This document shows, piece after piece, positions 1 to 64,000 of a DNA stretch of 64,000 nt. The position numbers and the translations under genes were made by a program. How positions within the stretch are numbered: position 1 is the stretch's first letter; each line of letters begins with the position of its first letter. The notes beneath the pieces are model-generated. The model worked only from the letters and a program-made list of their open reading frames with translations. It was not told where the DNA came from and did not search any database. Origin of the DNA: a virus (Duplodnaviria; Caudoviricetes). The stretch spans positions 224,001 through 288,000 of the IMG/VR virus record IMGVR_UViG_3300036987_000310; one strand, given 5' to 3'.

Positions 1-6
1 CAAAAG

Positions 7-351
7 TTGAAGATCGCGTCGGCAAGGCTTGGCGAATGCCGTCTCAAGTCAAACGGAACGGTCACGTTCGCCGTGAGCGACAGGTACTATTGCGGCGCTG
101 TTTTTCGCGTCAGGCGCAACATCAACGCGTCTGCTAATGCCAAAGCGGATGCTAAGGCTTTCGCCAGCATCCTGGCTCAAGCTTTGGTTCAGTTCGACGA
201 CCGAGACTGGCACGCAAAGGCTCGCACCCCGCAAAAATTGCTTGACTTGCGGCAAACGGTTCCTTCATGGCTGATTGAAGACGGGCATGTCGAGCGCATG
301 TTCAACGACATGTTGGACGCGATTGAAATCGTAAATGTTATGGGAGTTTAG
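7..351 (+). CDS. hypothetical protein, probably 5'-truncated, carries C-terminal tag
   Basis: Frame is open from the window edge; ends IEIVNVMGV*. Confidence 0.6.
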   Translation: MKIASARLGECRLKSNGTVTFAVSDRYYCGAVFRVRRNINASANAKADAKAFASILAQALVQFDDRDWHAKARTPQKLLDLRQTVPSWLIEDGHVERMFNDMLDAIEIVNVMGV

Positions 352-484
352 TGGATTGGGTCTAGCAAACCACAATCTTCGTGTAAATCGAGCGAGTGAG
401 CAAGCGAGTTTAACAGGCGGGGGCCCGCCTCCAAGTCGGAGGGTCAGTCTGCCCTAGAAACGGTCCCGCATCAGCATTCAAACA

Positions 485-532
485 CGAATTTGGCGGATCG
501 TCAAGTTTAAGTCTGACGATCCGCCAAATTCG
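485..532. terminator. perfect 19-bp inverted repeat between convergent genes
   Basis: CGAATTTGGCGGATCGTCA-N10-TGACGATCCGCCAAATTCG. Confidence 0.6.
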
Positions 533-583
533 ACATCCCAGTTGGCGATTCGCTATCGCCGCTTATCCCAAATTCTTCCGTCC

Positions 584-697
584 GCCTACTGCGCAGCCGT
601 CGGGTCTTCGCTTGCGCCATCAGCCAATTCCCAGTTTCAAATGGGGAACCCCCATATAAAGCCTACTGCGCAGTTGTTGGGTCCTCGCTTGCGCCAT
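584..697. repeat. 37-bp imperfect direct repeat, two copies (584-620, 661-697)
   Basis: gcctactgcgcag..gt.gggtc.tcgcttgcgccat, 33/37 identical. Confidence 0.85.
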
Positions 698-757
698 GAC
701 TGGCCCAGACTAAAAGGTGTTTTTGCCTCACGTAGTGTCCAGCATATCATCCTCCTC

Positions 758-1141
758 TCACATTGTCATGACTTGTCGAACCTGTGCCTGCTTAAGCCAT
801 CCTATAAGAATGCAAGAAACCTTTCGAGGAGAGTCTGTGCTGTTCAATCCGAAAACGTGCACAAACGGGCCCCCGCCAGCAAGTGCTCGAAGCTCCAAGC
901 CTCTCCTGATTTTTGTTTTTGAAATCAGGAGGAGGCCGACGCTCACTCCGTTGGCTGACAGCATCCAACGACCCGTCGTCTCATTCCACCAACAGCAGTC
1001 GGGCTGGGTTTGGAACCCAGCTTTGTTTAATCGAGACAGAATGCACTGCGTCACCTCCTTGGCTAGAGTGTCCAACGCTTTGGATGTGTCTGCCAAGGGC
1101 TTTCTTGTTCTCATGTGGTTTGAACTTCTTGAATTATCCAC
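758..1141 (-). CDS. hypothetical protein with C-terminal tag
   Basis: ORF ends QAQVRQVMTM*. Confidence 0.7.
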   Translation of the reverse strand: MDNSRSSNHMRTRKPLADTSKALDTLAKEVTQCILSRLNKAGFQTQPDCCWWNETTGRWMLSANGVSVGLLLISKTKIRRGLELRALAGGGPFVHVFGLNSTDSPRKVSCILIGWLKQAQVRQVMTM

Positions 1142-1326
1142 TCTTCAAAGCCATCGTCGAACGAAACCTTTTCAATTCCTGTTGGAAGATGGCGCCGAAG
1201 AAAATCGTTCAAACAATCTGAGCACACGGGGCGAAGCTTCATGCTGTCCTTGAAACGTATGAAGCAGTCAGCGTTGTTTTCCCTGCCCCTAATCCAGCAC
1301 GTGTAGCACGTCGGGCGCGTCACCAT
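1111..1326 (-). CDS. Zn-finger microprotein with C-terminal tag
   Basis: CYTC..CSDC; ends DDGFEEWIIQEVQTT*; paralog of 3941-4159. Confidence 0.8.
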   Translation of the reverse strand: MVTRPTCYTCWIRGRENNADCFIRFKDSMKLRPVCSDCLNDFLRRHLPTGIEKVSFDDGFEEWIIQEVQTT

Positions 1327-1670
1327 TTGTTCGACCGCCGAGAGCGACGACGTCGCCGCAGGGGCGCCCCGACGGGCTCTAGCGGCTGCGCGCCATGTCG
1401 CTCGATCTCCTCGGCTAGCTGGTTGGTGCCCGCTGCGCGCAAATCGAACAATACCGTGGCACAGTCTGCTCTTCCGTTCCGATCGTGTTTGAGAACAAAC
1501 AGAACCCCGTCGGCCAGCATCTGACTGTCTCCGGACGACGTTTTCTCCTTCAACGGAGTTCCAATTTCAAAAAGCTTCATCATTTCCCTCAGCGCGGCCT
1601 CTCTTGAAGAGTTTGGCATGCGCCTTTCAATGAAGCGATCAATCGCGTGTTCGGTAAAGCTGACCCTCAT
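1320..1670 (-). CDS. hypothetical protein, DUF4258/RelE-like N-terminus
   Basis: FTEHAIDRFIER motif; basic C-terminal tail. Confidence 0.55.
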   Translation of the reverse strand: MRVSFTEHAIDRFIERRMPNSSREAALREMMKLFEIGTPLKEKTSSGDSQMLADGVLFVLKHDRNGRADCATVLFDLRAAGTNQLAEEIERHGAQPLEPVGAPLRRRRRSRRSNKW

Positions 1671-1705
1671 GGCAAATTTCCTTAAAAGTCACCTCGTTTT
1701 GAGCC

Positions 1706-1728
1706 GGGGCGGTTCTTTAGACCGCCCC
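1706..1728. terminator. GC-rich hairpin downstream of 1738-2817
   Basis: GGGGCGGT-N7-ACCGCCCC. Confidence 0.5.
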
Positions 1729-1737
1729 TCCTAAATT

Positions 1738-2817
1738 TTACGCAACAGCCCGTTGGGCGCGCTTGGCGGCTTGTTGGGCATCCCACTCCTCGATGGTGGG
1801 GATTCGGACGGTGCCGTTGGCGGTCTTGGCACATTCCCCAGAGTAGTGGAGCATCATCTGCTTCCACAGGGCGGCCTTGGTCTCCGGGCGCTTCGCCACG
1901 ATCAGGCCACGCTCTGCCTTGTCGTAGAAGCAGTGGGGAATGTTGCGGTAACAGTCCTGGCTCCATTCGCGGGTCCATTCGCGGGTACGCACTCGAACGT
2001 GGTAATGGCCGGGATGCCTTTCCGAGTCCTTGATCCACATCATGGCCAAGGAATCGCGCAAAGCCGCGGCAAGCTTCTTGTACCCCAAGCACTCGATCGC
2101 GTTTGCGCAAGCCGTGTGCACGGGGGACTTGCGGTTCAAGGCCGCGATCCGCACCAAGCCGTTCATCAAGCCGCGCACCCCGAGAGGCTTGTAGTGCTCC
2201 GTGAGGAAGTCCACGAGGGCGGGGTATCCGCTCAGTTCAATCATGGCTCCCATTTCGTCAGGATCCGTGGGCTCCTCGGCGTATCCCTTGGAAGAGCACT
2301 CCGGGCCCATGCCCCGCTCGACAGACACGGCGTCCGTGAGCTTGAGCTTGCAGCGGACGCACTGGGTGCAGATCCCGTTCAGGACCATGTTGCCGTGGAC
2401 CATCTTCTCGGTGGAGATAGCCCCGACCAAAGGCCGATTCAGCTCCAAGCGGTGCGCCTTTTCAGCCGAAGTCTCCTTGACCACAGGGGTTGGGTCCTGA
2501 ACGGACAGGACGGGGGCGGGGTCTGAAGCGGGTGGCGGCTCGCTCGAAGGGGGCTCGGGCTCGGGGGAAACTCCTCGTTCGAAGTCCTTCTCCTGCGCGG
2601 ACAGCCGAAGCTCCAGAGCCTCTTGCTCGCTGTCCGCCACTGCAACGGCATCGTCTTCTTGACCGTTCGCAGCAGCAAGTAGTGCATCCAATTGACTAAC
2701 GAAATCTTGCGACATTGCGTCACCTCCACTGTTTGGTACTCGTGGCGCGCTCGGGCTTTCGATCATTTCCAAGCGCCGTTCTTCCTCTTCAATCATTTGC
2801 TGTTTTACTGCTCCCAT
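1738..2817 (-). CDS. DUF6011-type Zn-binding domain protein
   Basis: CVRCKLKLTDAVSVERGMGPEC matches CxxC..LTD..S..RG.GP.C; low-complexity acidic/Pro N-terminal third. Confidence 0.7.
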   Translation of the reverse strand: MGAVKQQMIEEEERRLEMIESPSAPRVPNSGGDAMSQDFVSQLDALLAAANGQEDDAVAVADSEQEALELRLSAQEKDFERGVSPEPEPPSSEPPPASDPAPVLSVQDPTPVVKETSAEKAHRLELNRPLVGAISTEKMVHGNMVLNGICTQCVRCKLKLTDAVSVERGMGPECSSKGYAEEPTDPDEMGAMIELSGYPALVDFLTEHYKPLGVRGLMNGLVRIAALNRKSPVHTACANAIECLGYKKLAAALRDSLAMMWIKDSERHPGHYHVRVRTREWTREWSQDCYRNIPHCFYDKAERGLIVAKRPETKAALWKQMMLHYSGECAKTANGTVRIPTIEEWDAQQAAKRAQRAVA

Positions 2818-2894
2818 AGCGACCCCGTACGTTCAAAACTGTTGAACTTCCATGATGATCGCTTCGTCCCGAAACATTTTTGAAAACCAGTTGT

Positions 2895-3116
2895 CTAGCT
2901 TTCCATGATTTCCTTGACGTGCTCCACTTCGCGTTGGTGTTTCCATTCGTCCATGCCGTCTTCCAGCGATTGACATAGAATGTGGGACTTTCTTTGTAGA
3001 AGGCACAAGTCACAAGCCGGCACCAAAGTTCCGCTTTCCAGTCTAAGAAACACAGTGGCTTCCTGCCATGTGTGCACCCCGTTGCGAAATCCTGTCGAGC
3101 ATATTCGACACTTCAT
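2895..3116 (-). CDS. Zn-finger microprotein with C-terminal tag
   Basis: CRIC..CDLC; SLEDGMDEW; ends EHVKEIMES*. Confidence 0.8.
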   Translation of the reverse strand: MKCRICSTGFRNGVHTWQEATVFLRLESGTLVPACDLCLLQRKSHILCQSLEDGMDEWKHQREVEHVKEIMES

Positions 3117-3127
3117 GGCTAACTCAG

Positions 3128-3922
3128 CTATGAGTCCATGAGCTCTTTGACGCCCGCCAAGTCGAGAGCTGCTTTGAAATCGCCTTCATCAATGAAGGCG
3201 GCATCCGCTTGATTTCGGCGGCAGAAGTTCAACAGGTTGGACATTGCGTCGAAGTGGTCTCGCGCGAATTGAAAAGTCTTGAACATGTCCTCGGAGCTCA
3301 TGCCCGTCAGTTCGTTGCGGTTCTTCATCAGTTCTTTCACCAGCTTGGCCTGGAAATTCAGCCTCTGGCGTCCGCCAAGCTTGTCAATGTACCGATCGAC
3401 TTCCGCCGGAAATGCGGCAGCTTGCTTGTCCCATTCGGCGCGAACCCTTGCGTCAAGCTCGCGGAGCTCCGCGCAGTTGTTTTCCAACCATGTGCCGAGG
3501 GGTTCAGTGTTGTACTGGCTGTACCCAGTCACTTCAAACGGCTTTCCCACCAAGATGGTTGGCAAGGCAGGCTTTGAAAAATTGGGGTTGAACTCTTGCA
3601 GCGGCGTGGTTGGACTGTAGTCGTATTCAATTACGTACGGCGTCACGGCGTATTTGTGAACTGCGGCAATTATGGTCGACCCGTCGGTGATGAACACCTT
3701 CGGAAAGCCCCACAACCCGCGGCGAGTCAGCGAACTGTGGCTGCTGCCCCGGTTTGGCGGCTTCTTTGAGACGCCGATTTTCTTGACTTCGACGCGAGCT
3801 CGTTTCAAAAATGCGACGCTCAACTCCATCTTGACAACAGTTTCGTTGCAAGTCTTTTCATGCCACAACATTTGGCTGCATTCTTGTTCGGCCCACTCGT
3901 CCACTGCTTGTTTCAAATCCAT
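3128..3922 (-). CDS. hypothetical protein with C-terminal tag
   Basis: 264 aa; SD GAGGTG; ends LDLAGVKELMDS*. Confidence 0.85.
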   Translation of the reverse strand: MDLKQAVDEWAEQECSQMLWHEKTCNETVVKMELSVAFLKRARVEVKKIGVSKKPPNRGSSHSSLTRRGLWGFPKVFITDGSTIIAAVHKYAVTPYVIEYDYSPTTPLQEFNPNFSKPALPTILVGKPFEVTGYSQYNTEPLGTWLENNCAELRELDARVRAEWDKQAAAFPAEVDRYIDKLGGRQRLNFQAKLVKELMKNRNELTGMSSEDMFKTFQFARDHFDAMSNLLNFCRRNQADAAFIDEGDFKAALDLAGVKELMDS

Positions 3923-3940
3923 CTCTTCACCTCGACAGCC

Positions 3941-4159
3941 CTAAGACGACATTGTTTCCTGAACCAGCCACTCGTCCCATCCATCCTCGATGGACACTCG
4001 TTTGGCGACGTCATCAAACGAATTGTCCAGGCATTCGCGACATAGCGGCCTGAGCTTGCCATTCATGGTGCGCATGAACAAGGCTGCCTGCTTCGAGCAC
4101 GTCGAGCGCTCAGCAAACCTGACGTCCCACTCAGGAATCTTCCTGGCGCACTTCACCAT
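3941..4159 (-). CDS. Zn-finger microprotein with C-terminal tag
   Basis: RPLCREC; ends EDGWDEWLVQETMSS*. Confidence 0.8.
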   Translation of the reverse strand: MVKCARKIPEWDVRFAERSTCSKQAALFMRTMNGKLRPLCRECLDNSFDDVAKRVSIEDGWDEWLVQETMSS

Positions 4160-4188
4160 TCAATTTCTCCTCAGTCTTCCGTGATCGA

Positions 4189-4213
4189 ATACGCGGGCGA
4201 GCGGGTGAGCTAC
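4189..4213 (-). promoter_or_regulatory. ECF-type promoter copy
   Basis: GTAGC-N16-GTAT. Confidence 0.6.
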
Positions 4214-4221
4214 GATCGGGC

Positions 4222-5106
4222 TCAGAGCTTTTTTCTCTCAAGATAGTCGGCCAGGTTGCAGCTGAAACACAGCACGCGGTATCCGTCCGGAAAACCTTCG
4301 CGTTTCAACCATCGATAAAACTGAACGCCGCCAATGACTTTGATTCTCTTTCGGTGTGCAGCTCCGTCCATGTTTGGGTGATCAATGCTGAGGACTCGAA
4401 CATCACCATTTCCACACTGAGCACATCTACACTCACCATTCGAATACCTTGCCAAAACCTCTTTTTTCAGGAGCAGTTCTTGCTCATACCTTCGCGCCAG
4501 ATCCGGCCTGGAACTGCGTGTTGGCCATGATTTGAGAGAGTTGCAATTGTGACATAAAACCTGAAATCCTTCAGGGAACTCGTTCTTTTCCAACCACAGA
4601 TAAAGCTTGGATCCTCCATCTGGTCCTTTGCGATTCTTGTCGTCGATGTGATCGATGGCGAGAGCATAGAGCCTGGATTCGCCGCATGCGCATTTCATGC
4701 TCCCGTTTGAATAACGCGCAAGCACCCGTATCTTGCGTTTCAAAATTCGCTCACGACTTTTTGGTTGAATTTTATCTCGACGTTTGTGATGACTTTTCCT
4801 GTGTTGGGCCTTGCGCTTCTCCGGGTCGCGAGCTGATTCATATCCTGCGCATTGTTCAGGTCGGTCTGCGCGATATTTTCGCAAATAGTCATTGCGACAG
4901 GTGGCACATGCTCCGGCCTTCGTCCATCCATCTGGCGGGTTCGCACCATGTATGGCACACGGTTTCGGCACCCTTGCCATGGCAGCCTCGCGCATACACT
5001 GTTTGCATTCGCGAGCCACTCTGTCTCCGCGACGACGGACATAACACTGCTCTTCGGTCAAGTTGCCGTGTTTCGCACAGGTTCTGATGAACTCCATTAG
5101 AAACAC
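4222..5106 (-). CDS. tandem double HNH homing-type endonuclease
   Basis: Two units: C..IDHID..QVLCHNCN and C..IDHPN..RVLCFSCN; N-terminal Cys/basic region. Confidence 0.85.
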   Translation of the reverse strand: MFLMEFIRTCAKHGNLTEEQCYVRRRGDRVARECKQCMREAAMARVPKPCAIHGANPPDGWTKAGACATCRNDYLRKYRADRPEQCAGYESARDPEKRKAQHRKSHHKRRDKIQPKSRERILKRKIRVLARYSNGSMKCACGESRLYALAIDHIDDKNRKGPDGGSKLYLWLEKNEFPEGFQVLCHNCNSLKSWPTRSSRPDLARRYEQELLLKKEVLARYSNGECRCAQCGNGDVRVLSIDHPNMDGAAHRKRIKVIGGVQFYRWLKREGFPDGYRVLCFSCNLADYLERKKL

Positions 5107-5186
5107 TACCGAATGCAGGTTAAACTTCCGTGTTAGAAGGTGTTATAGGAAGGATGTTAGAGAATGTTAGAGGAAGCTGGAGAAAA

Positions 5187-6722
5187 TTACGGACGGTCAA
5201 TGCGAAGCGGCGCAACCCTACCGAACGCGGGCTTGAACCCCGTGTTGTTGCGCGTAAGCACCCACACCACGTCCATTCCTTTGGGACGCAGCTCGTAGGG
5301 CACCGTGCCGCAGTCGCCGTCCGTCAGGACGACAATCACGTCGAAATCCGTGCCCAGGTGCTTCGGGAAGTCCCGAAAAAACTCGTCGAATACGGTCCCT
5401 CCACGTCCGACCACCTTGGTGCGCTTGAGATCTTCCACCTTTTCCACACGGTGGACCCCCGCCCAGTGGGGAGACGCATCGCAGGGGATGACGTATCCTT
5501 CGGTGTTGTTCCCCAGGACCTGCAGCTGGGAGATTCCGTAAGCCATGTCGTCGTCGCCCATGGACCCTGAGGTGTCGAGCATTGCCAGCCAACGGGGCTT
5601 GTGCATGTAGCGCCGAGGCAGGTACATCTTGGGGTTGGTGCCCAAGAACCGCCGCCTGATGCGCTTCCAATCGTTGTTCAACCCCGCGTCCTGGACCTTC
5701 TTGAGCAGGGCGCTGCGAACGATGTCGGTGAACTTCAGGGTTGGCTTCTTCAACTCGCCGAGCATGCCTTCGATTTCCGACGGCAGACTGCCTCTCATCT
5801 GAGTCGCCTGGTCAGCCGCTCGCATGAGATCTGCCTGGACTTCTTGCTGGGTCATGTCGGTGTCGATGTGAGAATCCATGCCGCCCAGTCGGTCCATGGG
5901 CGACCCACATTTTCCGCATTCATGGCCATGCTCGTGAGGATGCTGTCCGCATCCGCTGCTGGGATTCTGTCCAGGCTGGTTCCCGTCTCCTCCATCCCCG
6001 TCTTCCTCTCCAGGCTGGTCTCCAGGCTGATCCCCAGGGGACTTGCCCTTTTGACCTTGCCCCTGATTGCCCTTTTGCTTCTGGCCGTCTGCGCCCATGG
6101 ACAGGTTTCCGCACTGGGGGCACTTGCGCGGGGACTTGTTCCAGTGGTCGATGATCTCGTCGTAGATGGACTCGGGCGACCGGCCGTGCAGCGACTTGTC
6201 CGCGAAGCAGAACTCCCCTTTCGGAAGCTCCTGCTTGCCGTCGATGAACGACAGGAGGGTGGCGAAGCTCAGGGGCTCCCCGATGTTGCCGCCAAACAGC
6301 TGGCCCTTGCGGTGCGTCTTTTCGTGGTCGGTCCACAGGCACGCGTTGACCACATAGTCCACCGAGATGTTCCACACCTGATGCATCTTCCCCTTGCCTC
6401 GCTTCGGGTGGAAGAAGATGATGTGGTAACCCTCGTGCTGCATGACAGTGGCCAGCTCGTCGGGCGTGAGCTTGTTGAGGAATTCTGGGTTCCAGTAGTA
6501 GGTGCGGCCGTCGGTGGCCGCCGTGTCGATGGGCTGTCCGTGCAGTTCAGTGCACAGCTCGTGCGGCTTGGGCGCCGAGTATGCGAACAAGAATGGGTTT
6601 CCACCGTTCTCCGGCTTGCGGAAAAGCCGGGTCATGCAGGAAGAGACCTTCTCCTGCATGGAGTTGAGCTGGGCGCCGTTGGGCGCCACCTTCCTGGGGT
6701 CCGAGAGTCGTGAACCGATCAT
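5187..6722 (-). CDS. DUF2201-type metallopeptidase-like + vWA domain protein
   Basis: TAATDG and HEGYH (HExxH) in N-terminal part; LDTSGSM and LTDG (MIDAS) in C-terminal part; G/Q/P-rich linker flanked by CPQC/CGKC. Confidence 0.9.
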   Translation of the reverse strand: MIGSRLSDPRKVAPNGAQLNSMQEKVSSCMTRLFRKPENGGNPFLFAYSAPKPHELCTELHGQPIDTAATDGRTYYWNPEFLNKLTPDELATVMQHEGYHIIFFHPKRGKGKMHQVWNISVDYVVNACLWTDHEKTHRKGQLFGGNIGEPLSFATLLSFIDGKQELPKGEFCFADKSLHGRSPESIYDEIIDHWNKSPRKCPQCGNLSMGADGQKQKGNQGQGQKGKSPGDQPGDQPGEEDGDGGDGNQPGQNPSSGCGQHPHEHGHECGKCGSPMDRLGGMDSHIDTDMTQQEVQADLMRAADQATQMRGSLPSEIEGMLGELKKPTLKFTDIVRSALLKKVQDAGLNNDWKRIRRRFLGTNPKMYLPRRYMHKPRWLAMLDTSGSMGDDDMAYGISQLQVLGNNTEGYVIPCDASPHWAGVHRVEKVEDLKRTKVVGRGGTVFDEFFRDFPKHLGTDFDVIVVLTDGDCGTVPYELRPKGMDVVWVLTRNNTGFKPAFGRVAPLRIDRP

Positions 6723-6742
6723 TCTGTCACCTCCACAATCTG

Positions 6743-6767
6743 ATACTCGCGGATCGGCGAGAGCTCC
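6743..6767 (-). promoter_or_regulatory. ECF-type promoter copy
   Basis: GGAGC-N16-GTAT, then SD GGAGGTGA and ATG of the vWA gene. Confidence 0.75.
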
Positions 6768-6782
6768 ACCGCGATTTGAGCT

Positions 6783-6980
6783 TCATTCTGGCAGGGTCCA
6801 GCCTTGAACATATCCTACACGAAATCGGTGACGCAGCTCCACCAAGGAGAACACGATTTTGTCGGGTTCTCCTGAAACCATGACGTCGAGCGAATCTGGC
6901 TCGATTTTGAGACCTTGACCCTGAAGGAATTTGACAATTTTGTTACGGGCTCGTTTCGTGGTTTGAATCTGTGCCTTCAT
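6783..6980 (-). CDS. hypothetical protein
   Basis: ATG overlaps the upstream stop; MKAQIQTT.., 65 aa. Confidence 0.6.
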   Translation of the reverse strand: MKAQIQTTKRARNKIVKFLQGQGLKIEPDSLDVMVSGEPDKIVFSLVELRHRFRVGYVQGWTLPE

Positions 6981-7543
6981 GCTGTCATCACCACCTTCAC
7001 CGAGTACAGGTCCCATCCCTTTTGGATAGCTTTCGAGGTTATTTCCTTGCGCCTGAGGACCAAATCCAGCTTCTCTGCCCTCTCCTTGATGCGCCAGGAG
7101 AGCTGTTTGTACCTTTGGAGCCCGTCTTCGAGGTCCGACCGCTGCGGAATCGGCACTGTTGCTCGTGCAGAATTTGCAACCCAAGCATTCTCCTCTTCGA
7201 TGGACTCGTGCAGCCTGCACAACCGCAGGGCGATCATCTTGGCAATGACGGTTGCGGGCGTTGGCGTTTTCTTGACGATCTTCGGCACCACTTCCGAAAT
7301 TTTCTTCAAAACGGCCGCCTCGTCGCCGAAGAACACGAGATTGGACGTGACGCTTCCTCGCTGAAGCGAGCCCCAAACCATGTCTGGCGTCTGCACCCCT
7401 CCTCGAGTTTCGAGGGAACTCATGAAAGCGGACACCTTTTGGAAGTGTCCGTGGGCGCTGTGAAAAGAGAAATCCTTGATCTGCTTGAAGCAGTCTTGTT
7501 TTGCTTTCAGCGCATTGGAAATTGCCTGAGAATATTTCAGCAT
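6977..7543 (-). CDS. hypothetical protein with C-terminal tag
   Basis: Downstream of promoter and SD; ends WDLYSVKVVMTA*. Confidence 0.85.
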   Translation of the reverse strand: MLKYSQAISNALKAKQDCFKQIKDFSFHSAHGHFQKVSAFMSSLETRGGVQTPDMVWGSLQRGSVTSNLVFFGDEAAVLKKISEVVPKIVKKTPTPATVIAKMIALRLCRLHESIEEENAWVANSARATVPIPQRSDLEDGLQRYKQLSWRIKERAEKLDLVLRRKEITSKAIQKGWDLYSVKVVMTA

Positions 7544-7562
7544 TCAATCACCTCCTGGCCCG

Positions 7563-7587
7563 ATACGCGCTCGGATCGCCAACTGCC
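7563..7587 (-). promoter_or_regulatory. ECF-type promoter copy
   Basis: GGCAG-N16-GTAT. Confidence 0.7.
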
Positions 7588-7595
7588 GATGCGCT

Positions 7596-7835
7596 TCATG
7601 AATTGTGCACAAACTCACACAAGCGCTCGTCGCAGGTTGGCCTTTCGCGAACGTCCGGCGCCCTCAAGTTGCACCGCGCACATCTTCTCTCGCGATAGAT
7701 GATGGTCCTTCCGCGGTCGTCGACGTCTCGAACAACTGTCATTCTCCACTGGTGTCCTTTTTTGTCCGGGGGATCAGGTTTGCTGCCATTCTCCCATTCC
7801 CAGGCTCGCTCATTGTCGACGTGTTGGAAGTTCAC
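7596..7835 (-). CDS. Zn-binding microprotein with C-terminal tag
   Basis: GTG overlaps the upstream TGA; CARC..C; ends CDERLCEFVHNS*. Confidence 0.7.
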   Translation of the reverse strand: MNFQHVDNERAWEWENGSKPDPPDKKGHQWRMTVVRDVDDRGRTIIYRERRCARCNLRAPDVRERPTCDERLCEFVHNS

Positions 7836-8095
7836 GACTCCATCACTTCTCGCATGCGGAGCTCGTCTCGAGTGACGAATCGAGCTCCTGGCGGCAAGTT
7901 TTCTGCCTTGATCCGGTGAGCGTGGCAAAGAGCTCTCCACATTTCAAGGCCGTTGTCGAGCCTCAAAATCCACTGAGACGCTTTCTTCTGGCAGCAAAAG
8001 CATTTTTTGCCTGGCAAAGTTTTGCAGCGAGGGATTTTTATATGGGAAATTTTAAATGTTCCGTTGAAAAAATCAGGTGGGAATCTTTTTGGCAT
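7832..8095 (-). CDS. Zn-finger microprotein with C-terminal tag
   Basis: TGATG coupling; CFCC..CHAH; ends RDELRMREVMES*. Confidence 0.8.
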   Translation of the reverse strand: MPKRFPPDFFNGTFKISHIKIPRCKTLPGKKCFCCQKKASQWILRLDNGLEMWRALCHAHRIKAENLPPGARFVTRDELRMREVMES

Positions 8096-8493
8096 CAGTC
8101 CCTCATTATGTCTCGGATGTTGTCCATGAGGCACTTGTTCGGGTCGTGAAAATCTCGGCGCCCGTGGCGCCTTTTGATTGCTCTGCCGCATCCGGGGCAC
8201 TGAACCGGCTTCTTTTCCGGCTTCTCTTCTTGCGGAAACATGACGAGGGGGGCCTCAGAATACGGGCGATAGCTAACTTTCCACCGTAGACGGAACACCT
8301 CTTTCAGAGAAGCATGCTTCTTTCTTTTCGGAGCGATTGCCCACCCGATGGCGGCAGCCTGCTTCAAACACTCCCAAATGTGTTCTGGCGGCTCTGCCAA
8401 GAAATCGGCCACGTCTTTTGCAGAGAATTCTTTCAAGTTCGGATCCGACAGGATCCTTTCGATTCTCGGCATGAGGTCAGGCCGTGCAGACAA
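8095..8493 (-). CDS. HTH-like + Zn-binding protein with C-terminal tag (start uncertain)
   Basis: CPGC..H..HDP..C; ends MDNIRDIMRD*; paralog of 8505-9176. Confidence 0.75.
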   Translation of the reverse strand: MSARPDLMPRIERILSDPNLKEFSAKDVADFLAEPPEHIWECLKQAAAIGWAIAPKRKKHASLKEVFRLRWKVSYRPYSEAPLVMFPQEEKPEKKPVQCPGCGRAIKRRHGRRDFHDPNKCLMDNIRDIMRD

Positions 8494-8504
8494 TGTGTGC
8501 CTCG

Positions 8505-9176
8505 CTAGTCTTTCATGATCAGCGCGATCATGGTCATCCTGCATTGCTCGGGGTCGTGCACTTCGGCTCTTGCGTGCCGACGAGCTGGACAGTTGCACCA
8601 CGGACAACGCCCGTTGCCGCGAGCGGGGCGAGGTGCCCGGCTCGCGGGCTTCCAAACGAAATGACGACGATCGACCAGACGATACAAGACGCCGCTTGCT
8701 GCCGCAAGATCTTGAGGAACCGTGACGAATGGCACGGCGCCAGACCAGGTAATGACCCCGCTTTCTCTCAACTGCTCCAAATATTTTTCGACATCATGGA
8801 TGCCAGCAAAGTCAGCAGCGCTTGCGACCCCGACCTTTTCGAAAACCCGCCGCATTTTGAGAACGATTGACGGGTCGAGCTTTTCTCGCTTCTTTGGCTT
8901 TGGCGGCACAGCGGGAGGCGGAGCTGCAAAGCTGTTTTCATGCCTCACTGCGCCGCCACGAAGGGCCAAAGCGTCCAAACAATCTTGGACGTCTTCCACG
9001 TGTTCGCGAAGTTCTTTGGCGAGGACCGCGGGAGACGTCGTGCGAGCCCAGTCCAAAGCCTGGAGCTTCTTGCCGACTTGAATCAACAAGTCTGGGCGCG
9101 CTTTTCGGACTGGCGGAGGGTCGCCCTTTGCGGGCTTGGGCTTAGGGTCCTTTCGCCGGTCTCGGTTCTTTGCCAT
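8505..9176 (-). CDS. wHTH-like + Zn-binding protein with C-terminal tag
   Basis: CPWC..H..HDP..C; ends MTMIALIMKD*. Confidence 0.8.
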   Translation of the reverse strand: MAKNRDRRKDPKPKPAKGDPPPVRKARPDLLIQVGKKLQALDWARTTSPAVLAKELREHVEDVQDCLDALALRGGAVRHENSFAAPPPAVPPKPKKREKLDPSIVLKMRRVFEKVGVASAADFAGIHDVEKYLEQLRESGVITWSGAVPFVTVPQDLAAASGVLYRLVDRRHFVWKPASRAPRPARGNGRCPWCNCPARRHARAEVHDPEQCRMTMIALIMKD

Positions 9177-9200
9177 GGCGTCACCAGTTCATTCTTTGGT

Positions 9201-9716
9201 TTATTCTTCGTGCACCAATTTGAGCAAACAACTGCGCGTGCGGCATTCGTTCAGCGGTTTCCCGAAAGCTCTATGCTTCGGGTCTGTGCACCGTTTCACT
9301 GGCCATGAGCGAACACGAAGAGCCACGTCCTGTGCTTGGGAAAGTAGCGCGGTCGCAAGTTTTGGATCCTTGGCAGCGCGAAGCATCGTTTCTTTGTCCG
9401 TTAGAACGTTGTAAAAGTTCACCGGGTCTTTGGCTTTTTCCATCAGATTGCAGATCGTGCGGAAAACCACGCTGTCTGTTTGATTCCTGACCCCGACAGC
9501 CAGAAACATGCGCTTCTGCATGTTTCTGACCATATCTCTTTCCAAGTTTTCGGCCTGTTTTCGTCGACACTCAGCCCAGTAATTTCGTTTGACGCCAGCC
9601 TCTCCATATTCTTCTAGCGCCTTTTTTCCTTCCCACAAACGTCGAAGTTTCAGTTCATGGTCTTCGACACCGAAATGACGCCGAGTCAAAGCGCGAAATC
9701 TTTTGAAGGACATCAT
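9201..9716 (-). CDS. hypothetical protein with C-terminal tag
   Basis: Ends RSCLLKLVHEE*. Confidence 0.8.
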   Translation of the reverse strand: MMSFKRFRALTRRHFGVEDHELKLRRLWEGKKALEEYGEAGVKRNYWAECRRKQAENLERDMVRNMQKRMFLAVGVRNQTDSVVFRTICNLMEKAKDPVNFYNVLTDKETMLRAAKDPKLATALLSQAQDVALRVRSWPVKRCTDPKHRAFGKPLNECRTRSCLLKLVHEE

Positions 9717-9720
9717 GGCG

Positions 9721-10026
9721 TCACCTAGACATTACTTCGTACACGGTGAAATCTCCAGGAGCGAGACCATCGAGATGAAAAATCACCACCTGGCGAAAGT
9801 TTTTCGTCAACGTGTCAAAAAACACGGGGGCACAGTCGCTGCACACGAGCTTTACCTTCCCGGCGTGCGGGCTTCCTGGCTTGAAGCGCGCGAAATCTGC
9901 TTCGTTCAGATCGTACAAAACAGCCACAGCAATGCTGTGCCCGTTTGAAGACGGAAGCGCAGTCGAGTTTAAGCCGCAAGCGATCACGGCCTGGGCTAGA
10001 GCCTCGTCGAACTGGCACTGGTTCAT
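9721..10026 (-). CDS. hypothetical protein with C-terminal tag
   Basis: ATGA overlap with upstream gene; ends GDFTVYEVMSR*. Confidence 0.75.
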   Translation of the reverse strand: MNQCQFDEALAQAVIACGLNSTALPSSNGHSIAVAVLYDLNEADFARFKPGSPHAGKVKLVCSDCAPVFFDTLTKNFRQVVIFHLDGLAPGDFTVYEVMSR

Positions 10027-10235
10027 TCGGTCGCCCACGATTCGGTCGCTATGGTCAGGTTTGACCAAACAGTTGTCCGGACTGTGTAGCCTCTCGTCTC
10101 AAGATCCGCCACGTTGACGCTTCCATCTTTGTGGTCGATGATCAGCCTCACAAGCTTTCCGGACGAAATCTCTTTGAACACGCCGGACAGGCCGCGTTCG
10201 TGCACTTCCGCCACAATCGCGTCGTTTTCGTTCAT
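10023..10235 (-). CDS. hypothetical protein
   Basis: SD GAGGAG; downstream of a promoter copy. Confidence 0.7.
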   Translation of the reverse strand: MNENDAIVAEVHERGLSGVFKEISSGKLVRLIIDHKDGSVNVADLETRGYTVRTTVWSNLTIATESWATE

Positions 10236-10284
10236 GACTTGTGACTCCTCGACGAATCGGAGACCGTGTGATCTCCGCGATTGA

Positions 10285-10309
10285 ATACTGCGCGATCGCC
10301 GCGAGTTTC
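10285..10309 (-). promoter_or_regulatory. ECF-type promoter copy
   Basis: (T)GAAAC-N16-GTAT. Confidence 0.75.
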
Positions 10310-10510
10310 ACTGTTCGTGAATGCAAACTCCATTAAGCACAGGAATTCGTAAGCGTCTATGTCATGTGACATATATGTGGGTGGGGACTCGCTGTAGTGC
10401 TCCACATTTCGAACAAGTCCATTTGTCAGGAATTTGGCAGGTAGGAGCAGGATGGGTGACAGGTTCGGTTTATGGTGAAAACCCGCAACCGAACCTGTCA
10501 ATCGTACTGA

Positions 10511-11617
10511 TCAGTCGTTCAAGCTTTTTCTGATTTTCACGTATGTGGCCATCAGCTCCGGGACGCGGGTGAGCTTCCAGTCCTGGATGATCTTCATGCT
10601 CAGGACGGACTTCACGGCACCGATGGCGAACTCCGGAGGAATCTCTCCCAACCATCCGAAGACATTCTTGGTGACCTTGAGAATCCTCTCCTCCTGCTTC
10701 GCCTTCTCTGCGCCGGACTTCTGGTCTCGGCCGAGCTGGGAGATGATGTTGCAGCCCGCGATGGCGCAGACCATGATGCGGTCCACGGTCATGTTCTCGA
10801 TGTTGGGCTTCTTGCCGTCCTTGACCAGAGCATCGATGATGGGCTCGATGTGCCGGTAGTGGTCGAGCCACACCCTGAACTTGATTGCGGCAGCCTGGCC
10901 CACGCGGCCTGCCACGAGCATGGTCTGGAAGTCGACCGTCTCCTTCATCACCAGGTCCAGGTCCCTGGCCGCCATGGTCCAGGCGCGAGGGGACGGGTGG
11001 CAGTAAGCCGTGTCGTCGCCCTCGGGAGGCGGCATGAGCAGGTATTCCTGGTTCTTGCTCAAGAAGCCGACGATGAGGCCGTTCACGCCCTCTTCTGCGG
11101 CCCAGATCTGCCACGGCTCGAAGCTCGACTCCACCTTGTACACCATGCACCTGTTGGTCAGGGCGTGGGAGACGGGGAGCGAGAAGGCGCCTTCCTCGGG
11201 CAGGTTGCCCGTCGAGATGATGCTGTGAATGTCCAGCGGACGCCCGTTGATCGTCCTGAACTGGAACAGTTCCAGCATCGGGTTCTGCAGCTCGGGCTTG
11301 GCCTTGTCGATCTCGTCCACCACGAGAACGACGCCCTTGTCGCGCGTGCCCTTGATCGGGAGGAACTTGGGCGTGGCGTACTCGGAGAGCTTGGTCTCCG
11401 GGTCGATCATCGGCAGGCCGTTGAGGTCGGGGGCCTCGAGAACGGAGAGGTTGAGGTAGACGGCCTCGCGGCCCTTCTCCTTGGCCGCCTGGAAGGCCAT
11501 TTCAGTCTTGCCCGTACCGGCCGCGCCGAAAATCATGATGTTGCCGCCGGAGTCGATGCTGAAGCGGTAGAGGGTCTTGAGCGTTGCCTGATCTACGTTG
11601 TGGATTCCCGTGAGCAT
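10511..11617 (-). CDS. MoxR/dynein-related AAA+ ATPase
   Basis: Walker A GAAGTGKT, Walker B LVVDE, STGN, ALTNR (Arg finger), PSPRAW. Confidence 0.9.
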   Translation of the reverse strand: MLTGIHNVDQATLKTLYRFSIDSGGNIMIFGAAGTGKTEMAFQAAKEKGREAVYLNLSVLEAPDLNGLPMIDPETKLSEYATPKFLPIKGTRDKGVVLVVDEIDKAKPELQNPMLELFQFRTINGRPLDIHSIISTGNLPEEGAFSLPVSHALTNRCMVYKVESSFEPWQIWAAEEGVNGLIVGFLSKNQEYLLMPPPEGDDTAYCHPSPRAWTMAARDLDLVMKETVDFQTMLVAGRVGQAAAIKFRVWLDHYRHIEPIIDALVKDGKKPNIENMTVDRIMVCAIAGCNIISQLGRDQKSGAEKAKQEERILKVTKNVFGWLGEIPPEFAIGAVKSVLSMKIIQDWKLTRVPELMATYVKIRKSLND

Positions 11618-11658
11618 GTGTCACCTCGTTGTGGGCCGCTCCATCGCGGCATGGCTGG

Positions 11659-11683
11659 ATACGCGGCGGACGACGCGGCTTCC
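11659..11683 (-). promoter_or_regulatory. ECF-type promoter copy, head of the left arm
   Basis: GGAAG-N16-GTAT. Confidence 0.75.
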
Positions 11684-11791
11684 GACCCGGTTTGAATTTC
11701 GTGGTTTCGATTCAAGCGCCTCGCCCGGCTCCACTAGCAATACGCAGCAGTGCGCTGCGCTTCCGACTGTTTTGAAACAGTATCGTATTAT

Positions 11792-12526
11792 ATGGAACCG
11801 AAATTGTGTGTCAAACATCTCAAACACTGCGAAATGAAGTTGCAAGGTCGAGTTTGGAAATGCCCTGCGTGTTACAACAAGAGGAGGCGGGAGCGGTACG
11901 CTGAGAGAAAGGACGACCCGAAGCGCAAGGAGCTTGCTGCCTCTTGGCGAAATCGTCTTCGCCCGAAGATGCGCGAATGGCGAGAATCTTACAACGAAAA
12001 GTTGAAACGATCCGCGTTCGAAGCATACGGAGGCGTCAGGTGCAAATTGTGTGGGGAGAACGAAATTGACAGGCTGGCGCTCGACCATGTCGCAAACGAT
12101 GGACATGCCGATCGTTCTGCGACAAAAAGATCTGGCACGAAGCTTTATTCTTTCCTCAAAACGCACGGGTGGCCCCCAGGTTTTCAAGTGCTTTGCCACA
12201 ATTGCAACATCTTGAAGCGCGCAGCCAGGTATTCAGAATGCGCAAAGACGCGCAAACAGCAAGCCACTCTTGCTAGGGCCAAGTGGATCAAAACGCAGGT
12301 TGTTGTTCATTATGGCGGCGGATTCGCCGCATGCGTCAAATGCGGGTACGACAAACTTGAGGCCCTTACTCTTGATCACGTGAACAATGACGGTTATGCA
12401 ACCCGCGGGAACCTCAGCCCCGGGAGGACCGCATACCTCAAACTTATGAACAGCGGCTACCCTCCTGGGTACCAAACTTTGTGTTTCTGCTGCAACATGG
12501 AAAAGGAAATCATGCTGCGCAGGTGA
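11792..12526 (+). CDS. tandem double HNH homing-type endonuclease
   Basis: LDHVANDG..QVLCHNCN and LDHVNNDG..QTLCFCCN; paralog of 4222-5106. Confidence 0.85.
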   Translation: MEPKLCVKHLKHCEMKLQGRVWKCPACYNKRRRERYAERKDDPKRKELAASWRNRLRPKMREWRESYNEKLKRSAFEAYGGVRCKLCGENEIDRLALDHVANDGHADRSATKRSGTKLYSFLKTHGWPPGFQVLCHNCNILKRAARYSECAKTRKQQATLARAKWIKTQVVVHYGGGFAACVKCGYDKLEALTLDHVNNDGYATRGNLSPGRTAYLKLMNSGYPPGYQTLCFCCNMEKEIMLRR

Positions 12527-12653
12527 TCTCCGGTGTGGCTCAAGACTGTACATTGAAGACTGCGCTTTGCTGTGTCGCACAGCCAGCAATACCCAGCAGG
12601 CCGCCGAGCCTTCGATCCCGTCTAAAGCCGCCTCGTCCCTGTTCAAACAGGGC

Positions 12654-12678
12654 GCAAGTCTGGCGATTCGTCGAGTAC
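12654..12678 (+). promoter_or_regulatory. ECF-type promoter copy
   Basis: GCAAG-N16-GTAC. Confidence 0.7.
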
Positions 12679-12697
12679 CCGCGCCAAGAGGTGACGA

Positions 12698-13447
12698 ATG
12701 CCCAAGCCGAGAACAACGAACCCCAAAATTGAGTTTGTCCACTCGGAGCGAGCAAGAAACGCTGTTCTGGCCCGCGTGGGCGCTCTAAACGCCCAAGGCA
12801 ACGACCGGGACGTATCCAACGTTGTTTACGCGCTGCGCGACAGAGCGCGAGTGTCCGCCCGTTACGTGTGCTGGAATAAGGTGGACTCAAAGCGAGTGTC
12901 CACCCACTACGTTCTTTGGAGCGATGGGTCCCCAAAAAAGGACGACTGCCTTCCAAAGAGCGTTGTCAACGGAGTGAAGAAGGACTTTCCAGGAGAAACT
13001 GGTTTCTCCTGCGTCTTGTTCAGACACGTTTGGGCAGCCCAAGCGGAACCCAGCAGCGGATTTCTGCTGGCTTTCCCTGGGAGCGAAGACGACCTCCTTC
13101 TCGAGATCGAGCAAACGTGGATGGAAGAAGACATGGAGCAAGAGCTAGCCCCGCTCTTGCGCGAAGAATTCAAGCATGAGGTGCACCAGTTTTTGGCGTC
13201 GAGAGCCCTGTACTCGATTCGAGGTGGAATGCATCAGGCTCGCGAGAAGATGATCGAATTTGCTCACGGCTACACCCTAGCCTGGAACAAGTTCGGTGGC
13301 GAAAAAGTTCACCCGCGTCCATACGTGATTTCGCCGCGATACGGAAAAGGATCGCAAGGGGTTGCCTATATGCTCACGATTCCCCCGAAACAGCTTCTTG
13401 AAGAAGCGCAAGACGAGTTCGCTTACCAAATTGTGATGGAATCGTGA
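12698..13447 (+). CDS. hypothetical protein with C-terminal tag
   Basis: SD GAGGTGA; ends QDEFAYQIVMES*. Confidence 0.85.
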   Translation: MPKPRTTNPKIEFVHSERARNAVLARVGALNAQGNDRDVSNVVYALRDRARVSARYVCWNKVDSKRVSTHYVLWSDGSPKKDDCLPKSVVNGVKKDFPGETGFSCVLFRHVWAAQAEPSSGFLLAFPGSEDDLLLEIEQTWMEEDMEQELAPLLREEFKHEVHQFLASRALYSIRGGMHQAREKMIEFAHGYTLAWNKFGGEKVHPRPYVISPRYGKGSQGVAYMLTIPPKQLLEEAQDEFAYQIVMES

Positions 13448-13462
13448 CCTTCAAGGCGCGTT

Positions 13463-13487
13463 GGAGCTGCAGCGGCGCGGCGAGTAT
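13463..13487 (+). promoter_or_regulatory. ECF-type promoter copy
   Basis: GGAGC-N16-GTAT. Confidence 0.75.
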
Positions 13488-13507
13488 TCGATCGCGGAGG
13501 TGACGCA

Positions 13508-14128
13508 ATGGGACAATCGAGCTACGAGAAAATTTACGAGGCGCTGGCTGCCACGAAGCAGTGCAAAGCGCTCGTGGCAGCCATCCCGGAGAAGTTCGCA
13601 CAAGTTCGCGTGACGGGCGTGGAATTCACTCTCAAGCGCCCGAACGAGTTCGGACAACCCGCGGAAGCCATTCCCCACTACAAAGTAGTCGGTCCGAACG
13701 GGTACGTGTTGAACACGCAAGACGGCCATGTTTGGCTATCGGTTTCGATACTCGTGAATGATGAAGTCCTCGCCCCGTTGGTGAACGAGGTGTTCGGCGT
13801 CAAGGGCGGCGTGCCCACGTACTTCTGCAACAAGGAAGTCGTTCTCGGCAAGAAGAACCGCCGGGACACCGACTCGTTTGGCGACTGGTTGTGCAGGCGG
13901 GTTCGCTCCCAGTTCGAACAGGACATTTTGAGCGCCCAAAAGCGCGTTCAAGAGCAAGTTCGGCAGATGGCGGCAAGCGAGGAAACTGCTCAGCTCGGGC
14001 GAGAGTTCCTCGTCCGATGCGCCGTCGACGACATCAAGAAGGCCTTGGGCGCCTATGACCACCTCGGCAAGGAAGTTTTGTCCGAGGCCATTGACGAGTT
14101 TCTCGTCCACAGCATCACGGACAGTTGA
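13508..14128 (+). CDS. hypothetical protein, tag variant
   Basis: SD GGAGGTGA; ends IDEFLVHSITDS*. Confidence 0.85.
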   Translation: MGQSSYEKIYEALAATKQCKALVAAIPEKFAQVRVTGVEFTLKRPNEFGQPAEAIPHYKVVGPNGYVLNTQDGHVWLSVSILVNDEVLAPLVNEVFGVKGGVPTYFCNKEVVLGKKNRRDTDSFGDWLCRRVRSQFEQDILSAQKRVQEQVRQMAASEETAQLGREFLVRCAVDDIKKALGAYDHLGKEVLSEAIDEFLVHSITDS

Positions 14129-14147
14129 AGCTCTAGGGAGGTGACAA

Positions 14148-15026
14148 GTGGATTCGAAAGAGCTGACCTTTTGGGAAAACGTCCACAAAGACGCCAAGCG
14201 TCGAGCTGCCTTGAAATGGGGCGAGACGCACGACATATGCTGTCATAACGGGTGGGACAAATATGGAGCCAGCAAGAGTGACATCGCTGGCGCTGTGGAG
14301 GCTGCGGTTGGCCAAATGTTGTACGTGGCGGAGTCAATCGGCTGCAGCATGGCCAAATTCGGGTATGTGGAACTGAATGAGCATGGCTGCGCCGGCATAA
14401 GGCTGTTCGAGGACAACCCGTCCGTCGAACAGTTGGCGGAATGGTTCGCCAGAGGGTCGACCTCATTCGACGACGCCATTGTCAACGCAGTGAAATGGGA
14501 CAAAGTTGACCTGCGCGGCGTGCCGCTGGCAAGCCAATCGGACGTTGACGTCGGCAAAACATTGATTGAGCTCAACGGCGGGCTGCCCGTTCCCGTGACT
14601 GAAGAAGCGCTTGAGAGAATCGCGCTGAAAGTCGCGGCGTCATATGACGCGAAGCTTTTCCAAACAATTCAGATAAACCAGTTTGACATAGATTTGAGCT
14701 CCATCAAGGAGCCCAAATTCGTCGACTGCGTGATTGAGATTGGTCGGCTGTTGATCGAGCTCAATGGTGGTCCTGCCTCCGCGACGCCCGCCAGGTTCGC
14801 CCATCGAGTTGGTTGGGTCTATCTGCGACAGGGTTTGCAACGATTCACCGGCAAGCTTGGCAGCGTGGAGATTCGGGAAGGCAAACCGTTCAACAGCCTG
14901 ACGAACAATGGCTCCACCCGGATTAGCCATGGTAACAAAGCATTCTTCATCGAGGGCAAAGAAATCCGAGCTGCTTCGCTCAGGTCTGCCCGCGAGAAGT
15001 ATGTGAATTTGGTGCAGGACGGGTAA
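14148..15026 (+). CDS. hypothetical protein with C-terminal tag
   Basis: SD GGAGGTGA, GTG start; internal repeat (V.IGK/RTLIELNGG twice); ends KYVNLVQDG*. Confidence 0.85.
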   Translation: MDSKELTFWENVHKDAKRRAALKWGETHDICCHNGWDKYGASKSDIAGAVEAAVGQMLYVAESIGCSMAKFGYVELNEHGCAGIRLFEDNPSVEQLAEWFARGSTSFDDAIVNAVKWDKVDLRGVPLASQSDVDVGKTLIELNGGLPVPVTEEALERIALKVAASYDAKLFQTIQINQFDIDLSSIKEPKFVDCVIEIGRLLIELNGGPASATPARFAHRVGWVYLRQGLQRFTGKLGSVEIREGKPFNSLTNNGSTRISHGNKAFFIEGKEIRAASLRSAREKYVNLVQDG

Positions 15027-15087
15027 TGACCGGGTTATGCTCATGAGATTTGCGATCCTAAGGCTACTGGCTGGTGGAGGTGACTGA

Positions 15088-15813
15088 ATGACTGACGAAA
15101 CAAACAGCCGTCCAACTTACGTTGTTGGCAACGATTCCAACCCGGCGCACATTCGCGCTGCGGTCGAGGGCTTGCGCAAGATGGCAAAAATGGGGGAAAA
15201 AGCGCGCCAGGCCCTCGAAGCTCTAGAGCGGGATGGGCATTTTGACCAGCTGGTTCATTGGGTGGACGGCGAAGACAAGTCGTACAAGACAATCAAGTGC
15301 AACCGCTTTCCCCGGTTCGTCGAAGTCAGCGCGGCGGACATGCCAATCCTGGACAGCCTGTGGCTGGCGTTCGGTCCCGTTGTCAAAACTCAGTATGGGG
15401 GCCACGGGTGCGTGGAGTACACTCTGTCGCTGCGCGGCGACAGATTCTATCAGAAAAAGGACCGCTCGCTCGTTTTGCAGCCGATCCCAGATCGCATTCG
15501 AGTCGGCACGCTTCGAGTTTCTAAGAAAAAGATCTCCTATCTGTCGTACGGGTCCAAAGCCGCCTATCCAGTCACCGAGAAGAAAGCCACTGTCGAGGCC
15601 ACAGTGTCGCGCATCAGCAAATGCGATGCTTTAGTCCCTCTGAGCGAAATGTGTTCCAACTTTCTTGTCGTGACAGGAGAGGGCCTACTGAATCAGCGCG
15701 CCAGGGACATGCGAGCAGGGTCTTGCCGGTGGATGACTGACGGAGGGCACGCGCAAAGGATGCTGGAAGACGCTGTTCGGACATTGTGGATCGAGGGCGT
15801 GCACGAGTCCTGA
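15088..15813 (+). CDS. hypothetical protein with C-terminal tag
   Basis: SD GGAGGTGA; ends RTLWIEGVHES*. Confidence 0.85.
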   Translation: MTDETNSRPTYVVGNDSNPAHIRAAVEGLRKMAKMGEKARQALEALERDGHFDQLVHWVDGEDKSYKTIKCNRFPRFVEVSAADMPILDSLWLAFGPVVKTQYGGHGCVEYTLSLRGDRFYQKKDRSLVLQPIPDRIRVGTLRVSKKKISYLSYGSKAAYPVTEKKATVEATVSRISKCDALVPLSEMCSNFLVVTGEGLLNQRARDMRAGSCRWMTDGGHAQRMLEDAVRTLWIEGVHES

Positions 15814-15842
15814 CAGCTAAGCTGTTTGTGGCCTTTTTGCAC

Positions 15843-16247
15843 ATGGCACACACAGTCGTCTTCACCGGAACGCTTCAGTGGACCCCGCCAGCAGCTCCTG
15901 CGAACTCTGGACAAAGCTCGTTCACCGTTCAGGCGAGCTACAACTCGCACAACGTCGGGTCGCTCGACGTTCCAAGCGGAACTGCTCCCGCTACTGAAAT
16001 CGCGATCCCGTTTGGCCAAGTGAGCGAAGCCCGGTTCATGGTTGTGAAGAACCTCATGACAACCGACGTGGATCTCAAGCTGAACGGGTCGGCTGACCTG
16101 ATTTCAATCCCGCCTCAAGGTCAGCACATGCACATTTGTCCGGTCGACTTGACGGACGGAGCGAACCCGCTGACCGGGGCAAGCGTCACCGTTTTGGCAA
16201 CGCCCACTTCCGTGCAAAACATTTTGTTCTGGGTCTACGGCGACTAG
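15843..16247 (+). CDS. beta-rich hypothetical protein, possibly a virion decoration protein
   Basis: T/V/P/G-rich, few charges; no tag, no SD or promoter of the early type. Confidence 0.6.
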   Translation: MAHTVVFTGTLQWTPPAAPANSGQSSFTVQASYNSHNVGSLDVPSGTAPATEIAIPFGQVSEARFMVVKNLMTTDVDLKLNGSADLISIPPQGQHMHICPVDLTDGANPLTGASVTVLATPTSVQNILFWVYGD

Positions 16248-16265
16248 CTTTGTTTGACTAGTGCC

Positions 16266-16290
16266 GGAGCTGCGCGAGCTCGCCGCGTAT
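16266..16290 (+). promoter_or_regulatory. ECF-type promoter copy
   Basis: GGAGC-N16-GTAT. Confidence 0.75.
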
Positions 16291-16309
16291 TGCCGCGCGG
16301 AGGTGACGC

Positions 16310-16687
16310 GTGGCAAACTTCGTGAACGTTCCGCCCGAGGCGATCGAGGACCCGCTCAAGCAGCTCGGCTTCTTCCGCTCAGTGGAAGGCGCGCAGGTCG
16401 TGTACGAGAAGCGTCATGACTGCGACCCGAGCGTGCGCGTCAAGGTGTACACTTCCATCAGCTCCGATGGAGTCCAAGTCCGCCGTCGGGGCAAGGACTC
16501 CATCCGCGTGTGCACCATTGTTCAAAGCTGGAACAAGACATACGGCATCGGAAAGTTTCCGTACATTGCCCGCGTCTCAAGCGTCGACCACGTAGTCAAA
16601 AAGTTGCTCACCACTGTGAAGGCCGCTTGGGAGCGCGGGGCTGAGTGGCACGCTGAGCAAACAGTCAAGAAGGTGATGGGCGCATGA
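16310..16687 (+). CDS. hypothetical protein with C-terminal tag
   Basis: VKVYTSI..R..G.DSIRV; ends AEQTVKKVMGA*. Confidence 0.85.
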   Translation: MANFVNVPPEAIEDPLKQLGFFRSVEGAQVVYEKRHDCDPSVRVKVYTSISSDGVQVRRRGKDSIRVCTIVQSWNKTYGIGKFPYIARVSSVDHVVKKLLTTVKAAWERGAEWHAEQTVKKVMGA

Positions 16688-17124
16688 ACGTTCAACTCTT
16701 GAAGCTAAAATCCGAACATGGGTATCCAGGACCATACCTGAAAGTTACGCTTCGGGTTCGACGCCCGCGCGGCAAAAAACATTGGGACGTGAGATGGCAC
16801 GAGGGTTACCACATTCTCTACAATGATCATGGGCTGCGTGTGGACGAGCGCGCTGACGTCATACGCCAGGCGCGGCAAATCTTGCAAGACCCCATTGTGC
16901 AGACGCAGCTGACCCCAATTCGGACGCAGCTGGCCGACATGAAGCGTCAACATGATGAAAACACGCTTCAACAATATGCCGCGGCCAAGCCAGTCCGCGA
17001 CGCAGAGCATGTGAAGAACTTCCAGGACGAAATCAAATACCTCACGCAAGAGATGGGGGCTTCTCTGGAGGATATGCACCGATGGCTCGACGAAGTGGTG
17101 GCAGAGCTAGTGATGGGGAGTTGA
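16684..17124 (+). CDS. hypothetical protein with C-terminal tag
   Basis: ATGA coupling; ends WLDEVVAELVMGS*. Confidence 0.8.
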   Translation: MNVQLLKLKSEHGYPGPYLKVTLRVRRPRGKKHWDVRWHEGYHILYNDHGLRVDERADVIRQARQILQDPIVQTQLTPIRTQLADMKRQHDENTLQQYAAAKPVRDAEHVKNFQDEIKYLTQEMGASLEDMHRWLDEVVAELVMGS

Positions 17125-17126
17125 AG

Positions 17127-17441
17127 GTGACGTTTCTTCGTCGGCTGGAGCTGCACGAAGTCGAGTCGTCCATACTGTTCATGGACGATCCGGACTTCCC
17201 GGAAGAACGCACGGCCATTGTTCGAGTCAAATGGAACGGTTTTCAAGGAACGGCCAGCGGCGGCCCTTTCTGGTTCGACTCTGAAGAAAAGTTCAGCCGC
17301 TCTCCACAGCATGCAGCTCTGTGCGTTGAGGCTCTGGAAAACTTGCAAGCATTTCTCGACAAGATGGCCGAGCGGCTCGAGCCGCTAGTCACGAAAGAGT
17401 CGTTTGACAACTGGACTGTGAAAAAAGTGCAAGACGGATGA
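17127..17441 (+). CDS. hypothetical protein with C-terminal tag
   Basis: Ends LEPLVTKESFDNWTVKKVQDG*. Confidence 0.8.
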   Translation: MTFLRRLELHEVESSILFMDDPDFPEERTAIVRVKWNGFQGTASGGPFWFDSEEKFSRSPQHAALCVEALENLQAFLDKMAERLEPLVTKESFDNWTVKKVQDG

Positions 17442-17638
17442 AGTGTTCCATTTGTCACGATCCTGAGGTTGTTCAGTTCATCTTGGACTGGAGCGACGGC
17501 GTGTTTTGTCGCTGCAAATACCACGTTGTCAACATCGATGGGCGAAAAGACTTGAAAAACATAACTTTAGAAGAAGCGTTCATTGCCTCAGTGCAAGGAG
17601 AATGACGCGAGGACTTAGTGCGTGCTCTGAAGTGCGTT

Positions 17639-17663
17639 GGAGCTCGCGCGGTTGTCCGAGTAT
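17639..17663 (+). promoter_or_regulatory. ECF-type promoter copy
   Basis: GGAGC-N16-GTAT. Confidence 0.75.
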
Positions 17664-17683
17664 CAGACTGTGGAGGTGAAAGA

Positions 17684-18130
17684 ATGAAGCTTTCCGAGAT
17701 GACCACTGCGCGTTTGGCTTTCAAACGCACCCAGATCGACAAGATCTTGGCAAAGCGGCGCAGGTTGTTCGCAGAAGCGCTTGTGGCTAATCACAAAAAA
17801 CTCTTGCGGCTGCACAAGAAATCCGGCGGCAGGATCTTCCGAGGCACGTTCGCAGAACTGCTGAACTTTCTCGGTGACGCAGTGTACGGGCGACAGGGCC
17901 ACCCGCCTTACGCCCACTTTGCCGCCAACATGCGAGAGGACCCGGACGCCAATTCAATCTTCGGAGAGTGTGCCTACAAACAAGATGAACACCCGTTCGA
18001 ATGGGTTGACCACAATGAAGTTGGGGAGGACGTTGTGCGCGAGTGGATGTTGGCACTGGATGGGAATCCGCTGAATGTGGCCGAAGCCCGCGCGTTGCTG
18101 CGCGTAGCGGGGGTGGAGGTGACGGAATGA
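17684..18130 (+). CDS. hypothetical protein with MKLSEMT N-terminal module
   Basis: SD GGAGGTGA; MKLSEMTTARLAFKRTQIDKIL. Confidence 0.8.
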   Translation: MKLSEMTTARLAFKRTQIDKILAKRRRLFAEALVANHKKLLRLHKKSGGRIFRGTFAELLNFLGDAVYGRQGHPPYAHFAANMREDPDANSIFGECAYKQDEHPFEWVDHNEVGEDVVREWMLALDGNPLNVAEARALLRVAGVEVTE

Positions 18131-18417
18131 ACTTATATAGAGCGAAACATTCACGTGGCGTCGAATTGATCGTAGCGGAAGACGAGGACGCTGTCAAAGA
18201 GATGGCGGAAGGCTTTCCCTGCGAGGTGTCTCTTCTTCGAGAAGACGTCGATGAGGACGATGGACTCGAATTGAGCGAGTACGTCGTCTACCACGCAGAC
18301 AGATATTCCAATCACGAAACACGCGTGGAAGCTATCGACGAAAAAGATGCCATACAACAAGTTGGAGAAATGGGCGTGCTAGACAGCAGTTACACCCATT
18401 GGGCTGAATTGGCCTGA
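18127..18417 (+). CDS. acidic hypothetical protein
   Basis: ATGA coupling; two similar units (V.A.DE..A). Confidence 0.7.
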   Translation: MNLYRAKHSRGVELIVAEDEDAVKEMAEGFPCEVSLLREDVDEDDGLELSEYVVYHADRYSNHETRVEAIDEKDAIQQVGEMGVLDSSYTHWAELA

Positions 18418-18432
18418 GGCTGCATCATACGA

Positions 18433-18816
18433 ATGGAAAGGGTCATGGCAGTGAACAAGTTGCAACCGTTGGTGCAGATGCAACCGTGCGTCGAGATCTT
18501 GTTGGGGCGCGAGCTCCCGGACATGCGCGGCGCGTTTAAGCGGACGAAGATCGTTGTCGGTCGCGTCGCCACAAAGGCTATGGCCGATGAAGTCGTTGGC
18601 AGAATTCCACTCCGCGATGAAGCGGAGGAGCCAAACTCATCTTGGCTTGAATGCAGGAACGCTGTTGCGCCCGTTGGACGCAAGGTACACACCAGTGTGG
18701 ATGAAGGCGTGAAGGCAGTCATCGCGAAGCTTGTCGGCAAACGCGCCATGGACGACGTGGGGGACTATTGCGGCGTGCTTGTGTTGGCAAATGATATGGA
18801 AGGAGTGACGGAATGA
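18433..18816 (+). CDS. hypothetical protein
   Basis: ORF; ends GVTE* as does 17684-18130 (EVTE*). Confidence 0.6.
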   Translation: MERVMAVNKLQPLVQMQPCVEILLGRELPDMRGAFKRTKIVVGRVATKAMADEVVGRIPLRDEAEEPNSSWLECRNAVAPVGRKVHTSVDEGVKAVIAKLVGKRAMDDVGDYCGVLVLANDMEGVTE

Positions 18817-19739
18817 AGTTGGACGAAGAAAATGTGCGAAAGCACGTGATCGCAGTCGTAAAAGACGACCCAACGATCCCGGAAGACGAACTGCGCGACG
18901 GTCTTCCGGTGGTCTCCATCGACGGAGTGAAGTGTGCCGTGGACACCAACAACGGGGTGATCCAAACGGGAGAGGGCCGCGAGCAGCGCTGGTTCGAGCT
19001 GCACTTGCGCGACGTGACCCCCAAGCGGTTTCTGTCGCGCGAGCAGCAAGAGGCCATGGCTGCCGAGCAAGAGGACTGGTGGCTCGTCAGCTCTTCCCAG
19101 CGCTCGTGCTTCGTGCGAAACAAGAAGCGCTCCGGAGCCATCATGGACTTCCTCATGCGATTTCCGGGCGAGGCGGCGTTTGGGATGGATATGCCCGAGG
19201 CCGAGCTGGCGAGGGGCTTCGAGTTCATCGACGATGAAGGGGACCGGATTCGGACCGAGTTCATCGCCAAAGAAGTCATGGAGACGGTGGCTGACCCGCC
19301 CGATCCGCCTCAGCGCCCGCAGGCGGCCACGCCTCAAACGCCCACGGGCTCCATGGGATGCCCTCCAGGCCAATGCGTTTGCGGCGGATGCTACCCCGAT
19401 CCAACAGAAGCTTCGCCCGAGCCGGACAGGCCGGACTTCAAGCCTGAGGACTTCTACTTCGGCGTGGCAGAAGCGTCCACCTTCGGCGGAGACACGAACG
19501 ACAAGTGGCTGACCGTCTGTCCGAAGAAGCATTGGGATGAGCACCACATCCCGTATGATGGGCACCTGGACGTCGAACATCTGTTTCCCGAGTATCTGCA
19601 GTACCCCGCGGACATGGAAGCCATCTGGATCCTGCCCGACAACGCGATGACCGAGGACGTGGCCATCGACATGACCGTTCTCGGATTCGAGCGCAACCTA
19701 GAGCTGGAGGGGCTGCTCGACGAGGTTCACGAGTCATGA
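18813..19739 (+). CDS. acidic hypothetical protein with C-terminal tag
   Basis: 308 aa, high GC3; CVCGGC; ends LEGLLDEVHES*. Confidence 0.85.
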   Translation: MKLDEENVRKHVIAVVKDDPTIPEDELRDGLPVVSIDGVKCAVDTNNGVIQTGEGREQRWFELHLRDVTPKRFLSREQQEAMAAEQEDWWLVSSSQRSCFVRNKKRSGAIMDFLMRFPGEAAFGMDMPEAELARGFEFIDDEGDRIRTEFIAKEVMETVADPPDPPQRPQAATPQTPTGSMGCPPGQCVCGGCYPDPTEASPEPDRPDFKPEDFYFGVAEASTFGGDTNDKWLTVCPKKHWDEHHIPYDGHLDVEHLFPEYLQYPADMEAIWILPDNAMTEDVAIDMTVLGFERNLELEGLLDEVHES

Positions 19740-19754
19740 GAGGAGAGTGACAAA

Positions 19755-20021
19755 ATGGATTCATATCAAGTGGTGACTTTCCTAGATTGGGATGTGTCTG
19801 TGGTGGAGCACACCGACCCGGTGCAAGCAGTCAACATGGCCATCGATGCCACTTTCCCAGGAGACCAAACTCGGGCCGAGTACTTCATGGCTGACCCTCA
19901 CGAGTGGGAAGCTGGGGAAGAGAACCTCATGGCCATCGGTCCGACGGACTTCGCGTTGTTGATCATCGTAGGTGAAGTTAACCCATACCCATATCCGTTG
20001 GGAATCATCCGAAAAAAGTGA
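19755..20021 (+). CDS. hypothetical protein
   Basis: SD GAGGAG. Confidence 0.65.
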   Translation: MDSYQVVTFLDWDVSVVEHTDPVQAVNMAIDATFPGDQTRAEYFMADPHEWEAGEENLMAIGPTDFALLIIVGEVNPYPYPLGIIRKK

Positions 20022-20101
20022 CGGCAGATGAGCACAAAATGCGCTGTTTGCACCACTCGTGAAGAGTAGCTTGTGGCAAAATTATGTCGGAGTGAGGCAG
20101 T

Positions 20102-20518
20102 ATGAAGTCGTCACAGTCGTCCTCAATAAGCCCATACCAAGCTCAGGTTTTGGTTCTTCTGGACTGGTGGGTGGAGTCCAAGCGCGACAGGATTCTTGAC
20201 ATGCTGAAAGACGCTGACCCTGATGGAGTCAACGGAACGACAATTGAAGCCGTAGGCCTCTGCCTCATGAGACTCTGGGACTGGGAAACAGAATTCTTTC
20301 AAGATGTCCAAAACAATGACTTGGCGCTCTTGATTTGGACCCGTTACTCCCCCTGGTGGCTTTCAACCGGACACATGGACAATCGGCATCTCGACTGGGA
20401 GGTTGCCGGCCGAATCGGTGCAATCGCCAAGGGCCAGGGTTGGATTGAAAAACATCGCAAGGCGCTCGAACGCGCCGGCAGACGATTGCGCGCCGTAAAG
20501 AAAATCCAGGAGGCGTGA
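20102..20518 (+). CDS. hypothetical protein with C-terminal tag
   Basis: Ends RRLRAVKKIQEA*. Confidence 0.75.
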   Translation: MKSSQSSSISPYQAQVLVLLDWWVESKRDRILDMLKDADPDGVNGTTIEAVGLCLMRLWDWETEFFQDVQNNDLALLIWTRYSPWWLSTGHMDNRHLDWEVAGRIGAIAKGQGWIEKHRKALERAGRRLRAVKKIQEA

Positions 20519-20526
20519 GGCCAGTC

Positions 20527-20551
20527 GGAACTGCGCGAATTCGCCGCGTAT
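20527..20551 (+). promoter_or_regulatory. ECF-type promoter copy
   Basis: GGAAC-N16-GTAT. Confidence 0.8.
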
Positions 20552-20601
20552 CGGTCCGTGGGGTGGACCGGCTAAAATGGCCACCCTGCTAGTGCAAACA
20601 C

Positions 20602-20799
20602 ATGTCTGATCTGTGCTCATGGTGCCAACGCAGGCTGGCGACCCGCTGGACTTTCTGGACCCAGAAGCCAGACGGGTCTGGGCAGACGTATCTGTACTGC
20701 GCCTGCGACGACTGCTGGAAAAATCTGGCGAACAATCAGTATGAAGAGCACGAAGTGAGTCGCGACGAGTGGCTCGTTGCGAAAACTCAGGCAACGTGA
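20602..20799 (+). CDS. Zn-finger microprotein with C-terminal tag
   Basis: CSWC..CACDDC; ends SRDEWLVAKTQAT*. Confidence 0.8.
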   Translation: MSDLCSWCQRRLATRWTFWTQKPDGSGQTYLYCACDDCWKNLANNQYEEHEVSRDEWLVAKTQAT

Positions 20800-20826
20800 G
20801 GCTCCACAAACACGAGGACGCAGCAC

Positions 20827-21324
20827 ATGATCAAGACGAAGGTTTTTGTCGTGGCCAGAATCGAGGGGTGGCAGAACAGTCTTGCCGAACGGATCGCCAC
20901 AACGCTCGGCTTGCCTCCAGGCAGCGTGCAAGTGAAATTGCGCCGCGGAACAATCGAGGCTCGGGTGGAAGCCCGAGCGATGAAGCCCGAATCGAAATTC
21001 GCAACCGAAGCGGTGAAGCTAATCCTCTTTCTGACAGAGAACCACTGGCCGTCTCGTTGCCCGCCCGAGGTCATTCTGCGCGGCCCTTGGCAGACATCCC
21101 TTTGCTCCCTACACAGTTGGCAAGAAACGAGGGCGAGGGAAAGGGCTTCCTTCGTCGAGAGAAATTACAACCCAGACAAAATCCGCAAAATCGTTCGAGA
21201 CAAATCGTCTCCGATCCGAAGCAAGCTTGCCTCGGCTGCGAAGCACTTGTCAGACGCCGAATTGCAGGACGTGTTCAGGGAGGCACTAGAAAAATCGAAG
21301 GTGACGGCAAACAATCATTCGTGA
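20827..21324 (+). CDS. hypothetical protein
   Basis: 165-aa ORF. Confidence 0.7.
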   Translation: MIKTKVFVVARIEGWQNSLAERIATTLGLPPGSVQVKLRRGTIEARVEARAMKPESKFATEAVKLILFLTENHWPSRCPPEVILRGPWQTSLCSLHSWQETRARERASFVERNYNPDKIRKIVRDKSSPIRSKLASAAKHLSDAELQDVFREALEKSKVTANNHS

Positions 21325-21403
21325 AGAGTGGCTTGTGGTAAAACCCGCAGTCCGACTGGGCCATCAGGATCAAGGTCAAGCCGCAGCTCATCTGAAGCCC
21401 ACC

Positions 21404-21428
21404 AAAGATCGCGCACAGCTGCGCGTAT
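21404..21428 (+). promoter_or_regulatory. ECF-type promoter copy
   Basis: AAAGA-N16-GTAT (weak -35). Confidence 0.55.
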
Positions 21429-21449
21429 TCCCCGATCGGAGGTGACTGC

Positions 21450-21971
21450 ATGCTCGACTGCACGATAACAGTTCCCGGCGGAGGCAGCGGCCAGGGGTGC
21501 CTGAAGGAGAACAAGATGGAGAAAGTGACGCTCAAAAAATACTACTCCTGGACGGTCAGTGTGGAGATCGAGGCAGACCACGTGGACCTCGACATCTTCT
21601 TCAAGAAGAACGGGGTCCAGGTTATGTATAACCAGTGCTGCTCCAGCTTCATGCTGCAACAGTGGGACGAAAAGAAGGCCTGGGCCATCTGCCGCACCAT
21701 GCTGGACAAAGCGGTCGACCCGGATCCGCCCAGGAGCTACACGGAGGACGCGAAGAAGCGCAAGAGGGTGCTTCAACGCATGCTCCGAGACGCCAGCTCC
21801 GGGCCGTCCGGCCCTCTGTTCGATCTGATCCGCCAAGCCTGGGATGAGTGGCAGCAACAGCAAAAGCGGGCTCAGACCGAGCAGTTGCGGCAAGTCGTGC
21901 GGCACTTGTCGCCTGATGAGGTGGAAGTCGCAGTCGCCGAAGCTCAGGTGGCAGATGTCCATAGCCGATAG
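21450..21971 (+). CDS. hypothetical protein with C-terminal tag
   Basis: SD GGAGGTGA (alternative start 21516); ends VAEAQVADVHSR*. Confidence 0.8.
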   Translation: MLDCTITVPGGGSGQGCLKENKMEKVTLKKYYSWTVSVEIEADHVDLDIFFKKNGVQVMYNQCCSSFMLQQWDEKKAWAICRTMLDKAVDPDPPRSYTEDAKKRKRVLQRMLRDASSGPSGPLFDLIRQAWDEWQQQQKRAQTEQLRQVVRHLSPDEVEVAVAEAQVADVHSR

Positions 21972-22047
21972 CCAAAGGATGAAGAGCACGAAGTGAGTCG
22001 CAACGAGCCACTCGTCGCGAAAACTCAGGCAACGTGAGTCGGATGAG

Positions 22048-22437
22048 GTGCAAATGTCAACGTTCATCCGTTTCCCCGAAATTGATCAAGTCAAGTTTCA
22101 GACGAGGCCGGAGGAAGAGGATTACCCTCCGGACTTCGACGACCCGGAGATGAACCGCTCCATTCAGGAGAAGGTTCAAAGCGGCAACGAATGGGCCTGG
22201 TGCACAATCGTCGTGAGCGCCGTGTGGAACGGGTTTGTCGGGGAGGCCCGTCTTGGCGGGTGTTCTTACGAATCTGAGGAAAACTTCCTCGAGGACTATG
22301 CCCAACACGACTGGATGATGTGCGACGCCTACAACGATCTGTTGGGAGCTTTGGAGAAGACGGCGAAGAGTTTGGAGCCGCTCATGACGCGCGAGTCAGT
22401 TAACGAGTGGCTCGTTTCTCAAGTTCAAGAAATGTGA
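22048..22437 (+). CDS. acidic hypothetical protein with C-terminal tag
   Basis: Ends LEPLMTRESVNEWLVSQVQEM*. Confidence 0.85.
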   Translation: MQMSTFIRFPEIDQVKFQTRPEEEDYPPDFDDPEMNRSIQEKVQSGNEWAWCTIVVSAVWNGFVGEARLGGCSYESEENFLEDYAQHDWMMCDAYNDLLGALEKTAKSLEPLMTRESVNEWLVSQVQEM

Positions 22438-22759
22438 AACAATCGGGACGAGCTTCCGGAAAGCCTTCAAGGCTACAAGGCGCAGAAATCGATGGAGTAG
22501 GTGATAATGGACAAGAAAACAAGCAAACACCCATCGTCTGACAAAACACGAAAAATGACTGTGAAACAGTTGATGGAAAAACTTCAACAGCAGGATCCAG
22601 ACGCCGAGGTTTCCATCAGCGTTTCCTTTTGGCTCGACGATGTTCCTTCTGATTCAGACGCAATTGTCGGGTCTTCTTCCCTCGAACATACGTCGCTGAC
22701 GGCAAATTCAACATCACGGGGTTTAACGACCTGACGAAGAGCGTCTCCTGAAGCAGATC

Positions 22760-22784
22760 GGAAGCGCGTCGATCGCGCGCGTAT
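22760..22784 (+). promoter_or_regulatory. ECF-type promoter copy upstream of the tRNA
   Basis: GGAAG-N16-GTAT. Confidence 0.75.
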
Positions 22785-22858
22785 CGATGAGTGAGGCGGC
22801 ACCTGCTGCGTTCGGCGCCTGGCTGGCTCCCCGGCGCAGAAAGGCCCGCCTCGCTAAT

Positions 22859-22934
22859 GGGATCGTGACGCAATGGTAGCGTACCAGCCTTTTAAGCTGT
22901 GTTGTTGTGGGTTCGAGTCCCACCGGTCCCACCA
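22859..22934 (+). tRNA. tRNA-Lys(UUU)
   Basis: Acceptor stem GGGATCG/CGGTCCC, anticodon loop CTTTTAA, T-loop GTTCGAGT, encoded ACCA end. Confidence 0.92.
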
Positions 22935-22965
22935 CCATTGGTTCCGAACACAGTGGGGTGACGAA

Positions 22966-23190
22966 ATGAACGTATCGGTTTCAGACAGCTCCGTAACCTT
23001 CCAGGGAGTGGACTCCTACAATCCGCCAGCGTGGATTGACGAGGCAGTCCAATTTCTTCAGAAAGAACTGGGCATGTGCTTCGTCGAAGGAAACAACGAC
23101 CGGGGAACGATCACAGTGACGTTCGCTGAACCATTCGACGAAGAAAAAATCGAACAAGTGTTGGAAACGCTGGAGGCGAGGTTTTCATAA
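22966..23190 (+). CDS. acidic hypothetical protein
   Basis: SD GGGGTGA. Confidence 0.7.
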   Translation: MNVSVSDSSVTFQGVDSYNPPAWIDEAVQFLQKELGMCFVEGNNDRGTITVTFAEPFDEEKIEQVLETLEARFS

Positions 23191-23220
23191 TTGAACGCGA
23201 TTAAAACGATTGCAGAGGTC

Positions 23221-23571
23221 ATGGAGTTCAACTCCGACCTTCTTCCGCCCGACGGGCTGTCCGAGCGCGCCATGCAAGCCTGGGCGTGCGTGACGGACTT
23301 TGTTGCCAAGCACGATCTGACGTACACTGGAGGGTGCAAAGCATTTCACAACCCCGCCAGCTGGGATGGAGACTACGGCAAAGATTCTGTTCTCGTCGTA
23401 GTTTACGACGGAGGGTCAGTGGGATCGGCGTTTGACTTCGACAGGGAAGACTACGCGACGATCGAGGCAATGCAGAGCGAGCTGGCGAAGCTGGGCTTGT
23501 TTTCTGAGCAATGCACTTCTTGGTATTCGGCAATCTACGAAATGTCGGTAGTTCCGCCGCAACTTGGTTGA
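23221..23571 (+). CDS. hypothetical phage protein
   Basis: YTGGCKAF..P..W..YG..S.LVVVYDGG. Confidence 0.75.
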   Translation: MEFNSDLLPPDGLSERAMQAWACVTDFVAKHDLTYTGGCKAFHNPASWDGDYGKDSVLVVVYDGGSVGSAFDFDREDYATIEAMQSELAKLGLFSEQCTSWYSAIYEMSVVPPQLG

Positions 23572-23639
23572 CACCAAAGACAAACCCTTAAAACATATTT
23601 CGCAAATATGTGCCAAGATGTGCGCGCTTGAGCATGACC

Positions 23640-23664
23640 GAAGGCGCGCATCTTGCGCGCGTAT
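23640..23664 (+). promoter_or_regulatory. ECF-type promoter copy
   Basis: GAAGG-N16-GTAT. Confidence 0.65.
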
Positions 23665-23682
23665 CGGCAGCGGAGGTTACAA

Positions 23683-24087
23683 ATGGCAAAGTTGGTTTCC
23701 GTTCCGCTGATTCAGCTTCAGCTTGGCAAAACCAGAATTCGCATTAGCTCGAAGAAGGGCTACGTCTGGTGTGATTCGAGCGAAACAGTTGTGAAAATTC
23801 GCGGCATGAAAGATGCTGAACTTCTTGAAGACTTCGCGCGCCACATGGAGTTCAAGAACGTCAGCTCCGGGAAGTTCGAGAAGTTCAGGTTTCTAAGCTA
23901 TTCGCATAGGCAGAATTCGACCGACGAGGAGATGTCGTGCGACGGCCATTATTGTGTTCAGATCGTCCGTCAGTTCATCCGGAACGAGACGGAGTATAGC
24001 GCCGTGGAGGTCAGGAGGGTCAAATGTCCCGTCTGGTCGAGGTGCAGGAGTTGTGAAGACAATGGAGCTCAACATTCAGGTGCCTGA
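23683..24087 (+). CDS. hypothetical protein
   Basis: SD GGAGGT. Confidence 0.7.
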   Translation: MAKLVSVPLIQLQLGKTRIRISSKKGYVWCDSSETVVKIRGMKDAELLEDFARHMEFKNVSSGKFEKFRFLSYSHRQNSTDEEMSCDGHYCVQIVRQFIRNETEYSAVEVRRVKCPVWSRCRSCEDNGAQHSGA

Positions 24088-24379
24088 CGATTACGCGCCG
24101 TCTGACGGCGAGGTGGACAACCTCGTGTATTTGACTTGCAAGTACACGTGCGGCTGGCCCATGAGAAGCGTTGACCTTTTGATTTGTCGACAAATGGCCG
24201 GCGACATGCGGGGAGCTGAAGGAATTTCCAAGCTTGTCAAAGTCGCTTGCGAATACTGTTGGGATCACGTCTGCGGGGAGCCCGACGACGTTTCGGTTGA
24301 AGCGTTTTTCGAGCACGTCAAGCATTTCCTTGAACACTGGTATGAGAACACAACCCCGCAAGAGCGTTCCAAGACATGA
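24062..24379 (+). CDS. hypothetical protein
   Basis: SD GGAG; acidic, Cys-containing. Confidence 0.65.
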   Translation: MELNIQVPDDYAPSDGEVDNLVYLTCKYTCGWPMRSVDLLICRQMAGDMRGAEGISKLVKVACEYCWDHVCGEPDDVSVEAFFEHVKHFLEHWYENTTPQERSKT

Positions 24380-24520
24380 GGCAAAATTGAAGCTCTGCGT
24401 CTAAAACCCCGCCTTCCATCCAAGTCTTTAACTCCGCTTTCAAAGCAACCCGCTTCAAAAGATGGCCTTCAAAGACCGCGGTCGAAGACTGTCTTTTGAA
24501 GGCTCCCTTCAACGCGGTGC

Positions 24521-24545
24521 GGAAGGCGGTCGATCGCGCGCGTAT
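24521..24545 (+). promoter_or_regulatory. ECF-type promoter copy
   Basis: GGAAG-N16-GTAT. Confidence 0.75.
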
Positions 24546-24584
24546 CGGAGGTGCGAGACGAACCAACACGCGAAGGAGCCAGCC

Positions 24585-24761
24585 ATGAGACTGAAAGTTG
24601 AAAACCTACCGATGGCTTGGCGAGAGGCTTGTCAAGCCATCGCTGACCCGCAACGGGTTCCTCAAACGCATGTGCGCCTAACGCCCCTCCCCGATCGACC
24701 AGGGTGGATTCTTGAGGATGCGTCAGACCCTATGGAAGAACGGGCTCCCCTCGACGCATAG
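24585..24761 (+). CDS. small hypothetical protein
   Basis: SD AAGGAG; 58 aa. Confidence 0.6.
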   Translation: MRLKVENLPMAWREACQAIADPQRVPQTHVRLTPLPDRPGWILEDASDPMEERAPLDA

Positions 24762-24762
24762 C

Positions 24763-24787
24763 GCAAGGCGGGCGATCGCGCGCGTAT
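24763..24787 (+). promoter_or_regulatory. ECF-type promoter copy
   Basis: GCAAG-N16-GTAT. Confidence 0.75.
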
Positions 24788-25031
24788 CGGGAGGTGCGAG
24801 ACGGCGAAACCAGAGAGACACATAATATTTTTCACCGCTACGCCAAGGAGAGTGAGAAAATGGGGCATTAGCGATTGCCCAGATCGATCTTTGTCCCCCT
24901 CGGGGGTCGATCCTATGGGCCAACAGCGGAGGGGGCGGGCGGCCTGATCAACCACCCGATGGCCGAAGCGGGCCGGGCTCCCTCATGGGACCCGGCCATC
25001 GGCTTGTCGGGGATGCCCTTTGAAAGCCACG

Positions 25032-25056
25032 GGAAGTCGGCGCGATTCGCGCGTAC
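25032..25056 (+). promoter_or_regulatory. ECF-type promoter copy
   Basis: GGAAG-N16-GTAC. Confidence 0.75.
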
Positions 25057-25091
25057 CGGTCCGTGGCGGGCACTCACAAATGCGGCAGGAG

Positions 25092-25586
25092 ATGACAATG
25101 AAGCTTTCCGAGATGACACTGGAGCAGTTGAAAGCCAAACGCGCCCAGATCGAGAAGTTCATAACCGAGCGCATGGAAGAGAAGCTGGCTCTCCCCGCCA
25201 GCATACCTGCTTCGATCGGCGCGTGGACAAAGGACGAAAACGATGAGTTGTCCGATTTTGAAGGAACCGAAGTACTGCACAACCAGTATTCGTTTCTGAA
25301 CGACGACGGCATCGAGGCTGTCGATTTCCGCATCCGCGTCTTCCGCGTTGGCAAGGACCTTGTCGCGCACGGGGAATACTGGCTGCACATGCGGGCTTAT
25401 TGCTATGGTCTTGTGGCCTGCCAAATCAAAATGCTCGGAACCCCGCACATCGACAACGCGATCCCGTGCGACGAAGACGAGTTGTCATCGCTGGACTTGA
25501 AGAACGCTTTGGAAGTGGGCAAATTCTGCAAACGCCATTTCGGCGTGAACGCGGACCCGGCCACCTTTATCCACTGCAGCTTTTGA
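25092..25586 (+). CDS. hypothetical protein with MKLSEMT N-terminal module
   Basis: MTMKLSEMTLEQLKAKRAQIEKFI. Confidence 0.8.
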   Translation: MTMKLSEMTLEQLKAKRAQIEKFITERMEEKLALPASIPASIGAWTKDENDELSDFEGTEVLHNQYSFLNDDGIEAVDFRIRVFRVGKDLVAHGEYWLHMRAYCYGLVACQIKMLGTPHIDNAIPCDEDELSSLDLKNALEVGKFCKRHFGVNADPATFIHCSF

Positions 25587-25611
25587 CGAATTGTGTCCCA
25601 TGGAGGTGACG

Positions 25612-26034
25612 ATGAAGCTGAAACTAACACCCGAAGAAAAAATCGTCGTGATGCGAATTGTCCTCTCTGCTCAGGAGTCATTTTACTCTGCGCCGGAGGC
25701 GTTTGCCGAGAACGGGAAAGAGAAAGAGGCGTTCAAAAGCGCCGTTTCCAAGCTCAAGAACGGCTGCGGAATCGAAGAGACTTCCAACATGACAAGTTTC
25801 GTTTGCTCGCAACTTGAGACTTGTCATGCAAACGACGACGCCGATGCCGTGTATGCCTATTTCCGCACCGAGCCAAACCCTGCCGACTGGGAAGAAGCTG
25901 TAGAATCCGAGCAGGATGGCAGCATCGGTCTCATCAAAAGTGAGGCTTGCGGATGGGAAGAGCGCGAAGAAGTCCCAACGCCACTGTCGAAGGCGTCGGG
26001 GTTTAAGCGCTATTACCTGGGTGGTGCTGGCTGA
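25612..26034 (+). CDS. hypothetical protein; C-terminal half paralogous to 30335-30550
   Basis: SD GGAGGTGA; FVCSQLETC..DAVYAYFR.EP..ADWEEA. Confidence 0.8.
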   Translation: MKLKLTPEEKIVVMRIVLSAQESFYSAPEAFAENGKEKEAFKSAVSKLKNGCGIEETSNMTSFVCSQLETCHANDDADAVYAYFRTEPNPADWEEAVESEQDGSIGLIKSEACGWEEREEVPTPLSKASGFKRYYLGGAG

Positions 26035-26055
26035 GCACTGCTCTGACTGGGCCGT

Positions 26056-26080
26056 GGGAGTCGGCGCGATTCGCGCGTAT
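26056..26080 (+). promoter_or_regulatory. ECF-type promoter copy
   Basis: GGGAG-N16-GTAT; spacer identical to the 25032 copy. Confidence 0.75.
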
Positions 26081-26091
26081 CGGACGGGGAG

Positions 26092-26298
26092 ATGCCAATG
26101 TGCAACCACGAAAAAGCCCACACGAAACGCTACGTCGGCTCAACTGACGTCTACCGGTTCTGCCCTTCCTGCTTCTCGACCTTCGACGGCGAGGAGTCTG
26201 CGGTCAAGAAAGCGCTCATCAATGATGCGTGCAAGGCCAACGTGACTGAGGCGGACGAAGTCGACGGCCGAATGACTGTCGAATCGGAGTGGTCATGA
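26092..26298 (+). CDS. small Zn-ribbon-like protein
   Basis: CNH..CPSC. Confidence 0.65.
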   Translation: MPMCNHEKAHTKRYVGSTDVYRFCPSCFSTFDGEESAVKKALINDACKANVTEADEVDGRMTVESEWS

Positions 26299-26699
26299 TT
26301 CGCAAAGCGTTCATCGTCGGCGGGTTTTTGGCGTCCATCATGCTCTTGTGCATGGCGTTCGTTCTCGTGTGCGCCATCAACCTGGTGCTAAACGGGTACA
26401 ACCCAAAGTGCGGGCCTCTCCCCGAGCGAATTTGGCGCAACGCCATCCCGTTCATGTGCTCTCCCAAGCAGAATCTCCCGGAAAGCCGCGTTCAAACAGT
26501 TCGCTGGCACAGCCCTCCAGCAAAAACCCAAAAGCCGAATCGCGCCCCAACGCCCCGTTCTGCGCCAACTCGGCGCCCGTCGCGTTGCGCTCCTCTTCAG
26601 CAAGAGCCCTACCGAGTTCAATGCGATCGCGGAGTGTGCTATCACGATCCGGGGTACCGCGCCAACTGCGGACTTGCGGACAACTGGAAAGGAAACTGA
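26295..26699 (+). CDS. membrane-anchored hypothetical protein
   Basis: N-terminal hydrophobic helix; Pro/Arg-rich tail. Confidence 0.55.
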   Translation: MIRKAFIVGGFLASIMLLCMAFVLVCAINLVLNGYNPKCGPLPERIWRNAIPFMCSPKQNLPESRVQTVRWHSPPAKTQKPNRAPTPRSAPTRRPSRCAPLQQEPYRVQCDRGVCYHDPGYRANCGLADNWKGN

Positions 26700-26702
26700 C
26701 CT

Positions 26703-26861
26703 ATGGCAAAGTTTAAAGTGACAGTGTCGTTCATCGTGGAAGCCGAGGACGAGGACGAAGCCGAGGATAAGGTGGAGTTTGCTCTTGGGCTGACTTCAGC
26801 GGCAAATGAAGCCGAGGATATAGTTTTTGATGAGTATTGCACAACTGATGTGACGGAATGA
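26703..26861 (+). CDS. small acidic protein
   Basis: MAKFKVTVSFIVEAEDEDEAE..; 52 aa. Confidence 0.6.
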   Translation: MAKFKVTVSFIVEAEDEDEAEDKVEFALGLTSAANEAEDIVFDEYCTTDVTE

Positions 26862-26871
26862 AGTGTTCGCG

Positions 26872-27135
26872 ATGAACATTCAAGACGAAGCGCAAGCGAT
26901 TTTCGACAAATGGATGGACGGCGACTGCGCCACAGCCCTTCTTGCTCTTGAAAAGCATGGGGGGCTTCTTGGCCATGCGATCTGCGCCCAGCTTGTGCTG
27001 CTCATAATCGATGCGGACGAGTCGAACCGCACAAGGGGTTTAACTCGCATTAGCCTCCCCAACTTCATAGAAATGATTGAAGAAGCGGCGTTTGACCGCC
27101 GCATCCTAGAAGTCGGGGAGACCATGGAGAGGTAG
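26872..27135 (+). CDS. hypothetical protein
   Basis: ORF in the operon direction. Confidence 0.6.
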   Translation: MNIQDEAQAIFDKWMDGDCATALLALEKHGGLLGHAICAQLVLLIIDADESNRTRGLTRISLPNFIEMIEEAAFDRRILEVGETMER

Positions 27136-27155
27136 TTAGACCTGCAAAGGTCGGT

Positions 27156-27180
27156 GCAGATCGCGCTCGTCCCCGCGTAT
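27156..27180 (+). promoter_or_regulatory. ECF-type promoter copy
   Basis: GCAGA-N16-GTAT. Confidence 0.65.
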
Positions 27181-27199
27181 CGAGCGGGGAGGTGACGAG

Positions 27200-27394
27200 A
27201 TGGGAAAAGTTTGGAATATCGTGGGGCCAGAAGGCGCTCTCTCTGACAAGGAGACCCGGCAGGCGATCAAGCAGCTCAGGCAGCTTCGGGCCGAACGCTT
27301 CATCTTGTTGGAGAGCAAGAAGGAGGATTACAACGAAGCAGTGGCGCTCAACGCGCTGTTCGGTCCGCCACCTAAGCCCGAGCAGCGGAGGTAG
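27200..27394 (+). CDS. small hypothetical protein
   Basis: SD GGAGGTGA. Confidence 0.7.
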   Translation: MGKVWNIVGPEGALSDKETRQAIKQLRQLRAERFILLESKKEDYNEAVALNALFGPPPKPEQRR

Positions 27395-27395
27395 C

Positions 27396-27785
27396 ATGAA
27401 GCTTTCAGAAATGACGCCAAAACAACTCCGCAAAAAGCGAGATCGAATTGACAAGCTTCTCGTTGAGAAAAGCTCAGTCAAGGTAATCCGATTCAAGTTC
27501 GACTCAGGCGACGACCACACCGTCGGGGCCTTTGAGCTGGAGGCTGACACGCCGCTCGGTCGGCTGGTGGGTAGCGGCACCGTCAACGGCGATTTTGGCG
27601 AAGAGGACTGGGAGCTGAACGGCCAAGAGCTCGTCGAGTGTCCCGCCTTGGGCTTGCCTCAAGCGAATGAGGCCAGCGGCGCGTATTTCGAGGAGCGTTC
27701 AAAAATTTTGCTTGTTGAGGCGCTCGAACAATGGTGTGAAGAGGCGCGGACCCTGCTTGCAAAAGGACGCCGCCTCACCAAGTGA
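27396..27785 (+). CDS. hypothetical protein with MKLSEMT N-terminal module
   Basis: SD GGAGGT; MKLSEMTPKQLRKKRDRIDKLL. Confidence 0.8.
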   Translation: MKLSEMTPKQLRKKRDRIDKLLVEKSSVKVIRFKFDSGDDHTVGAFELEADTPLGRLVGSGTVNGDFGEEDWELNGQELVECPALGLPQANEASGAYFEERSKILLVEALEQWCEEARTLLAKGRRLTK

Positions 27786-27805
27786 CTCGGCCCTAGGGGT
27801 GACCA

Positions 27806-28066
27806 ATGGCGTGCACATGGTGCAAATCGAACGATCATCTGGGCATCGAATGCCCGCAACGAAACGCGACCCCACGGACCGAGTCGCCGCCGCACCCAGA
27901 CTCGCGTGCCGTGGCCCAAGCCATCTTAGACCAGTTGTTCTCGGAGTTCGACGGCGAGTTCAGCATCCGCCTCGAGGACGACACGGACCATAAGGTGGAG
28001 ATCAAGTCGCACTGCCTGGTTGCGGCGGGCTACAGATTCCGCTTGGAGTATGGGCCAGATGACTAA
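27806..28066 (+). CDS. zinc-knuckle-containing small protein
   Basis: CTWCKSNDHLGIECP (CCHC). Confidence 0.7.
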   Translation: MACTWCKSNDHLGIECPQRNATPRTESPPHPDSRAVAQAILDQLFSEFDGEFSIRLEDDTDHKVEIKSHCLVAAGYRFRLEYGPDD

Positions 28067-28083
28067 CCGCCCCAAAGCATGTT

Positions 28084-28108
28084 GGAACTTGGCGCGGTTC
28101 GCACGTAT
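28084..28108 (+). promoter_or_regulatory. ECF-type promoter copy
   Basis: GGAAC-N16-GTAT. Confidence 0.8.
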
Positions 28109-28126
28109 TGGCGAGTGGAGGTTCCC

Positions 28127-28342
28127 ATGGCCCATTCGATCGATCTTCCCGAACTGAATAGCAACTCTGCGGCAGACGAAGTGGCTTCCGCTGTGGAGCT
28201 GATGCTCAAGGGCGTCGTGCAAGACAGCGGCGACGCTTGGCTGGACGAGGATTTCACCTGGCAGCTCCGCGTCGTCGACGGGGAGCTGATCGCCGAGTCT
28301 TCCGATGGCAAGCGGTACCGCATCGAGGTGAAAGCCCGCTGA
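28127..28342 (+). CDS. small acidic protein
   Basis: SD GGAGG. Confidence 0.7.
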   Translation: MAHSIDLPELNSNSAADEVASAVELMLKGVVQDSGDAWLDEDFTWQLRVVDGELIAESSDGKRYRIEVKAR

Positions 28343-28620
28343 TGCGCAGTCGGCAAAAGCGCTGGGAGAAGCGCCGCCTCCGCAAAGAGGTGCGTCGGGC
28401 CGAAAACGCCCAATTGCAGGAAAGGTCCTGCGCGCTGAGCCTCTTTTGCGACGAGTGCGGCGCCTTGGCAGTCCAGTTCATGCTGGCTGACGAGGGCTTT
28501 CGCCGAAAAGCCCTCGCGCGTTGCCCCCGGCACAGGCTGGTTCCGGGAGGCCACATGTTCGGCACGGTTGAGAAGATCGATGGTGAAGAGTTTTTGGCTT
28601 TCAAGGTGCAAGAGTCATGA
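28342..28620 (+). CDS. Zn-finger microprotein with C-terminal tag
   Basis: TGATG coupling; CDEC..CPRH; ends GEEFLAFKVQES*. Confidence 0.8.
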   Translation: MRSRQKRWEKRRLRKEVRRAENAQLQERSCALSLFCDECGALAVQFMLADEGFRRKALARCPRHRLVPGGHMFGTVEKIDGEEFLAFKVQES

Positions 28621-28823
28621 AGTGCAAATACGGATGCGGGTGCCAGAAAGAAGCCACCCGCTTCGCCCGAGTTAAAAACTCAGACTCGATGGTCATCCGG
28701 TGCGAAGAGCATTGGGAAAACTTCAAGCAGCACTTGGTCGGCGCTGGCCCGCAGAAAAAGAGCGTCGAGATTGAAGCTTTGACCGAAGACGAAGCTGTAA
28801 TTTTTCAAATTCAAAGAGACTAA
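28617..28823 (+). CDS. Zn-finger microprotein with C-terminal tag
   Basis: CKYGCGC..RCEEH; ends TEDEAVIFQIQRD*. Confidence 0.8.
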   Translation: MKCKYGCGCQKEATRFARVKNSDSMVIRCEEHWENFKQHLVGAGPQKKSVEIEALTEDEAVIFQIQRD

Positions 28824-28860
28824 GAGCCCCTTGCGCGCGTTGTCGACCGGAGCAGGCGAG

Positions 28861-28998
28861 ATGTTCACAATCAAAATTCCACGCAAGAGACCCCGCAACG
28901 CGCTGTTTTTGGCACAGGCCATGGGCTTGGCTCTCCGTCCCAGGCGGCTTGTCAAAAACAGCAAGCGCGACAAGTCTTGGAAAAAGGAGCAATGGTGA
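28861..28998 (+). CDS. small basic protein
   Basis: 45 aa, K/R-rich; below the ORF-track cutoff. Confidence 0.45.
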   Translation: MFTIKIPRKRPRNALFLAQAMGLALRPRRLVKNSKRDKSWKKEQW

Positions 28999-29153
28999 TG
29001 CACTTCTGCGGCAATCCTTTCCACGACGTTCCCCTGTACATCGTGTTGGCGCTGCCGTTTCTCGCGCCAATCTGGATCTGGCTTCGAGCCCGGTTTGGCC
29101 GTCAAGGGTGCGACTGCGGGCACGACCACGACAACGGGGAGAAGCATCCATGA
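28998..29153 (+). CDS. small single-TM protein
   Basis: TGATG coupled; VPLYIVLALPFLAPIWIWL; C-terminal CDCGHDH. Confidence 0.55.
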   Translation: MHFCGNPFHDVPLYIVLALPFLAPIWIWLRARFGRQGCDCGHDHDNGEKHP

Positions 29154-29359
29154 AATGCGACGCCATCATATCCATGTCCGGGCCGCTTGACGATGAAGTC
29201 GAGCGCTGCGGCTGCGGCTGCCGCGCCGTCCAGTTCATCTTGTTTAGCCAGGGCAAACTGTCCTGCCGATGCGAGGAGCATCAACTGCAGACGCAGTTCA
29301 AGGACGTGCGACGCCTCACTGAGGAGGAAGCCCTAGTTCATTCGACGATGGACGAATGA
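29150..29359 (+). CDS. Zn-finger microprotein with C-terminal tag
   Basis: CGCGC..CRCEEH; ends TEEEALVHSTMDE*. Confidence 0.8.
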   Translation: MKCDAIISMSGPLDDEVERCGCGCRAVQFILFSQGKLSCRCEEHQLQTQFKDVRRLTEEEALVHSTMDE

Positions 29360-29676
29360 AGGCTGTGAGAACCCGACCGCCGAAAATCCGGTTTCCGCCT
29401 GGAACGTTCGTCCGCTTGTGGGATGAGCCGGACCGCTTGTGGGAGGTGGTTTGGCTGTACCGGATGCGAGAAGAGCCAAACGTTTGGCTCCACGTGTTGA
29501 AAGTCGCGACACATTTCGAGACCAGTATCGCGCGAGGCGAGGCCCGGATAATCTGGAGCCCGGTTGTTGGACTTCACAACACGGGCATAGACCCATGGTC
29601 GTACAGCCGAATCGTGTCTACGCCGAACATGATTCGGCTAGCTGAGATCGCCATTGACGACATCATGGAGTCTTGA
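29356..29676 (+). CDS. hypothetical protein with C-terminal tag
   Basis: Ends AEIAIDDIMES*. Confidence 0.8.
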   Translation: MKAVRTRPPKIRFPPGTFVRLWDEPDRLWEVVWLYRMREEPNVWLHVLKVATHFETSIARGEARIIWSPVVGLHNTGIDPWSYSRIVSTPNMIRLAEIAIDDIMES

Positions 29677-30191
29677 GACTGTCAGAATCGGGCGCTTTCA
29701 AGCGTCCAAAGTTTATGTGCACGAAAATTCTCCTGAGCCAAATGGAGCAACTGCGATGGGATGGCGTTTCGAGACTCGTTGGCAACGAATGGTCCTTGCA
29801 GTTTTTCACTGACTCCTGGACCAAGGGGCTGGCCGTCACTCTCTACTTGACTGGCTTCAAAAGGGAAAAGAGGAAATGTCTGGTCCTGCGTCAAGGCCAA
29901 CGAGTTAAGCTGATTCGAGAAATGGTTTGCCTCTGGGCGGGGCGCGAGTCTGTCGAGTCGACTGCCTGGATTGGCAAAAGGATCGACAAAGACACGAGAA
30001 TCGGGCCGAATTTGCAGCAGTTCGTCAACGCCATCATGTCCAGGTGGGTCGACGGAAACCAGGTGGCTTGCGACCGGGCCATGGGCCAGCTCAGGCGAGC
30101 TGTGGCGAAGGCTCAAAAAGCAGGGCTGACTGAGGCTGACATGAAGGCTGCCTGGGACGAGGCTTTGCTCGCTCAAATGTTGTTGTCGTGA
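29673..30191 (+). CDS. hypothetical protein, tag variant
   Basis: Ends AAWDEALLAQMLLS*. Confidence 0.75.
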   Translation: MRLSESGAFKRPKFMCTKILLSQMEQLRWDGVSRLVGNEWSLQFFTDSWTKGLAVTLYLTGFKREKRKCLVLRQGQRVKLIREMVCLWAGRESVESTAWIGKRIDKDTRIGPNLQQFVNAIMSRWVDGNQVACDRAMGQLRRAVAKAQKAGLTEADMKAAWDEALLAQMLLS

Positions 30192-30290
30192 TCAACTAGC
30201 CCATGCCAGAGAGCTGGAAAATACCACTGAAAAGTTGGTATGATTGAGCGATGCAGTCCAGGACTGGCTGATGACTGTTTGAAACGGGTC

Positions 30291-30315
30291 GGAGCTGCCA
30301 GCACGCTGCGCGTAT
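30291..30315 (+). promoter_or_regulatory. ECF-type promoter copy
   Basis: GGAGC-N16-GTAT. Confidence 0.75.
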
Positions 30316-30334
30316 CGACCGCTGGAGGCACCAC

Positions 30335-30550
30335 ATGAATTTCGTTTGCTCTCAGATCGAGACATGCGGCGGCGCGGATGCCGTGTATGTCTATTTCCGC
30401 CAGGAGCCAACTGAAGCCGACTGGGAAGAAGCGCTAGCTTCTGAGCAGGAAGGAAACCCGGACGAAGCGTGGGAAGACCGAGAAGAAGTTCCCACCGCTT
30501 TGACTGAAGCAATGCAACTCAAGCGATACTACATGGGAAGAGTTGGCTAA
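30335..30550 (+). CDS. small acidic protein, paralog of the C-terminal half of 25612-26034
   Basis: SD GGAGG. Confidence 0.8.
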   Translation: MNFVCSQIETCGGADAVYVYFRQEPTEADWEEALASEQEGNPDEAWEDREEVPTALTEAMQLKRYYMGRVG

Positions 30551-31003
30551 ATGGGAAAGCGGGACCCGTTGGCTGCGTGTCCAGATTTTCAGGACTTTGT
30601 TGACTCCATGGACTTCCAACAGTTGACGGAGCTGGAGACGGTTGTGCGCGTCGCAATGGCTCGACAAAAGCGTGACATGGCAAAAGCTGCCGGGTACGCT
30701 TTTAGCGAACGCTTTGCCGATCGCGCACCTGAAAGCTACGTCACAGGCATTTCAGAGCTGCTTTTCAACACTCCAATTGGGTTGTTGAAAGTCGTTGACT
30801 TGGAGTTCGAGGAACCAACAGTTACCTTGAATAACAAGAAGGTTGGAGAAACGGGGGCTATTGGAGCTTTTGAGCTGGATTTGATAGTTCACTTGCATGG
30901 GGCCAGGAACCTAGGGGAAGCTGAGTGGGAAGTTATGCGCTCCGTGCAAAAATACCGCGATGTCATTGACGAATGGACGGTTTCCGCCGTGCAAGAGGAA
31001 TAG
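30551..31003 (+). CDS. hypothetical protein with C-terminal tag
   Basis: Ends VIDEWTVSAVQEE*. Confidence 0.8.
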   Translation: MGKRDPLAACPDFQDFVDSMDFQQLTELETVVRVAMARQKRDMAKAAGYAFSERFADRAPESYVTGISELLFNTPIGLLKVVDLEFEEPTVTLNNKKVGETGAIGAFELDLIVHLHGARNLGEAEWEVMRSVQKYRDVIDEWTVSAVQEE

Positions 31004-31028
31004 GCAAACCTGGCCCTCAAAAGCTAAC

Positions 31029-31053
31029 GCAGCTCGGCGCGGTTCGCGCGTAT
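31029..31053 (+). promoter_or_regulatory. ECF-type promoter copy
   Basis: GCAGC-N16-GTAT. Confidence 0.7.
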
Positions 31054-31097
31054 TCCCCGATGCGGCAATAACGCCGCCTGTTTCCCGAGGTGACGAC

Positions 31098-31358
31098 ATG
31101 ACGAAGCTGGACCTGTTGGCGCGGATTGACCGGCTGGTGGAACAGGGCGCAGTGTCAGTGCAGGCGCTGCCCGAGGGCGTCCGGCTGGACGAGCTGGACG
31201 ATTTCGCCTGCGCGGTCGACCTGTTCGGCGATGCCACCCCGGCGATCGACATCGAGCTCGAGCGATATGTCGACGTCCAGCCCACCGGCCATCGCCGCTG
31301 GGACTCGTCCGAGGACTGCGGCGAGCACTTCATCGACAGCGGCTACATCCTGGACTGA
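31098..31358 (+). CDS. acidic hypothetical protein
   Basis: SD GAGGTGA; high GC3. Confidence 0.75.
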   Translation: MTKLDLLARIDRLVEQGAVSVQALPEGVRLDELDDFACAVDLFGDATPAIDIELERYVDVQPTGHRRWDSSEDCGEHFIDSGYILD

Positions 31359-31398
31359 TGCCGGACGAGCCACCACCAGGGGGTGCTGTTCCCCGAGG

Positions 31399-31423
31399 CG
31401 ACATCGCGCGCTTGTCCGAGTAT
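31399..31423 (+). promoter_or_regulatory. ECF-type promoter copy (weak -35)
   Basis: CGACA-N16-GTAT. Confidence 0.5.
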
Positions 31424-31435
31424 CGGAGCTAGACG

Positions 31436-31645
31436 ATGACTAACTCGAACGGAGAACCCGTGATGAGACACGTTCTTGTGGAATGCGACGGCGAGCACTT
31501 CCTGGTAAAGGTTGCCGACGACAACGAGTGGGAGCAAACCCTTCGGTACTTCAACGACTGCGGCTTGAAATTCTCCACCCGAGAGTTGCTCGAACCGCTT
31601 GTGCCGGGTGAGCTGAGCGACATCCTTGCCCCAAGGGACGAATAG
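31436..31645 (+). CDS. small acidic protein
   Basis: ORF follows a promoter copy. Confidence 0.65.
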   Translation: MTNSNGEPVMRHVLVECDGEHFLVKVADDNEWEQTLRYFNDCGLKFSTRELLEPLVPGELSDILAPRDE

Positions 31646-31665
31646 CGAGGAATGGGAGAAAATCC

Positions 31666-31899
31666 ATGAAGTACGTCGTCATCGTGGGCCATCCTTTGAT
31701 GCAAAGGGACCCCTGCATGTTCACGGACATTCAGGGCGTGGTTGGCTGCCAGTCTCTGGAGCAGGTTCAGGAGGCGATAAATGCCAACCGCGTCCACCGA
31801 AATGGAGACTGGACTGTGTTCGAGCTGGTCGACGGCAAGTTCCAACAGCGGAGCGTCTGCTTCGAGCCTGACGGCAGAACTGTCAAGAATGTCCAATGA
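31666..31899 (+). CDS. small hypothetical protein
   Basis: SD GGGAG. Confidence 0.65.
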   Translation: MKYVVIVGHPLMQRDPCMFTDIQGVVGCQSLEQVQEAINANRVHRNGDWTVFELVDGKFQQRSVCFEPDGRTVKNVQ

Positions 31900-32128
31900 C
31901 AACCCGATGCAGTGCGACGGAGTGGACTTTGGCGGAAACTGGAAACGATGCAAAAACAACCCGGTCGAGTACTGGGTGCGAGTTGAACCCAGCTTCCACT
32001 GGGTCAAGCGCATTAGCTTGTGCGCAGAGTGCGCCCGCTTTTACTGGATCCAAACCGTCTATTCCAAGCATTCGTTCAAGCAAGCAACCTTGCAGGAGTG
32101 GGTTTGCCACTGCGTGCAGGAAGAATAG
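31889..32128 (+). CDS. Zn-finger microprotein with C-terminal tag
   Basis: C..C..LCAEC; ends TLQEWVCHCVQEE*. Confidence 0.75.
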   Translation: MSNDNPMQCDGVDFGGNWKRCKNNPVEYWVRVEPSFHWVKRISLCAECARFYWIQTVYSKHSFKQATLQEWVCHCVQEE

Positions 32129-32159
32129 CCCAGTCCAAACCGTGGCGGGAGGGTGACGA

Positions 32160-32405
32160 ATGACAAAGCAAGAACTTTTCGAACTGATTGACGGCTACTG
32201 GCCCGTGATCTCCAAAGGCAGGGTTGTTGGGTTGGAGAACGACGAGGGAGAAAAGCCTCTTCCTGACGGGGTTGTTGGCTACGTCGACGCCCACCCTGAA
32301 GGCTCGGACCGGGGAGGCTACGTTCCGTTTCTGGAGACAGACGGCGAACAGGTCTACCACTACGCTTGCAAATGGCGATGGCTAAGCGGAAGTCAACGGC
32401 GATAA
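32160..32405 (+). CDS. hypothetical protein
   Basis: SD GGAGGGTGA. Confidence 0.65.
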   Translation: MTKQELFELIDGYWPVISKGRVVGLENDEGEKPLPDGVVGYVDAHPEGSDRGGYVPFLETDGEQVYHYACKWRWLSGSQRR

Positions 32406-32722
32406 TGAGACACGAGCGCTATCACCAGCCAAAAGCAGTGCCCTGCGAATGCGGCTCCACAGAGGCGTACTGGCATGGGCCCGAGACCGGCCTTCGCGAA
32501 TATTGCTGCGACGCGTGTTGGGCTCGTCAGCAAAAGCTGTGCGTCTCCTGCGGCGAGCCCATTCCGCCCAAGCGGCTGGAAATCCTGCCGGGCACCACGA
32601 CCTGCGTCGCCTGCTCCTCGGTCACAAAAAAGAGCATTCAAGACATGCCTGGTCGAGCCGTGGTTCAGCACACGGGCGGCCTGCACGAGAAATATTTGCA
32701 CGAAGAGGACTTGGAAGACTGA
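32405..32722 (+). CDS. DksA/TraR-type C4 zinc finger protein
   Basis: CVSCGEPIPPKRLEILPGTTTCVAC, preceded by a second CECG..CCDAC Zn motif. Confidence 0.75.
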   Translation: MRHERYHQPKAVPCECGSTEAYWHGPETGLREYCCDACWARQQKLCVSCGEPIPPKRLEILPGTTTCVACSSVTKKSIQDMPGRAVVQHTGGLHEKYLHEEDLED

Positions 32723-32723
32723 G

Positions 32724-32918
32724 ATGGCTAAACAACCAATTGACATCCCGTGCGCGTGGTGCTTCGGAGGAACCTTCATGGCCGTGCATTTCATGCAAGA
32801 CTTGGACGGCACAGGACCACTGACGCCACTGTGTGTGGGCCATACCATATGCACTGAAGGATTGTTCATTCCTTTGGAAGAAGGACTAGACGCCTGGATG
32901 TACGAAGAAGAGGACTGA
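32724..32918 (+). CDS. Zn-finger microprotein, tag-less family member
   Basis: CAWC..LCVGH; ends PLEEGLDAWMYEEED*. Confidence 0.7.
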   Translation: MAKQPIDIPCAWCFGGTFMAVHFMQDLDGTGPLTPLCVGHTICTEGLFIPLEEGLDAWMYEEED

Positions 32919-33021
32919 AGAACAGGTTTGGCCCCGTCTTAGGGCCAAGACCCCGTCCCAGGTAGTACAAAAGCCAGGAAGACCCCTCCGCGTGGCAGGA
33001 CGGGCCGGTTCGAACAGAACC

Positions 33022-33046
33022 GAAACCCGAGCGCGCTCGTGCGTAT
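33022..33046 (+). promoter_or_regulatory. ECF-type promoter copy
   Basis: GAAAC-N16-GTAT. Confidence 0.75.
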
Positions 33047-33100
33047 TCGCGACGGGGAACAACGCAATGACCCGGCCGACCGGGTTTTAAGGAGCTAGCC

Positions 33101-33493
33101 ATGATGAAGGTGACCATCCGAGTCGAGTTGACCGTGGACGAGGACGAGATGGCAATCGAGCAGATCGACCTGCCCGCCAAGATTCGCCAGCTTTGCCGCG
33201 ACGCGTTCGGCGAGTTCGGAGACCACAGGCGCGATGCCAAGGCGTACGTTGCCAAGCGGTACTCTGGCGCGTGGTTCGACTCTGCGAACAAGGTCCGCGA
33301 GGTCGAAGGACGTGTCGAGCTGGCCTGCCTCTTGAGCGCGGGGGTCTCGGACGCGATCATCGAGGTCCAGGCATGTTGCCCCAAGTGCGGCGCTGTCGAG
33401 CCCAGGGCTGACTCCACATGCCCCGTTTGCCGGGACGCCTACTGCAGCATGATGGAGAGCGCCGACGCCCAGATGGGAGACTCCACGCCATGA
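33101..33493 (+). CDS. hypothetical protein with C-terminal double CxxC
   Basis: SD AAGGAG; CPKC..CPVC. Confidence 0.75.
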   Translation: MMKVTIRVELTVDEDEMAIEQIDLPAKIRQLCRDAFGEFGDHRRDAKAYVAKRYSGAWFDSANKVREVEGRVELACLLSAGVSDAIIEVQACCPKCGAVEPRADSTCPVCRDAYCSMMESADAQMGDSTP

Positions 33494-33732
33494 AAATCAC
33501 CGTCGTGACCCTTTACAGGGGAGACACCGCTGACCACTACGTCGGAGCCGTCGCGGGGTCTTTGACCCACGCCCAGCGGCTGGTCGTCGCCAAGCGCCTT
33601 GACGCCAAGTTTGGCGAGGAAGACGAGAACGACGAGCGCCTGGTTTACTTCCGGGAGATTGTCGTGGCCCAAAGCGTCAACGATTTCAAAGGGGTTCAGA
33701 ACATCGACGACGAAGACTACGCGGGAGACTGA
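33490..33732 (+). CDS. small acidic protein
   Basis: ATGA coupling. Confidence 0.7.
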   Translation: MKITVVTLYRGDTADHYVGAVAGSLTHAQRLVVAKRLDAKFGEEDENDERLVYFREIVVAQSVNDFKGVQNIDDEDYAGD

Positions 33733-33991
33733 TATGTGGCAGGAAGTCGAGCAAGATCTGCCACATATTTGAGTTGAGCCAATGGCCCTGACAAACCACG
33801 CAAGCCCGGCTTGCTTTCCCATAGCCTAGTGGAGGTTAGCGAGAATGGGGTGGCGATGCGTTTGGTTAAGAAACAAGTGGCTGCAGCGCGTGCAAGGATA
33901 CCGTTCGAACAGCTGCTGCGCGCTGGTTTGCTTGCAGCAGCTGGCAATGGCGGAAACCCGCCGAGCCCTGTCTTGCCCGAAGGAGGGTGAA

Positions 33992-34168
33992 GTGAAAACG
34001 TACCGAGTCAAAATCATGGACGAGAGCGGTTGCCCAGCCGCCATCGAAGTGCGGGTCGGAGACGCGGACAGCCAGCGCGAGGCAGAGCTTCGAGTCAAGG
34101 AGCTGATTGTGCCTGGCGTCGAAGTGGTGTCCGTCGAATTGGGCGAATCGGACGAAACCGAGCCATGA
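33992..34168 (+). CDS. small acidic protein
   Basis: SD AAGGAGG, GTG start. Confidence 0.6.
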   Translation: MKTYRVKIMDESGCPAAIEVRVGDADSQREAELRVKELIVPGVEVVSVELGESDETEP

Positions 34169-34344
34169 CCTGCTTCTGGTGCCTTTGCAGAGCCGTGCAG
34201 CTTTGGCTCCCAAACAGTCCGTCCGATGGTCCGCTCTGGATCTGCGGCAACCATTCGGAAGACTTCGTCAGAGTGTTGGCGGAGTCAGGGTTCAGGCAGG
34301 CAACGCCTGAAGAGTTCGACATGGGCGTAGTTCATCAGACGTAG
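34165..34344 (+). CDS. Zn-finger microprotein with C-terminal tag
   Basis: CFWCLC..ICGNH; ends TPEEFDMGVVHQT*. Confidence 0.75.
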   Translation: MTCFWCLCRAVQLWLPNSPSDGPLWICGNHSEDFVRVLAESGFRQATPEEFDMGVVHQT

Positions 34345-34359
34345 ACCCATGGCATCACT

Positions 34360-34830
34360 TGACAAAATATGTGGCATATATTTGTGGCAAAGCGCGGCTC
34401 GGTCGGGTCCAAGCATTCAAGCCTGGCGTGCATGGTTGTCTGCGCTCAAATGTGTGGCAGGATTTTTGGCGATCTGTGCCAGGGGGTCTGGTTGGAAACT
34501 GGCGGCTTCAACAGGCCGCAGACGCTTTGAAGGAATCCTTCAAAAGCGCGGTTCAAACCCCTGGCAGGAAGTTTTAAAACCCATGGCATATCCTTCAACG
34601 AGAAGGGCATGAGCAGCCCTGGATCGGCTTCCAACTCTGCCTGATTTGCGCCATTCTTCAAAAGACATTATGCCAATCCTTTTTAAACATTCTGCGCCAA
34701 GATCAGCCGGACGCCATGGCAGGGGTTTGAGACAGGGGTTTGCCAAAGGACCGACCGGAGCAGAGCCATCCACGGATTGCCCCAGTGCAGTCCTTTGGCA
34801 AACCCCTGGCAGGGGTTTTCGAACGCCACG
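34360..34830. repeat. non-coding array of TGGCAGG(GGTTT)/AAACCCCTG direct and inverted repeats
   Basis: AAACCCCTGGCAGG at 34555-34568 and 34800-34813; 18-bp perfect inverted repeat 34733-34750/34791-34808. Confidence 0.75.
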
Positions 34831-34861
34831 GCAGGACTGTTCAAAATACATGCCGCCCATT

Positions 34862-35092
34862 TCAAGCAGCGCGACTGTGCTTGAGCGCCAAGGTGAGCTC
34901 CCAGCGCGCAACCAACTGCGCGGGAAGCAAAGAGATGTCTGCCAAGGGCCACGCGCAGTACTCCCACCCCTCCGAGCCGAATCTCTGGATGAGGGATTTG
35001 TCCTTGGGACAGAAGTAGTGATCGGTCCCGCGAAGGGTGCCTAGGTAAACGCAAGCGTCGCAATCATGGGTGTGCAGCGGCATACTCGTCAC
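34862..35092 (-). CDS. small Cys/His-containing protein
   Basis: SD GGAGGTGA; HTHDCDAC..DHYFC. Confidence 0.7.
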   Translation of the reverse strand: MTSMPLHTHDCDACVYLGTLRGTDHYFCPKDKSLIQRFGSEGWEYCAWPLADISLLPAQLVARWELTLALKHSRAA

Positions 35093-35103
35093 CTCCTGTT
35101 AGA

Positions 35104-35153
35104 ACCCAAACCTGTAGCCCGAAGCTAGCGGGACTCGAGATACAGGTTTGGGT
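35104..35153. terminator. 13-bp inverted-repeat hairpin between two minus-strand genes
   Basis: ACCCAAACCTGTA-N24-TACAGGTTTGGGT. Confidence 0.5.
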
Positions 35154-35204
35154 GGATCCCCTCGGGGACCCACCCTTCAGGCGGGAGCGGTGGCGGGATG
35201 TCGG

Positions 35205-35681
35205 TCAGCGGACGGAGAACATCGCGGCAGTGACGCCGAGCTCGGGCTCTTGGCCGATGGCCCACACCCGGAGGGAGACCGAGAGCTGCTTGGCGTAGCG
35301 GGACCCGATGTGGCTCAGGTAAGCCATCTGTCCGACGAACTTGAACCCATCGGCCTTGTACTCGGTCTCCTCGTCGGTGGGGGCGCCGTTCAGGAGGGCC
35401 TCGATGGCCTTGGTGGCGGTGGCGGCGTGAGAGGACATGAGCCCGCGACGATTCTTGTCCTTGGTCTCCTTGGTGGCCTGCTCGAACTCGGTCTGCAGGT
35501 GGTACATCAGGAAGGCGTTGGCGATCCGGACGTCATCCCTGTCCTCCAGAACCCGGCGGACGCCCTTCTCGCCGATGAAGGGGTACTGGCGGCCATCCCG
35601 GTTCACGACGGGCGGAATCTCGGAGGCGAGGGCGGCGAGGGTCGAGTCGAGGTCGGTGCAGTTGTCGAGATTGATCGTCAT
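35205..35681 (-). CDS. hypothetical protein
   Basis: SD AAGGAG; very high GC3. Confidence 0.8.
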   Translation of the reverse strand: MTINLDNCTDLDSTLAALASEIPPVVNRDGRQYPFIGEKGVRRVLEDRDDVRIANAFLMYHLQTEFEQATKETKDKNRRGLMSSHAATATKAIEALLNGAPTDEETEYKADGFKFVGQMAYLSHIGSRYAKQLSVSLRVWAIGQEPELGVTAAMFSVR

Positions 35682-35723
35682 GGCTGGCTCCTTCGCGGGT
35701 GTTGGTTCGTCCCGCATCTTCCG

Positions 35724-35748
35724 TTACGCGGGGTCGGGCTCGATCTCC
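35724..35748 (-). promoter_or_regulatory. ECF-type promoter copy (GTAA variant)
   Basis: GGAGA-N16-GTAA; leader nearly identical to 24557-24588. Confidence 0.65.
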
Positions 35749-35929
35749 GCGCGGCCCCATGCCGCCCGATCATCGTCTCCCGTCCTCGCACCCTCCGGTA
35801 CCGCCTGGGGCCCCAGATCCCCGCCCGGTGGGGCGGTGTGTGCATGTGTATTACCATGTGGGATAGACCGGAAGTCCGGGGGTCTCCTGGGTATCCATCT
35901 ATAGGGAGGGGTTATACCTATGTATATGT

Positions 35930-35970
35930 AGTATACCATACCACATAGTGGAGATAGAGAGGGGTTGCAA
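35930..35970 (-). promoter_or_regulatory. possible sigma70-type promoter
   Basis: TTGCAA-N17-TATGTG plus nearby extended -10 TGgTATACT. Confidence 0.35.
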
Positions 35971-36156
35971 GTACCCCTTCTTGGGAGGGGAACCGGATGC
36001 ATGCCTGAAAATGGGTCCTCGCGAAACGATCTGGGTCCGCTCAGTTTTTGCGCAAACAGTTCTTTTCGTCCGATTAAACACTGACCGATTGTTCAGTATT
36101 TCGATTGTTCAGTGTTCCAAGGAACAAACGGCATTCATCGCCAGAAGCAAAACGCC

Positions 36157-36378
36157 ATGAGAAGGACCGATGGCAAGATTGTTTGCGACCTGAACAGTTG
36201 CACGGCCCTGGCTGTTGTGGCGATGGTTGGAAAGCCCAACTCCGGGGATTTGGGGCCGGAGTGGGTGTCGTTCAGGTGCGCCGAGCATTCGGGGCCGTCG
36301 TGGGATCGGCATGTCGACAAGATCCCGGTGCAAGAGTGGGAAAAGCTTCAAGGCTTGAGGGAAGTGCACGAGTCGTGA
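36157..36378 (+). CDS. Zn-finger microprotein with C-terminal tag
   Basis: CDLNSC..RCAEH; ends EKLQGLREVHES*. Confidence 0.75.
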   Translation: MRRTDGKIVCDLNSCTALAVVAMVGKPNSGDLGPEWVSFRCAEHSGPSWDRHVDKIPVQEWEKLQGLREVHES

Positions 36379-36463
36379 AGCTTTTTGGTGGAAAGCTTCG
36401 CTTTGGCTGAAAAAGCTTTGGGTCCTCCAAACAATTTGTAAAGCTTTTTTGGCGGGCGTCGTC

Positions 36464-36754
36464 ATGGCGTGCAATTTCCATGGCGTGGCGCAAAGAGTCG
36501 CTGCGGCTCAAAAAGTGCTGGACGGCAGGGTTGGCGATGGGAAAATTGTTTGGGATTTTCTCGAGGATCTCAAGAAGCGCATGAGCGAGGAGGCGCGAGA
36601 CTACGACGATTGGGGAAGGAGCGTTCCCTTGGCGCAAGAGGCTTTGCGCCAAGTGCAAAGCGGCAGCTTCGCTTCGCTCAGCGACGACGCTGTGGGCGTG
36701 CTGACGTCCAATGTGAAGCAGCTTGTCGACAATCCGTGGATGGCCGGAGTCTGA
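36464..36754 (+). CDS. hypothetical protein
   Basis: ORF. Confidence 0.55.
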   Translation: MACNFHGVAQRVAAAQKVLDGRVGDGKIVWDFLEDLKKRMSEEARDYDDWGRSVPLAQEALRQVQSGSFASLSDDAVGVLTSNVKQLVDNPWMAGV

Positions 36755-36779
36755 CCTTCGAACGTTGTCCGATCGCTCG

Positions 36780-37256
36780 TCACTCTCTCATGGTCTCGGC
36801 CACGCAAACCAGGTCTGAAATTCTCGCAGCCAACTCGGCGTTTTTCATTTTCGACAAAATCCTTTTGGAGGACGGGCGATAAAGAAACTCCTTTTTCGGG
36901 TCCTCCAGCCCGCCATGGCTTGTCACCATGGCCACAGCTGCTTCCAGAGTCCACGAGTTTGTTTGGAGGTGCCAGCCGCGGCGCCGCTCAAACACCCGAA
37001 AGTCGCCAGCTTGCCCAGCTGCGTCCGCTATCCCGGCCATTTCCGCAGCTAGCGCCTCCCGCATCCCCTCGTTCGCTTCCTCAAACGGCCCGTCCTTTTT
37101 CCAGTTTGCAAGCTTTGCTTCAAACTTTCGAATCGTCAGAAAAGCTAGGCTTTTCTTCGGCCAGTGCTGCAGCTCGCCGCGCGGCCCGATCGCCCACGCT
37201 TCGCCGTTCAAAACTGGAAGCGCGCTCCCTAGGTTTTCCCAAATTGTTTTCAGCAT
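36780..37256 (-). CDS. hypothetical protein with C-terminal tag
   Basis: Ends ISDLVCVAETMRE*. Confidence 0.7.
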   Translation of the reverse strand: MLKTIWENLGSALPVLNGEAWAIGPRGELQHWPKKSLAFLTIRKFEAKLANWKKDGPFEEANEGMREALAAEMAGIADAAGQAGDFRVFERRRGWHLQTNSWTLEAAVAMVTSHGGLEDPKKEFLYRPSSKRILSKMKNAELAARISDLVCVAETMRE

Positions 37257-37273
37257 TGAGTGTAGGCTCGAGC

Positions 37274-37465
37274 ATGAGCGAAGTTTTGGACAAATGCCCC
37301 AATTGCCAATCCTACAATGTGCAGACAAAGGTCGTTCACAATCCCGACACTTGCGACATGAACGCCGAGGCAACTCTTGCTTGCTTGGATTGCAAGCAAG
37401 AGTGGGAGGGCAAAGTCATGTCTCCTCGAATGGAGGAAGATCGTCGGCGAGGGTTTGCGATTTAG
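37274..37465 (+). CDS. small Zn-ribbon protein
   Basis: CPNC..CLDC. Confidence 0.65.
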   Translation: MSEVLDKCPNCQSYNVQTKVVHNPDTCDMNAEATLACLDCKQEWEGKVMSPRMEEDRRRGFAI

Positions 37466-37521
37466 GGCCTCGCTCGACAAGCCCTTTTCGGGTGGTTACA
37501 ACTTTATTTTTCTGCCCAGCC

Positions 37522-38022
37522 ATGAGCATTGCACGCATCGCCGCGCGCGTGGCTGGCTTTGGGAGCGAGCCCGGTTTCCCGGACATCCTTCCGCTCGTTT
37601 ACAAGTTTTTCGGCCATGCGAGCTGGGAAGACGTGGAGTCTTCGCCCCTGGACGACGAAGACAAGGCTGCCGTCGGCGACGTCCTTTCGAAAAAAGCTCG
37701 GCTCCAAGATCTTTACGGCGCGTGGGAGGCGTCGCGGCGCAGCTTTCGCGACGAAGACAAAGCTTTCCATCGCTTGGCCATGGGGCGGGCCCCGGTCGTC
37801 GAAGCTCTCTCCAATCTGATGAAAGCCGCGCGCCCCAAAATCGAGCAAAGCGGCGAAAAGTGGAGCCCGAAATACGACGCCGCTTTCGACTACATTGTCA
37901 AATGGGAGTTTCCGGCCGATCCTGACAAAGGCTGGTGGGTGGACGTCTGGGTGCAAGGCGTCCACGACTTGACGACTGCGATTTTCAGCCAGCTTCTGCA
38001 TTTGAGCAAGCCGAAGCTGTAG
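37522..38022 (+). CDS. hypothetical protein with IARIAARVA leader
   Basis: MSIARIAARVAG. Confidence 0.75.
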   Translation: MSIARIAARVAGFGSEPGFPDILPLVYKFFGHASWEDVESSPLDDEDKAAVGDVLSKKARLQDLYGAWEASRRSFRDEDKAFHRLAMGRAPVVEALSNLMKAARPKIEQSGEKWSPKYDAAFDYIVKWEFPADPDKGWWVDVWVQGVHDLTTAIFSQLLHLSKPKL

Positions 38023-38062
38023 CTCGGAAGCTGTCGCAGGCGTTTGGCTGTAAACTGCTCAA

Positions 38063-38449
38063 ATGCAGGAAACATCTGTGCAATGGCTTGAGCGCGTTCA
38101 GCTCGAGTCGAAAAATCCCGAAGCCAAGCGGAAAGCGAAGCAAGCTCTTGCGCAGTGGCGAGCCATGACTCTCTTTTGGAAACAGGAGGGCCTTTCGCTT
38201 CGGCGCTCGCTATGGGACCTTTTGGCTGGCGTGAGCGAAAGAGGGGGCAAAATCGTGGAGACGTTCGACTCCGAAACGACAATCAGGACTGGGGGGCGCC
38301 AGTTTGTCTTTCCAGTGTTTGTCGAGGCTTTGCAGCGGCGCGCAAGGGACCCGAAGACGGCTCCGGGGGCCGTCTTCGCGGGCGTTCATCCAAAGTCGTT
38401 TCGCGCGCCGCAACGCTCCAAGTGGGGCAACGACATTTGCAAGACCTGA
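38063..38449 (+). CDS. hypothetical protein
   Basis: 128-aa ORF. Confidence 0.45.
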   Translation: MQETSVQWLERVQLESKNPEAKRKAKQALAQWRAMTLFWKQEGLSLRRSLWDLLAGVSERGGKIVETFDSETTIRTGGRQFVFPVFVEALQRRARDPKTAPGAVFAGVHPKSFRAPQRSKWGNDICKT

Positions 38450-38464
38450 TTGCGTCTTCGCGAC

Positions 38465-38680
38465 ATGAAAATCGAGAAAGTCGTGACAGCCACAAAGACG
38501 CCCCACGATTGGGAGCGCGACGGGTTTCATTGGCGCTGCAGAGCTTGCGGGGCGATTGCTGCGGAATTTGGCGACAACGGGTTTCCGGACCCTTACGGAT
38601 CGGTCGTCTATGCCAAGGGCATGGACTGCGTGGAGGCTTCTTGCGACGAGATGTCGGTTCTCAAAGTGATGAGGAGCTAG
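38465..38680 (+). CDS. Zn-binding microprotein with C-terminal tag
   Basis: HDW..CRAC..C; ends SCDEMSVLKVMRS*; resembles 7596-7835. Confidence 0.75.
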   Translation: MKIEKVVTATKTPHDWERDGFHWRCRACGAIAAEFGDNGFPDPYGSVVYAKGMDCVEASCDEMSVLKVMRS

Positions 38681-38712
38681 AGTTCACAAATCGTTAACTG
38701 CGACGACAAAAC

Positions 38713-39111
38713 ATGAGCACGATCTCCAAGCGCGTTGCCGCGCAATGGCTCGAAGCTGCCGTTTCAGGTCCTGACGCTTGTCCAAACTGTCGCGGAACTG
38801 GCTTCGTGAACTTGGGAGACTGCCCCGAGTGCGAAGGAACCGGGCGCAACGTTTCGGAGTCTGCGCCGACTGGCCTGTCGATCAGCGAGCTTTACGACAA
38901 GTTGATTGCGGACGCAAAAGCCAACAGAATGAAGAAGCTTCCGGTCAACCAGATCTTGCACCTGATGCAGGACTCCGAGTCGATATCGCGACACGAATTG
39001 AGCGATCGCGCGCAGGAGCTTTTGCGGATGGCTCCACATCTTGCTGAAGAAGACTGGAGGCAGCTGACCCGTCTACTGATGAGAGCATACAACGCCTGGG
39101 GAGGCATGTAG
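38713..39111 (+). CDS. DnaJ-type CxxCxGxG zinc finger protein with ISKRVAA leader
   Basis: CPNCRGTG..CPECEGTG. Confidence 0.75.
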   Translation: MSTISKRVAAQWLEAAVSGPDACPNCRGTGFVNLGDCPECEGTGRNVSESAPTGLSISELYDKLIADAKANRMKKLPVNQILHLMQDSESISRHELSDRAQELLRMAPHLAEEDWRQLTRLLMRAYNAWGGM

Positions 39112-39123
39112 CTGTTTTCAGTT

Positions 39124-39543
39124 TCAGGGGGAGCTGGGGGGAAGCGTTTTCGAAGCAGAATTGGAGTCTCCAACGTCTGGAAGCTCAATGTTCCATTTGC
39201 GTTGGACCAAAGTTTTGACAATCCGGTAGGCCCATGTGGAGAAAAATCCGGCAAGAACGCCGTAAATTGTGCGCATGGCGAGCGACGCAGCGAACACGCT
39301 CGGATAAGGGAAGCTCTTCATGGAAGCAGCGAGCAATGCGCCAACTAGAATCGGAAGGGTCGGCAGGATGAGCTCCCGCCAGATGCGGGACTTGATGAAG
39401 CTCGAATCCTTCAGGCTTGGGCTTACAACCTCGCTAATCTTTCTGAGTATCCCGCTGATTATGTTGACAATCATCGCAAAAACAAACGCTGCGATGACAT
39501 GCTTGTAGAATGTTTCCCCGCCAAGAGTTTCGATGATGTCCAT
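39124..39543 (-). CDS. multi-pass membrane protein, holin-like
   Basis: About 3 hydrophobic helices, charged C-terminal tail. Confidence 0.6.
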   Translation of the reverse strand: MDIIETLGGETFYKHVIAAFVFAMIVNIISGILRKISEVVSPSLKDSSFIKSRIWRELILPTLPILVGALLAASMKSFPYPSVFAASLAMRTIYGVLAGFFSTWAYRIVKTLVQRKWNIELPDVGDSNSASKTLPPSSP

Positions 39544-39580
39544 TTTGTCTCCTCGCAAAAGGAGCTTTATCATAGGCGCA

Positions 39581-39955
39581 TCATTCGGACATGGAGCGGA
39601 AGACGCTCATGGATGCTTCATGCACTGTTTTCGGGTTCATCTCGGACGTGTGCACCCTCCATTCGACTTTGTTGAGGGTGGCAAACAGTTTTTCGGTTCC
39701 GCTTGACGCGTCAAGCGACAAAGACAATAGAACCCCGATGTCTTCTCGGTCCACGTCTGTCAGCTCGTTTCCTCGAGAAAGTTCCCAACACATTCTGGAG
39801 CATCTAAATATTTTTTCCATGGAGTCAGCGTCCTCCATGGCGACCCACCGAATGATGCGCCTCCTAAGCTGGTTTGCTATGTCCGGCGCATCGTCTCCCA
39901 AGATTATGTGAAGCAAGCCCCCGGACACTTCATTCTCATACGTGTCTTCTCTCAT
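39581..39955 (-). CDS. hypothetical protein
   Basis: ORF; start uncertain. Confidence 0.55.
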   Translation of the reverse strand: MREDTYENEVSGGLLHIILGDDAPDIANQLRRRIIRWVAMEDADSMEKIFRCSRMCWELSRGNELTDVDREDIGVLLSLSLDASSGTEKLFATLNKVEWRVHTSEMNPKTVHEASMSVFRSMSE

Positions 39956-39980
39956 GGAAAAGATTACGCGCGACCGCCCT

Positions 39981-40751
39981 TCATTTACGCGGGGTGTCCC
40001 GCCAGGTTTCCGGAAAATCTTCAATGTTTCTGACAGTGGGGCGGTAGGGGTCGACGCCGCCGCCTTCTGCCGTTTCTGCGGCGTCGTCGACGTCTTTTCT
40101 ATGAAGCCATGTCTTGAGGCTTTTCACCACAGAGTCTGTGGCGCCGTTTTCTGTGACTTCCGGAGCTCCCTCGACCTCGAACTTGTACGAGTACAGCACT
40201 TGAGACAGCATGACCCTGCCCTCGTACCGCTCCCCGATTTCAAACTCAATGGCCGGGAGTCCGCTGCTGTCGTCCAGTTCCTGTGCTCGCCACCCTCTGG
40301 ACTCGATTTCGCGCATCAGTCTGCCGATTTCTCTTTTGTGTAGATCTAGAAGTGGGTTCATGTGGGTAGCCACAACGAGAAACGCTTTTCTGAGCCAAAA
40401 CGCTGTGTCTGGCCGTTCCGGATCGGACGCGAGTCGCCTCAAAAAAGACGAAAGTCTTTTCGGACTGGAAGCGAATTGTTCCCACATGTTTCCGGCCGGG
40501 GTTTCTCCTGCCAGCGACTCCCTGATTGATCCCAGCGGGTCGGAAGAATACCCCTCGTCTTTGTCGGACGGGTCTTCCATCGCTTGGAGCGTCCAGTGGT
40601 ACAGTGCGTCAGCTTGTTTTGCATACAGGGTATACGGATGTGCTACAATCTTAATGCCGCCCGATTCGTTCGGAATAACGCTTATGTCTCCAAACGATTT
40701 TATGGCTTTTGCTATGTCGTCGAGCGTTTCAATGAATGCATGTCTTTCCAT
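39981..40751 (-). CDS. hypothetical protein
   Basis: 256-aa ORF. Confidence 0.7.
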   Translation of the reverse strand: MERHAFIETLDDIAKAIKSFGDISVIPNESGGIKIVAHPYTLYAKQADALYHWTLQAMEDPSDKDEGYSSDPLGSIRESLAGETPAGNMWEQFASSPKRLSSFLRRLASDPERPDTAFWLRKAFLVVATHMNPLLDLHKREIGRLMREIESRGWRAQELDDSSGLPAIEFEIGERYEGRVMLSQVLYSYKFEVEGAPEVTENGATDSVVKSLKTWLHRKDVDDAAETAEGGGVDPYRPTVRNIEDFPETWRDTPRK

Positions 40752-40787
40752 GAACACAGTTGCTTATTTAAAATGTAATAAGACGTC

Positions 40788-41354
40788 ATGGAAATCTACA
40801 TAAGCACGGACATAGAATCTGATGGGCCGATCCCGGGCTCGAATTCTATGCTGTCGTTCGGATCCGTGGCTTTGACAGCAGATGGCGAAGAACTCGGCGC
40901 TTTTTCTCGAAACCTTGAAACGCTGGAAGGAGCCTCTAGCGATCCGGACACCATGGCCTGGTGGAAGAAAAACCCAGAAGCGTGGGATGCGTGTCGGAAA
41001 GATACAGTTTCGCCAGCGAGAGCCATGAAGGAATATGTGGACTGGGTGAAATGGTTGGGGAACAGCCCCGTGTTTGTGGCTTATCCGGCTGGGTATGATT
41101 TCACCTTCGTGTATTGGTACATGATGAAATTTGTCGGACAGAGCCCGTTCTCATTTTCTGCTGTGGACATCAAAACATTTGCCATGGCTTTGATGAGAAA
41201 GCCGTACCGCGAATGCACGAAGCGTAAAATGCCGAAGGAGTGGTTTGCGCCTGGCGCAAAGCACACACATGTCGCTGTTGAAGACGCAAGGGAACAGGGT
41301 TTGTTGTTCATAAACATGCTCAAAAGTTCGCAAAAGTATCGCTTGCACACATGA
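40788..41354 (+). CDS. DEDDh 3'-5' exonuclease (Rv2179c-like)
   Basis: STDIESDG (ExoI), YDF (ExoII), THVAVEDA (ExoIII). Confidence 0.85.
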
Positions 41355-41608
41355 GCGATAATGGAGTTGACATGAATCTGAAAGATGGAAAACTGCTGAT
41401 TTTTTCTGGAACCAACTGGAAGCTTGCCGGCGACAAGAAATGGGTGGAACACACTGTTCCATACCTGGCGAACGGAAACGAGAAATACGTCGGGGAGCGC
41501 ATCATCGACGGGGCCCCCCACGCAGTGTTCAAACTGTGCGACGACGATTTTGGCGCTCAGCTAAAATCCATTGCGACAAATGCGTCGGCCCCGAGCGTCA
41601 AAGACTAA
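41351..41608 (+). CDS. hypothetical protein
   Basis: ATGA coupling. Confidence 0.6.
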
Positions 41609-41669
41609 GCGCGTTTGCCGAACAAATTCGGACGTATACTTCGAAAAAGTTACCACTGCGGAGTAAAGC

Positions 41670-42065
41670 ATGGGCGTGGAAACAGTCCTTTTTCAGCAGG
41701 TCTGGCAGCGCATTTACAACCCGAGGTCAGGCTGTCCCGACATCGAGATCAGCCGCGTCCTCGATGTCATGGTGGAGATTCTGGCCCCATCGATGCCAGG
41801 GCTGACGGACCCCGAGAAACGCATCCTTGCTCGCACGGCCATCGAGGGCGAGGTCCACACAAGCAACTTCACCATGGCTGCCAGAGCCATGGTTGACAGG
41901 TACACGGGGGATATCGACAAGGATGGCTACCCTGTGCCCAGAGAATGGTCCGACGTCGAGGCCGATGAGGAGATCAAGGCTGCTGAGGCCCTGACAGCCA
42001 TGACGGCATTGAAGGATCGAAAGCTCTTGGTTGAGGCTGGTCCCAACCTGTGGAGGCTTGCATGA
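41670..42065 (+). CDS. hypothetical protein
   Basis: ORF, high GC3. Confidence 0.7.
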   Translation: MGVETVLFQQVWQRIYNPRSGCPDIEISRVLDVMVEILAPSMPGLTDPEKRILARTAIEGEVHTSNFTMAARAMVDRYTGDIDKDGYPVPREWSDVEADEEIKAAEALTAMTALKDRKLLVEAGPNLWRLA

Positions 42066-42748
42066 GAGTCAAGAGCTGCGAATATACGTTGTTGGTTGAC
42101 TTCGATTACAACCCTGGTCTATCCACCCGCCTGCTCGACCAGGACGGATTTCCGTGGGAGACCGTCTCCAGCAAGGGTGTGCTGGAGGATCACAGCATTC
42201 AGATCGGTATCAGGCCCCTGCGGGCGAACGCCCCTACGGAGGTCCGCGAACTCTTCTGCTGGGATGAACGGCTGCCGACGGCCATGGCCCACAGGGTCTA
42301 CGACGCCATGGCGCACCTGGAGGCTATCGATTGGCAGATCACCACAGTCTTCGTCAACCCGAAAGACACGATGCCGCTGAACGTCAATGTGGGATGCCTG
42401 TCTAAGGAAGAGAGTTGCCCTGAGGGCCATGTCATGTTCTCTGCCGGGGGCTTCACATGGGGTCCGCTGCCTCTGTCGCCCCTGGTATCGCCTCCGAGGT
42501 GGCCCTTCCCTGGACACACGCAGGCCGGGGCTAGGGCTACGACCCTAACCCTGACACCATCACCGAGCGGACACCACCTGAAGGCGTCGCTGTCCCTGGG
42601 AGGCCAGGCGGCGCTATATGTGGACCTGCCGTGGCAGGATGCCATCGGGTTCGCTTCCCTGGCCTCCAAAGAGGGTTGGGAAAAGGCCACTGCGATGTTC
42701 TACCCTCACGGGGCTAGGATCGTGGGGGTGGCGGATGAACAAGGGTGA
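42062..42748 (+). CDS. hypothetical protein
   Basis: ATGA coupling. Confidence 0.7.
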   Translation: MRVKSCEYTLLVDFDYNPGLSTRLLDQDGFPWETVSSKGVLEDHSIQIGIRPLRANAPTEVRELFCWDERLPTAMAHRVYDAMAHLEAIDWQITTVFVNPKDTMPLNVNVGCLSKEESCPEGHVMFSAGGFTWGPLPLSPLVSPPRWPFPGHTQAGARATTLTLTPSPSGHHLKASLSLGGQAALYVDLPWQDAIGFASLASKEGWEKATAMFYPHGARIVGVADEQG

Positions 42749-43001
42749 CCACATCACGGCAAGCTGGATGCGCACCAGGTTGGCCTGCCTGGCTGGGGTG
42801 CAGATGAAGCTGGAGGGTCAGCAGGTCACTGTTTCGGGCATCGTGCGGCACGTCCGAGGCAATGACCCCACCGCTCCCACGAGCATCCGAATCTACATCG
42901 ACCCGGACGATCCTGCCTGCGATCTGCCGAGGACCCGCCCTCCGCGTTGTATATGCTCGAAACCCCACGTCGAGATCGAACCCCAGCACATCGTTCGCTG
43001 A
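42735..43001 (+). CDS. hypothetical protein
   Basis: ORF; RCIC..H. Confidence 0.6.
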   Translation: MNKGDHITASWMRTRLACLAGVQMKLEGQQVTVSGIVRHVRGNDPTAPTSIRIYIDPDDPACDLPRTRPPRCICSKPHVEIEPQHIVR

Positions 43002-43072
43002 AATCTTCAAAAGAGTTTTTGAAACGTCGTATACTTTAGACTTTTAATGTAATGTTTAGTAGTTGGTAAACA

Positions 43073-43429
43073 ATGAACAAATTCGGAGAATACGTTAAAA
43101 ACGTCCGGGAAGCTAAAAAGGCTGAGGACTCAAGTTTTTCTCTTAGAAAAATTGCCCGAAAAGCGGGGATGTCTCCAACATTTCTAAGCCGAATGGAATC
43201 TGGGTCTGACTCTTCGCTTCCGTCAGATGAAAAAATAGTTAAACTCGCTGAAGCCATAGGGGAAGACCCCGACGTCTTATTGGCTGTGGCTGGAAGAGTT
43301 TCAAGAAGGCTCCAGGATGTCATAACAAAGCGGCCACAGCTTTTTAGGGAATTGATCCTCCAGTTAAAAGACGCTCCCGATCATGCGATTCTGAGGGTGG
43401 TTCGAGAAGTCAGAGACGGAAAGTGGTGA
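43073..43429 (+). CDS. XRE-family HTH transcriptional regulator
   Basis: FGEYVKNVR..SLRKIARKAGMSPTFLSRMESG; ends EVRDGKW*. Confidence 0.9.
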   Translation: MNKFGEYVKNVREAKKAEDSSFSLRKIARKAGMSPTFLSRMESGSDSSLPSDEKIVKLAEAIGEDPDVLLAVAGRVSRRLQDVITKRPQLFRELILQLKDAPDHAILRVVREVRDGKW

Positions 43430-44685
43430 GGAATACGCAAATGTTGGAACTAAAAAACTACAAGCTCTTTTTTCAGTTTTCGGAAGTTCATCCGAGCGCT
43501 AGACTCGAAGTGATCTTTCACCGAACGCTTCGCATTCCGGACGACGAAAAAACTTACCCGCTCCCCCCGAGCTTAGGAACTTTTCCGATTGCCCATGTCG
43601 ACGACTACAAAGACAAGGTTCCGGAAAAATGGATAAAGCACGGCGGGGTAATGCTCCCCATGTGGCAATCTGAAGCAGTGTGGCTTCAGTTCGTGTCGTG
43701 TCATGTTCCCGGTCATTCGCATGTGTGGCCTTTTGCCATCAAGGTTTCCACTGGGAAAAGGTCTGCAGTCACCGGGAAAGCATGGTCAAAGACTCTTCGA
43801 GAAGGAGACTACCTGGTCATCCCGGAACAGAAATGGCTTGACGGGTATGTAGTGGAAGACGGCGTAATCAGGCAGTTTATCGCTGCTCCGCTTGGGATGG
43901 GCGCCACGGCAGAGGAGCAGATCACTGGGAAGGCTGAACACGGTGGTCTGCAGATCGAAGTATACCCCATGTCCGCTGTCGAATATATGAAAAGATGGCC
44001 TCAGCTCCCTGTTACACGTCAACGCAGGTCCATACTCCGAAGTTATGACAACGGCGAGGAAAAAACGCTTGGCGGAGTCGAGCTTTTTGACTTTGACTAT
44101 GAAAGAGAAGCCGATGATGACACGACGCCAATCGCGTGTGCTGGGTCTAGCGCGTATCTAACCGGATCCGTAAACGTTTCCAACATTTCCGAGATTTCCG
44201 AGAGTTGGTCGTCGACGTCAGTCAACACGGTCAACGCATCGTGGAACGGAGCTCGCGGCATAACGACGAAGAACTGCTCACTCACGCCGCAGTCTGCAAC
44301 AATTCGTCCCGACATGGGTCTTGCTCCTGGTGGCCGGATGGCGCAACAGGTGTTTTCTGACACCTATGGCATGGAAGTTTGGGACACAAGTCACCACGAT
44401 AGGTGCTTCGTTCACTTGTCAAACTCTTTAGCATGGAAGGCCATCACAGGGAAAGATGCGCCGACCATTCCGCTGTCTGCGGCAGACTATAGTCGACATG
44501 GAATGCCCTGGTTCAGTCACTATTGTGATGCCCCAACCGTGAAGCCTTCCAAAAAGATTGCCGGACTAAAGAGCGCCATACAGATCGGTGAAGAAAAAGG
44601 CGTCCCTATTGTTTTGGAGAATGAGTCGGCACAGCCGAAAACTGTTGTGCACACGACAGAAGTGCGCGATGGAAAGTGGGGTTGA
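43423..44685 (+). CDS. conserved hypothetical protein
   Basis: FHRTLRIPDD..YPLPPSLG.FP, EAVWLQF, QKWLDG, QFIAAPLG; ends EVRDGKWG*. Confidence 0.85.
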   Translation: MVRNTQMLELKNYKLFFQFSEVHPSARLEVIFHRTLRIPDDEKTYPLPPSLGTFPIAHVDDYKDKVPEKWIKHGGVMLPMWQSEAVWLQFVSCHVPGHSHVWPFAIKVSTGKRSAVTGKAWSKTLREGDYLVIPEQKWLDGYVVEDGVIRQFIAAPLGMGATAEEQITGKAEHGGLQIEVYPMSAVEYMKRWPQLPVTRQRRSILRSYDNGEEKTLGGVELFDFDYEREADDDTTPIACAGSSAYLTGSVNVSNISEISESWSSTSVNTVNASWNGARGITTKNCSLTPQSATIRPDMGLAPGGRMAQQVFSDTYGMEVWDTSHHDRCFVHLSNSLAWKAITGKDAPTIPLSAADYSRHGMPWFSHYCDAPTVKPSKKIAGLKSAIQIGEEKGVPIVLENESAQPKTVVHTTEVRDGKWG

Positions 44686-44686
44686 T

Positions 44687-44932
44687 ATGTCTTGCAGGAT
44701 CACGTGCTGTTCGAATCACTGCTACCATGTAAACACAGACCCGATTCACATGGTAGTTCCATACGGCCATTTGATATACAAATGCTGCAAGTGCGGACAC
44801 ATTATGGTAACTGCTCCATACCACCCGGTCCAAACGTGGGCTTGGAGCCCGACTGTCATGCCGGGGCCCGTCACAGTTTGCACGACATGGTCATTCAATC
44901 GCGATCAAGTTAGGGGTGGAAGGTGGACTTGA
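44687..44932 (+). CDS. Cys/His-rich small protein
   Basis: CCSNHCYH..CCKCGH; ends QVRGGRWT*. Confidence 0.6.
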   Translation: MSCRITCCSNHCYHVNTDPIHMVVPYGHLIYKCCKCGHIMVTAPYHPVQTWAWSPTVMPGPVTVCTTWSFNRDQVRGGRWT

Positions 44933-44960
44933 CTTCGGGCTTTGATGCATGTGAAAACGT

Positions 44961-45263
44961 ATGACTCCTGCGCAAGCATCAGCTCTCCTTCGAAATATTG
45001 CCGAGAAAATCGACAATTCAACCCTTCCGTCTATTTCCCTGGTTGCTGCTACATTGCAAAATGTCGTTGTAGCCCTCGAGGGAGACTCGTTTAGCAGCCC
45101 CCCTGGAGGAGCTTTGGACGATAGGCAGCAGAAGGAGATAGAGCGAAGGAAACAAAAGGAGAGCGAAAATATTTTGAAGAAAACGCAGGAAGACCTCGGG
45201 AAAAATGTCGAGCGTCTTGTTGAAGATGGGTTTAAAAATCTTGAGAAACAAATTGGCAGCTAG
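44961..45263 (+). CDS. hypothetical protein with amphipathic N-terminal leader
   Basis: LLRNIAEKI..LVAATL; coiled-coil tail. Confidence 0.7.
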   Translation: MTPAQASALLRNIAEKIDNSTLPSISLVAATLQNVVVALEGDSFSSPPGGALDDRQQKEIERRKQKESENILKKTQEDLGKNVERLVEDGFKNLEKQIGS

Positions 45264-45320
45264 TCCCATACCGTTTGTCCACAGAACGTAAATACGCTTA
45301 CTTTTTAAGTAAACTGGCAT

Positions 45321-45818
45321 GTGTTTAAGTTTCTAGCCAGTCATGTGAAGGTAAAGCGTGTCAGAGTCTCTCTTCTTCTGAAAAACAGAAGTCTCAGATC
45401 GTCAGACATTCTTGACAATCTCCGACCGAGCGTAACGCTCGAGTTTCCAGGCGGAAAGTGCAAGACGATAGTCATGAACGACTGGCGAAAGTCTCCGTCT
45501 GACGTGTACACTAAACTTGAAAGGATAGTTAGACACTTTTCTGGAGATAAGCCTGAGGCATGCTACGAAGCTTCCAAAAGGATATGGAAGCGCGTCAAAA
45601 CAGCAGTGCGCGCCGAATCCAGAAAAAAGTCCGTAAAGAAAAGATTTGACACAGCACACAGAAGAGAAATTCGTCGGTATGTTTTGTCAGACATAGAAAA
45701 TAGTCTAAAGGCCCTATCTAAAAAATCGATAGCAAAACACATTCGGCCGAAAGATTTGGCTGAAGTATGGAAGCGCCTTCAGGGAGAAAACATGGTGGAA
45801 AAGATCATGAACGGATGA
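45321..45818 (+). CDS. basic hypothetical protein with C-terminal tag
   Basis: Ends QGENMVEKIMNG*. Confidence 0.7.
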   Translation: MFKFLASHVKVKRVRVSLLLKNRSLRSSDILDNLRPSVTLEFPGGKCKTIVMNDWRKSPSDVYTKLERIVRHFSGDKPEACYEASKRIWKRVKTAVRAESRKKSVKKRFDTAHRREIRRYVLSDIENSLKALSKKSIAKHIRPKDLAEVWKRLQGENMVEKIMNG

Positions 45819-45819
45819 T

Positions 45820-46434
45820 TTATTCGTCGTGTTGACTAGGCATTGCAGGTCTAGTCTCGTCATCTTCCCAGTCTTCTGTTTGTTTCGGCGCCTTCCACAA
45901 CCACAAAATCGTCGCCACGCTCAAGATGGCCAGTCCAACGGCCAGCCCGAATGTCGATAGCCCCACCACCCTAGCATACTGGCTTCCTTTGTCAGCCATG
46001 ACTGCCTTTGCGGCTATCGGGACCAGAAAAGCTGCATGCATCAGATGGTCGACGCCAAAAATTAAAACCATGCCGCGCGGCTTAAGTCTCCACGTGACAA
46101 ATCCTGCATACGGACTTTCCTTCATTTCTGGCGGGCGACGAATAAACCGTGCCCATAGCCACACTGGCGCATATGTGTCTATGGCTCCATGAGACATGAA
46201 CAGCGTGAGAACAACAGAAACGATCATCGACGTTTGGTCAAACAATAAAGACAGGATTGGAATGTACGCGGCTGCGTATGCGGCGCTGTGAACCGCCAGC
46301 ATCCACGGAGATTCTTCAGTTTTTCTTCTCGCCATGGAATCAGTTTGCGTCATCCAGTCTGCCAACAGGTGCACAAACATCAGAATGGCGAAAATGCCGC
46401 CCGTTTCTTGTATGAAATTGGTCACATGTTGCAA
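45820..46434 (-). CDS. DUF3307-like membrane protein
   Basis: HLLADW..Q, AVHSAAY, SHGAIDT, GVDHLMH with TM helices. Confidence 0.8.
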   Translation of the reverse strand: MQHVTNFIQETGGIFAILMFVHLLADWMTQTDSMARRKTEESPWMLAVHSAAYAAAYIPILSLLFDQTSMIVSVVLTLFMSHGAIDTYAPVWLWARFIRRPPEMKESPYAGFVTWRLKPRGMVLIFGVDHLMHAAFLVPIAAKAVMADKGSQYARVVGLSTFGLAVGLAILSVATILWLWKAPKQTEDWEDDETRPAMPSQHDE

Positions 46435-46495
46435 CGATATTAAAATCTTTGGTAGTGTTTGTAGGTTACTTCAACGGCTTCCATGTGAGGAGCAA

Positions 46496-47614
46496 ATGGT
46501 CAAACCATCCGATATTGGTTGGGGAAAGTATAAGAAGTGGGAAGGTCCTCTTTATTATGGAGGCACCAAGTTTGTACTACCGTCAAAACCAACTGACGAA
46601 GAAAAAATAATTGCGGTGATCACTGCTACAGAGGGAGGGTCGTATTCAGCCATCAACATGTACGACTCGTGCGTACTGAGTTCGGGCCTCATTCAATGGT
46701 GCGAAGCCCATTATTTCGTGTCGAGCATGCTAGGGGCGGTAGCTGAAAAGGACCCGGCACTGCTGACGCCTTTGGACGATGCGCTCCGCGCGTCGTCTGC
46801 ATCGTTCAAGAAGCGTTCGGACGGAAAATGGCGCTTTTTCTTCACCGACAAGCGTGGTGAAGTGAATTCAGCCGTCAAGCAGCAGTCTTTATTCCTTGGC
46901 GGCAGCAACGGCTTGCTCGGTTCGTGGAATGAGGAATCGATTTTGCATGCGAAGACATGGGCTGCTGGCGTGGCGTCAGTGTGGGAAGATCAAACGGCTC
47001 AGCGCGTCCAGACATCGTACACAGCGTCCAGACTCGGCATGTTTGTGACGAAGGATGCCAAGGCCATTTTGTTTGGTCCGAATGCTCCACGCAACAATGA
47101 CGGCTTTTCCGGAGCGGTGCGGGCGGCGTTTTACAGCTTTGCCGCCAACCTTCCTGCTGTGGCTTCAGAACAGCTTCGTTTTGCTGCTAGCCAATCGCAT
47201 GCTCCAATTTGGTCAGAAGCATGGGCGATTGAAATCATTAAACAAATGACGCTCGGGCCAAAAATTCCGATATATCCGGGAAGATATAATAAAATCAGGC
47301 CGGTCATCGAATCGATGTATGGTGTCGATTTGCCTGATTTGGCCAACGATTTGGCTCAATGGTATGCCGACATGAACTCGACCTCCGGCACGTATCCGGA
47401 GTTTTTCGACATAAAAGAAATACAGGAGGAGCTGATCGCGGGAGGGTACGACATAGGTCCTCGCGGGGCAGACGGCGTTTTTGGCATGAAAACCAAACAA
47501 GCTTTGGCAGAGTTTCAGTCTTCACATGGGCTCGTGGCCGACGGAATCATGGGCCCGAATACTAGAAGAGCTATGTCGGAAGCCCATATCGGAAGAGTGT
47601 CAAATGTTCGTTAA
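46496..47614 (+). CDS. endolysin-like protein with C-terminal peptidoglycan-binding domain
   Basis: IQEEL..GY..G..DGVFG.KT..AL.EFQ..HGL.ADGIMGPNT (PG_binding_1); TEGG..SAINMYD..SSGLIQW, lysozyme-like N-terminus. Confidence 0.8.
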   Translation: MVKPSDIGWGKYKKWEGPLYYGGTKFVLPSKPTDEEKIIAVITATEGGSYSAINMYDSCVLSSGLIQWCEAHYFVSSMLGAVAEKDPALLTPLDDALRASSASFKKRSDGKWRFFFTDKRGEVNSAVKQQSLFLGGSNGLLGSWNEESILHAKTWAAGVASVWEDQTAQRVQTSYTASRLGMFVTKDAKAILFGPNAPRNNDGFSGAVRAAFYSFAANLPAVASEQLRFAASQSHAPIWSEAWAIEIIKQMTLGPKIPIYPGRYNKIRPVIESMYGVDLPDLANDLAQWYADMNSTSGTYPEFFDIKEIQEELIAGGYDIGPRGADGVFGMKTKQALAEFQSSHGLVADGIMGPNTRRAMSEAHIGRVSNVR

Positions 47615-47786
47615 ACCACTAGAAGAGTTGACAGACACTGAAGTCCTGGACTTGTTAGATCTGGTGAGCGAAGAATTGAAAAGAAGGAACTCGCTAAATG
47701 TGTGTCTTGGCGATGACGGGTACGACGACCAGGCTGTAAAACGCGCCACCGAGTTCCTTTCAACCGCGATTCGACTTAAAGGTTGA
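47604..47786 (+). CDS. small coiled-coil protein
   Basis: LEELTDTEVLDLLDLVSEELKRR. Confidence 0.6.
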   Translation: MFVKPLEELTDTEVLDLLDLVSEELKRRNSLNVCLGDDGYDDQAVKRATEFLSTAIRLKG

Positions 47787-48279
47787 CATCCACTGTCACT
47801 ACAGGAACAGGCTTTCTTTCTTCCAATTCCTTCTGAACCATCTCGAGAACACCATCTAAAGCCGACGCTGTTTCTTCCCATTTTTCCACATCTAGATTTT
47901 TCTCCCAGCTATCCAAATGTCTGCGCAGACACAACATGGCTTCATGCATGCGCTCCGTAAATTCCGGGGAACCGACATGAACTATGGTTCCGTCTACAAG
48001 CTGTTTGAATACCCATTCATTCTTGTCAGATCCGTCATGTGGCTGATGGTAATATGTAGAGGTTTCTGCGGCCTTTCCATCCTTTCGAACGGAGGCATCG
48101 ATTCGTGCTGTTCCTCGGATGCGGACCCACCCACCGACTTTTAGGTGTTCGAGTGGTGTCTCGACTCTAAGAGCCACTTTTTCGCTTGGACACTCGACTG
48201 TTGCAAAATGACTTTTCCCAACTGTCGTCAAAAAACACACGCGGCCAATGTGGGGGCCAATTTCAAATGTTGTTAGCAT
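47776..48279 (-). CDS. hypothetical protein
   Basis: 167-aa ORF. Confidence 0.65.
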   Translation of the reverse strand: MLTTFEIGPHIGRVCFLTTVGKSHFATVECPSEKVALRVETPLEHLKVGGWVRIRGTARIDASVRKDGKAAETSTYYHQPHDGSDKNEWVFKQLVDGTIVHVGSPEFTERMHEAMLCLRRHLDSWEKNLDVEKWEETASALDGVLEMVQKELEERKPVPVVTVDVNL

Positions 48280-48337
48280 GGCGAAAAATTACACTGGATC
48301 GTAAGCTCTTCTAAAAAACTTCTGAACATGTTTTTCA

Positions 48338-48616
48338 ATGACGCTTTATTCGTTTGGGAAACTGATGGAAATACTTTGGCAACCGGAACCAGGTAAGTGT
48401 CACCATTGTGGACGGAAGTTTAAACTGGTGCGCCGATTCACTACTGGAAGACATCATGTCATATTTTGTTATTCTTGTTGGCAAAAAGCACAGGAAGGCA
48501 AGCAAGAACTTTTTGTAAACAGGCAGGAGTGGAGAGACAACACTGCCATGAAATTTGAGCTGTTCGACGATGTAAATGAGGAGCGTGGAGCCACACAAGA
48601 CGCTTGTTGGAACTGA
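48338..48616 (+). CDS. Zn-finger protein, tag-less
   Basis: CHHC..FCYSC..NRQEW. Confidence 0.6.
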   Translation: MTLYSFGKLMEILWQPEPGKCHHCGRKFKLVRRFTTGRHHVIFCYSCWQKAQEGKQELFVNRQEWRDNTAMKFELFDDVNEERGATQDACWN

Positions 48617-49301
48617 AAACCGCCCAGACCTGTCCAAAGGTCCGGAAGCTTATTTTCAAACCGCTCTAAAATTCGTTCAAGAAAACTATTTGGACGAGCT
48701 TGAGAGAATATCGTCTGTAAATTTTGACACGGTTGATGACGATTTTTTCTTTCGCGAGTACGTGTGGGTCGTCCATGCCACCGGGTTTTCCGCAAAAGCT
48801 GTTGGAAAATTCATGCCAGAACTTTTGAAAGCTTACGGATGGTGGAATAAGCTAGCAGAAGATTCGTTTGAAGACATGATGGGCCGGGTCAAGCCGGTTT
48901 GCAACAACCCGCAAAAAGCCAAAGCTATATATGACACGGCAAAAAGAATGTTCCAGGCTATGTTTCCGACATCCGGGGAAGGGATGTTATGGAATGACTG
49001 GAAAAATGATAACCTGAGTTCGCCGGAACTTTTAACAAAGCTTCCTTATATAGGGAAGGTCACATGTTTCCATTTGGCTAGAAACATAGGTCTTTTGGAA
49101 TTTGTCAAACCGGACCTTCATTTGGTCAGGATGGCAAAACACTGGGGTTTTGGCAACTGTGTAGAAATGTGCGAAACACTGCAGAAACATCACGTTGACA
49201 ATGGCGGAAAAAAACTCCCGCTAGGAGTCATAGACCTCATTCTCTGGTATTCGGCAAGTCATTTCTCAACATTAAATATACGACAACCAGGGGACCGATG
49301 A
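48576..49301 (+). CDS. HhH-GPD superfamily DNA glycosylase-like protein
   Basis: LTKLPYIGKVT (HhH), VKPDLHLVR, NNPQKAKAI. Confidence 0.75.
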   Translation: MRSVEPHKTLVGTENRPDLSKGPEAYFQTALKFVQENYLDELERISSVNFDTVDDDFFFREYVWVVHATGFSAKAVGKFMPELLKAYGWWNKLAEDSFEDMMGRVKPVCNNPQKAKAIYDTAKRMFQAMFPTSGEGMLWNDWKNDNLSSPELLTKLPYIGKVTCFHLARNIGLLEFVKPDLHLVRMAKHWGFGNCVEMCETLQKHHVDNGGKKLPLGVIDLILWYSASHFSTLNIRQPGDR

Positions 49302-49328
49302 TTTATTGGTTCTAATGTATTATGCAGG

Positions 49329-50291
49329 ATGCATTACATATTTTGTGTGTCCGGGTTTTCAGGAACCGGAAAAGACGAGTTCTGCCGACGTCTTGTTGAA
49401 GGCCACAGTGCAGTTCATACTGGTTTAGCTGATCCAGCTAAACGTCACATGGCTGACATATACGGGTTCACTCACGATCAGTTGTTTGGTCCGAGTCATA
49501 TGCGCAACGCCGGGGACCCGAGGTATCCGAAAACTGCCATCACCAAGGCTGGTGCGAGACTGGCTGACATGTCCGAGTTATTAGACGTTAGCGGGGATGA
49601 CCACACGGATCCTGAAAAGATTTGGTGGTGTGCCGATTTGGACTTGACAGACGAAACTGAGATCAGAAATCTTGTAATGGCCCCGAACGGTTCCGCTTGC
49701 GCTGGAAAGAAGCTTTTTCAAAGCAGGCGACTTGGCGGAACTCAGGTGCGAATCTTCTTTGAAGACACAAACCCGATGTTCTTCCTATCGCCACGCGAGG
49801 CGCTTCAAAAGTATTGCGACCTGATGAATCGGATGTATCTGTGCACCTGGGTTCAGGCCGGCGTCGAGCTGCACAGAAAGTTGGCCGTGCTCAGAGACAT
49901 CCTGACTCGGGACGACCAGGTGAGTCGACCTGTTCATGCATACGACAGGATGCTTGGGCTGATGCCGAACGAATTCAGAGTCGGGTCTGAAGCGAGCTTT
50001 CATCGGCAGGCGACCTACGACGTCGTGACGTGCTTCTCGGACTTCCGGCACCGCCATGAGATCCGTTATGTTCGCGAGGCGGAAAGAGAACGCGGCGGCT
50101 TCAGGGCCGTGCTCATCAGGGTGAAGCGTCCCGGAGTGGAAAAACCGCCATTCAACCACCGCTCCGAGACAGAGCAGGCAACCATCCCAGACTCCGAATT
50201 CGACTACGTAGTCGACAACAACAACACAATTTCTGGCCTCCACGCTGTGGTGGACACGATCGTGAGCCAGGTGAAAGGCGAGAGCAAGTGA
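49329..50291 (+). CDS. deoxynucleoside monophosphate kinase (T4 gp1-like) with insertions
   Basis: Walker A SGFSGTGKD, LADPAK, PREALQ, SDFRHRHE, HRSET. Confidence 0.8.
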   Translation: MHYIFCVSGFSGTGKDEFCRRLVEGHSAVHTGLADPAKRHMADIYGFTHDQLFGPSHMRNAGDPRYPKTAITKAGARLADMSELLDVSGDDHTDPEKIWWCADLDLTDETEIRNLVMAPNGSACAGKKLFQSRRLGGTQVRIFFEDTNPMFFLSPREALQKYCDLMNRMYLCTWVQAGVELHRKLAVLRDILTRDDQVSRPVHAYDRMLGLMPNEFRVGSEASFHRQATYDVVTCFSDFRHRHEIRYVREAERERGGFRAVLIRVKRPGVEKPPFNHRSETEQATIPDSEFDYVVDNNNTISGLHAVVDTIVSQVKGESK

Positions 50292-51241
50292 ACAAGGACA
50301 CATTGTTGCAAGTTTCCGAAATCGTGTCCCATGCCGGGTGTCCGGATGGAATTGGGGCGGCCATGATATGCAATGCCGCATACGCTTCATGCGGAATGCA
50401 CCCTCCCCCGACGAATTTCGTTCAGTACGGAACTCGCTTTCACGATAACCTCGTTTCACGCTCAAAGCAGCTTTTTGTCGACATCACACCCCCTAAGGGA
50501 CGATGGGAAGAATGGATGGGTTTGGACCCCGTCGTTCTCGATCATCACGAAACTATGATGCATGTGGTCAACTCGCTAAATGGAAAATATGGGGGCGCGG
50601 ATCACTCTGGAGCCATGTTGGCGTTTGAGAACGTCATGCTCCCTTTGGCAGGCGACTCGATGCAGAAACAAGACTTAGAGTCGTGGGAAAGACTAGCCCG
50701 TCTATGCATGGTTCGCGACACATGGAAAACAGCGTCCCCGGATTGGGACGATGCGTGCGCTCTGGCGCACGCGCTCCTCTTGTACGGCCAGAAATGGGGC
50801 GTTTCTGCTGCGATAGCTGGCAAAGTTCCTCTTGATGAGCTGCTTCCTGTCGGCGCCAAGGTTCACGATAAAATTCGACGTCAATCGAAAGGGGTTGTCA
50901 AGAATTCTCCTCGCAGAAACGTCAAGATTGGCGACGCTTCTGTCACCGTGGTTTTCTTCAATCATGCCAATGGTGGAACCATGAGCGACATCGCCCACTT
51001 CGTCATGGACTTGATGCCATGCAATGCAGTTGTCTCATACTTCTTTGTTTACGACAACGAGGAAGTACAAAACGTCGCGTCTGTTCGAACTGATGGGTGT
51101 TTTTCTGCCCGAGGACTTGCCGAGTCGTTTGGCGGTGGTGGACACAATAACTCTGCTGGATTCCGAATCCCCGGGGAGTACTCTCCGAATCAGATTATTG
51201 AAATGGTCATGGAAAGGATTGTCACGCTTCATAGCCGATAG
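50288..51241 (+). CDS. DHH/DHHA1 family phosphoesterase
   Basis: SHAGCPDG, VDI, LDHHET, SGAMLA, SVR, GGGGHNNSAGF. Confidence 0.85.
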   Translation: MNKDTLLQVSEIVSHAGCPDGIGAAMICNAAYASCGMHPPPTNFVQYGTRFHDNLVSRSKQLFVDITPPKGRWEEWMGLDPVVLDHHETMMHVVNSLNGKYGGADHSGAMLAFENVMLPLAGDSMQKQDLESWERLARLCMVRDTWKTASPDWDDACALAHALLLYGQKWGVSAAIAGKVPLDELLPVGAKVHDKIRRQSKGVVKNSPRRNVKIGDASVTVVFFNHANGGTMSDIAHFVMDLMPCNAVVSYFFVYDNEEVQNVASVRTDGCFSARGLAESFGGGGHNNSAGFRIPGEYSPNQIIEMVMERIVTLHSR

Positions 51242-51250
51242 GGCAGAACG

Positions 51251-52171
51251 CTATTTGATTACCCATCGTTCGATTATTATTTGTATCAAAGTGACGATCG
51301 TCGCGATGACAGAAACAGGAATGACAACCTTCCTGCTCAGTCCCTTTGAAGTTTCTTCAGCTTGTTTGCTGAACCCTTCAGAGGATGCTTTTGCTTGCAT
51401 TTCGATCGATTTGACCGCAAGGTCGGTCGTCATTTTGACATGTCTTTCAAAAGATTCCATGCGCTTGTCGTGAATGGAATCTGTTCCTATCAGCTTCAAA
51501 ATCTCTATGCCATATTTCGTTTCAAAGTCTTGAAAAGATTTCAGCAGACCTTCCATCGCGGCATGCGTCGTTTTTGCTGCTGATGCTGCTTCTTCGGAGG
51601 CTGTCAGTGCGTCACTCATTTTGGCCTCCAAATTGAGAATGCTGTTCCCAAGTTTTTTGTCTTCTTCGTTCAAGCGAGCAATCTGAATCGAAGTCCAGTC
51701 TTTGAGCTCAGAGACTTTTCCAAAAAGGCCTAGGTGCCCGTTTGCAGCCCGCATGAAAGCCCGCATGAACACAAACGACATTCCGAATGTGCCGGTTGTT
51801 TGGATGTGATCTGTGTGCACCCATGATAGCGGGTATTCCTTGGTCGTCTCGGAAACCGCCCACCATAAAACTTTCCCGTCTGACGACTTCATGGGCCATA
51901 CTGAAGTTGTTCCCTTGTTGTTACCATCTTTTGACGTGTCTGCTTCCGCTATGGCGTCTTGAATAATCCCGTGAAACATCTCCGGCACGAGGTCTAACAA
52001 CGTCATGTGCTGTATTTGATCAAGCGTATATCCAGAGTGGTCTAAAACATAGTTGTTTGCCCACGCAACTTTTCCTTCAGCTATGTTTATTTCAAACACT
52101 CCGCAGTCTTCTTGCGCGCGGCCTTCCTCACGCATTTTCAAAATCAATTTTTGTGGTAAGATGCCCTTCAT
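51251..52171 (-). CDS. PAS domain + coiled coil + C-terminal TM protein
   Basis: GVFEINIAEGKVAWANNYVLDHSGYTLDQI..LDLVP; C-terminal VVIPVSVIATIVTLIQIII. Confidence 0.65.
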   Translation of the reverse strand: MKGILPQKLILKMREEGRAQEDCGVFEINIAEGKVAWANNYVLDHSGYTLDQIQHMTLLDLVPEMFHGIIQDAIAEADTSKDGNNKGTTSVWPMKSSDGKVLWWAVSETTKEYPLSWVHTDHIQTTGTFGMSFVFMRAFMRAANGHLGLFGKVSELKDWTSIQIARLNEEDKKLGNSILNLEAKMSDALTASEEAASAAKTTHAAMEGLLKSFQDFETKYGIEILKLIGTDSIHDKRMESFERHVKMTTDLAVKSIEMQAKASSEGFSKQAEETSKGLSRKVVIPVSVIATIVTLIQIIIERWVIK

Positions 52172-52213
52172 GTCAATTTTTCCGAGAAATAAAACTCTGA
52201 GGTATCGTGTTGC

Positions 52214-52540
52214 ATGGAAATGGAATGTGAAAAATGCTTTGTGTCGAACACTTGTTCAAGACGTGGGTCTAGCCCGCTTGCGTTTGGGGGACAGACGTTC
52301 AAATGCAGAATAGTCGGAGGATTCGGCAGAAAGCCGATTGACAAATCCATTTTGTCAGTTGAGTCTGTAAAGAGTTATGAAAAAGACGGCCCGTGTCTAA
52401 CTGTTGCAGAGGTTCCGACAGTCGAAGACGGACTTGTGACCTTTGCAGTGACGAAGATTTTTTCTCCGCCGTGTCTTTCTCAAAGAGAGACAAATGTGGC
52501 TGTGACGTCGTCTGACGTCACAGCCAAATCCTATAAATGA
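52214..52540 (+). CDS. Cys-containing hypothetical protein
   Basis: CEKC..C..C. Confidence 0.55.
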   Translation: MEMECEKCFVSNTCSRRGSSPLAFGGQTFKCRIVGGFGRKPIDKSILSVESVKSYEKDGPCLTVAEVPTVEDGLVTFAVTKIFSPPCLSQRETNVAVTSSDVTAKSYK

Positions 52541-53866
52541 TTACGTGTGCGCGCCGTGCAGGAGGGGTTCTACAGCGCGACACCATTTCATGAGCTGTGG
52601 ATGTCTGGCAGCAGCTAGGCGATACATTCTATATGCGATACGTCTATACGACATATGTCCGTGAGGTCGCGTTCTCAATTCGACGACGTAGTATAGCTCT
52701 CTAAGAGACATTTGGAACACTGAACGATGCAAATATCCCAATGGAATAACATACTGGGATAGATCCGGGTCGTTCATAACCTCGTCAGCGTAAGACGTCA
52801 CCGACGACATTGCCGAAGTATACTCGTGTTCCAACTCCGACCCCGCAATATCATCAGGAATTGCGAAGCCATACTGCGTGGTGAGAGGTTCAACAAACTG
52901 TTCGCACCTTCGGTGTCTTTGTAGATCCCTGAAGGCTCCATAGTCCATGACTATGTCAAAAGATACCGGCACCGTGTCAAAAATCTTCGGGACTCCCGAG
53001 TGTTCTGGTCTGGCGTCCATGTGTTTGGAGAAAGACTCCCAGTCCATTTCGTGTCGGTGTTCGACAGCTTTTACGAAAGTGTCGAACACGCCTCGGGAAT
53101 CCGATGGCAACATCGAAACACACCAGTCGGGACTTTGCGGATCGAACTGTTCGTTCAGCGGCCCGAGCGATTTCACCGCTGGTTCGAATGTATTCGGGGA
53201 CGCGTGTCTCATCAACACTGGACACATGCCGGAAACTGCCGACAGAACGTCTGATCCGATTTGTTTCAACTCCGGGTTTGTGTGTCCCAAGAGAGTGGAA
53301 ACCAGGTCTCTAGCGTCCCTGAGATTTATGACACACGCCACATTCGTGCCAGTGCCAGCCGGCAAAAGATATCTCAGGTTGTCAAATGCTCGAGCTCGAA
53401 CAACTCTGTCAACCGCCTTCGGGTCGCTTGGATCTCTTCCCATTAAAATAGCGCAACGTTTCGCCATCGGCTCTTGCAACCGTTCATATGTCGCATATAA
53501 TCGCCCTGCAAATGCTTTCATGGTCTCTGGGGCGCCCGGAGGTGTAACGAAGCTTTCCCCAGAAAATTTTTGATACCTTGTGCTCTTTTCAGAAAAGGCG
53601 GCTCTTTGCACCGTTTCCACGACTTTTGACGCCACGATAGACAGCCCCTCTATGCACACTGGGACTGTCGCAAGTTCGGCGACGGAGCTGTGCCCATACC
53701 CAATCACCCACTTGTCGTTAAATTTGTCGGCTTCTTCGGCTGTGATGCTCGCCAAAATCTCTCTGGCTGACATTGGCGAACGCGAGTATTTGGCCAGTAC
53801 AGTAGCTTGTACAGATGGGTCCAGAAGTTCCCCATTTGGGCCTGTAAGACAAAAAACATCAGACAT
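52541..53866 (-). CDS. thyX: FAD-dependent thymidylate synthase, long two-domain type
   Basis: GYGHSSVAE, SEKSTRYQ, RYLLP, FRDLQRHRR, LRELYYVVELRT..GH.SYR. Confidence 0.9.
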   Translation of the reverse strand: MSDVFCLTGPNGELLDPSVQATVLAKYSRSPMSAREILASITAEEADKFNDKWVIGYGHSSVAELATVPVCIEGLSIVASKVVETVQRAAFSEKSTRYQKFSGESFVTPPGAPETMKAFAGRLYATYERLQEPMAKRCAILMGRDPSDPKAVDRVVRARAFDNLRYLLPAGTGTNVACVINLRDARDLVSTLLGHTNPELKQIGSDVLSAVSGMCPVLMRHASPNTFEPAVKSLGPLNEQFDPQSPDWCVSMLPSDSRGVFDTFVKAVEHRHEMDWESFSKHMDARPEHSGVPKIFDTVPVSFDIVMDYGAFRDLQRHRRCEQFVEPLTTQYGFAIPDDIAGSELEHEYTSAMSSVTSYADEVMNDPDLSQYVIPLGYLHRSVFQMSLRELYYVVELRTRPHGHMSYRRIAYRMYRLAAARHPQLMKWCRAVEPLLHGAHT

Positions 53867-53877
53867 GAGAGTCCTCC

Positions 53878-54444
53878 ATGTTCAACATACAACAAAGAAT
53901 GTCTGCTCTTGGTGTCTTCCATCTCAAAGCGTTGCATACGTTTTCCGGAGTTCCAGAAGACTTTAGACCGTGGGAATGCGGTTTGTCTCCATCTGCGTTA
54001 TATAATTGTTCTTTGACATGTAGAAAACAAATGGGAGTGAAGACTCCGGAAGTCAAATGGATGAGCATAAAACGGTGGGTTACGACGACTCCAGGAGGAA
54101 TACATCTTCCACCGGGGGTTTTCTTTTCCATCAAAAGAAAGGAAAAGTTTACGGCCTTGCCGAAGGCACATTTTGAGAAAAAAGAGTTTGTTCTGCTGAT
54201 GTTTCCGTACGGGAACGTGTGGAGTCAAAAAGAACTGGATGTTCCCATCGACGAAGAGTGGATGTTTTCCGAAAGTGATGGAATGACAATTTTGGAATTG
54301 TTAATGAGGAAAGATGCGGCTCATCCCGTCCGTGGCTATTTCAAGTCATGTTTCGAATATATGGAAAACAATCAAGATCAACTGTGGATACACATGAAGA
54401 GGCGTAGAAAAGAAGTTATCCCTGTTGAATCTTCAACCAACTGA
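53878..54444 (+). CDS. hypothetical protein (start uncertain)
   Basis: ORF. Confidence 0.5.
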   Translation: MFNIQQRMSALGVFHLKALHTFSGVPEDFRPWECGLSPSALYNCSLTCRKQMGVKTPEVKWMSIKRWVTTTPGGIHLPPGVFFSIKRKEKFTALPKAHFEKKEFVLLMFPYGNVWSQKELDVPIDEEWMFSESDGMTILELLMRKDAAHPVRGYFKSCFEYMENNQDQLWIHMKRRRKEVIPVESSTN

Positions 54445-54703
54445 GAACGGACAAAAGCCTTGCTTCCTGTTCAACCTTCAAGTCCACATCCTCTCTGCCG
54501 GATATGGCAGGAAGTGTCACAGTTACGTTTGTTTCAAATTCTTTGACCTCGACTGAAACAATTTTTATGGATTCCACTTTGTGTGGACCTACGTATGCTT
54601 GCATGGAACATGGCCATGGCCCGGGTCCGATCACTATTGTGAGCGTTTCGTCTGCAAACACTCTTGGGGGATTCATTTTTTCTTTGAAGCAAACAAAGTG
54701 CAC
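54416..54703 (-). CDS. hypothetical protein
   Basis: ORF; similar layout to 54673-54963; ends WLKIQQG*. Confidence 0.6.
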   Translation of the reverse strand: MHFVCFKEKMNPPRVFADETLTIVIGPGPWPCSMQAYVGPHKVESIKIVSVEVKEFETNVTVTLPAISGREDVDLKVEQEARLLSVLSWLKIQQG

Positions 54704-54963
54704 TTTAGCCCAGGAACCCGGCTCAAAAGTTTGAAATAACCCTCTGCTTCGGTTTTCACGCTGGGGTCCACAAGGTCTGGTTGAAGTCCGCGAAGCATGT
54801 CCATTGAGATGGCTGGCAAGAAATCGTCGGAGTCAAGATCGATTCTGAGCTTATTGACAAACCCTATCTGCTCAGAATCGACAAAAATCTTGGTGACTGG
54901 CGTAATGACGCCAGACTCAGACACGGTTATCGACAGTTTTATCTCAAATTCGACTGGTTGCAT
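54673..54963 (-). CDS. hypothetical protein
   Basis: ORF. Confidence 0.6.
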   Translation of the reverse strand: MQPVEFEIKLSITVSESGVITPVTKIFVDSEQIGFVNKLRIDLDSDDFLPAISMDMLRGLQPDLVDPSVKTEAEGYFKLLSRVPGLKCTLFASKKK

Positions 54964-55056
54964 GCTTTATTGTCCTTGTGGTCCTTGTTACCACATGCAC
55001 TTTTCGGCGCATGCGCCATTGATGAACTGCTTGTTTCTCATTTTACCCTGCCGGTG

Positions 55057-56241
55057 TTACAGCAGACTTATCATGTCGTCATGATCTGCTCCGGTGCCAA
55101 TAAGAACCACCGGTATGTTCGCTGTCTCTTCGATTTTATCGATCATCGCCCTCGTTTCAACTGAGAGCTTGTTGAACGCTTCTCGCCCGCCACGCAGCCC
55201 GTTGTCGTGCCAGTTTAAATATTGCACAAAATTCAAAATCAGCTTCGTAGCCCCGTTTGTGGCGACCGCGTCTTCCAGTCCTGTCCACGAGAAGGTGCAC
55301 ACCCGTCTGACACGTTTCGTTACAGTAGTTTTTTCACGCTCTATGAGACTGCTAACTTCACTGTCTGGCATTCCGGCTTGTTTGGCTATCTGCCCCCAAG
55401 TCAATTCTTTACAGTCAGGATAGAAGTCCCCTGAATATCCAAGTTGCACACCATCTTCTTCAACATTCCCTACGCGAATGCCGAAGGTGCGGAGATTCAG
55501 ATAAACATCCCCAACATCCCTTGCCGGAATTGCCATATCATCCATGGCCTTTTGTGCCGTGCAATTCCTTGAAGTGCAGTGTGGGTAGCTCGAGCCATGA
55601 TCAATGGACAGGGCGTATCCCTGAGATCCTTCGTGCAGCCAGGTGTTTCCTTGTCGGATCATCTGTTGAACGCTTGACCTGAAGTGCGAGCCGTCGAGAA
55701 TGCGGACACAAGACGCAAACTCCTCTAGATCTACTTCCGTTCCTGTCCATTCCTCAACAGACCTCGACCCAGCAAGAAGAACTGATTCCTTCCTAAGGAT
55801 TTTATCCACCATTGCTGCGGAGCACCCCTGCATGGTGGACGCAATATGTTTTGTAGATCCAGGGCCGGTTTTTTCCATTTCGGCGTGGCTGGGAGTGACC
55901 ATGGAAGCTCTAGAGTGAATTGCGACGTTTGGCTTGCCAGTTTGGATCCACTCCGTAATGAGTCGGCTCCAATGTTCGCTGTCGGTTATGGTGATCCCAG
56001 AAGCTGGCGACAACCACCCCATGATGTCCAAAGCTTTAGCCTGTCTGAGCGCCAGAGCCGTAGGGAGGGTCTTTGCCACAAATTTATAGTTTTCGCTTTG
56101 AAAAGTGTGTCCAGCATTCGGAAAATTCGACGACGAGACGTTGTTCACACAGAATTTGTCAACAAGCCATGCCGAAACCTTTCCTTTTCCAGAACTACCC
56201 CACATTGCGTCCAACAGTATGTTAAATTTTCCTTGTTGCAT
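55057..56241 (-). CDS. purZ: adenylosuccinate synthetase homologue with PurZ signatures
   Basis: DAMWGSSGKGK (Ser where PurA has Asp), NFPNAGHT, EGSQGYALS, YPHCTSR, RTFGIRVGN, TTVTKRVRR, LNFVQY. Confidence 0.8.
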   Translation of the reverse strand: MQQGKFNILLDAMWGSSGKGKVSAWLVDKFCVNNVSSSNFPNAGHTFQSENYKFVAKTLPTALALRQAKALDIMGWLSPASGITITDSEHWSRLITEWIQTGKPNVAIHSRASMVTPSHAEMEKTGPGSTKHIASTMQGCSAAMVDKILRKESVLLAGSRSVEEWTGTEVDLEEFASCVRILDGSHFRSSVQQMIRQGNTWLHEGSQGYALSIDHGSSYPHCTSRNCTAQKAMDDMAIPARDVGDVYLNLRTFGIRVGNVEEDGVQLGYSGDFYPDCKELTWGQIAKQAGMPDSEVSSLIEREKTTVTKRVRRVCTFSWTGLEDAVATNGATKLILNFVQYLNWHDNGLRGGREAFNKLSVETRAMIDKIEETANIPVVLIGTGADHDDMISLL

Positions 56242-56242
56242 A

Positions 56243-56536
56243 TCACTCCTCTGGGGAAAACAAAATGCGCCCTTGATACTCTTTTACGTTTGTCAGACCG
56301 GTTGACTCAATGTCTTCTCCGTTCGGATTGAAGACAGCAAACACAAGCTCTCCATTCCCCAAGATGCCATTATGCTGTTCTGACACCTTTCCGATAAAAA
56401 TCTCGAGGGGCAAGTTGGTTCGGACCTTTAAGATCTCTGGACGATCGGCCACCCACCCGTTGGAGTTCAGATGGAGGGTTCCTGGGGGAGCTTCATATGA
56501 CTTATCAATCTGGATCACTGCAATTTTCATCTTCAA
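56243..56536 (-). CDS. hypothetical protein
   Basis: Directly upstream of and co-oriented with purZ. Confidence 0.6.
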   Translation of the reverse strand: MKMKIAVIQIDKSYEAPPGTLHLNSNGWVADRPEILKVRTNLPLEIFIGKVSEQHNGILGNGELVFAVFNPNGEDIESTGLTNVKEYQGRILFSPEE

Positions 56537-57449
56537 ACACTTCCGATTCTACCGAGGAGATGCGAATGAGGTTTTTCGTCCTCGCTATTTTTCCGAGGTC
56601 TTTCATTTCCAAATATCGAGCTATTCGAAAATTTGGATGTGATGGGTACCCAAAAGCAGCGAGTCTGGCTCCTTGAACTTCCTTAGGAGAGTACATGCGA
56701 CCAACTAGTTGGAGTTGTCTTCTCTTGTTAACGCGGTTCGCCCACCTCATTTCCAGTCTTCGCCTGATTGCCTTTTCTGTCACAAACATGACCCGGATTG
56801 TCATATCTGACGGTATTTTTCCGTTAACTCTCAGAGACACTCTACAAACGTAGTCGCAAGCCAGAGCGAACGCCTCCTGATATGAGTCTGCCCGTATCAG
56901 GACATGCGCCATTTTAAACCTAGGGGGCAGAATGACTCTCCATATTTTTGTTTCCTCGGTCACGCCAGCTTTCGGTCCAAGCAACTTCTCCAGAGTTTCT
57001 TTCCTGTAGCTCGGAAACGCTATACTCATTGCTGCATCATATAACTGTTCAAACCTTGTTTTTCCAACTTCAGACGATGGTGCTGGAATCGAATCAAGCA
57101 ACTCGATGGGAATGGTGTTGTTGACGAGCATGAGTTTCAAAAGAGAAGATAGGTACTGCTTTTCTTTCAATCCTCTGAACCGTTTAACGCATTTTTCTAC
57201 CGCGAGTGAAATCTTCTCCATGTCAATGCGGACAGTGCCGCCTTTTTGTCTCTTGGAATCGATCATGCTTCTCACCTGTAGAGTGTCATGCGATGTGTAG
57301 ACTGAGAGAACATACATGACAGTACGATGCATGCCTGTTCTCTGCGGTGCTTTGTTTTTTGAACCAAGAAAACATTGTGCCGATCTGGAAAGACAGAGGC
57401 ATGACCCGAAAGATCGGAGCAAAAAGGACTGTCCAGCACTTCGGTTCAC
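56505..57449 (-). CDS. basic hypothetical protein (true start probably further in)
   Basis: ORF. Confidence 0.65.
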   Translation of the reverse strand: MNRSAGQSFLLRSFGSCLCLSRSAQCFLGSKNKAPQRTGMHRTVMYVLSVYTSHDTLQVRSMIDSKRQKGGTVRIDMEKISLAVEKCVKRFRGLKEKQYLSSLLKLMLVNNTIPIELLDSIPAPSSEVGKTRFEQLYDAAMSIAFPSYRKETLEKLLGPKAGVTEETKIWRVILPPRFKMAHVLIRADSYQEAFALACDYVCRVSLRVNGKIPSDMTIRVMFVTEKAIRRRLEMRWANRVNKRRQLQLVGRMYSPKEVQGARLAAFGYPSHPNFRIARYLEMKDLGKIARTKNLIRISSVESEVFEDENCSDPD

Positions 57450-57608
57450 AGAAGTGCTGAACTACAACGAGTAGCCGGATCAAATCCGTAGCCCCTCGTT
57501 GGGATTTTTTCTTGCTTTTTTCTCCTTTCGATCTGCACTATTGTTAATCAATTCAATGGCAGTGAGAATGTTCCACGAGCAGAGACAGAGACGGATGAGG
57601 AAGAGTGA

Positions 57609-57851
57609 ATGCGCACGTTTTTGATTTTCCAAGACTTGCCAATGCATGTCGAATACAGGGTGGACGACATGCAGATGATTCCCGAAGGAACGGAGATTCA
57701 TTTCAAAATAGAACTTAAGCACCCTCGCGATCCAAAGAGAATTCGAAACGTGGACGGCCCTTATTTGGTTGTAAAAAGGCGGCTCATTTTTTCGTCAGAA
57801 AAATCTAGTGCTCGGGGACTTACTCAGTATCTTGAGTTGGATGCTGTGTAA
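57609..57851 (+). CDS. small hypothetical protein
   Basis: SD GAGGA. Confidence 0.6.
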   Translation: MRTFLIFQDLPMHVEYRVDDMQMIPEGTEIHFKIELKHPRDPKRIRNVDGPYLVVKRRLIFSSEKSSARGLTQYLELDAV

Positions 57852-57938
57852 AATGACAATACATTACAGTTCATGTAATGCCATAAGTAGAACTGTAATG
57901 GAGTTCAAGTCTCGAGTTTAACAAGATTGGAGGACAAC

Positions 57939-58931
57939 ATGAAGAGATACACTCTCCATGTGTTTGTGGTGACTTTTGTTGTTTTTGCGTTTTCTTGTTT
58001 GTCAGCTAATGCTGGCGGTCCAGGCATGCCTGGAGGAAACGTAGCTGAAACAGCTCCTGAACCGGATGTTTCCGGTGACGCGACTCCTGCCCGTCAACCG
58101 AGTGTTTTTGATGTTCAACAATGGGCAGTTGAACGAATGGTCGCATGGTCAAAGCCCGGCGTCACTCTACACCCTCCTGCTATGGAGTCGTTTGAAGAGG
58201 GGAAAGCAAGATATGGGTTGATAGCGAACGCAGTGTTCCAGGCAGTTGTTCAAAACAAACCGGTCTTCAGCGGGTCAAAAGCTCGTGTTAGAACAGCTGC
58301 CTTAATACTAGCTGTGTCCATGTTTGAAAGTGCATATAGAAAAGACGTCGACATGAACCTCGGAAAAGAAGGTCGGGGCGACAACGGTCGTTCTTGGTGT
58401 CTGATGCAAATTCAGCTCGGATCTCCCATATGGATCGACTCTTCTGGAAAGCGAGTAAACCTTGTTCAAGTCTGCACTGAAGAGGTGTCCGACAGCGGGA
58501 AAATAGTTAAAAACTGCAGATACGACCCGCCTCTTGGCGCTGTTGCATCGACGCCTTCTCGCGTTGTTTTTGTCGGGGATGGTTACGAGATTACTTCAGA
58601 TCAAACTCGCGGCTATAGTGGTCAAGATTTGGTTTCAGATAGAGAGTTGTGTTTTTCCACGGGTCTTCGGATTATGAGAAGGTCTTTTTCAGCATGCAAA
58701 AACCTTCCTCTTTCTGATAGGTTGAGCGCGTATGCGTCAGGTAACTGCGAGAATGGAAGAGAAGCCTCGAGGAGGCGCATGGCTGTGGCAATCAGATGGA
58801 TGGCACAGCATCCTTCTCCGGTAAACGATGATCAGCTCGTTCGGCTTTTTTCCACCCGTTCCGTAAATGTTCCACCTGCCCCGAGGGAATCGTCAGAAAA
58901 GACATCAGAAAGCATTGCGCTTTTGCCGTGA
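57939..58931 (+). CDS. exported lytic transglycosylase (SLT/lysozyme-like) protein
   Basis: Signal peptide/TM; AVSMFES, SWCLMQI, LSAYASG. Confidence 0.65.
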   Translation: MKRYTLHVFVVTFVVFAFSCLSANAGGPGMPGGNVAETAPEPDVSGDATPARQPSVFDVQQWAVERMVAWSKPGVTLHPPAMESFEEGKARYGLIANAVFQAVVQNKPVFSGSKARVRTAALILAVSMFESAYRKDVDMNLGKEGRGDNGRSWCLMQIQLGSPIWIDSSGKRVNLVQVCTEEVSDSGKIVKNCRYDPPLGAVASTPSRVVFVGDGYEITSDQTRGYSGQDLVSDRELCFSTGLRIMRRSFSACKNLPLSDRLSAYASGNCENGREASRRRMAVAIRWMAQHPSPVNDDQLVRLFSTRSVNVPPAPRESSEKTSESIALLP

Positions 58932-59026
58932 TCGTGGTATGTTTGTCTGAGCGTAGGGGGCGTAAACTCGTCCCCTTGGTCGGTACCCGGTAAGTCGGCA
59001 CGTCGAGTGCCGCATGGAGGCAAGAC

Positions 59027-60556
59027 ATGGACGGTTCTTTATGGGAGAGGGTTGACGGGTCTCTATGGAGAGAAGTCAAAATCCCGACAAACCACGAATT
59101 CTTGCAAAAATATCACCAATGGATATACAGGAAGGTATCTGATCGTTTCCGGCGCGACAAGGATCGCGTTCAAGACACAGTCCAAAACGTCAGGGTTAGA
59201 CTTCTTCAAAAAGACTTCATCGGAAGATGGTTTTTCAAGCATTTGACCCACGAGCTGGTTGATAGAACTCAAGCAGAGTTTGTGCTGGGAAACAACATAA
59301 AACTCAAGTTCATATCCGCAGTCAGCCCAGTCGTGGGAACTCGTGGCCAGATTGACTCTTTGTGGAGAGTGTCTGACCTGCTTGAGTATGCGAAGTTCAA
59401 TCGAGAAAGATACTTTTATTCGGTGCAGGGGCACACTATCAACTCCGACACCACGCTAAAGCTTTTAGGATACCCTCCCGGAAGCTACAATGCTTTGAAG
59501 TCCTTGTATAAGCAAGGACGTCTGAAGCCTTCTGAACTTACTGGACACGAATGCTCAGAGTCTTTGCTCACGGCTCTTCCTGTCAACGGGCTGTGCTCTG
59601 AGCCAGGATGTGGCAAAAAGCATTTCAGTCGCGGGTTTTGCACCAAGCATTATGGGAGGCGTCTCAAAGACAGGTGTCCGATTTGCGATAGAGGTAGAGC
59701 TTCGTTGCGATCCAAGGGCCTGTCTCTTGCTGACGATTGGATGAAATCTTCGCATGCGGCTGCACTTCGATGGGACGATTCGCAGCTCAAGTCGTTTCTG
59801 AGGCGTTGGCGCGGGCAAAACATGATCAGCTCTGTTCCGCAAAGAATAGTGCGGCCGGATGGGCAAACCGGCCCGTATAAGGGGATTGAAGCTGGTTTGT
59901 TGAAGTATGCATGGAATCTCATCAACAACGAGGTCATCAACGACTTTAAACGCATGACTCGCACCATGGACATGACCTGCATGGTGTTTAACGACGGTGT
60001 GTCCCCGGACGCTGATGGGTCTGACGCGGTTGTATGGGAGCTTGACGATGACGGGATGAAAACTCAGATGGTTGTGAAGGACTCGTCCTCCATGGACGAA
60101 TTTTTTGCTTCCGAGAACGGGTTTGACATCATGTCCATGGTCCGACGCGCCAACTTGTCAGATAACGAGATCGATGTCATAATGCAGGTTGACCTGTTAG
60201 AAGAAAACGTGCGCAAATACGCTGATGCTATTGGAGAGTCCACTGCTCGCGTTCATCGCACGAGAAGTTCGGCTCTTGAGAAAATGCGGCATGTTGATGT
60301 TTCGGACGCTGTGCTGATTGACATGGTGGAAAATGTGTGTCAAAAGCACGAGTGTAACTCTGACGACATGTTTGGGAACTCCCGCGTCGGCCCATGCGTT
60401 CTGGCCAGAACCGAGTTCTTTTACAAGCTGTCGAAGCTAGGGTTGTCCGTTGAAGAAATGTCTGCCCGAACCGGGGTATCTGTTGATCGTGTTTCGTCTT
60501 CTGTGGGTCGGGGGGAGCTTCGACAGAAGGCGTGCGAAGGGGCATTAGTTCAATAG
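59027..60556 (+). CDS. ECF-like sigma factor with a large insertion in region 2 and a DnaA-C-like HTH tail
   Basis: KYHQWIYRKV..RVQDTVQNVRVRLL; LLKYAWNLINNEVINDFKR; LSDNEIDVI..YADAIGESTARVHRTRSSALEKMR; SRVGPCVLARTEFFY.L..LGLSVEEM. Confidence 0.65.
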   Translation: MDGSLWERVDGSLWREVKIPTNHEFLQKYHQWIYRKVSDRFRRDKDRVQDTVQNVRVRLLQKDFIGRWFFKHLTHELVDRTQAEFVLGNNIKLKFISAVSPVVGTRGQIDSLWRVSDLLEYAKFNRERYFYSVQGHTINSDTTLKLLGYPPGSYNALKSLYKQGRLKPSELTGHECSESLLTALPVNGLCSEPGCGKKHFSRGFCTKHYGRRLKDRCPICDRGRASLRSKGLSLADDWMKSSHAAALRWDDSQLKSFLRRWRGQNMISSVPQRIVRPDGQTGPYKGIEAGLLKYAWNLINNEVINDFKRMTRTMDMTCMVFNDGVSPDADGSDAVVWELDDDGMKTQMVVKDSSSMDEFFASENGFDIMSMVRRANLSDNEIDVIMQVDLLEENVRKYADAIGESTARVHRTRSSALEKMRHVDVSDAVLIDMVENVCQKHECNSDDMFGNSRVGPCVLARTEFFYKLSKLGLSVEEMSARTGVSVDRVSSSVGRGELRQKACEGALVQ

Positions 60557-60568
60557 CCCTTTAGTTGC

Positions 60569-62233
60569 ATGGTGAACACAGCCATGCGCACACATCTGTC
60601 TGCCAGCACCAGGTTCATACTAGCGGTTCTGCGTTTGAGCGCAGACATTGCTGAGGGTTTCGGACAGGCTGTCCTCGATATCCTCTCCAAGCAGTATCCA
60701 GAGATGAAGGAGGAAATGGCGGAGGATCCGCAGTACGCGGAAAACCCTGCCGCTTCCATCGGACATAAGCTTGTTGCCATAGCAAGAAAACAGCTTCAAT
60801 ATAATGAGCAGGATGCATACGACGCCATCCAGGACATGCTCGTCTATATTGTGACAAGTAAGTTTGACTTCAAGGCAGAAACAAAGAAGGGGAAGCCTGG
60901 GGCGTCTACTTGGAAGAAAGCGTTGAGTAACATCTACGCAAATCTCCACGCCAAGGCCATGTCTCACTCGTTCAAGAAGTTCAAATCTGGAAAGCATACG
61001 GACGAAGAAGTTTACGCGGACATGCTGTGGCGCAGAAATCAAGCGTTGAGCGGCAATGTGAGGTATACCTGGACTGACAAAGACGACGACGATTTCGTGG
61101 ACGTCGGAAAGCGTCTAATTAACAAAGGTGTTGATCTGAAGGCTATTGTTCCGACGAAGCTTCGTCGCAAGAATGTTCGAGACAAGTCCATAGACGAGGC
61201 TTTCGGAAAGCGCGGCGAAGAGGGAGGAGCCCCCGAAGGCGGTCTCGGACGAATGCCTCAAGACTTGGATACGGCCGAAGGAATGCCGCTTGATGAGAAA
61301 GCCGCTAAGAAGAGTTTCTTGGATGCTTTGGACCAGTTGATCCCGGATCTTAAACGAAGTCTTCCACTGACAAACGACAATCTTCCTGCTCAAAAGATGC
61401 TGTTTGATTTCATCTTTGACGAAGACGGCTCCGGAACTTTTTTGCCTGACATCAAAGCCAACATGGGCCAGGCCACGGATTTTCGGAATTATTTGGAAGA
61501 AATATCTACACGTGCTGGCCCGAACGCCAAAGAAGCTAAAGAAATTCTGAAGAGATACGGAAAGCGGTGGTCCGGATTCGTTGGGGATACCCGAACCAGG
61601 TTAATGAAGTCAATTCAAAACTTTGTCGAGGAATATCTCCCGGAACACGAGTATGAACAGTTGTGGAATGCGTTCTACTCCGACGTCACCCCGCAGGCTG
61701 CGGAAAAGATTCAAACTAAAAGAAATATTGAGCAACTCAGCTATCTTAGAAATGTTGATCTTCGAAAGCTCTTGCGTATGGAAGAAAGGCAGAAGCTTGG
61801 GCTTTTGTCTGACAAGGAGACGAAGGACAGGTCCAGCCTTCGTCAGCGTTTGCTGAAAGACGTAGCAAACGAAAACGCTGAGTACCAGCAAGATCTTGAA
61901 AGATATAAGAAGAGAATGATAACTTATCTGGAGAAGCAGTCAAAATATTCTGACTTGCCTCCTGAGAAGCAGCCAAAGCTCCCAATAAAACGTCCTGTCA
62001 GGCCTCAGAAGCCTCTGTCTCTCGATGAACAACTGAAAACCGTCATGGCAGAAGACGGTGGAAAAATTAAGCAGGAAGTTGAAGAAGAGTTCAAGATCAA
62101 ATTGGACCAGGACCAAAAAAATAAAGAGGAAGTGGAACTCTCCGAGTCTTTGGCTGAAGAAGCCAACGCTGAGGTCGATATTAGACACGGTGTTGCGGCT
62201 TTCTTCAAACGTTTTCTGCCAGAATTTTCTTGA
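60569..62233 (+). CDS. large hypothetical protein with a sigma-region-2-like segment and a charged coiled-coil tail
   Basis: IARKQLQYNEQDAYDAIQDMLVYI..TW..ALSNIYANL. Confidence 0.75.
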   Translation: MVNTAMRTHLSASTRFILAVLRLSADIAEGFGQAVLDILSKQYPEMKEEMAEDPQYAENPAASIGHKLVAIARKQLQYNEQDAYDAIQDMLVYIVTSKFDFKAETKKGKPGASTWKKALSNIYANLHAKAMSHSFKKFKSGKHTDEEVYADMLWRRNQALSGNVRYTWTDKDDDDFVDVGKRLINKGVDLKAIVPTKLRRKNVRDKSIDEAFGKRGEEGGAPEGGLGRMPQDLDTAEGMPLDEKAAKKSFLDALDQLIPDLKRSLPLTNDNLPAQKMLFDFIFDEDGSGTFLPDIKANMGQATDFRNYLEEISTRAGPNAKEAKEILKRYGKRWSGFVGDTRTRLMKSIQNFVEEYLPEHEYEQLWNAFYSDVTPQAAEKIQTKRNIEQLSYLRNVDLRKLLRMEERQKLGLLSDKETKDRSSLRQRLLKDVANENAEYQQDLERYKKRMITYLEKQSKYSDLPPEKQPKLPIKRPVRPQKPLSLDEQLKTVMAEDGGKIKQEVEEEFKIKLDQDQKNKEEVELSESLAEEANAEVDIRHGVAAFFKRFLPEFS

Positions 62234-62559
62234 TGGACTCAATTCTTGGCGATTCGTTTATGAATGGTCGCCGGCTTCGCCCGGCGACCCTTGAATATGC
62301 GTTGGAAAACTATCCTAGAATTATCGCGTACATAAAGCTCGGGAAATTGTCAATAACCGCCCCTCATTCGTGTGATGGGAATGATGTTGTGGAGATGCGT
62401 GGTGTCGCATCTCCTCTCTACCGCATCGTCATGACGAGGGGAGACTTCGACAAGTGCATTTCAATTGCAAAGCTTATGACGATACCCTTGTTTCCTTCTG
62501 ACACGGAAAAAGATTGGATGGATAGGGCCTCTGCTCACGTACGAAATATGTTCGGATGA
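62233..62559 (+). CDS. hypothetical protein
   Basis: TGATG coupling. Confidence 0.6.
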   Translation: MDSILGDSFMNGRRLRPATLEYALENYPRIIAYIKLGKLSITAPHSCDGNDVVEMRGVASPLYRIVMTRGDFDKCISIAKLMTIPLFPSDTEKDWMDRASAHVRNMFG

Positions 62560-62570
62560 AGTAACGTTTG

Positions 62571-62777
62571 TTCATGGAAGATAAAGAGAAACCGGTTGTT
62601 CTGGTTAAATGTCGCAGGGGTCAAGACACCACTACGCATGGTCAGGAATGTTCAAGCATGCAGGCGTACAATATGTCTTCTCCGGGAGACACAATTGTTC
62701 GGTTTAAATGCTCGAAGTGCGGGTATACGTGGTCAACGCCGGTTGGCGGACAGCTAAACTTGCCTCCTGGGGTTTGA
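62571..62777 (+). CDS. Zn-ribbon protein
   Basis: KC..C..KCSKCGYTW. Confidence 0.7.
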   Translation, partial: FMEDKEKPVVLVKCRRGQDTTTHGQECSSMQAYNMSSPGDTIVRFKCSKCGYTWSTPVGGQLNLPPGV

Positions 62778-63001
62778 TGACCACATTTTGTCCCCGTTGT
62801 TTTAAACCGCTGGAACCTTTCGGGCAAATAAACAGAATGATTTGCCAAGAGTGTCGATGTATATTCGACGTTAAAATCACTGTTGAGCTTGTAGAGGTTT
62901 TTCATGCAGAGAACGCGGGGCGAATTGGAACGAGAAATCCTGCAGGCGGTCTCCTGCCCTCCGGCGAGAATAGTGGTGGAGGGACCGAGAAAGACCGGTA
63001 A
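62777..63001 (+). CDS. Zn-ribbon protein
   Basis: TGATG coupling; CPRC..CQEC. Confidence 0.55.
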   Translation: MTTFCPRCFKPLEPFGQINRMICQECRCIFDVKITVELVEVFHAENAGRIGTRNPAGGLLPSGENSGGGTEKDR

Positions 63002-63635
63002 ACGCAGGCTTGTTCATGATGTGCTAGAACTGAATGTTTCGCAACAGGATTTGTTGGAAGTCGATGGCTCCATAGAGGGAGCCAGGCAGGCTCAACAATT
63101 CATAAAGACATTTCCCACCTTTGGCGAGTCTCGAGTTGTTTTGGTGGACGGGCACAATTTTTCCGATTCAGCGCAAGACGCATACTTGAAAATATGCGAG
63201 GATGGGACTGATTTTTCAACCATAATGATGATTGTTGACGATGGAGTAGTTCTGCGTCCGGCGCTCTTGTCTAGGGTTGTCGTGATGAGACTGTTTGAAA
63301 AAATCTCCGGAGACGATTTTTTGTCTTCTGTCATGCGCGAAAAACGTGAGCTTTCAGGTGTGTTGTCTGTCAACGCTCAAGAGATGGAGAGCCTCCATGC
63401 TGCTGTATGTAGCGCTATGGAAGGAAATGTCGATCTCCTCCACATTCCTCGTTTCATGTCGGAATGGTCGAAACTGGATGACGATATGAAAGAGGCTGTT
63501 TTGGCCGTATTTGACCACGCCATAGGCAACTGTTTTGGCACCAGGGCCGCCAACATATCTAAACTCGTCGACACTTTGAGATCTGTGCCATCTGCGAATG
63601 CCGAAATACACTGGTGGCGATCATGCTTAGCATGA
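62904..63635 (+). CDS. DNA polymerase III delta-prime-like clamp-loader subunit (degenerate AAA+)
   Basis: VEGPRKTGK, VVLVDGHNFSDSAQDAYLKICED, LRPALLSRV. Confidence 0.75.
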   Translation: MQRTRGELEREILQAVSCPPARIVVEGPRKTGKRRLVHDVLELNVSQQDLLEVDGSIEGARQAQQFIKTFPTFGESRVVLVDGHNFSDSAQDAYLKICEDGTDFSTIMMIVDDGVVLRPALLSRVVVMRLFEKISGDDFLSSVMREKRELSGVLSVNAQEMESLHAAVCSAMEGNVDLLHIPRFMSEWSKLDDDMKEAVLAVFDHAIGNCFGTRAANISKLVDTLRSVPSANAEIHWWRSCLA

Positions 63636-63656
63636 CGTGATGTAATGTGCTCATTC

Positions 63657-64000
63657 GTGAGCACACTCATACTTGTTAACGGGGACGACGACTTTCTGAA
63701 AGAGCGAGTTGCTCTTGATGAAGCCGCCATGGCTTTGACTTCGAACGTGATTCAGTTTACGTTTCCAGAAGACATGGACAGATATCTGGAGTTTTTAGAC
63801 GTTCGTCCAATATCTGATGTTCAAAACGTAACGATCATCTGGAATGCGTCTAGCGTTCCAGATGCTTTGAACGACGGTGTCACCATAATTGTTGCCTCTA
63901 AAGGAAAAGTTTTAAGTAACAACGGAGCAAAGCGCACTGTTAACGTAAAGAAGCCGAAACCATATGATAACGGAATTGAATATGTAAATTGGATTCTGAA
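63657..64000 (+). CDS. DNA polymerase III delta-like subunit, truncated by the window end
   Basis: Translated manually: MSTLILVNGDDDFLKERVA.., resembles the HolA N-terminus; adjacent to the delta-prime-like gene. Confidence 0.55.
   Translation, partial: MSTLILVNGDDDFLKERVALDEAAMALTSNVIQFTFPEDMDRYLEFLDVRPISDVQNVTIIWNASSVPDALNDGVTIIVASKGKVLSNNGAKRTVNVKKPKPYDNGIEYVNWIL

What the first reader, a model, noticed from the sequence alone, without database searches (positions are those of the whole stretch)
7..45818. A shared C-terminal peptide tag on about 35 unrelated phage proteins
Seen directly: 35 ORFs of 60-310 aa, most with no other similarity, end in [V/I/T/L]-[M/H/Q]-x-x-stop. The M/H/Q is always third from the end, position -7 is usually hydrophobic, and an acidic (D/E)(D/E)(W/F/A) helix often precedes it. 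The endings, by ORF end coordinate, are VMGV (351), VMTM (758), VQTT (1111), IMES (2895), LMDS (3128), TMSS (3941), VMTA (6977), VHNS (7596), VMES (7832), IMRD (8095), IMKD (8505), VHEE (9201), VMSR (9721), VMES (13447), VQDG (15026), VHES (15813), VMGA (16687), VMGS (17124), VQDG (17441), VHES (19739), IQEA (20518), TQAT (20799), VHSR (21971), VQEM (22437), VQES (28620), IQRD (28823), TMDE (29359), IMES (29676), VQEE (31003), VQEE (32128), VHQT (34344), VHES (36378), TMRE (36780), VMRS (38680) and IMNG (45818). Near-variants are ITDS (14128) and MLLS (30191). My rough estimate of a chance match is about 2% per protein, i.e. about 2 expected among roughly 85 plausible ORFs here. Codons differ freely, so the constraint looks protein-level. 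The recognisable enzymes lack it; only two loose matches lie right of 46 kb (LHSR in the DHH protein, IQQG at 54416). It does not resemble ssrA or classical PDZ ligands, which have hydrophobic termini. Inference: a free-C-terminus address label read by one receptor. Options are capsid loading and co-ejection of early effectors, import into a phage compartment, a timed degron, or docking on a host or phage hub (RNAP, protease, chaperone).
Basis: partly seen in the sequence, partly recalled or inferred. Interest (0 to 1): 0.96.

Follow-up and report, generated by a model that had tools for sequence, protein, structure and literature searches.

The report
Shared C-terminal tag on huge-phage proteins
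About a quarter of the proteins of this 377-kb uncultivated phage, nearly all small and otherwise unrelated, end in the same short peptide ([V/I]-[M/H/Q]-x-x-stop), which is kept by selection and looks like an undescribed address label read by a partner not yet identified.

Summary
In the whole 376,674-bp phage genome, 97 of 455 called genes end in [VITL][MHQ]xx-stop (8.9 expected). A 12-residue profile finds 124 of 3,402 ORFs (1.3 expected), 37 of them in the window. Codons vary freely, and stop codons and the distance to the next gene match untagged genes. 81 of 97 tagged proteins have no paralogue, and almost none hits Pfam or PHROGs. Orthologues at about 44% identity keep positions -7, -4 and -3 and interchange M, H and Q, while the other positions drift. 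The tag ends a C-terminal amphipathic helix.

It marks a whole clade of 300-436-kb phages with 36-57% GC, found in groundwater, coal, soil, wetland and wastewater samples. It is absent from 78 control loci. More distant relatives carry different lineage-wide tags, for example E-W-I-I-K-E-I-I-E-stop. That points to one co-evolving reader.

No reader was shown. The best lead, at about 20%, is a conserved MoxR AAA+ ATPase plus a metallopeptidase-vWA protein, around which tagged genes cluster in three tag lineages. Four other windows of this genome hold the same tag in earlier scan notes, and analogous tags were noted in other phages.

The parts
1..351 (+). tagged ORF (starts before the window), ends ..IVNVMGV
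   Evidence: profile 8.7
758..1141 (-). tagged ORF, ends ..VRQVMTM
   Evidence: 10.9
1111..1326 (-). tagged ORF, ends ..EEWIIQEVQTT
   Evidence: 14.3
2895..3116 (-). tagged ORF (73 aa), ends ..HVKEIMES; used as partner in the complex job
   Evidence: (18.6)
3128..3922 (-). tagged ORF (264 aa), ends ..GVKELMDS; no Pfam family
3941..4159 (-). tagged ORF, ends ..DEWLVQETMSS
   Evidence: 21.8
5187..6722 (-). untagged candidate reader: zincin-like metallopeptidase (DUF2201_N, HEGYH at residue 96) fused to a vWA domain (DUF2201, MIDAS DTSGS at residue 383)
   Evidence: 71-79% identical in relative G001
6977..7543 (-). tagged ORF, ends ..SVKVVMTA
7596..7940 (-). tagged ORF, ends ..LCEFVHNS
   Evidence: 17.8
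7832..8200 (-). tagged ORF, ends ..RMREVMES
   Evidence: 22.3; orthologue in L001
8095..8655 (-). weakly scoring tagged ORF, ends ..IRDIMRD
   Evidence: 4.8; same ending in L001 orthologue
8505..9176 (-). tagged ORF, ends ..IALIMKD
9201..9716 (-). tagged ORF, ends ..LLKLVHEE
9721..10068 (-). tagged ORF, ends ..TVYEVMSR
10511..11617 (-). untagged candidate reader partner: MoxR-like AAA+ ATPase (AAA_5), heads the minus-strand run of seven tagged genes that ends at the metallopeptidase-vWA gene
   Evidence: 81.5% identical in G001 with diverged synonymous sites
12698..13447 (+). tagged ORF, ends ..AYQIVMES
13508..14128 (+). near-variant tag, ends ..LVHSITDS (T at -3)
   Evidence: 8.3; kept as ITDC/ITES in relatives
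14148..15026 (+). tagged ORF, ends ..YVNLVQDG
15088..15813 (+). tagged ORF, ends ..WIEGVHES
16310..16687 (+). tagged ORF (125 aa), ends ..TVKKVMGA; V-M invariant in 19 orthologues; modelled
16684..17124 (+). tagged ORF, ends ..VAELVMGS
17082..17441 (+). tagged ORF, ends ..DNWTVKKVQDG
   Evidence: 11.1; orthologue in L001
18813..19739 (+). tagged ORF (308 aa), ends ..LLDEVHES; tag kept in 5 of 13 orthologues; modelled
20102..20518 (+). tagged ORF, ends ..AVKKIQEA
20602..20799 (+). tagged ORF, ends ..DEWLVAKTQAT
21450..21971 (+). tagged ORF, ends ..QVADVHSR
22048..22437 (+). tagged ORF, ends ..NEWLVSQVQEM
   Evidence: 12.6
28237..28620 (+). tagged ORF, ends ..LAFKVQES
28617..28823 (+). tagged ORF, ends ..VIFQIQRD
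28949..29359 (+). tagged ORF, ends ..LVHSTMDE
29356..29676 (+). tagged ORF, ends ..AIDDIMES
30551..31003 (+). tagged ORF, ends ..DEWTVSAVQEE
31781..32128 (+). tagged ORF, ends ..VCHCVQEE
34030..34344 (+). weakly scoring tagged ORF, ends ..DMGVVHQT
   Evidence: 6.2
36112..36378 (+). tagged ORF, ends ..GLREVHES
36780..37373 (-). tagged ORF, ends ..VCVAETMRE
38450..38680 (+). tagged ORF, ends ..SVLKVMRS
   Evidence: 19.0
45321..45818 (+). tagged ORF, ends ..MVEKIMNG
   Evidence: 17.0

Best explanation
The ending phi(-7)-x-x-[V/I](-4)-[M/H/Q](-3)-x-x-COOH is usually preceded by E/D at -10 and -11. It is a genuine short linear motif at the protein level. It forms the exposed last turns of a C-terminal amphipathic helix and has been appended to about 124 otherwise unrelated proteins of this phage. 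These are small, soluble, fast-turning-over accessory proteins.

I read it as an address or docking tag that one conserved partner recognises together with the free carboxyl end, so that the phage can handle its variable accessory proteins as one class.

My preferred candidate for that partner is inferred, not shown. It is the phage's own MoxR AAA+ ATPase together with the zincin-metallopeptidase-vWA (DUF2201) protein. On this model the vWA MIDAS site and the adjacent peptidase groove would capture the acidic, carboxy-terminal helix. The ATPase would remodel or release the client, and the peptidase might clip the tag.

Shown: the reality of the tag, the selection on it, its clade distribution, its lineage-wide variants, and the clustering of tagged genes around the module.

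Inferred: that there is a single reader, which protein it is, and what happens to tagged proteins (maturation, timed removal or delivery).
For: Statistics: 97 of 455 genes match against 8.9 expected, and 124 of 3,402 ORFs against 1.3 expected.

Protein-level constraint: codons vary, and there is no link to stop-codon type or to a coupled downstream gene.

Unrelated bodies:
- 81 of 97 tagged proteins have no BLAST paralogue.
- Among 96 scanned proteins, the only family with several members was a 4-member ankyrin-repeat family; a few others gave single or weak Pfam or PHROG hits.

Selection:
- In 25 orthologue pairs with G001 (mean 44% identity), -4 is always V/I, -3 is always M/H/Q with interchange, and -7 is always hydrophobic.
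- In the same pairs -1, -2, -5, -6 and -8 are identical in only 6-10 of 25.
- V-M is invariant in 19 orthologues of one family, always followed by exactly two variable residues.

Helical and exposed:
- Pro and Gly are depleted from -10 to -3, and the hydrophobic periodicity is 80-120 degrees.
- AF2 models place the tag at the end of the last helix, with falling pLDDT.

Clade-wide use:
- G001 has 78 tags.
- Other contigs of 193-436 kb and 36-57% GC have 7-21 tags per 21-kb locus.
- There are no hits in 78 control loci holding about 7,000 ORFs.

One co-evolving reader:
- Relatives carry lineage-wide variants. L053 has [VI][LM][ED][ST]. G004 and G005 have E-W-I-I-[KR]-[ED]-I-I-[END], which is the same motif one residue shorter with I in place of M/H/Q. 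G003 and G002 have unrelated tags.
- A 36%-GC relative keeps M/H/Q, so base composition does not explain the switch.

Reader lead:
- MoxR and DUF2201 bracket seven tagged genes.
- Both are highly conserved, at 81.5% and 71-79% against a genome median of 59%.
- DUF2201 has an intact HExxH and MIDAS motif.
- Tagged genes lie closer to DUF2201 than random small genes do in G000 (P=0.0015), G001 (0.006), G006, G002 and G003 (each below 0.0005). G002 and G003 have different tags.
- An AAA+ gene precedes DUF2201 in every lineage checked.
- In print, vWA-MoxR systems are linked to a zincin peptidase and to small, rapidly diverging proteins with a conserved C-terminal peptide (PMC7159879).
Against: No binding or processing was shown. 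The one complex prediction (DUF2201 + capsid protein + tagged protein) gave no verdict.

The MoxR/DUF2201 pair is far more widespread than any tag:
- Most of the 80 IMG/VR loci holding it show no shared C-terminus by my crude test.
- N4-like and many other phages have the pair.
- It therefore has some tag-independent role.

In G004 and G005 the tagged genes are not closer to DUF2201 than random small genes (P=0.97 and 0.76).

Clustering could simply reflect a shared accessory-gene region. G000, G001 and G006 are not independent of one another.

Individual orthologues can lose the tag (8 of 13 in one family), so it is dispensable for the basic function of at least some proteins.

A host-encoded reader cannot be examined, because the host is unknown.
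Confidence: 0.45

Rival explanations
1. Capsid-loading and ejection signal. The tag docks small effectors on the inner face of the HK97-fold shell, or on the core or portal, so that they are packaged and injected with the DNA into the next host. This would resemble encapsulin cargo-loading peptides or the C-terminal targeting tail of the HK97 protease.
For: - The tag is C-terminal and short, and it sits on small soluble proteins (median 127 aa, maximum about 315-375).
- Many tagged proteins look like fast-evolving accessory or anti-host factors, including ankyrin-repeat proteins.
- The major capsid protein is small (295 aa, encapsulin-sized) and is the most conserved protein of the genome: 95.6% identical, with diverged synonymous sites.
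- From my own knowledge of the literature, the tag's general make-up (acidic block near -10, hydrophobic residue at -3/-4, small polar end) recalls Dot/Icm translocation signals.
Against: - The proteins that must enter the prohead lack the tag. These are the head-maturation-protease-domain protein and the two genes next to the capsid gene (endings; annotation).
- About 124 different cargo species would be unprecedented.
- Tagged genes lie in accessory blocks, often on the strand opposite to the structural modules.
- No timing or virion data exist.
Confidence: 0.15
2. C-terminal degron. The tag marks accessory proteins for timed or constitutive proteolysis by a host AAA+ protease, or by a phage peptidase (the papain-like C1 peptidase or the DUF2201 zincin domain). 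This would limit their lifetime.
For: - The fixed register to the free carboxylate is typical of C-degrons.
- The benefit would be generic and independent of each protein's function, which fits the easy gain and loss of the tag.
- The phage encodes a C1 cysteine peptidase with its catalytic residues and a zincin domain.
- V/I followed by M/H/Q-x-x-COOH could be read as P2-P1 of a peptidyl-dipeptidase (my own inference).
Against: - Neither complete genome has a detectable ClpP, Lon or PDZ_2.
- The end is polar, not the non-polar type recognised by ClpXP or Tsp.
- The conserved spacing -10, -7, -4, -3 and the Pro/Gly depletion indicate a helix. Protease active sites need an extended strand.
- The C1 peptidase is only 46% conserved between G000 and G001.
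Confidence: 0.15
3. Docking on a host hub or a chaperone, for example RNA polymerase, the sliding clamp, or DnaK via the phage-encoded DnaJ. The tag would recruit many phage effectors to one host machine.
For: - Acidic-hydrophobic C-terminal helices are common hub ligands. From my own knowledge, examples are T7 and T4 acidic tails, clamp-binding tails, and EEVD with TPR or class-B J-proteins.
- The phage encodes a DnaJ with a DnaJ_C domain.
Against: - The same tag is used across phages of 36-57% GC, which probably infect different hosts. This argues for a phage-encoded reader.
- No TPR_12 was detected.
- DnaJ is only 51% conserved.
- The motif does not match the clamp or DnaK consensus (own knowledge).
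Confidence: 0.1
4. There is no reader. The ending is an intrinsic structural or self-association element, such as a stabilising helix cap or an oligomerisation helix, that new small proteins acquire repeatedly.
For: - The tag is part of the terminal helix in both models.
- It consists of only about three constrained residues and can arise easily.
Against: - Unrelated folds would not all need the same three residues at an exact distance from the stop codon.
- The lineage-wide concerted switch of the -3 residue and of the register across dozens of unrelated proteins is hard to explain without a common partner.
- pLDDT falls at the tag, which suggests it is not packed.
Confidence: 0.1
5. Artefact. 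The pattern comes from hidden paralogy, from Shine-Dalgarno or start-codon overlap of the next gene, or from spurious ORFs.
For: - 'TCA TGA' endings with an overlapping ATG contribute somewhat to S at -1.
- A few small paralogue groups exist, such as four ankyrin-repeat proteins and several pairs.
Against: - Codon diversity is seen at every position.
- Tag frequency is the same with and without a coupled downstream gene.
- 81 of 97 tagged proteins are singletons.
- The tag is conserved in orthologues from other genomes.
- Control loci gave no hits.
Confidence: 0.02

Closest known systems
Peptide-processing modules of vWA-MoxR conflict systems: FxSxx-COOH, RxD and acidic-type small proteins with a zincin-like metallopeptidase (Kaur, Burroughs, Iyer and Aravind 2020, PMC7159879, citing Haft and Basu 2011)
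   Same: Small, rapidly diverging proteins share a conserved peptide at a fixed register from the C-terminus. They are encoded beside a MoxR AAA+ ATPase, a vWA protein and a zincin-like peptidase.
   Different: - Those are bacterial defence-type systems with one or a few precursors. Here a phage tags about 124 proteins of up to roughly 315 aa.
- The peptidase and the vWA domain are fused in one protein here.
- This genome has no radical SAM partner, and no VMAP, iSTAND or FtsH component was seen.
- The motif is different, and cleavage has not been shown.
Encapsulin cargo-loading peptides and the C-terminal capsid-targeting tail of the HK97 maturation protease (own knowledge)
   Same: A short peptide at the extreme C-terminus is enough to address unrelated proteins to one HK97-fold shell.
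   Different: - The sequences differ.
- The prohead protease and scaffold candidates of this phage lack the tag.
- The number of tagged species is far larger.
- No evidence of packaging exists.
Dot/Icm (type IVB) effector translocation signals of Legionella and Coxiella (own knowledge)
   Same: Hundreds of fast-evolving, mostly orphan effectors, many with ankyrin repeats, share a loose C-terminal signal. It has a Glu-rich block near -10 to -17, a hydrophobic residue at -3/-4 and small polar residues at the end.
   Different: - The phage tag is much sharper and has a strict register.
- No type IV coupling proteins are known here.
- The delivery machine, if any, would be the virion.
C-terminal docking tails of phage replication proteins (T7 gp2.5 and gp4 acidic tails; T4 clamp-binding tails) and C-degrons or PTS1/EEVD-type motifs (own knowledge)
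   Same: Unrelated proteins end in one short motif that is read together with the free carboxylate by a single partner.
   Different: - Those examples involve a handful of functionally linked proteins, or host-wide sorting by TPR, PDZ or Clp readers.
- Here the recognisable enzymes lack the tag.
- No PDZ_2, TPR_12, ClpP or Lon is detectable in the phage.

Membership tests
One paralogous protein family or shared domain | Detectable homology outside the last ~12 residues | tested here: not met
   81 of 97 tagged proteins have no BLASTP hit to any other protein of the genome. With the tag removed, 79 tagged bodies fall into 71 clusters. Only 10 Pfam and 8 PHROG families hit any of 96 proteins.
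Bias imposed by the next gene's ribosome-binding site or start-codon overlap | Nucleotide-level conservation and dependence on a closely coupled downstream gene | tested here: not met
   All synonymous codons are used. The distance classes to the next gene and the stop-codon usage equal those of untagged genes, and 27 of 97 have no neighbour within 200 nt.
ssrA/ClpXP- or Tsp-type C-terminal degron | Non-polar last residues (for example LAA) | tested here: not met
   Position -1 is S/A/E/G and -2 is E/D/N/S.
ssrA/ClpXP- or Tsp-type C-terminal degron | A cognate protease (ClpP, Lon, or an S41 peptidase with PDZ) available to the phage | tested here: inconclusive
   No ClpP, Lon_C or PDZ_2 in G000 or G001. 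Host proteases cannot be examined.
PDZ ligand | Hydrophobic residue at the very C-terminus, read as a beta-strand | tested here: not met
   The end is polar, the periodicity is helical, and Pro/Gly are depleted.
TPR-read C-terminal motifs (PTS1/PEX5, EEVD) | A TPR receptor | tested here: inconclusive
   TPR_12 is absent from G000 and G001. Other TPR families and the host were not tested.
Encapsulin-type or HK97-type capsid-loading peptide | Binds the inner face of the HK97-fold shell | tested here: inconclusive
   The complex job that included the 295-aa capsid protein gave no verdict.
Encapsulin-type or HK97-type capsid-loading peptide | Known head-internal proteins (protease, scaffold) carry the same signal | tested here: not met
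   The protease-domain protein and both genes flanking the capsid gene end differently.
vWA-MoxR-linked peptide-processing system (FxSxx-COOH and related types) | Small, rapidly diverging proteins with a conserved peptide at a fixed C-terminal register | tested here: met
   Only 32 of 124 tagged proteins have a homologue in G001.
vWA-MoxR-linked peptide-processing system (FxSxx-COOH and related types) | Zincin-like metallopeptidase plus a vWA-MoxR pair encoded alongside | tested here: met
.
vWA-MoxR-linked peptide-processing system (FxSxx-COOH and related types) | Radical SAM/SPASM maturase (FxSxx type) and third components (VMAP, iSTAND, FtsH) | tested here: not met
   No Radical_SAM in G000. 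The other components were not seen in the Pfam scans but were not searched for specifically.
vWA-MoxR-linked peptide-processing system (FxSxx-COOH and related types) | The peptidase cleaves off the C-terminal peptide | not testable with these tools
   Needs biochemistry or proteomics.

The most novel reading that the evidence does not exclude
Huge phages of this supergroup run a proteome-scale C-terminal tagging system. A conserved MoxR AAA+ ATPase and a metallopeptidase-vWA protein read a lineage-specific, co-evolving tail on up to a quarter of the phage's proteins, and perhaps clip it. This gives the phage one common switch (maturation, release or removal) for its whole fast-evolving arsenal of accessory proteins. 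It would be a viral counterpart of the bacterial vWA-MoxR peptide-processing conflict systems.
Probability: 0.2. Interest if true: 0.92.

Novelty: new variant of a known kind. Interest (0 to 1): 0.8.

Why it matters
If one partner reads this tail, then about a quarter of the genes of a widespread group of environmental huge phages are handled as one class. Nearly all of these genes are 'hypothetical proteins' with no homologues.

This would have several uses:
- The tag gives a sequence handle for picking out the phage's accessory or anti-host arsenal in metagenomes. Its false-positive rate was essentially zero: no hits in about 7,000 control ORFs.
- It is a ready-made portable peptide to test for sorting, stability or packaging.
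- The tag suggests a possible function for the MoxR/vWA-peptidase gene pair, which is common in phages and unexplained.

I found no description of such a tag in the searchable literature.

Tried and rejected
**Complex prediction.** I folded DUF2201, the capsid protein and a 73-aa tagged protein together. The score was 0.13 against a mark of 0.34, so there is no verdict. This is not evidence either way.

**Classic C-terminal readers.** PDZ_2, ClpP, TPR_12 and Lon_C were all absent from G000 and G001.

**Readers excluded because they are absent from the tag-using relative G001:**
- the ThiF/E1 ubiquitin-like set;
- the R2K ATP-grasp enzyme and the 628-aa vWA protein.

**Less attractive candidates.** The papain-like C1 peptidase and DnaJ were considered but are only 46-51% conserved.

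**Searches that found nothing useful:**
- Foldseek of the modelled 125-aa tagged protein against the PDB gave no match with E below 0.001.
- Sequence searches of the PDB with DUF2201 and MoxR gave nothing.
- Cultured relatives: blastn gave no match. tblastn with MoxR gave at most 28% identity (N4-like phages, phage G), so no cultured member of the clade exists in the collection.
- A promoter search gave only the Shine-Dalgarno sequence GGAGGTGA and a local CGCGTAT element. I could assign no temporal class.
- No RNA sequencing runs hold the phage, so expression timing could not be addressed.
- Tagged proteins do not differ from untagged small proteins in pI, Cys or Trp content, and few have a transmembrane-like segment: 3% against 7%.

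**Cross-lineage orthologues with swapped tags.** None were detectable between G000 and G002-G005, because the bodies are too diverged.

Full report
**1. What the window is**

The window is bases 224,001-288,000 of a single 376,674-bp virus record with direct terminal repeats, estimated complete. GC is 51%. The record holds many tRNA genes and a 295-aa HK97-type major head protein. It is an uncultivated huge phage. Near-identical DNA occurs in groundwater, coal, soil, wetland and wastewater metagenomes, and no RNA run holds it. No cultured phage is close.

**2. Checking the observation**

A simple codon-usage gene call of the whole genome gave 455 genes. Of these, 97 end in [VITL][MHQ]xx-stop. 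The same dipeptide pattern at any other offset from the C-terminus occurs in 4-11 genes, apart from a secondary echo of 29 at -7. Its internal frequency of 0.0196 predicts 8.9.

The motif is longer than four residues. Position -7 is V/I/L in 79 of 97, -10 and -11 are E/D-rich, -2 is E/D/N/S and -1 is S/A/E/G. Information content peaks at -3, -4 and -7.

A 12-residue profile scores 8 or more at the end of 124 of 3,402 ORFs of at least 40 aa. The expectation from internal positions is 1.3. MLLS, the DHH protein's LHSR and IQQG are not members.

**3. Artefacts excluded**

- Every synonymous codon is used at each motif position.
- Stop-codon usage and the distance to the next same-strand gene are the same for tagged and untagged genes. 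27 of 97 tagged genes have no neighbour within 200 nt.
- 81 of 97 tagged proteins have no BLASTP paralogue in the genome.
- Of 96 tagged proteins scanned, the only Pfam families hit by four members are ankyrin repeats (one paralogue group). There are also a chance DHH match and a RecB-like nuclease. PHROGs adds nothing functional.
- Tagged proteins are soluble, with ordinary pI and a median length of 127 aa.

**4. Selection**

One family of 308-aa proteins keeps the tag in 5 of 13 orthologues. The others end a few residues earlier.

A 125-aa family keeps V-M in all 19 orthologues, always followed by exactly two variable residues.

A second complete genome, G001 (IMG/VR, 362,524 bp, 57% GC), has 78 profile-positive ORFs. 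Only 32 of the 124 tagged proteins have a homologue there. That turnover is as high as for untagged small accessory genes. Yet 26-28 of those 32 homologues keep the tag.

In 25 pairs at a mean of 44% identity:
- -4 is always V/I;
- -3 is always M/H/Q, with free interchange;
- -7 is always hydrophobic;
- -1, -2, -5, -6 and -8 are identical in only 6-10 pairs.

**5. Shape**

Pro and Gly fall from 10-13% to 0-5% between -10 and -3. The hydrophobicity profile has helical periodicity, not strand periodicity.

AF2 models of two families put the tag at the end of the last helix with falling confidence. In the 125-aa protein the helix spans residues 92-124. In the 308-aa protein the last five residues have pLDDT below 50. 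The tag therefore looks like the exposed end of a C-terminal amphipathic helix.

**6. Distribution**

Syntenic loci of three related metagenome contigs carry the tag on 13-18 of 41-43 genes.

Loci fetched through homologues of the DUF2201 protein show:
- 20, 13 and 21 tags in contigs of 436, 303 (an NCBI assembly) and 310 kb, the last at 36% GC;
- 19 and 7 tags in two IMG/VR records.

The 78 other IMG/VR loci, where DUF2201 is at most 35% identical or cut off at a contig end, gave no profile hit in about 7,000 ORFs. This is a clean negative control.

**7. Lineage-specific variants**

- L053 (DUF2201 49% identical) uses [VI]-[LM]-[ED]-[ST]-stop.
- G004 and G005 (458,729 bp, complete) use (D/E)-E-[WFL]-I-I-[KR/F]-[ED/QN]-I-I-[E/N/D]-stop on 45 of 221 and 69 of 745 genes. 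Position by position this is the G000 motif one residue shorter, with I where G000 has M/H/Q.
- G003 uses K-[LY]-L-L-L-x or L-L-[IVM].
- L077 uses [LV]-I-F-[TS].
- G002 uses L-[RK]-W-x on 16 proteins whose bodies are all BLAST singletons.

Controls that remove 1-30 C-terminal residues give about 0.03-0.5 matches on average. Base composition does not explain the switch, because the 36%-GC relative keeps M/H/Q.

A concerted, genome-wide change of the key residue and of the register across many unrelated proteins is what co-evolution with a single reader predicts. This is my main argument for a reader.

**8. Who reads it?**

Not found in either complete genome: PDZ_2, ClpP, TPR_12 and Lon_C.

Present in G000 but absent from tag-using G001, and so excluded: the ThiF/E1 ubiquitin-like set, the R2K ATP-grasp enzyme and a 628-aa vWA protein.

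Still possible: a papain-like C1 peptidase, a DnaJ, the head proteins, an actin-like protein and many conserved unknowns.

The best lead is the pair at window 10511-11617(-) and 5187-6722(-). The first is a MoxR-like AAA+ ATPase. The second is a zincin-like metallopeptidase (HEGYH) fused to a vWA domain with a full MIDAS motif. The evidence for this pair:
- It brackets seven consecutive tagged genes.
- It is among the most conserved proteins, at 81.5% and 71-79% identity against a median of 59%, with diverged synonymous sites.
- An AAA+ gene precedes DUF2201 in every lineage checked.
- Tagged genes lie closer to DUF2201 than random small genes do in G000 (P=0.0015), G001 (0.006), G006, G002 and G003 (each below 0.0005). 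They do not in G004 or G005.
- The literature proposes that vWA domains capture peptides for MoxR ATPases. It also describes bacterial vWA-MoxR systems linked to a zincin peptidase and to small, rapidly diverging proteins with a conserved C-terminal peptide, such as FxSxx-COOH (PMC7159879).

The evidence against:
- The pair is far more widespread than any tag.
- G000 has no radical SAM partner.
- The clustering may reflect a shared accessory region.
- The only complex prediction gave no verdict.

**9. Verdict**

The 'address label' reading is the best available, at about 45% including an unknown reader. The rivals are capsid loading (about 15%), a degron (about 15%), a host hub (about 10%), an intrinsic helix (about 10%) and artefact (below 2%).

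I found nothing in the searchable literature that describes this tag. Earlier notes of this scan recorded the same tag in four other windows of this genome, and analogous unexplained tags in other phages.

Noticed in passing
genome 120635-120973, 126844-127269, 152440-152811, 172632-173204, 173206-173520, 182746-183864, 195539-196060, 339743-340243; window 44961-45263: A second shared module: a ~42-residue peptide, N-terminal in most (P..L...LR.IA.KID.S..PS..LV). It occurs on 9 otherwise different proteins, none of which carries the C-terminal tag. Five copies occur in G001.
   Followed up: partly
genome 125965-126375(-), 313692-313937(+), 190784-191401(-) versus the capsid gene at 328566-329453(+): Three small proteins are fragment paralogues of the major head protein (33-40% identity to its residues 115-163 or 166-237). 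Two of them carry the tag. They could be decoys or assembly modulators.
   Followed up: partly
IMG/VR records G005 (L156-L178), G004 (L149-L155), G003 (L142-L148), G002 (L136-L141); locus L077: Other huge phages carry different lineage-wide C-terminal tags on arrays of small genes: ..[KR][DE]II[EKT]; EEWII..II[NED]; KLL[VI]L[KA] and LL[IVM]; [LV]IF[TS]; L[RK]W[SAV]. These are often next to the AAA+/DUF2201 pair.
   Followed up: partly
L022:8447-8537 (+) (genome about 336.1 kb): ARAGORN calls a suppressor tRNA with anticodon TTA (reads TAA). The genome otherwise translates cleanly with code 11.
   Followed up: no
13 intergenic sites in genome 217-254 kb (for example upstream of window 3941-4159, 6977-7543, 10511-11617, 16310-16687, 21450-21971) and one at 324 kb: A conserved element ..GGAGCTGCGCGAGCTCGC-CGCGTAT.. 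lies mostly 11-29 nt (up to 88 nt) before the start codon, usually just ahead of the GGAGGTGA ribosome-binding site. It precedes both tagged and untagged genes and may be a local promoter or operator.
   Followed up: partly
genome 141418-142584(-), 82103-83011(-), 373839-374846(+), 306550-307326(+), 155568-156374(-), 113279-113701(-), 148468-149415(-), 123407-124843(-): The phage encodes EF-Tu, a DnaJ with its C-terminal domain, an actin-like 'Volactin' homologue, a sigma-70 region-4 protein, a papain-family C1 peptidase, a NADAR domain protein, an ADP-ribosylglycohydrolase and RtcB.
   Followed up: partly
It has no match in the closely related complete genome G001.
   Followed up: partly
genome 208420-209913(-), 219540-220226(-), 221146-221619(-): A small family of ankyrin-repeat proteins all end in ..VQKVM(S/N/G)(A/T). 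They are the only tagged proteins with a recognisable protein-binding domain.
   Followed up: partly

Follow-up and report, generated by a model that had tools for sequence, protein, structure and literature searches.

The stretch of DNA analysed here (the window) comprises 64,000 nucleotides, bases 224,001–288,000 of the complete 376,674-bp IMG/VR genome of an uncultured phage. Its left part carries repeated copies of a 25-bp motif, 24 of which an initial annotation had listed as ECF-sigma-type promoters. All 24 were located at the listed positions with identical spacing; on the minus strand, the listed start refers to the lower-numbered end of the 25-mer. A reduced pattern, GNA-N15-CGNGTAY, matched 20 times in the window, compared with 1.43 ± 1.18 expected from 100 dinucleotide shuffles, none of which reached 20. 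The regulon is larger than that list, however: scanning the whole genome with a weight matrix, we found 40 matches at or above 12 bits (1 in a Markov control) and 36 at or above 16 bits (0 in the control). These 36–40 copies (about 38) all lie within 208.4–259.9 kb of the genome. Ten of them lie left of the window (genome 208,410–222,238), and five weaker ones inside it that the initial list lacks are marked "additional" below. Coordinates are those of the window and scores are from the weight matrix.

1738–2817: 359-codon ORF opened by the ATG at 2817, behind the core at 2827–2851 (minus)
2736–2760, minus: weak additional copy, GAAAGC...CGAGTAC, 12.4 bits; exact match to the reduced pattern
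2827–2851, minus: two-block core without a Shine-Dalgarno sequence (SD), GGAAGT-N15-GTAC; ATG at 2817 (position 35)
4189–4213, minus: copy, 32.2 bits
6743–6767, minus: copy before a DUF2201 vWA/metallopeptidase gene (5187–6722), 36.0 bits
7563–7587, minus: copy, 28.2 bits
10285–10309, minus: copy, 23.2 bits
11659–11683, minus: copy before a MoxR-type AAA+ gene (10511–11617), 35.4 bits
11740–11764, minus: additional copy 81 bp upstream of the 11659 copy (putative tandem promoters), 21.3 bits
12589–12613, minus: weak additional copy at the divergence point, 14.2 bits
12654–12678, plus: first plus-strand copy, 28.4 bits
13463–13487, plus: copy, 33.0 bits
16266–16290, plus: copy, kept by the G001 ortholog, 30.3 bits
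17639–17663, plus: copy, 35.4 bits
18083–18107, plus: additional copy, ..CGCGTAG, then GGAGGTGAC and ATG, 22.5 bits
20527–20551, plus: copy, 35.3 bits; no SD-led ORF of at least 40 codons within 130 nt
21404–21428, plus: copy, 28.5 bits
22760–22784, plus: copy, first downstream gene tRNA-Lys(UUU), 35.7 bits
22859–22934, plus: tRNA-Lys(UUU), 66 nt past the predicted start of site 22760
23640–23664, plus: copy, 28.0 bits
24521–24545, plus: copy with a longer conserved leader, 35.6 bits
24763–24787, plus: top-scoring copy of the window, 38.1 bits; followed by about 245 nt without an ORF
25032–25056, plus: copy (GTAC), 35.2 bits
26056–26080, plus: copy, 25.6 bits
27156–27180, plus: copy, 30.6 bits
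28084–28108, plus: copy, 32.4 bits
30291–30315, plus: copy, 33.3 bits
31029–31053, plus: copy, 31.2 bits
31399–31423, plus: weakest of the 24 listed copies, CGACAT...GAGTAT, 19.2 bits
33022–33046, plus: copy, 27.8 bits
35724–35748, minus: copy (GTAA) at the right block edge, pointing leftward, 25.1 bits
35870–35894, plus: weak additional copy, ..TGGGTAT, 16.6 bits
39964–39988, minus: two-block core without SD, GTAAAT-N15-GTAA; ATG at 39955, exactly position 34

The copies are intergenic, point outward from window position ~12,630 and strictly follow the orientation of the genes, in a 51-kb block with two divergent arms of small orphan genes. Most point to a downstream gene, as previously claimed of every copy, but 22760 precedes the tRNA-Lys, and no ORF follows 24763, 20527 or the minus-strand copy ending at 12613. 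The last of these lies back to back with 12654 and antisense to an ORF at 11792–12526 (plus). The genes behind the copies are unrelated, with one weak pair of similar proteins among 33 downstream proteins. Several copies are near-identical over 15–18 nt.

Motif architecture and predicted start site

Two blocks are conserved, C0-G1-n-A3-R-n-T6 and C19-G-C-G22-T-A24-Y-C-G-G, with a fixed 15 nt between A3-A4-N5 and the -10 block C-G-T-A-(T/C). G22, T23 and A24 are invariant across the 24 sites; at position 25, 21 sites have T, two have C and one has A. The upstream block, initially described as a 5-bp -35 element, exists but is degenerate: only G1 and A3 (22/24 sites each) and T6 (18/24), plus C0, are well kept, with A4 and C5 each found in about half of the sites. 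It is best read as C-G-n-A-(A/G)-n-T and carries AAT, AGT or GCT in place of the canonical ECF AAC. A -35 block, a fixed spacer and a CGT-type -10 nevertheless make up the architecture of ECF promoters (PMC5758882), as had been proposed, and we infer that the repeats act as promoters of this type. Extra conserved bases flank the -10 (C19-G20 and C26-G27-G28), and a (C/T)T(C/G)AA element lies 8–12 nt upstream of the -35; the sigma model does not explain these features.

The proposal that these are not sigma-70 promoters also held. None of the 24 sites has a T at position 28 (the T-7 equivalent) or a TAnnnT in its -10 block, and sigma-70-like sites within the 51-kb block occur at chance level (8 versus 5.8 ± 2.3). 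This bears on the possibility that the host primary sigma reads the motif with the help of a phage activator or sigma appropriator resembling T4 MotA/AsiA, in which the upstream block would be bound by the following protein:

Genome 306,550–307,326: tandem region-4 protein (sigma region 4 present twice, region 2 absent)

This protein is conserved in G000–G003 (the present phage and three relatives), and the upstream block and the -10 are separable elements. However, with G-T-A invariant and TAnnnT absent, the -10 is not sigma-70-like. A changed -35 reader alone would not explain recognition, and we consider such a mechanism improbable.

Translation signals lie closer to the motif than the 15–50 bp stated in the initial annotation. 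In 22 of 39 sites in the block, GGAGG begins 7–10 nt after GTAT (positions 32–35), with a mode of 9 nt, which corresponds to motif position 34. In each of the four genomes scanned in full, position 34 coincides with the leading G of GGAGGTGAC or with the A of an SD-less ATG. An ATG opening an ORF of at least 40 codons falls exactly there in 14, 10, 10 and 6 cases in G000–G003, compared with at most 0.4 in controls. Cores of the latter kind occur at 39964–39988 (minus) and about 13 other places in the genome; thus, the statement that no copies lie right of 36 kb is true of the GC-rich form but not of the two-block core. From this geometry, we predict that transcription starts at position 34, 10 nt past the A of GTA. 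If so, mRNAs from the block would open directly on the Shine-Dalgarno GGAGGUGAC, and the SD-less cores elsewhere would yield leaderless mRNAs opening with AUG.

Conservation in related huge phages

Seven related huge phages, with GC contents of 37–66%, share both blocks, with unchanged spacing. Both are retained in G001 (57% GC), G002 (50%) and G003 (66%), while the spacer drifts and its GC-rich character is not conserved in the relatives. G1 and G22-T23-A24 agree in every one of 14 orthologous promoter pairs (100% identity), whereas spacer columns reach 7–71%. The orthologs of the DUF2201 gene behind 6743 in G001 and G002 keep an equivalent copy at equal distance, and the promoter-like copy of the MoxR-type gene (11659) is likewise retained in both. 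An unbiased scan of G000–G003, varying the spacer from 13 to 17 and the base after GT, gave a single excess, at N15+GTA (36 versus 7.7 expected, 41 versus 5, 79 versus 8.7 and 24 versus 1, respectively). In G005–G007, the ATG-at-position-34 pattern matched 11, 21 and 11 times, compared with 0, 0 and 1 for a reversed-pattern control. The motif of G009 differs, GGAA(A/G)T-N14-GT(C/T), and the sigma of that relative shows just 53% identity to the candidate sigma described below. The final -10 base also distinguishes sigmaW promoters of B. subtilis from those of sigmaX/M (PMC5758882).

The same comparisons bear on whether the repeat is a promoter at all, rather than a repressor operator, a hairpin or RNA-processing signal, or a recombination cassette. 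Self-complementarity of the spacers in the present phage exceeds that of column-shuffled (z -4.0) and dinucleotide-shuffled (z -3.3 to -4.8) controls, and the near-identity of several copies would fit such a role. But this dyad is absent in G001–G003 (z -1.3 to +1.0) and its register differs between sites; upstream hairpins do not exceed shuffles, and terminator-like sites within the block are at chance level. What is conserved is two asymmetric blocks at a fixed spacing and a fixed distance to the SD or ATG, making a non-promoter role highly improbable.

Candidate sigma factors and timing

Two sigma-like genes of the phage are candidates for reading the motif:

Genome 88,170–88,841, outside the window: clade-wide 223-aa two-domain ECF-like sigma (Pfam, NCBIfam, AF2 model)
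Window 58915–58943, plus: host-type extended -10 promoter, TTGCGC-N14-TGG-TATGTT, before the next gene
Window 59027–60556, plus: gene for a 509-aa sigma-like protein, a core gene of the clade and the second candidate

The 223-aa protein matches Pfam Sigma70_r2 above the cut-off, as well as NCBIfam sigma70-ECF; Pfam detected no region 4. In its AF2 model (pLDDT 83.5), a linker joins a sigma-2 domain to a C-terminal domain of four helices, and the best Foldseek matches, although weak (E 0.03–1), are almost all ECF sigmas, including sigmaE region 2 on -10 DNA and an engineered sigmaE on GTAAAA. It is 74% identical to its G001 ortholog and 60% to that of G002, in a family of at least 289 members on huge-phage contigs. 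We favor, with modest confidence, a reading in which the repeats are phage-specific ECF-type promoters recognized by a phage-encoded sigma, for which the 223-aa protein is the best candidate.

The 509-aa protein, which the initial annotation had proposed as reader, could instead serve the same promoters, alone or together with the small sigma. It matches NCBIfam sigma70-ECF (E 1.3e-5, residues 290–422), some family members have a Pfam region 4 and are named sigma24 by their sources, and its gene belongs to the core set shared with G001, G002, G003, G005 and G006. In its distribution across the clade, as in its host-type promoter, it equals the small sigma. Weak fold matches of its model include sigma factors, a sigma-4/-35-binding domain and DnaA domain IV, all with E of at least 0.0065. 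Pfam, however, detects neither region 2 nor region 4 in the copy from this phage, and its architecture is atypical, with a length of ~500 aa, a Zn-finger insert and an extra HTH domain. Moreover, the homologs in G008 and G009 lack the C-terminal domain, yet G009 keeps a GGAAAT -35 block, which argues that this domain is not the -35 reader. Given the better-fitting 223-aa protein, we regard a role for the 509-aa protein as possible but rather unlikely.

Both genes carry canonical host-type promoters, TTGnnn-N17-TGnTAnnnT (sigma-70 extended -10). The one at 58915–58943 and that of the 223-aa gene, at genome 88,114, are nearly the same in sequence, and 12 of 16 orthologs of the small sigma have an extended -10 type site, TTGnnn-N13-15-TGnTAnnnN, in the 140 nt before the gene. 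The motif itself is absent upstream of the 223-aa gene, which would thus be without the autoregulation usual for ECF sigmas. The earlier suggestion that a host ECF sigma is exploited by the phage fits the ECF-like architecture (PMC5758882), although none of the present results points specifically to the host. The phages have an ECF-type sigma of their own behind a host-type promoter; relatives spanning 37–66% GC that share both blocks and spacing are unlikely to share one host, and ECF sigmas, being normally held inactive, would be a poor basis for ~38 operons. A host ECF sigma is thus a quite improbable reader.

These observations suggest a two-step cascade. The host sigma would first read a handful of promoters, including those of the two sigma-like genes. 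Host RNA polymerase carrying a phage-encoded sigma would then most likely read the motif promoters, activating ~38 short operons across the 51-kb divergent block, with orphan genes, the MoxR/vWA pair and a tRNA-Lys as targets. With host-type promoters on both candidate sigma genes, the regulon, previously called early, probably follows later in the cascade and is probably not immediate-early.

Comparison with known promoter systems

The B. subtilis sigmaW, sigmaX, sigmaM and sigmaV promoters read TGAAAC-N16-CGTA, with GCAAAC ... CGTC for sigmaV (PMC5758882). Like the phage motif, they have two short blocks, rigid spacing, no sigma-70 TAnnnT and a -10 core of CGT with specificity from the last base (CGTA here, CGT(C/T) in the G009 lineage); the sigmaV GCAAAC is one base apart from -35 blocks of the relatives (GCAAAT, GTAAAT). 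Unlike them, the phage motif has AAT, AGT or GCT for AAC and a spacer one nt shorter than that of sigmaW promoters. The sigma here would be phage-borne, with no autoregulatory copy and a phage gene block rather than a stress response as regulon, and the starts are predicted from sequence.

Among phages, PhiEco32 has its own sigma (gene phi32_36, annotated "RNA polymerase sigma factor"), with the experimentally determined promoter consensus TAATGTATA, and the middle/late promoters of the PhiEco32 and Salmonella phage 7-11 sigmas read tAATGTAtA and TGATGT (PMC4331800). There, as proposed here, the host sigma serves early transcription, after which a small phage sigma redirects the host RNA polymerase, and the core TGTA(T/A) resembles the CGTAT and TGTAA forms of this phage. 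PhiEco32, a 77.5-kb coliphage compared with the 377-kb phage here, instead relies on one -10-type element and has no fixed -35 block, and the two sigmas are not detectably close (hhalign probability 15%, 51 columns of region 2).

SPO1 likewise has phage sigma genes under host-type promoters and a distinct phage consensus marking a large later gene set, while the timing in the present phage is inferred. The SPO1 sigmas and consensus sequences are not known to be related to this motif. In T4-type phages, Arbiol, Comeau and Krisch reportedly described, in 2010, PeSL (promoter-early stem-loop) cassettes, in which a stem-loop precedes an early promoter read by host sigma-70; the present promoter is not of the sigma-70 type, and its upstream stem-loops do not exceed shuffles. 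In both systems, a hyperplastic part of the genome holds small orphan genes with promoter cassettes repeated at their flanks, and by analogy the conserved unit of promoter and ribosome-binding site could act as a recombination handle. The promoter block would be a new example of an already known kind of phage gene control.

A two-block motif across a divergent gene block

The initial annotation had described 24 copies of an ECF-sigma-type promoter that together formed a divergent early regulon (window 4189-35748). Each of the 24 sites is present where it was placed, the minus-strand values being the low coordinate of each 25-mer. When the sites are aligned and numbered within the motif, G22, T23 and A24 of the -10 block are invariant (24/24), and position 25 is T in 21 sites, C in two and A in one. 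Immediately upstream, C19 and G20 each occur in 22 of the 24 and C21 in 18, with A in the remaining six. The -35 block consists of G1 and A3 (22/24 each) and T6 (18/24), accompanied by C0 in 15, A4 in 12 and C5 in 11 of the sites. A reduced pattern, GNA-N15-CGNGTAY, has 20 matches in the window, compared with 1.43 ± 1.18 in dinucleotide shuffles. We regard the motif as a genuine, conserved feature that is strongly non-random.

Scanning the whole genome with a weight matrix, we obtained 40 matches at 12 bits or more, with one in a Markov control, and 36 at 16 bits or more, with none in the control. All except one weak match are confined to genome positions 208,410-259,870, with minus-strand matches occupying the part left of 236,613 and plus-strand matches the part right of 236,654. 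The regulon therefore forms a divergent block of 51 kb, and its right two thirds fall within the window. The divergent arrangement was borne out, but the count of 24 was incomplete: the genome has ten more copies to the left of the window, and five weaker ones within it had been missed.

The copies are intergenic and oriented into the next gene, at about one copy per three genes by a simple gene call; one of them precedes a tRNA-Lys(UUU), which was the sole match in an Rfam search. The first proteins downstream of 33 copies are mutually unrelated, apart from one weakly similar pair, so the motif was not carried along by gene duplication, and we reject spread by that route. Block genes are nearly all orphans. 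Pfam and PHROGs, applied to 20 regulon proteins, recognized only a MoxR-type AAA+ protein, a DUF2201 vWA/metallopeptidase and a DUF6011 protein.

We considered whether the repeat might serve as an operator or a stem-loop. Spacers in the studied genome (G000) are more self-complementary than shuffled versions (z of -4.0 for column shuffles and -3.3 to -4.8 for dinucleotide shuffles). Because this dyad is not significant in three related huge-phage genomes (G001-G003) and its register varies between sites, we rejected a hairpin or operator as the conserved function. A repressor operator or stoperator-type repeat was also rejected, since the sites are intergenic only and stand at a fixed distance from a Shine-Dalgarno (SD) sequence or an ATG. 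Folding upstream of the motif was not above column shuffles in G000 (z of -1.4 and +0.6) or in G001 (+0.5 and +0.7), and terminator-like sites occurred at chance level. Given no excess of upstream stem-loops and a promoter that is not of the sigma-70 type, a T4-type PeSL cassette was rejected as well.

Several sequences around individual copies deserve mention in their own right. In most copies the -35 block is preceded, at a distance of 8-12 nt, by a conserved (C/T)T(C/G)AA patch (e.g., window 12642-12648 and 30279-30285), in which A occupies -8, about -42 relative to the predicted start, in 21 of the 24 sites. The patch is seen in G000 and G001, not clearly in G002 or G003, and could be an UP-like element or the site of a second protein. 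Sites 24521 and 35748 share a leader of about 45 nt (GACGAACCAACAC.CG.GAAGGAGCCAGCCATG; window 24546-24590 and 35665-35723, minus strand) ahead of unrelated proteins, and site 24763 has only the first part of this leader (24788-24810). That site is the top-scoring copy in the window and is followed by about 245 nt without an ORF (24788-25031) before the next copy; this stretch, which had no Rfam match, may be a small RNA. At the divergence point, an ORF at window 11792-12526 (plus strand) carries two repeats of the form C-x2-C ... LDHVxNDG(H/Y) ... C-x-x-C-N and looks HNH-like by eye, with no Pfam match. A weak motif copy at 12589-12613 (minus strand) is antisense to it.

Conserved spacing and a predicted start

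We analyzed three relatives as full sequences: G001 (362 kb, 57% GC), G002 (436 kb, 50% GC) and G003 (a 274-kb fragment, 66% GC). An exact-pattern scan of IMG/VR gave mostly single chance matches among the matches listed, and its sole use was to identify G002 and G003. All three have the two blocks at identical spacing, likewise within divergent blocks of small genes.

Form of the motif in three relatives
G001: GGAG(C/G)T...CGCGTAC
G002: G(C/T)AAAT...CGTAT, about 40 copies
G003: G(G/T)A(A/G)GT...GCGTAC

Fourteen orthologous gene pairs have a copy at equal distance from the start codon. Across these pairs G1 and G22-T23-A24 are 100% identical, G20 92% and A3 85%, and the spacer columns range from 7% to 71%, in a comparison biased toward matches by choosing the relative's site with the same matrix. 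An unbiased scan of spacers from 13 to 17 gave a single excess, N15 followed by GTA, in each of G000-G003. In the more distantly related genome G009 the excess falls at N14 with GT(T/C), in cassettes of the form GGAA(A/G)T-N14-CGT(C/T) such as GGAAGTCGTCCGCTCCGCTCGTCC (L235-L250).

The motif also stands at a fixed distance from the SD or ATG, a geometry that favors a promoter. Using a relaxed core, G[GCT]A[AG]NTN-N14-GTA[TCA], we found the ATG start codon of an ORF of 40 codons or more at exactly position 34 in 14 cases in G000, 10 in G001, 10 in G002 and 6 in G003, with Markov controls at 0.4 or below; a second ATG peak lies at positions 43-45. A strict pattern, GNAAAT-N15-GTA-N9-ATG, matched 11, 21 and 11 times in the related genomes G005, G006 and G007, against 0, 0 and 1 for the reversed-pattern control. 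Of 39 block sites in G000, 22 have a GGAGG that begins at positions 32-35, most often at 34, and the start codon then follows at 44-47; block copies in G001 have the same kind of geometry. Position 34 is thus a purine, either the A of an SD-less ATG or the G with which the SD opens. These offsets are most simply explained if transcription starts at position 34, in which case G-T-A would lie at -12 to -10. The GTC element of E. coli sigmaE occupies the same register, -12 to -10.

Block genes have a strong, uniform SD (GGAGGTGAC), and many genes outside the block have none; between the block and the rest of the genome, the style of translation initiation parallels the promoter class.

Promoter class and candidate sigma factors

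The initial annotation had proposed that the motif is not of the sigma-70 type, and the sites support this: position 28, the would-be T at -7, is never T in the 24 sites, and there is no TTG at the right distance. Sigma-70-like sites in the 12-32 kb region numbered 8, versus 5.8 ± 2.3 expected, with none before genes. ECF promoters have a CGT-core -10, an AAC -35 and a rigid spacer of about 16 nt (PMC5758882). The proposed ECF architecture is retained in its -10 core (C21 in 18/24 sites, G22 and T23 in 24/24, and the core also in G001-G003) and in its rigid spacer; at -35 the canonical AAC is matched in part (A3 in 22, A4 in 12 and C5 in 11 of 24 sites). The spacer is identical in every copy and, with A3-A4-N5 aligned to AAC, is N15, one nucleotide below the N16 of sigmaW. 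Both in the relatives and in the no-SD class, in which an ATG stands at position 34, the -35 block reads G-n-A-A-A-T, and so has AAA or AAT in place of AAC. Our preferred interpretation is a phage-specific regulon of ECF-type promoters that a phage sigma would drive.

Candidate sigma-like genes and the host-type promoters preceding them
Genome 88,170-88,841, gene for a 223-aa ECF-like sigma (outside the window)
Genome 88,114-88,142, host-type extended -10 promoter before the 223-aa gene
Window 59027-60556, gene for a 509-aa sigma-like protein
Window 58915-58943, host-type extended -10 promoter before the 509-aa gene; the two promoters are a near-identical pair found nowhere else in the genome

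The 223-aa protein matches Pfam PF04542 (Sigma70_r2) at 27.9-29.4 bits, with a cut-off of 24, and NCBIfam sigma70-ECF; it has no Pfam match for region 4 and no significant match by sequence to solved structures. In its AF2 model (pLDDT 83.5), a disordered linker joins a sigma-2 domain to a C-terminal domain of four helices. The top Foldseek matches are nearly all ECF sigmas, at weak E-values, and include full-length alignments to sigmaE, SigH and AlgU over 176-193 columns (E 0.03-1). Matches to sigmaE region 2 (TM 0.5, rmsd 3-4 Å) include that region bound to the -10 strand and an engineered version on GTAAAA. Its counterparts in G001 and G002 have 74% and 60% identity, respectively, and the family has at least 289 members, carried on contigs of huge phages as long as 436 kb. 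The 509-aa protein also belongs to a core family; it has a weak sigma70-ECF match, and its weak fold matches include sigma factors, a sigma-4 domain and DnaA domain IV.

The data fit either of these two proteins as the reader; the 223-aa protein is favored because its plain two-domain ECF build suits a two-block promoter. The -35 block is not read by the DnaA-like C-terminal domain of the 509-aa protein, since the G009 copy is without this domain and the GGAAAT block is kept there. The copy in the related genome G008 likewise is without the DnaA-domain-IV-like part. A SigF/FliA-like sigma (genome 194,783-195,478) is an unlikely reader: its best matches are only 25% identical in G001 and 38% in G002, though both keep the motif, and a reader of a clade-wide motif should be conserved in G001. 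The genome also encodes a conserved tandem region-4 protein without region 2.

In B. subtilis, the final base of the -10, CGTA versus CGTC, distinguishes sigmaW from sigmaX/M promoters (PMC5758882). An ECF-type reader would predict that a change in the last -10 base tracks sigma lineage, as appears to be the case in G009, where the small sigma has only 53% identity.

Probable timing of the block and its place among phage sigma systems

An ECF sigma gene is usually, though not universally, preceded by its own promoter. No motif copy was found before the 223-aa gene, which has a host-type TTGTGC-N14-TGG-TATGTT instead; both this gene and the 509-aa gene are preceded by CATTG(T/C)GC-N14-TGG-TATGTTT. 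Orthologues of both genes in G001, G002 and G003 have TTGnnn-N17 promoters with an extended -10, and 12 of 16 small-sigma orthologues in IMG/VR (34-63% GC) have such a promoter within 140 nt upstream. These host-type sites look quite unlike the two-block motif and precede only a handful of genes in G000. The initial annotation had called the regulon early, but, because each candidate reader has a host-type promoter and no such promoter occurs in the block, delayed-early or middle expression seems more likely than immediate-early.

Further observations concern promoters outside the block. Orthologues of the two sigma-like genes across the clade keep a TTGnnn/TGnTAnnnT promoter, and another host-type extended -10 site at window 46429-46458 (TTGCAA...TGGTAGTGT) lies 67 nt upstream of an ORF (46496-47614) encoding a 372-aa protein with a peptidoglycan-binding domain (PG_binding_1). 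There is also a second promoter-like class, TGTA(A/T)nnT, with an ATG 12-13 nt past the G, no SD and no fixed -35 or other upstream block. This class, which has a T at -7, shows about tenfold enrichment at that ATG offset in each of the genomes examined, G008 and G009 among them, and may belong to a different sigma.

Examples of the TGTA(A/T)nnT class (position of the G of TGTAA)
Window 40775
Window 43049
Window 48572
Window 63642

The studied genome is an IMG/VR virus record of 376,674 bp, complete, with 51% GC and direct terminal repeats, and the window spans its bases 224,001-288,000. The phage is present in DNA sequencing runs of metagenomes from groundwater, coal, soil and wetland. Searches of a phage collection by DNA and by the sigma protein found no close cultured relatives, and a literature search found no description of the motif or the clade. 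What emerges is a readable transcription map for a clade of uncultured huge phages: a few host-type promoters for regulators, then a clade-specific two-block promoter for about 38 operons of orphan genes. The predicted fixed start, with an SD or AUG at +1, is a sharp, testable hypothesis for which the host is not required. The lineage switch from CGTA at N15 to CGT(C/T) at N14 offers natural material for the study of ECF promoter specificity, and the two variants may supply orthogonal expression parts. More doubtfully, one phage ECF-type sigma might set the start so exactly that messages are either AUG-first (leaderless, from scattered genes) or SD-first (from the 51-kb orphan block), a two-mode translation program that would separate accessory from other genes at the ribosome, with the -10 base and spacer length co-evolving with the sigma across the clade. 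If true, this large group of uncultured huge phages would hold sigma/promoter pairs that form a natural orthogonal series.

The principle is not new, as phage sigma cascades and phage-specific promoter regulons are already well known. The closest phage precedent is the sigma encoded by phiEco32 (gene phi32_36), whose promoters read tAATGTAtA, with phage 7-11 being similar (PMC4331800); these proteins are not detectably close to the sigma of our phage. Sigma cascades such as that of SPO1 are similar in outline (PMC13401047). With ECF promoters the motif has its architecture in common, but it differs in having AAT, AGT or GCT for AAC and a spacer one nucleotide shorter (PMC5758882).

Follow-up and report, generated by a model that had tools for sequence, protein, structure and literature searches.

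A phage copy of a two-gene XRE cassette with matching C-terminal tails and a predicted tail-binding pocket on the partner protein

HipB, the XRE antitoxin of the E. coli HipB-HipA pair, ends in a conserved Trp, and its tail is a Lon degradation signal that is not needed for HipA binding; thus, such a tail can serve another purpose (PMC3376134). In SinR-SinI, the repressor and the product of an adjacent gene have a C-terminal interaction element in common, and the repressor is controlled by an exchange of partners at this element (PMC3163267). Two-gene units on mobile elements and in phages are also known from CapH-CapP and ImmR-ImmA. PDZ domains (DegS/Tsp) and TPR-EEVD systems read short C-terminal peptides whose carboxylate is free and whose last residue is aromatic, and occupation of a protein's binding site by its own tail is a common regulatory device.

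We analyzed a 64-kb stretch of a huge-phage genome, hereafter the window, and compared a locus in it with these systems. The features of the locus are:

43006..43035, plus strand: promoter-like site (TTCAAA, 18 nt, TATACT) upstream of the XRE gene, a consensus match only
43053..43072, no strand assigned: operator-like palindrome with arms TGTTTA / TAAACA, immediately 5' of the XRE start codon, as read from sequence
43073..43429, plus strand: XRE-family repressor of 118 aa, in which an HTH domain is followed by three more helices and a tail at the C-terminus, ending REVRDGKW
43406..43426, plus strand: XRE tail EVRDGKW, residues 112-118, the predicted pocket ligand
43441..44685, plus strand: large protein of 414 aa from a beta-sandwich superfamily without prior description, with a predicted pocket and its own tail, ending TEVRDGKWG
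43594..43650, plus strand: pocket residues 52-54 and 66-70 (HVD ... KHGGV) of the modelled interface, G68 and G69 being invariant
44008..44310, plus strand: variable disordered insert, about residues 190-290 (pLDDT 35-68), which separates the two halves of the fold
44398..44409, plus strand: pocket residues 320-323 (DRCF) of the modelled interface, R321 being invariant in A1
44659..44682, plus strand: the large protein's own tail EVRDGKWG, disordered in the AF2 monomer (pLDDT <50)
44687..44932, plus strand: small Cys/His-rich protein of 81 aa (87 aa from the in-frame ATG 44669), ending DQVRGGRWT
44906..44929, plus strand: third tail QVRGGRWT, for which relatives end VRNGKWV, VRNGRWT and VRSGTWT

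The product of the first gene belongs to the XRE / Cro-C1 HTH regulators, since it matched Pfam HTH_3 (PF01381) at 3.5e-9, with 37 bits against a gathering cut-off of 23. It also matched the PADLOC capH model (6.5e-8). By sequence, the nearest solved HTH is SinR (5e-8), and P22 C2 is also among the PDB sequence matches; the SinR profile match spans only the HTH, XRE residues 8-70. The AF2 model of the XRE protein (pLDDT 93) has the helices of a five-helix HTH domain at residues 3-72 and helices up to residue 114, and the last four residues are non-helical.

The layout is that of a HipBA-like toxin-antitoxin module: the genes are co-oriented and tightly spaced with the regulator first, recur on mobile elements, and follow an operator-like palindrome. 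As in HipB-HipA, the XRE repressor precedes a larger partner and bears a conserved terminal Trp on a C-terminal extension, auto-repression would act through a palindromic operator (putative here), and the module is mobile and self-contained. However, the second protein is no HipA kinase and is without a Pfam match or known fold, the modelled contact on the XRE side is confined to the tail, and a matching tail ends the second protein as well. A HipA-type kinase or other toxin domain in the second protein was not found by Pfam, NCBIfam, PADLOC and PHROG, and no weak Pfam match recurred among 74 members. The likeness to SinR-SinI and SlrR-SlrA of Bacillus subtilis lies in the HTH, closest here to that of SinR, and in a C-terminal element shared with the neighbour's product. 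That element is a helix pair forming a heterodimer surface in SinR-SinI, whereas the present one consists of eight terminal residues ending in a free carboxylate and is modelled in a pocket of a large beta-sandwich protein; the two-helix multimerisation domain of SinR-SinI is not common to the two partners here, which share only their last 7-8 residues. SinI is also a small antagonist, compared with a partner of 330-430 aa here. With CapH-CapP and ImmR-ImmA the locus shares the capH-like regulator, that model covering the regulator only; gene order and the shared tail differ, and the partner had no peptidase match to an M78/ImmA-type metallopeptidase in Pfam or PADLOC. Readers of C-terminal peptides resemble the locus in the short terminal peptide and in autoinhibition by a protein's own tail as pseudo-ligand. 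No PDZ or TPR fold was among the Foldseek or VIA matches (best Z 4.5 or less, a weakness that need not mean differing folds), and V-R-[DE]-G-x-[WF] corresponds to no described motif class in the libraries and papers searched.

The sequence-only reading had started from three consecutive ORFs ending REVRDGKW, TEVRDGKWG and DQVRGGRWT, and we confirmed these endings in the sequence. Six-frame translation of the window yielded exactly three copies of [EQ]VR[DG]G[KR]W, each ending one of the three genes (43406-43426, 44659-44679 and 44906-44926), against a rough estimate from amino-acid frequencies of about 6e-4 chance copies of the seven-residue pattern per window. In the whole phage genome of 376,674 bases, these three gene ends are also the only places where VR[DEGN]Gx[WFY] lies within two residues of a stop. 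Together, the window count and the genome-wide scan rule out a chance origin: the shared tails are real and far beyond chance. As had also been noted, the first two tails use different codons (AGA vs CGC for Arg, GTC vs GTG for Val); across all three, Arg is written AGA, CGC and AGG, and Val GTC, GTG and GTT.

That reading also had the large gene overlapping the XRE gene. The large ORF opens at GTG 43423, which gave the 420 aa reported earlier, and with this start the genes do overlap. Because homologues all begin MLEL, however, the true start is placed at ATG 43441 (414 aa), and an 11-nt gap that includes GAGGA then separates the two genes.

Judged by sequence comparison, the XRE gene and the large gene are a widespread two-gene cassette, previously undescribed in the family libraries searched. 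Of 71 bacterial loci, 64 have an XRE gene immediately upstream of the large gene, as do 12 of 22 phage loci, and all 76 of these XRE homologues end [VI][RK]DGxW. Only the XRE and large proteins recur in the neighbourhoods of 111 loci, where no conserved third cassette gene was found. The cassette is present across many phyla, the tail being kept in more than ten bacterial phyla, and on plasmids, phages and chromosomes; megaplasmid copies in cultured bacteria are annotated only as an HTH regulator and a hypothetical protein. Cultured carriers include Stieleria tagensis TO1_6 (L007) and, on plasmids, Euzebya pacifica DY32-46 (WP_114594674 and WP_114594673) and Bosea sp. RAC05 (WP_069052717 and WP_069052716). 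A related tail ends about 85% of the large proteins. It had been suggested that homologous pairs would keep matching tails if the tails matter, and this is what bacteria and phages show (76 of 76 XRE proteins, and a related tail on about 85% of partners). Literature searches found nothing that joins huge phages, XRE and a C-terminal motif, and returned no match for HipB Trp88.

The promoter-like site is weak alone, with 1 site found vs 2.1 expected by chance. The adjoining element TTAG[AG]C[TC]TTTAATGTAA is kept in related huge phages. Where the window has its palindrome, bacterial cassettes have the palindrome TGTGTAGTAT-ATACTACACA, of which the 7-mer ACTACAC occurs in 67 of 89 upstream regions. 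We infer that the XRE protein binds the palindrome at its own gene.

The large protein has more than 3,583 homologues in a word index, and a profile search gave 4,663 cluster representatives, with a family size range of 330-430 aa. The family is unusually conserved, at about 50% identity across phyla. Its invariant polar residues are R28, T29, R31, D34, D35, Q76, E78, Q130, Q145, E158, Q160, Q171, Q302, D307, R321 and H325, and by the AF2 model and sequence register H325 shares a strand with R321 and F323. The AF2 monomer has a pLDDT of 84, above 90 in the core. The insert differs in length among homologues, many of which align only across the two flanking conserved blocks. No family match for the window protein was found in Pfam, NCBIfam, PHROG or PADLOC, no weak Pfam match recurred among 74 alignment members (E up to 1), and a PDB profile search (E up to 10) gave no match. 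Foldseek against the PDB found no convincing solved fold, and VIA-align wide gave only generic beta-sandwiches, with a best Z of 4.5 or less. The ESM Atlas returned nothing beyond bacterial clusters without annotation, a single VWA-fused cluster and proteins of Ascomycota with ubiquitin-like domains; cluster look-up gave 'hypothetical protein' names and nothing informative. The family also has a UBA-fused form (P0202), and look-alikes are fused to ubiquitin-like domains in Ascomycota.

A model of the complex of the XRE and large proteins placed the XRE tail in a conserved pocket, as the sequence-only reading had suggested, with an ipSAE of 0.64 vs 0.00 for the best control. This score is the model's own confidence; 58 of 80 solved complexes attained that mark, as did 2 of 110 mismatched pairs. 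Three runs agreed in at least 90% of contacts, with partner pLDDT at least 80. On the XRE side the modelled interface consists of residues 111-118 only; on the large-protein side it consists of residues 1-5, 9, 52-54, 66-70, 106, 167, 171 and 320-323. Tail residues V113, R114, D115, G116 and W118 are invariant among 45 partners, and position x, the most exposed in the model, is the position that varies. These results indicate that, as modelled, the XRE tail plugs into a conserved pocket on the large protein.

Covariation at this contact points the same way. The charge of XRE tail x against that of large-protein residue 66 gave an odds ratio of 0.07 (Fisher p 1.8e-7, counts uncorrected for shared ancestry), and residue 66 has the top mutual information with x, at rank 1 of 241 columns (0.258 vs 0.148 for the next). 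In phylogenetically independent pairs, 0 changed the same way, about 4 the opposite way and about 6 were unchanged, a direction that is consistent in an underpowered comparison (median p 0.125). The window is an exception to the charge rule, as residue 66, XRE x and own-tail x are all Lys.

We also analyzed the large protein's own tail. The types [VI]-[RK]-[DE]-G-x-[WF] or VRE[WF] end 68 of 76 bacterial and 17 of 23 phage members; among family sequences the count is 199 of 269. Phage members that lack the XRE partner still retain a tail. Own-tail Arg/Lys is associated with D54 or E54 (odds ratio 26, p 2e-12, counts uncorrected for shared ancestry). Residue 54 is first among the columns ranked against own-tail Arg, with positions 167, 322 and 325 also in the top 12, and own-tail x against residue 66 is at rank 5 of 316. 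Cassettes of a Euzebya plasmid and of locus L117 lack the Arg in both their XRE tails (VADGDW, VTDGDW) and their own tails (VTDGTW, VSDGSW), and their residue 54 is Glu; the L116 cassette keeps the XRE Arg although its residue 54 is Glu. In tail-less members, K106, R321 and H325 relax more than most other invariant residues, R321 falling to 72% compared with 85-100% for most others. Covariation of own-tail W vs F with the pocket is confounded by clade structure and is not used as evidence. The AF2 monomer leaves the own tail undocked (pLDDT <50), and the own tail would, from the covariation, bind the same pocket as the XRE tail. The two tails are not interchangeable, because the F-tail clade pairs an XRE tail VRDGxW with an own tail VREGxF. 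Thus, of the earlier proposal that the regulator and its partners compete for a single pocket on the large protein, the pocket has gained computational support from the modelled XRE tail, the charge covariation at its contact and the own-tail covariation with the same pocket, while competition between tails, repression and a putative activity of the large protein go beyond it as inference.

The third tail is of a different kind. Four related huge-phage loci have the small-protein ORF in the corresponding place, with proteins that are 40-60% identical and keep the C/H pattern; the small protein had no family match in Pfam, NCBIfam or PHROG and no homologue in the word index. Its tail has G, N or S in place of Asp, both in the window and in relatives. 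The homologue at locus L001 is without the tail, and L114 has an unrelated-looking small Cys/His-rich protein downstream that ends VEDGRW. By its distribution, the third tail is limited to a close phage clade and one other contig and is outside the general system. At about 60 other ORF ends, the same phage carries a different C-terminal motif.

We consider it probable that the locus is a tail-in-pocket switch, in which the XRE and 414-aa genes are a phage-borne copy of the widespread, mobile, self-contained two-gene cassette. The XRE protein would be a self-repressor acting on the palindrome over its own start site, and its last eight residues (REVRDGxW-COOH) would enter the conserved pocket of the beta-sandwich protein, the product of the downstream gene. 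As modelled, the tail Val is buried between strands and the Arg is near the backbone at residues 68-69, although covariation points to D54 for it. The Asp is near R321, the Gly is packed on the backbone at residues 66-68, and the terminal Trp is set against H67 and F323. On its disordered C-terminus the large protein has a similar, weaker tail, which may read the same pocket in cis or between copies as a built-in pseudo-ligand. Regulator and partner tails would compete for this one pocket, and the XRE tail would keep the large protein neutralised or tethered, as an XRE antitoxin does with its toxin. In the huge-phage clade, the small Cys/His-rich protein has gained the third, Asp-less tail and is probably a further competitor.

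Alternatively, the tail may be an address for a third party, most likely a degradation tag read by host Lon, ClpXP or a similar protease or adaptor, so that the products of the module are turned over together and no tail binds the large protein. In HipB, the conserved Trp ends a disordered tail of 16 residues; this tail is a Lon degradation signal that can be transferred, and HipA binding does not need it (PMC3376134). The own tail of the large protein is disordered as well. The different motif on the other ORF ends of the phage also suggests that C-terminal addresses are in use. Furthermore, at one phage locus (L095) the place of the XRE gene, next to and upstream of the large gene, is taken by a gene that we read as ClpP-like. 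On the other hand, the model seats the tail in an invariant pocket of the partner with controls at 0.00, and tail position x and the Arg co-vary with residues of that pocket, which a third-party reader would not yield. More than ten bacterial phyla, phages and the UBA-fused P0202 also retain the tail, and there are look-alikes fused to ubiquitin-like domains in Ascomycota, where a common protease reader is unlikely. We regard a tag as the whole explanation as unlikely, although a degradation tag and pocket binding could coexist, with binding shielding the tag.

It is still less probable that the large protein is an enzyme and the tails its substrates, so that it trims, ligates or modifies the C-termini of the XRE protein, itself and the small protein, with the pocket as active site. 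Identity of about 50% across phyla with many invariant polar residues, the strand that H325 shares with R321 and F323, and UBA or ubiquitin-like fusions or look-alikes that hint at protein-tagging chemistry are consistent with this. However, no known catalytic motif or fold was detected in the large protein by the Pfam, PDB profile, Foldseek and VIA searches. In tail-less members most invariant Gln/Glu stay while K106, R321 and H325 relax, which suggests two separate sites, and tail variants VREW / VREF, which have no Gly, still occur.

That the resemblance is a DNA by-product, with GGAAAGTGG-like gene ends serving as ribosome-binding sites for coupled translation of the next gene, is very improbable: GGAARGTGG recurs at the ends of all three genes in the window and the XRE stop codon overlaps a GAGGA placed 8 nt ahead of the next start, but Val and Arg lie 5' of the purine-rich stretch and are yet invariant, tails also end genes that have no co-oriented downstream gene (L004), and neither codon usage nor spacing fits. 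Homologous tails draw on every synonymous codon, four for Val, six for Arg, two for Asp and four for Gly, so selection acts on the protein rather than on a Shine-Dalgarno signal, as had been proposed from the first two tails. The tails are also kept at every distance from the following gene, which ranges from 7 nt of overlap to, in cleanly called ORFs, more than 100 nt of separation, and since this distance makes no difference, they are no Shine-Dalgarno by-product. Codon diversity and variable spacing together rule out translational coupling, the explanation that had been named as fatal to a protein-level role.

The tail-in-pocket switch is specific and cheaply testable, as it names an eight-residue peptide, individual pocket residues and two compensatory pairs, x/residue 66 and Arg/D54. 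Hundreds of bacterial species, megaplasmids and many huge phages carry the two-gene unit, which had no entry in the family libraries searched. Beyond the locus, we tentatively suggest, as somewhat short of an even chance, that the large protein founds a new and very widespread superfamily whose beta-sandwich is an unrecognised reader of C-terminal V-R-[DE]-G-x-[WF] peptides, in which the pocket gating an effector would be contested by the repressor, by the tail of the effector itself and, within huge phages, by a small third protein; the UBA and ubiquitin-like fusions might extend this peptide-pocket logic to eukaryotes. If the mechanism is true, it would represent a new peptide-recognition fold, removal of the tail or blocking of the pocket would give a handle on the role of the large protein, and the portable tail-and-pocket pair might become a tool. 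It would also mean that the phage taps an existing bacterial switch by adding the same tail to another protein.

Three consecutive, co-oriented genes of the window end alike, as the sequence-only reading had claimed:

43073-43429, co-oriented with the other two, XRE gene (HTH repressor), C-terminus REVRDGKW followed by the stop
43423/43441-44685, co-oriented, gene of the large protein, C-terminus TEVRDGKWG followed by the stop
44687-44932, co-oriented, small Cys/His-rich ORF, C-terminus DQVRGGRWT followed by the stop

Six-frame translation of the window gave exactly three copies of [EQ]VR[DG]G[KR]W, each at one of these gene ends, and a looser version of the C-terminal pattern was found at the same three places only in the whole 376,674-base genome, which is a single contig. 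It was also correct that different codons lie behind the shared tail; each of the three copies has its own Val and Arg codons. The start of the large protein was placed at ATG 43441 (414 aa) because its homologues all begin MLEL. This ATG follows the XRE stop codon by 11 nt and is preceded, at 8 nt, by GAGGA. Elsewhere in the window, the C-terminus FVKSGLW (21321-21341) of a roughly 198-aa ORF is loosely tail-like, possibly by chance. Across the 377-kb genome, about 60 ORFs with a length of 70 aa or more end in another pattern, V-[HMQ]-[EDSNGT]-[STAGKQE] (e.g., EVHES, VMES, QKVMSA), when about 1.5 are expected from its internal frequency. Most of them lie at genome 103-262 kb, and 16 are in the window between 1111 and 36378 (e.g., 12698-13447, 15088-15813, 18813-19739 and 36112-36378). 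This is probably the first C-terminal motif of the sequence-only reading, and has the look of an address or processing signal that the phage uses throughout at C-termini.

The XRE protein matches Pfam HTH_3 (3.5e-9) and the PADLOC capH model (6.5e-8), and SinR is its closest solved relative. Its AF2 model (pLDDT 93) consists of the HTH and three further helices, with the last four residues non-helical. In most bacterial copies a palindrome, TGTGTAGTAT-ATACTACACA, immediately precedes the XRE start, and a weaker palindrome occupies the same place in the window (43053-43072). The 7-mer ACTACAC is present in 67/89 XRE upstream regions. Within the 0-25 nt before the XRE start, a 20-bp palindrome, TGTGTAGTATATACTACACA, is kept almost unchanged from phylum to phylum (bacterial loci L006-L085); for an operator-like site, such strong cross-phylum conservation is unusual. 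In the window, a 10-nt inverted repeat, TTTTAATGTA (43042-43051) and TACGTTAAAA (43091-43100), flanks the XRE start codon; its left arm lies within an element, TTTAATGTAA, that is invariant in related huge phages.

The large protein had no match in Pfam, NCBIfam, PHROGs, PADLOC or PDB sequences. Homologues are abundant, with more than 3,583 in a word index and 4,663 representatives of 50%-identity clusters in a profile search. Its AF2 model is confident (pLDDT >90) over residues 1-190 and 290-405, which form one beta-rich unit split by a disordered variable insert. No convincing resemblance to a solved structure was found (Foldseek none; best VIA Z-score 4.5). Look-alikes in the ESM Atlas are unannotated bacterial clusters, a VWA-fused cluster and Ascomycota proteins with ubiquitin-like domains, the last at TM about 0.5-0.6. 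Fusions to VWA (C-terminal), Sel1 repeats, DUF932 and UBA (N-terminal) occur in the superfamily (P0202, P0130, P0177, P0180, P0251); the UBA-fused member keeps the tail SVRDGSW. None of the libraries searched describes either this fold or the motif of the tail peptide.

We assembled 80 bacterial loci (Planctomycetota, Gemmatimonadota, Acidobacteriota, Myxococcota, Verrucomicrobiota, Pseudomonadota and others) and 23 phage loci, mostly contigs of 190-620 kb; a bacterial scan for large-protein loci confirmed at least 580 stretches. Nearly all of the best 120 large-protein homologues end xVR[DEV]Gx[WF], some with 1-3 extra residues, and three distant loci have an XRE gene ending VRDG[KD]W directly upstream. 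An XRE homologue lies directly upstream in 64 of the 71 bacterial loci with enough upstream sequence and in 12 of 22 phage loci, and it ends [VI][RK]DGxW in every case (64/64 and 12/12, 76/76 together). Related tails are carried by 68/76 bacterial and 17/23 phage large proteins. Homologous pairs thus keep matching tails. The sequence-only reading had named Shine-Dalgarno-like DNA without protein-level conservation as the finding that would undo it. The tails are conserved, every Val, Arg, Asp and Gly codon is represented in them, and the distance from tail end to next gene varies widely, with a 7-nt overlap at one extreme and gaps above 100 nt at the other; this variable spacing excludes a Shine-Dalgarno origin. 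The sequences indicate a two-gene cassette whose tails are conserved at the protein level. When all neighbouring ORFs were clustered, only the XRE and large genes recurred. In cultured carriers the cassette is on megaplasmids, annotated merely as HTH regulator and hypothetical protein. In one 194-kb phage contig (L095), a gene read as ClpP-like (2380-2973) takes the usual XRE place and ends ...EEAKEYGLIDEVISSGD, and the adjoining large-protein homologue ends EVHDGKW.

The regulator and its partners had been supposed to share one binding pocket. When the large protein was modelled with the XRE protein, the tail alone was predicted to dock, with an ipSAE of 0.64 vs 0.00 for the best control, a mark reached by 58/80 solved complexes and 2/110 mismatched pairs. 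Runs agreed in at least 90% of contacts, with partner pLDDT of at least 80. The modelled interface comprises XRE residues 111-118 only and large-protein residues 1-5, 9, 52-54, 66-70, 106, 167, 171 and 320-323, of which G68, G69, Q171 and R321 are invariant. Tail conservation fits these contacts: the residues V, R, D, G and W do not vary, and x, which is exposed, does. A covariation test independent of the model used 84 non-redundant pairs and ranked large-protein columns by how well they track the charge of x. The predicted x contact, residue 66, came first of 241 columns (mutual information 0.258 vs 0.148 for the next; odds ratio 0.07, Fisher p 1.8e-7). Phylogenetically independent pairs kept the direction (0 the same way, about 4 opposite) in an underpowered comparison (median p 0.125).

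The large protein's own tail is disordered in the AF2 monomer. Among 256 tail-bearing members, its Arg/Lys is tracked best, of the columns ranked, by D54 vs E54 (196 Asp and 16 Glu with Arg/Lys, 9 Asp and 19 Glu without; p 2e-12), and positions 167, 322 and 325 are also in the top 12 columns. Own-tail x charge places residue 66 fifth of 316. Two divergent cassettes have lost the Arg from both tails and have Glu at residue 54; cassette L116 is a counter-example to this pairing. Of the invariant residues, K106, R321 and H325 relax in tail-less members to a greater degree than most others. A tail is also retained by phage members that lack an XRE partner. Taken together, this gives moderate support to the own tail reading the pocket of the XRE tail, and competition between the two is plausible for that reason. 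Docking and covariation support the single pocket supposed by the sequence-only reading; the competition claimed with it is plausible only.

Conservation of the small Cys/His-rich ORF extends to four related huge-phage loci, whose large proteins share up to 75% identity with the window's. The related small proteins end VRNGKWV, VRNGRWT or VRSGTWT. Since the tail is conserved there and missing in the homologue from locus L001, it is a lineage-specific addition, outside the core system. With Gly, Asn or Ser in place of the Asp, this third tail would, according to the model, lose the R321 contact. At a distant large-protein locus (L114:1222-1584), a different Cys/His-rich protein of 120 aa overlaps the end of the large gene and ends EEVEDGRW, so the close huge-phage clade is not alone in having a small downstream protein with a tail.

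In the main rival reading, the tails would be a degradation tag that the proteins have in common. HipB offers a direct precedent: its tail, which ends in Trp, acts as a Lon signal and is dispensable for HipA binding (PMC3376134). The tail-pocket covariation speaks against a purely third-party reader. Tail binding and a degradation-tag role could coexist. It is possible that the large protein is an enzyme and the tails its substrates, as it has many invariant polar residues, although nothing specific supports this. Gln/Glu residues stay invariant in tail-less members, which suggests, as we infer, a second functional site.

The cassette resembles HipBA and other XRE-headed type II toxin-antitoxin modules in layout and SinR/SinI in logic, in which a repressor and its neighbour share a pairing element (PMC3163267). 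However, the cassette belongs to neither HipBA nor SinR/SinI, as the protein paired with its repressor is not a HipA kinase, a helical SinI-like antagonist or an ImmA/CapP peptidase. We somewhat favour a tail-and-pocket switch, in which the XRE tail would dock in the pocket of the large protein, the own tail would be a pseudo-ligand for that pocket, and the phage small protein may be an additional competitor.
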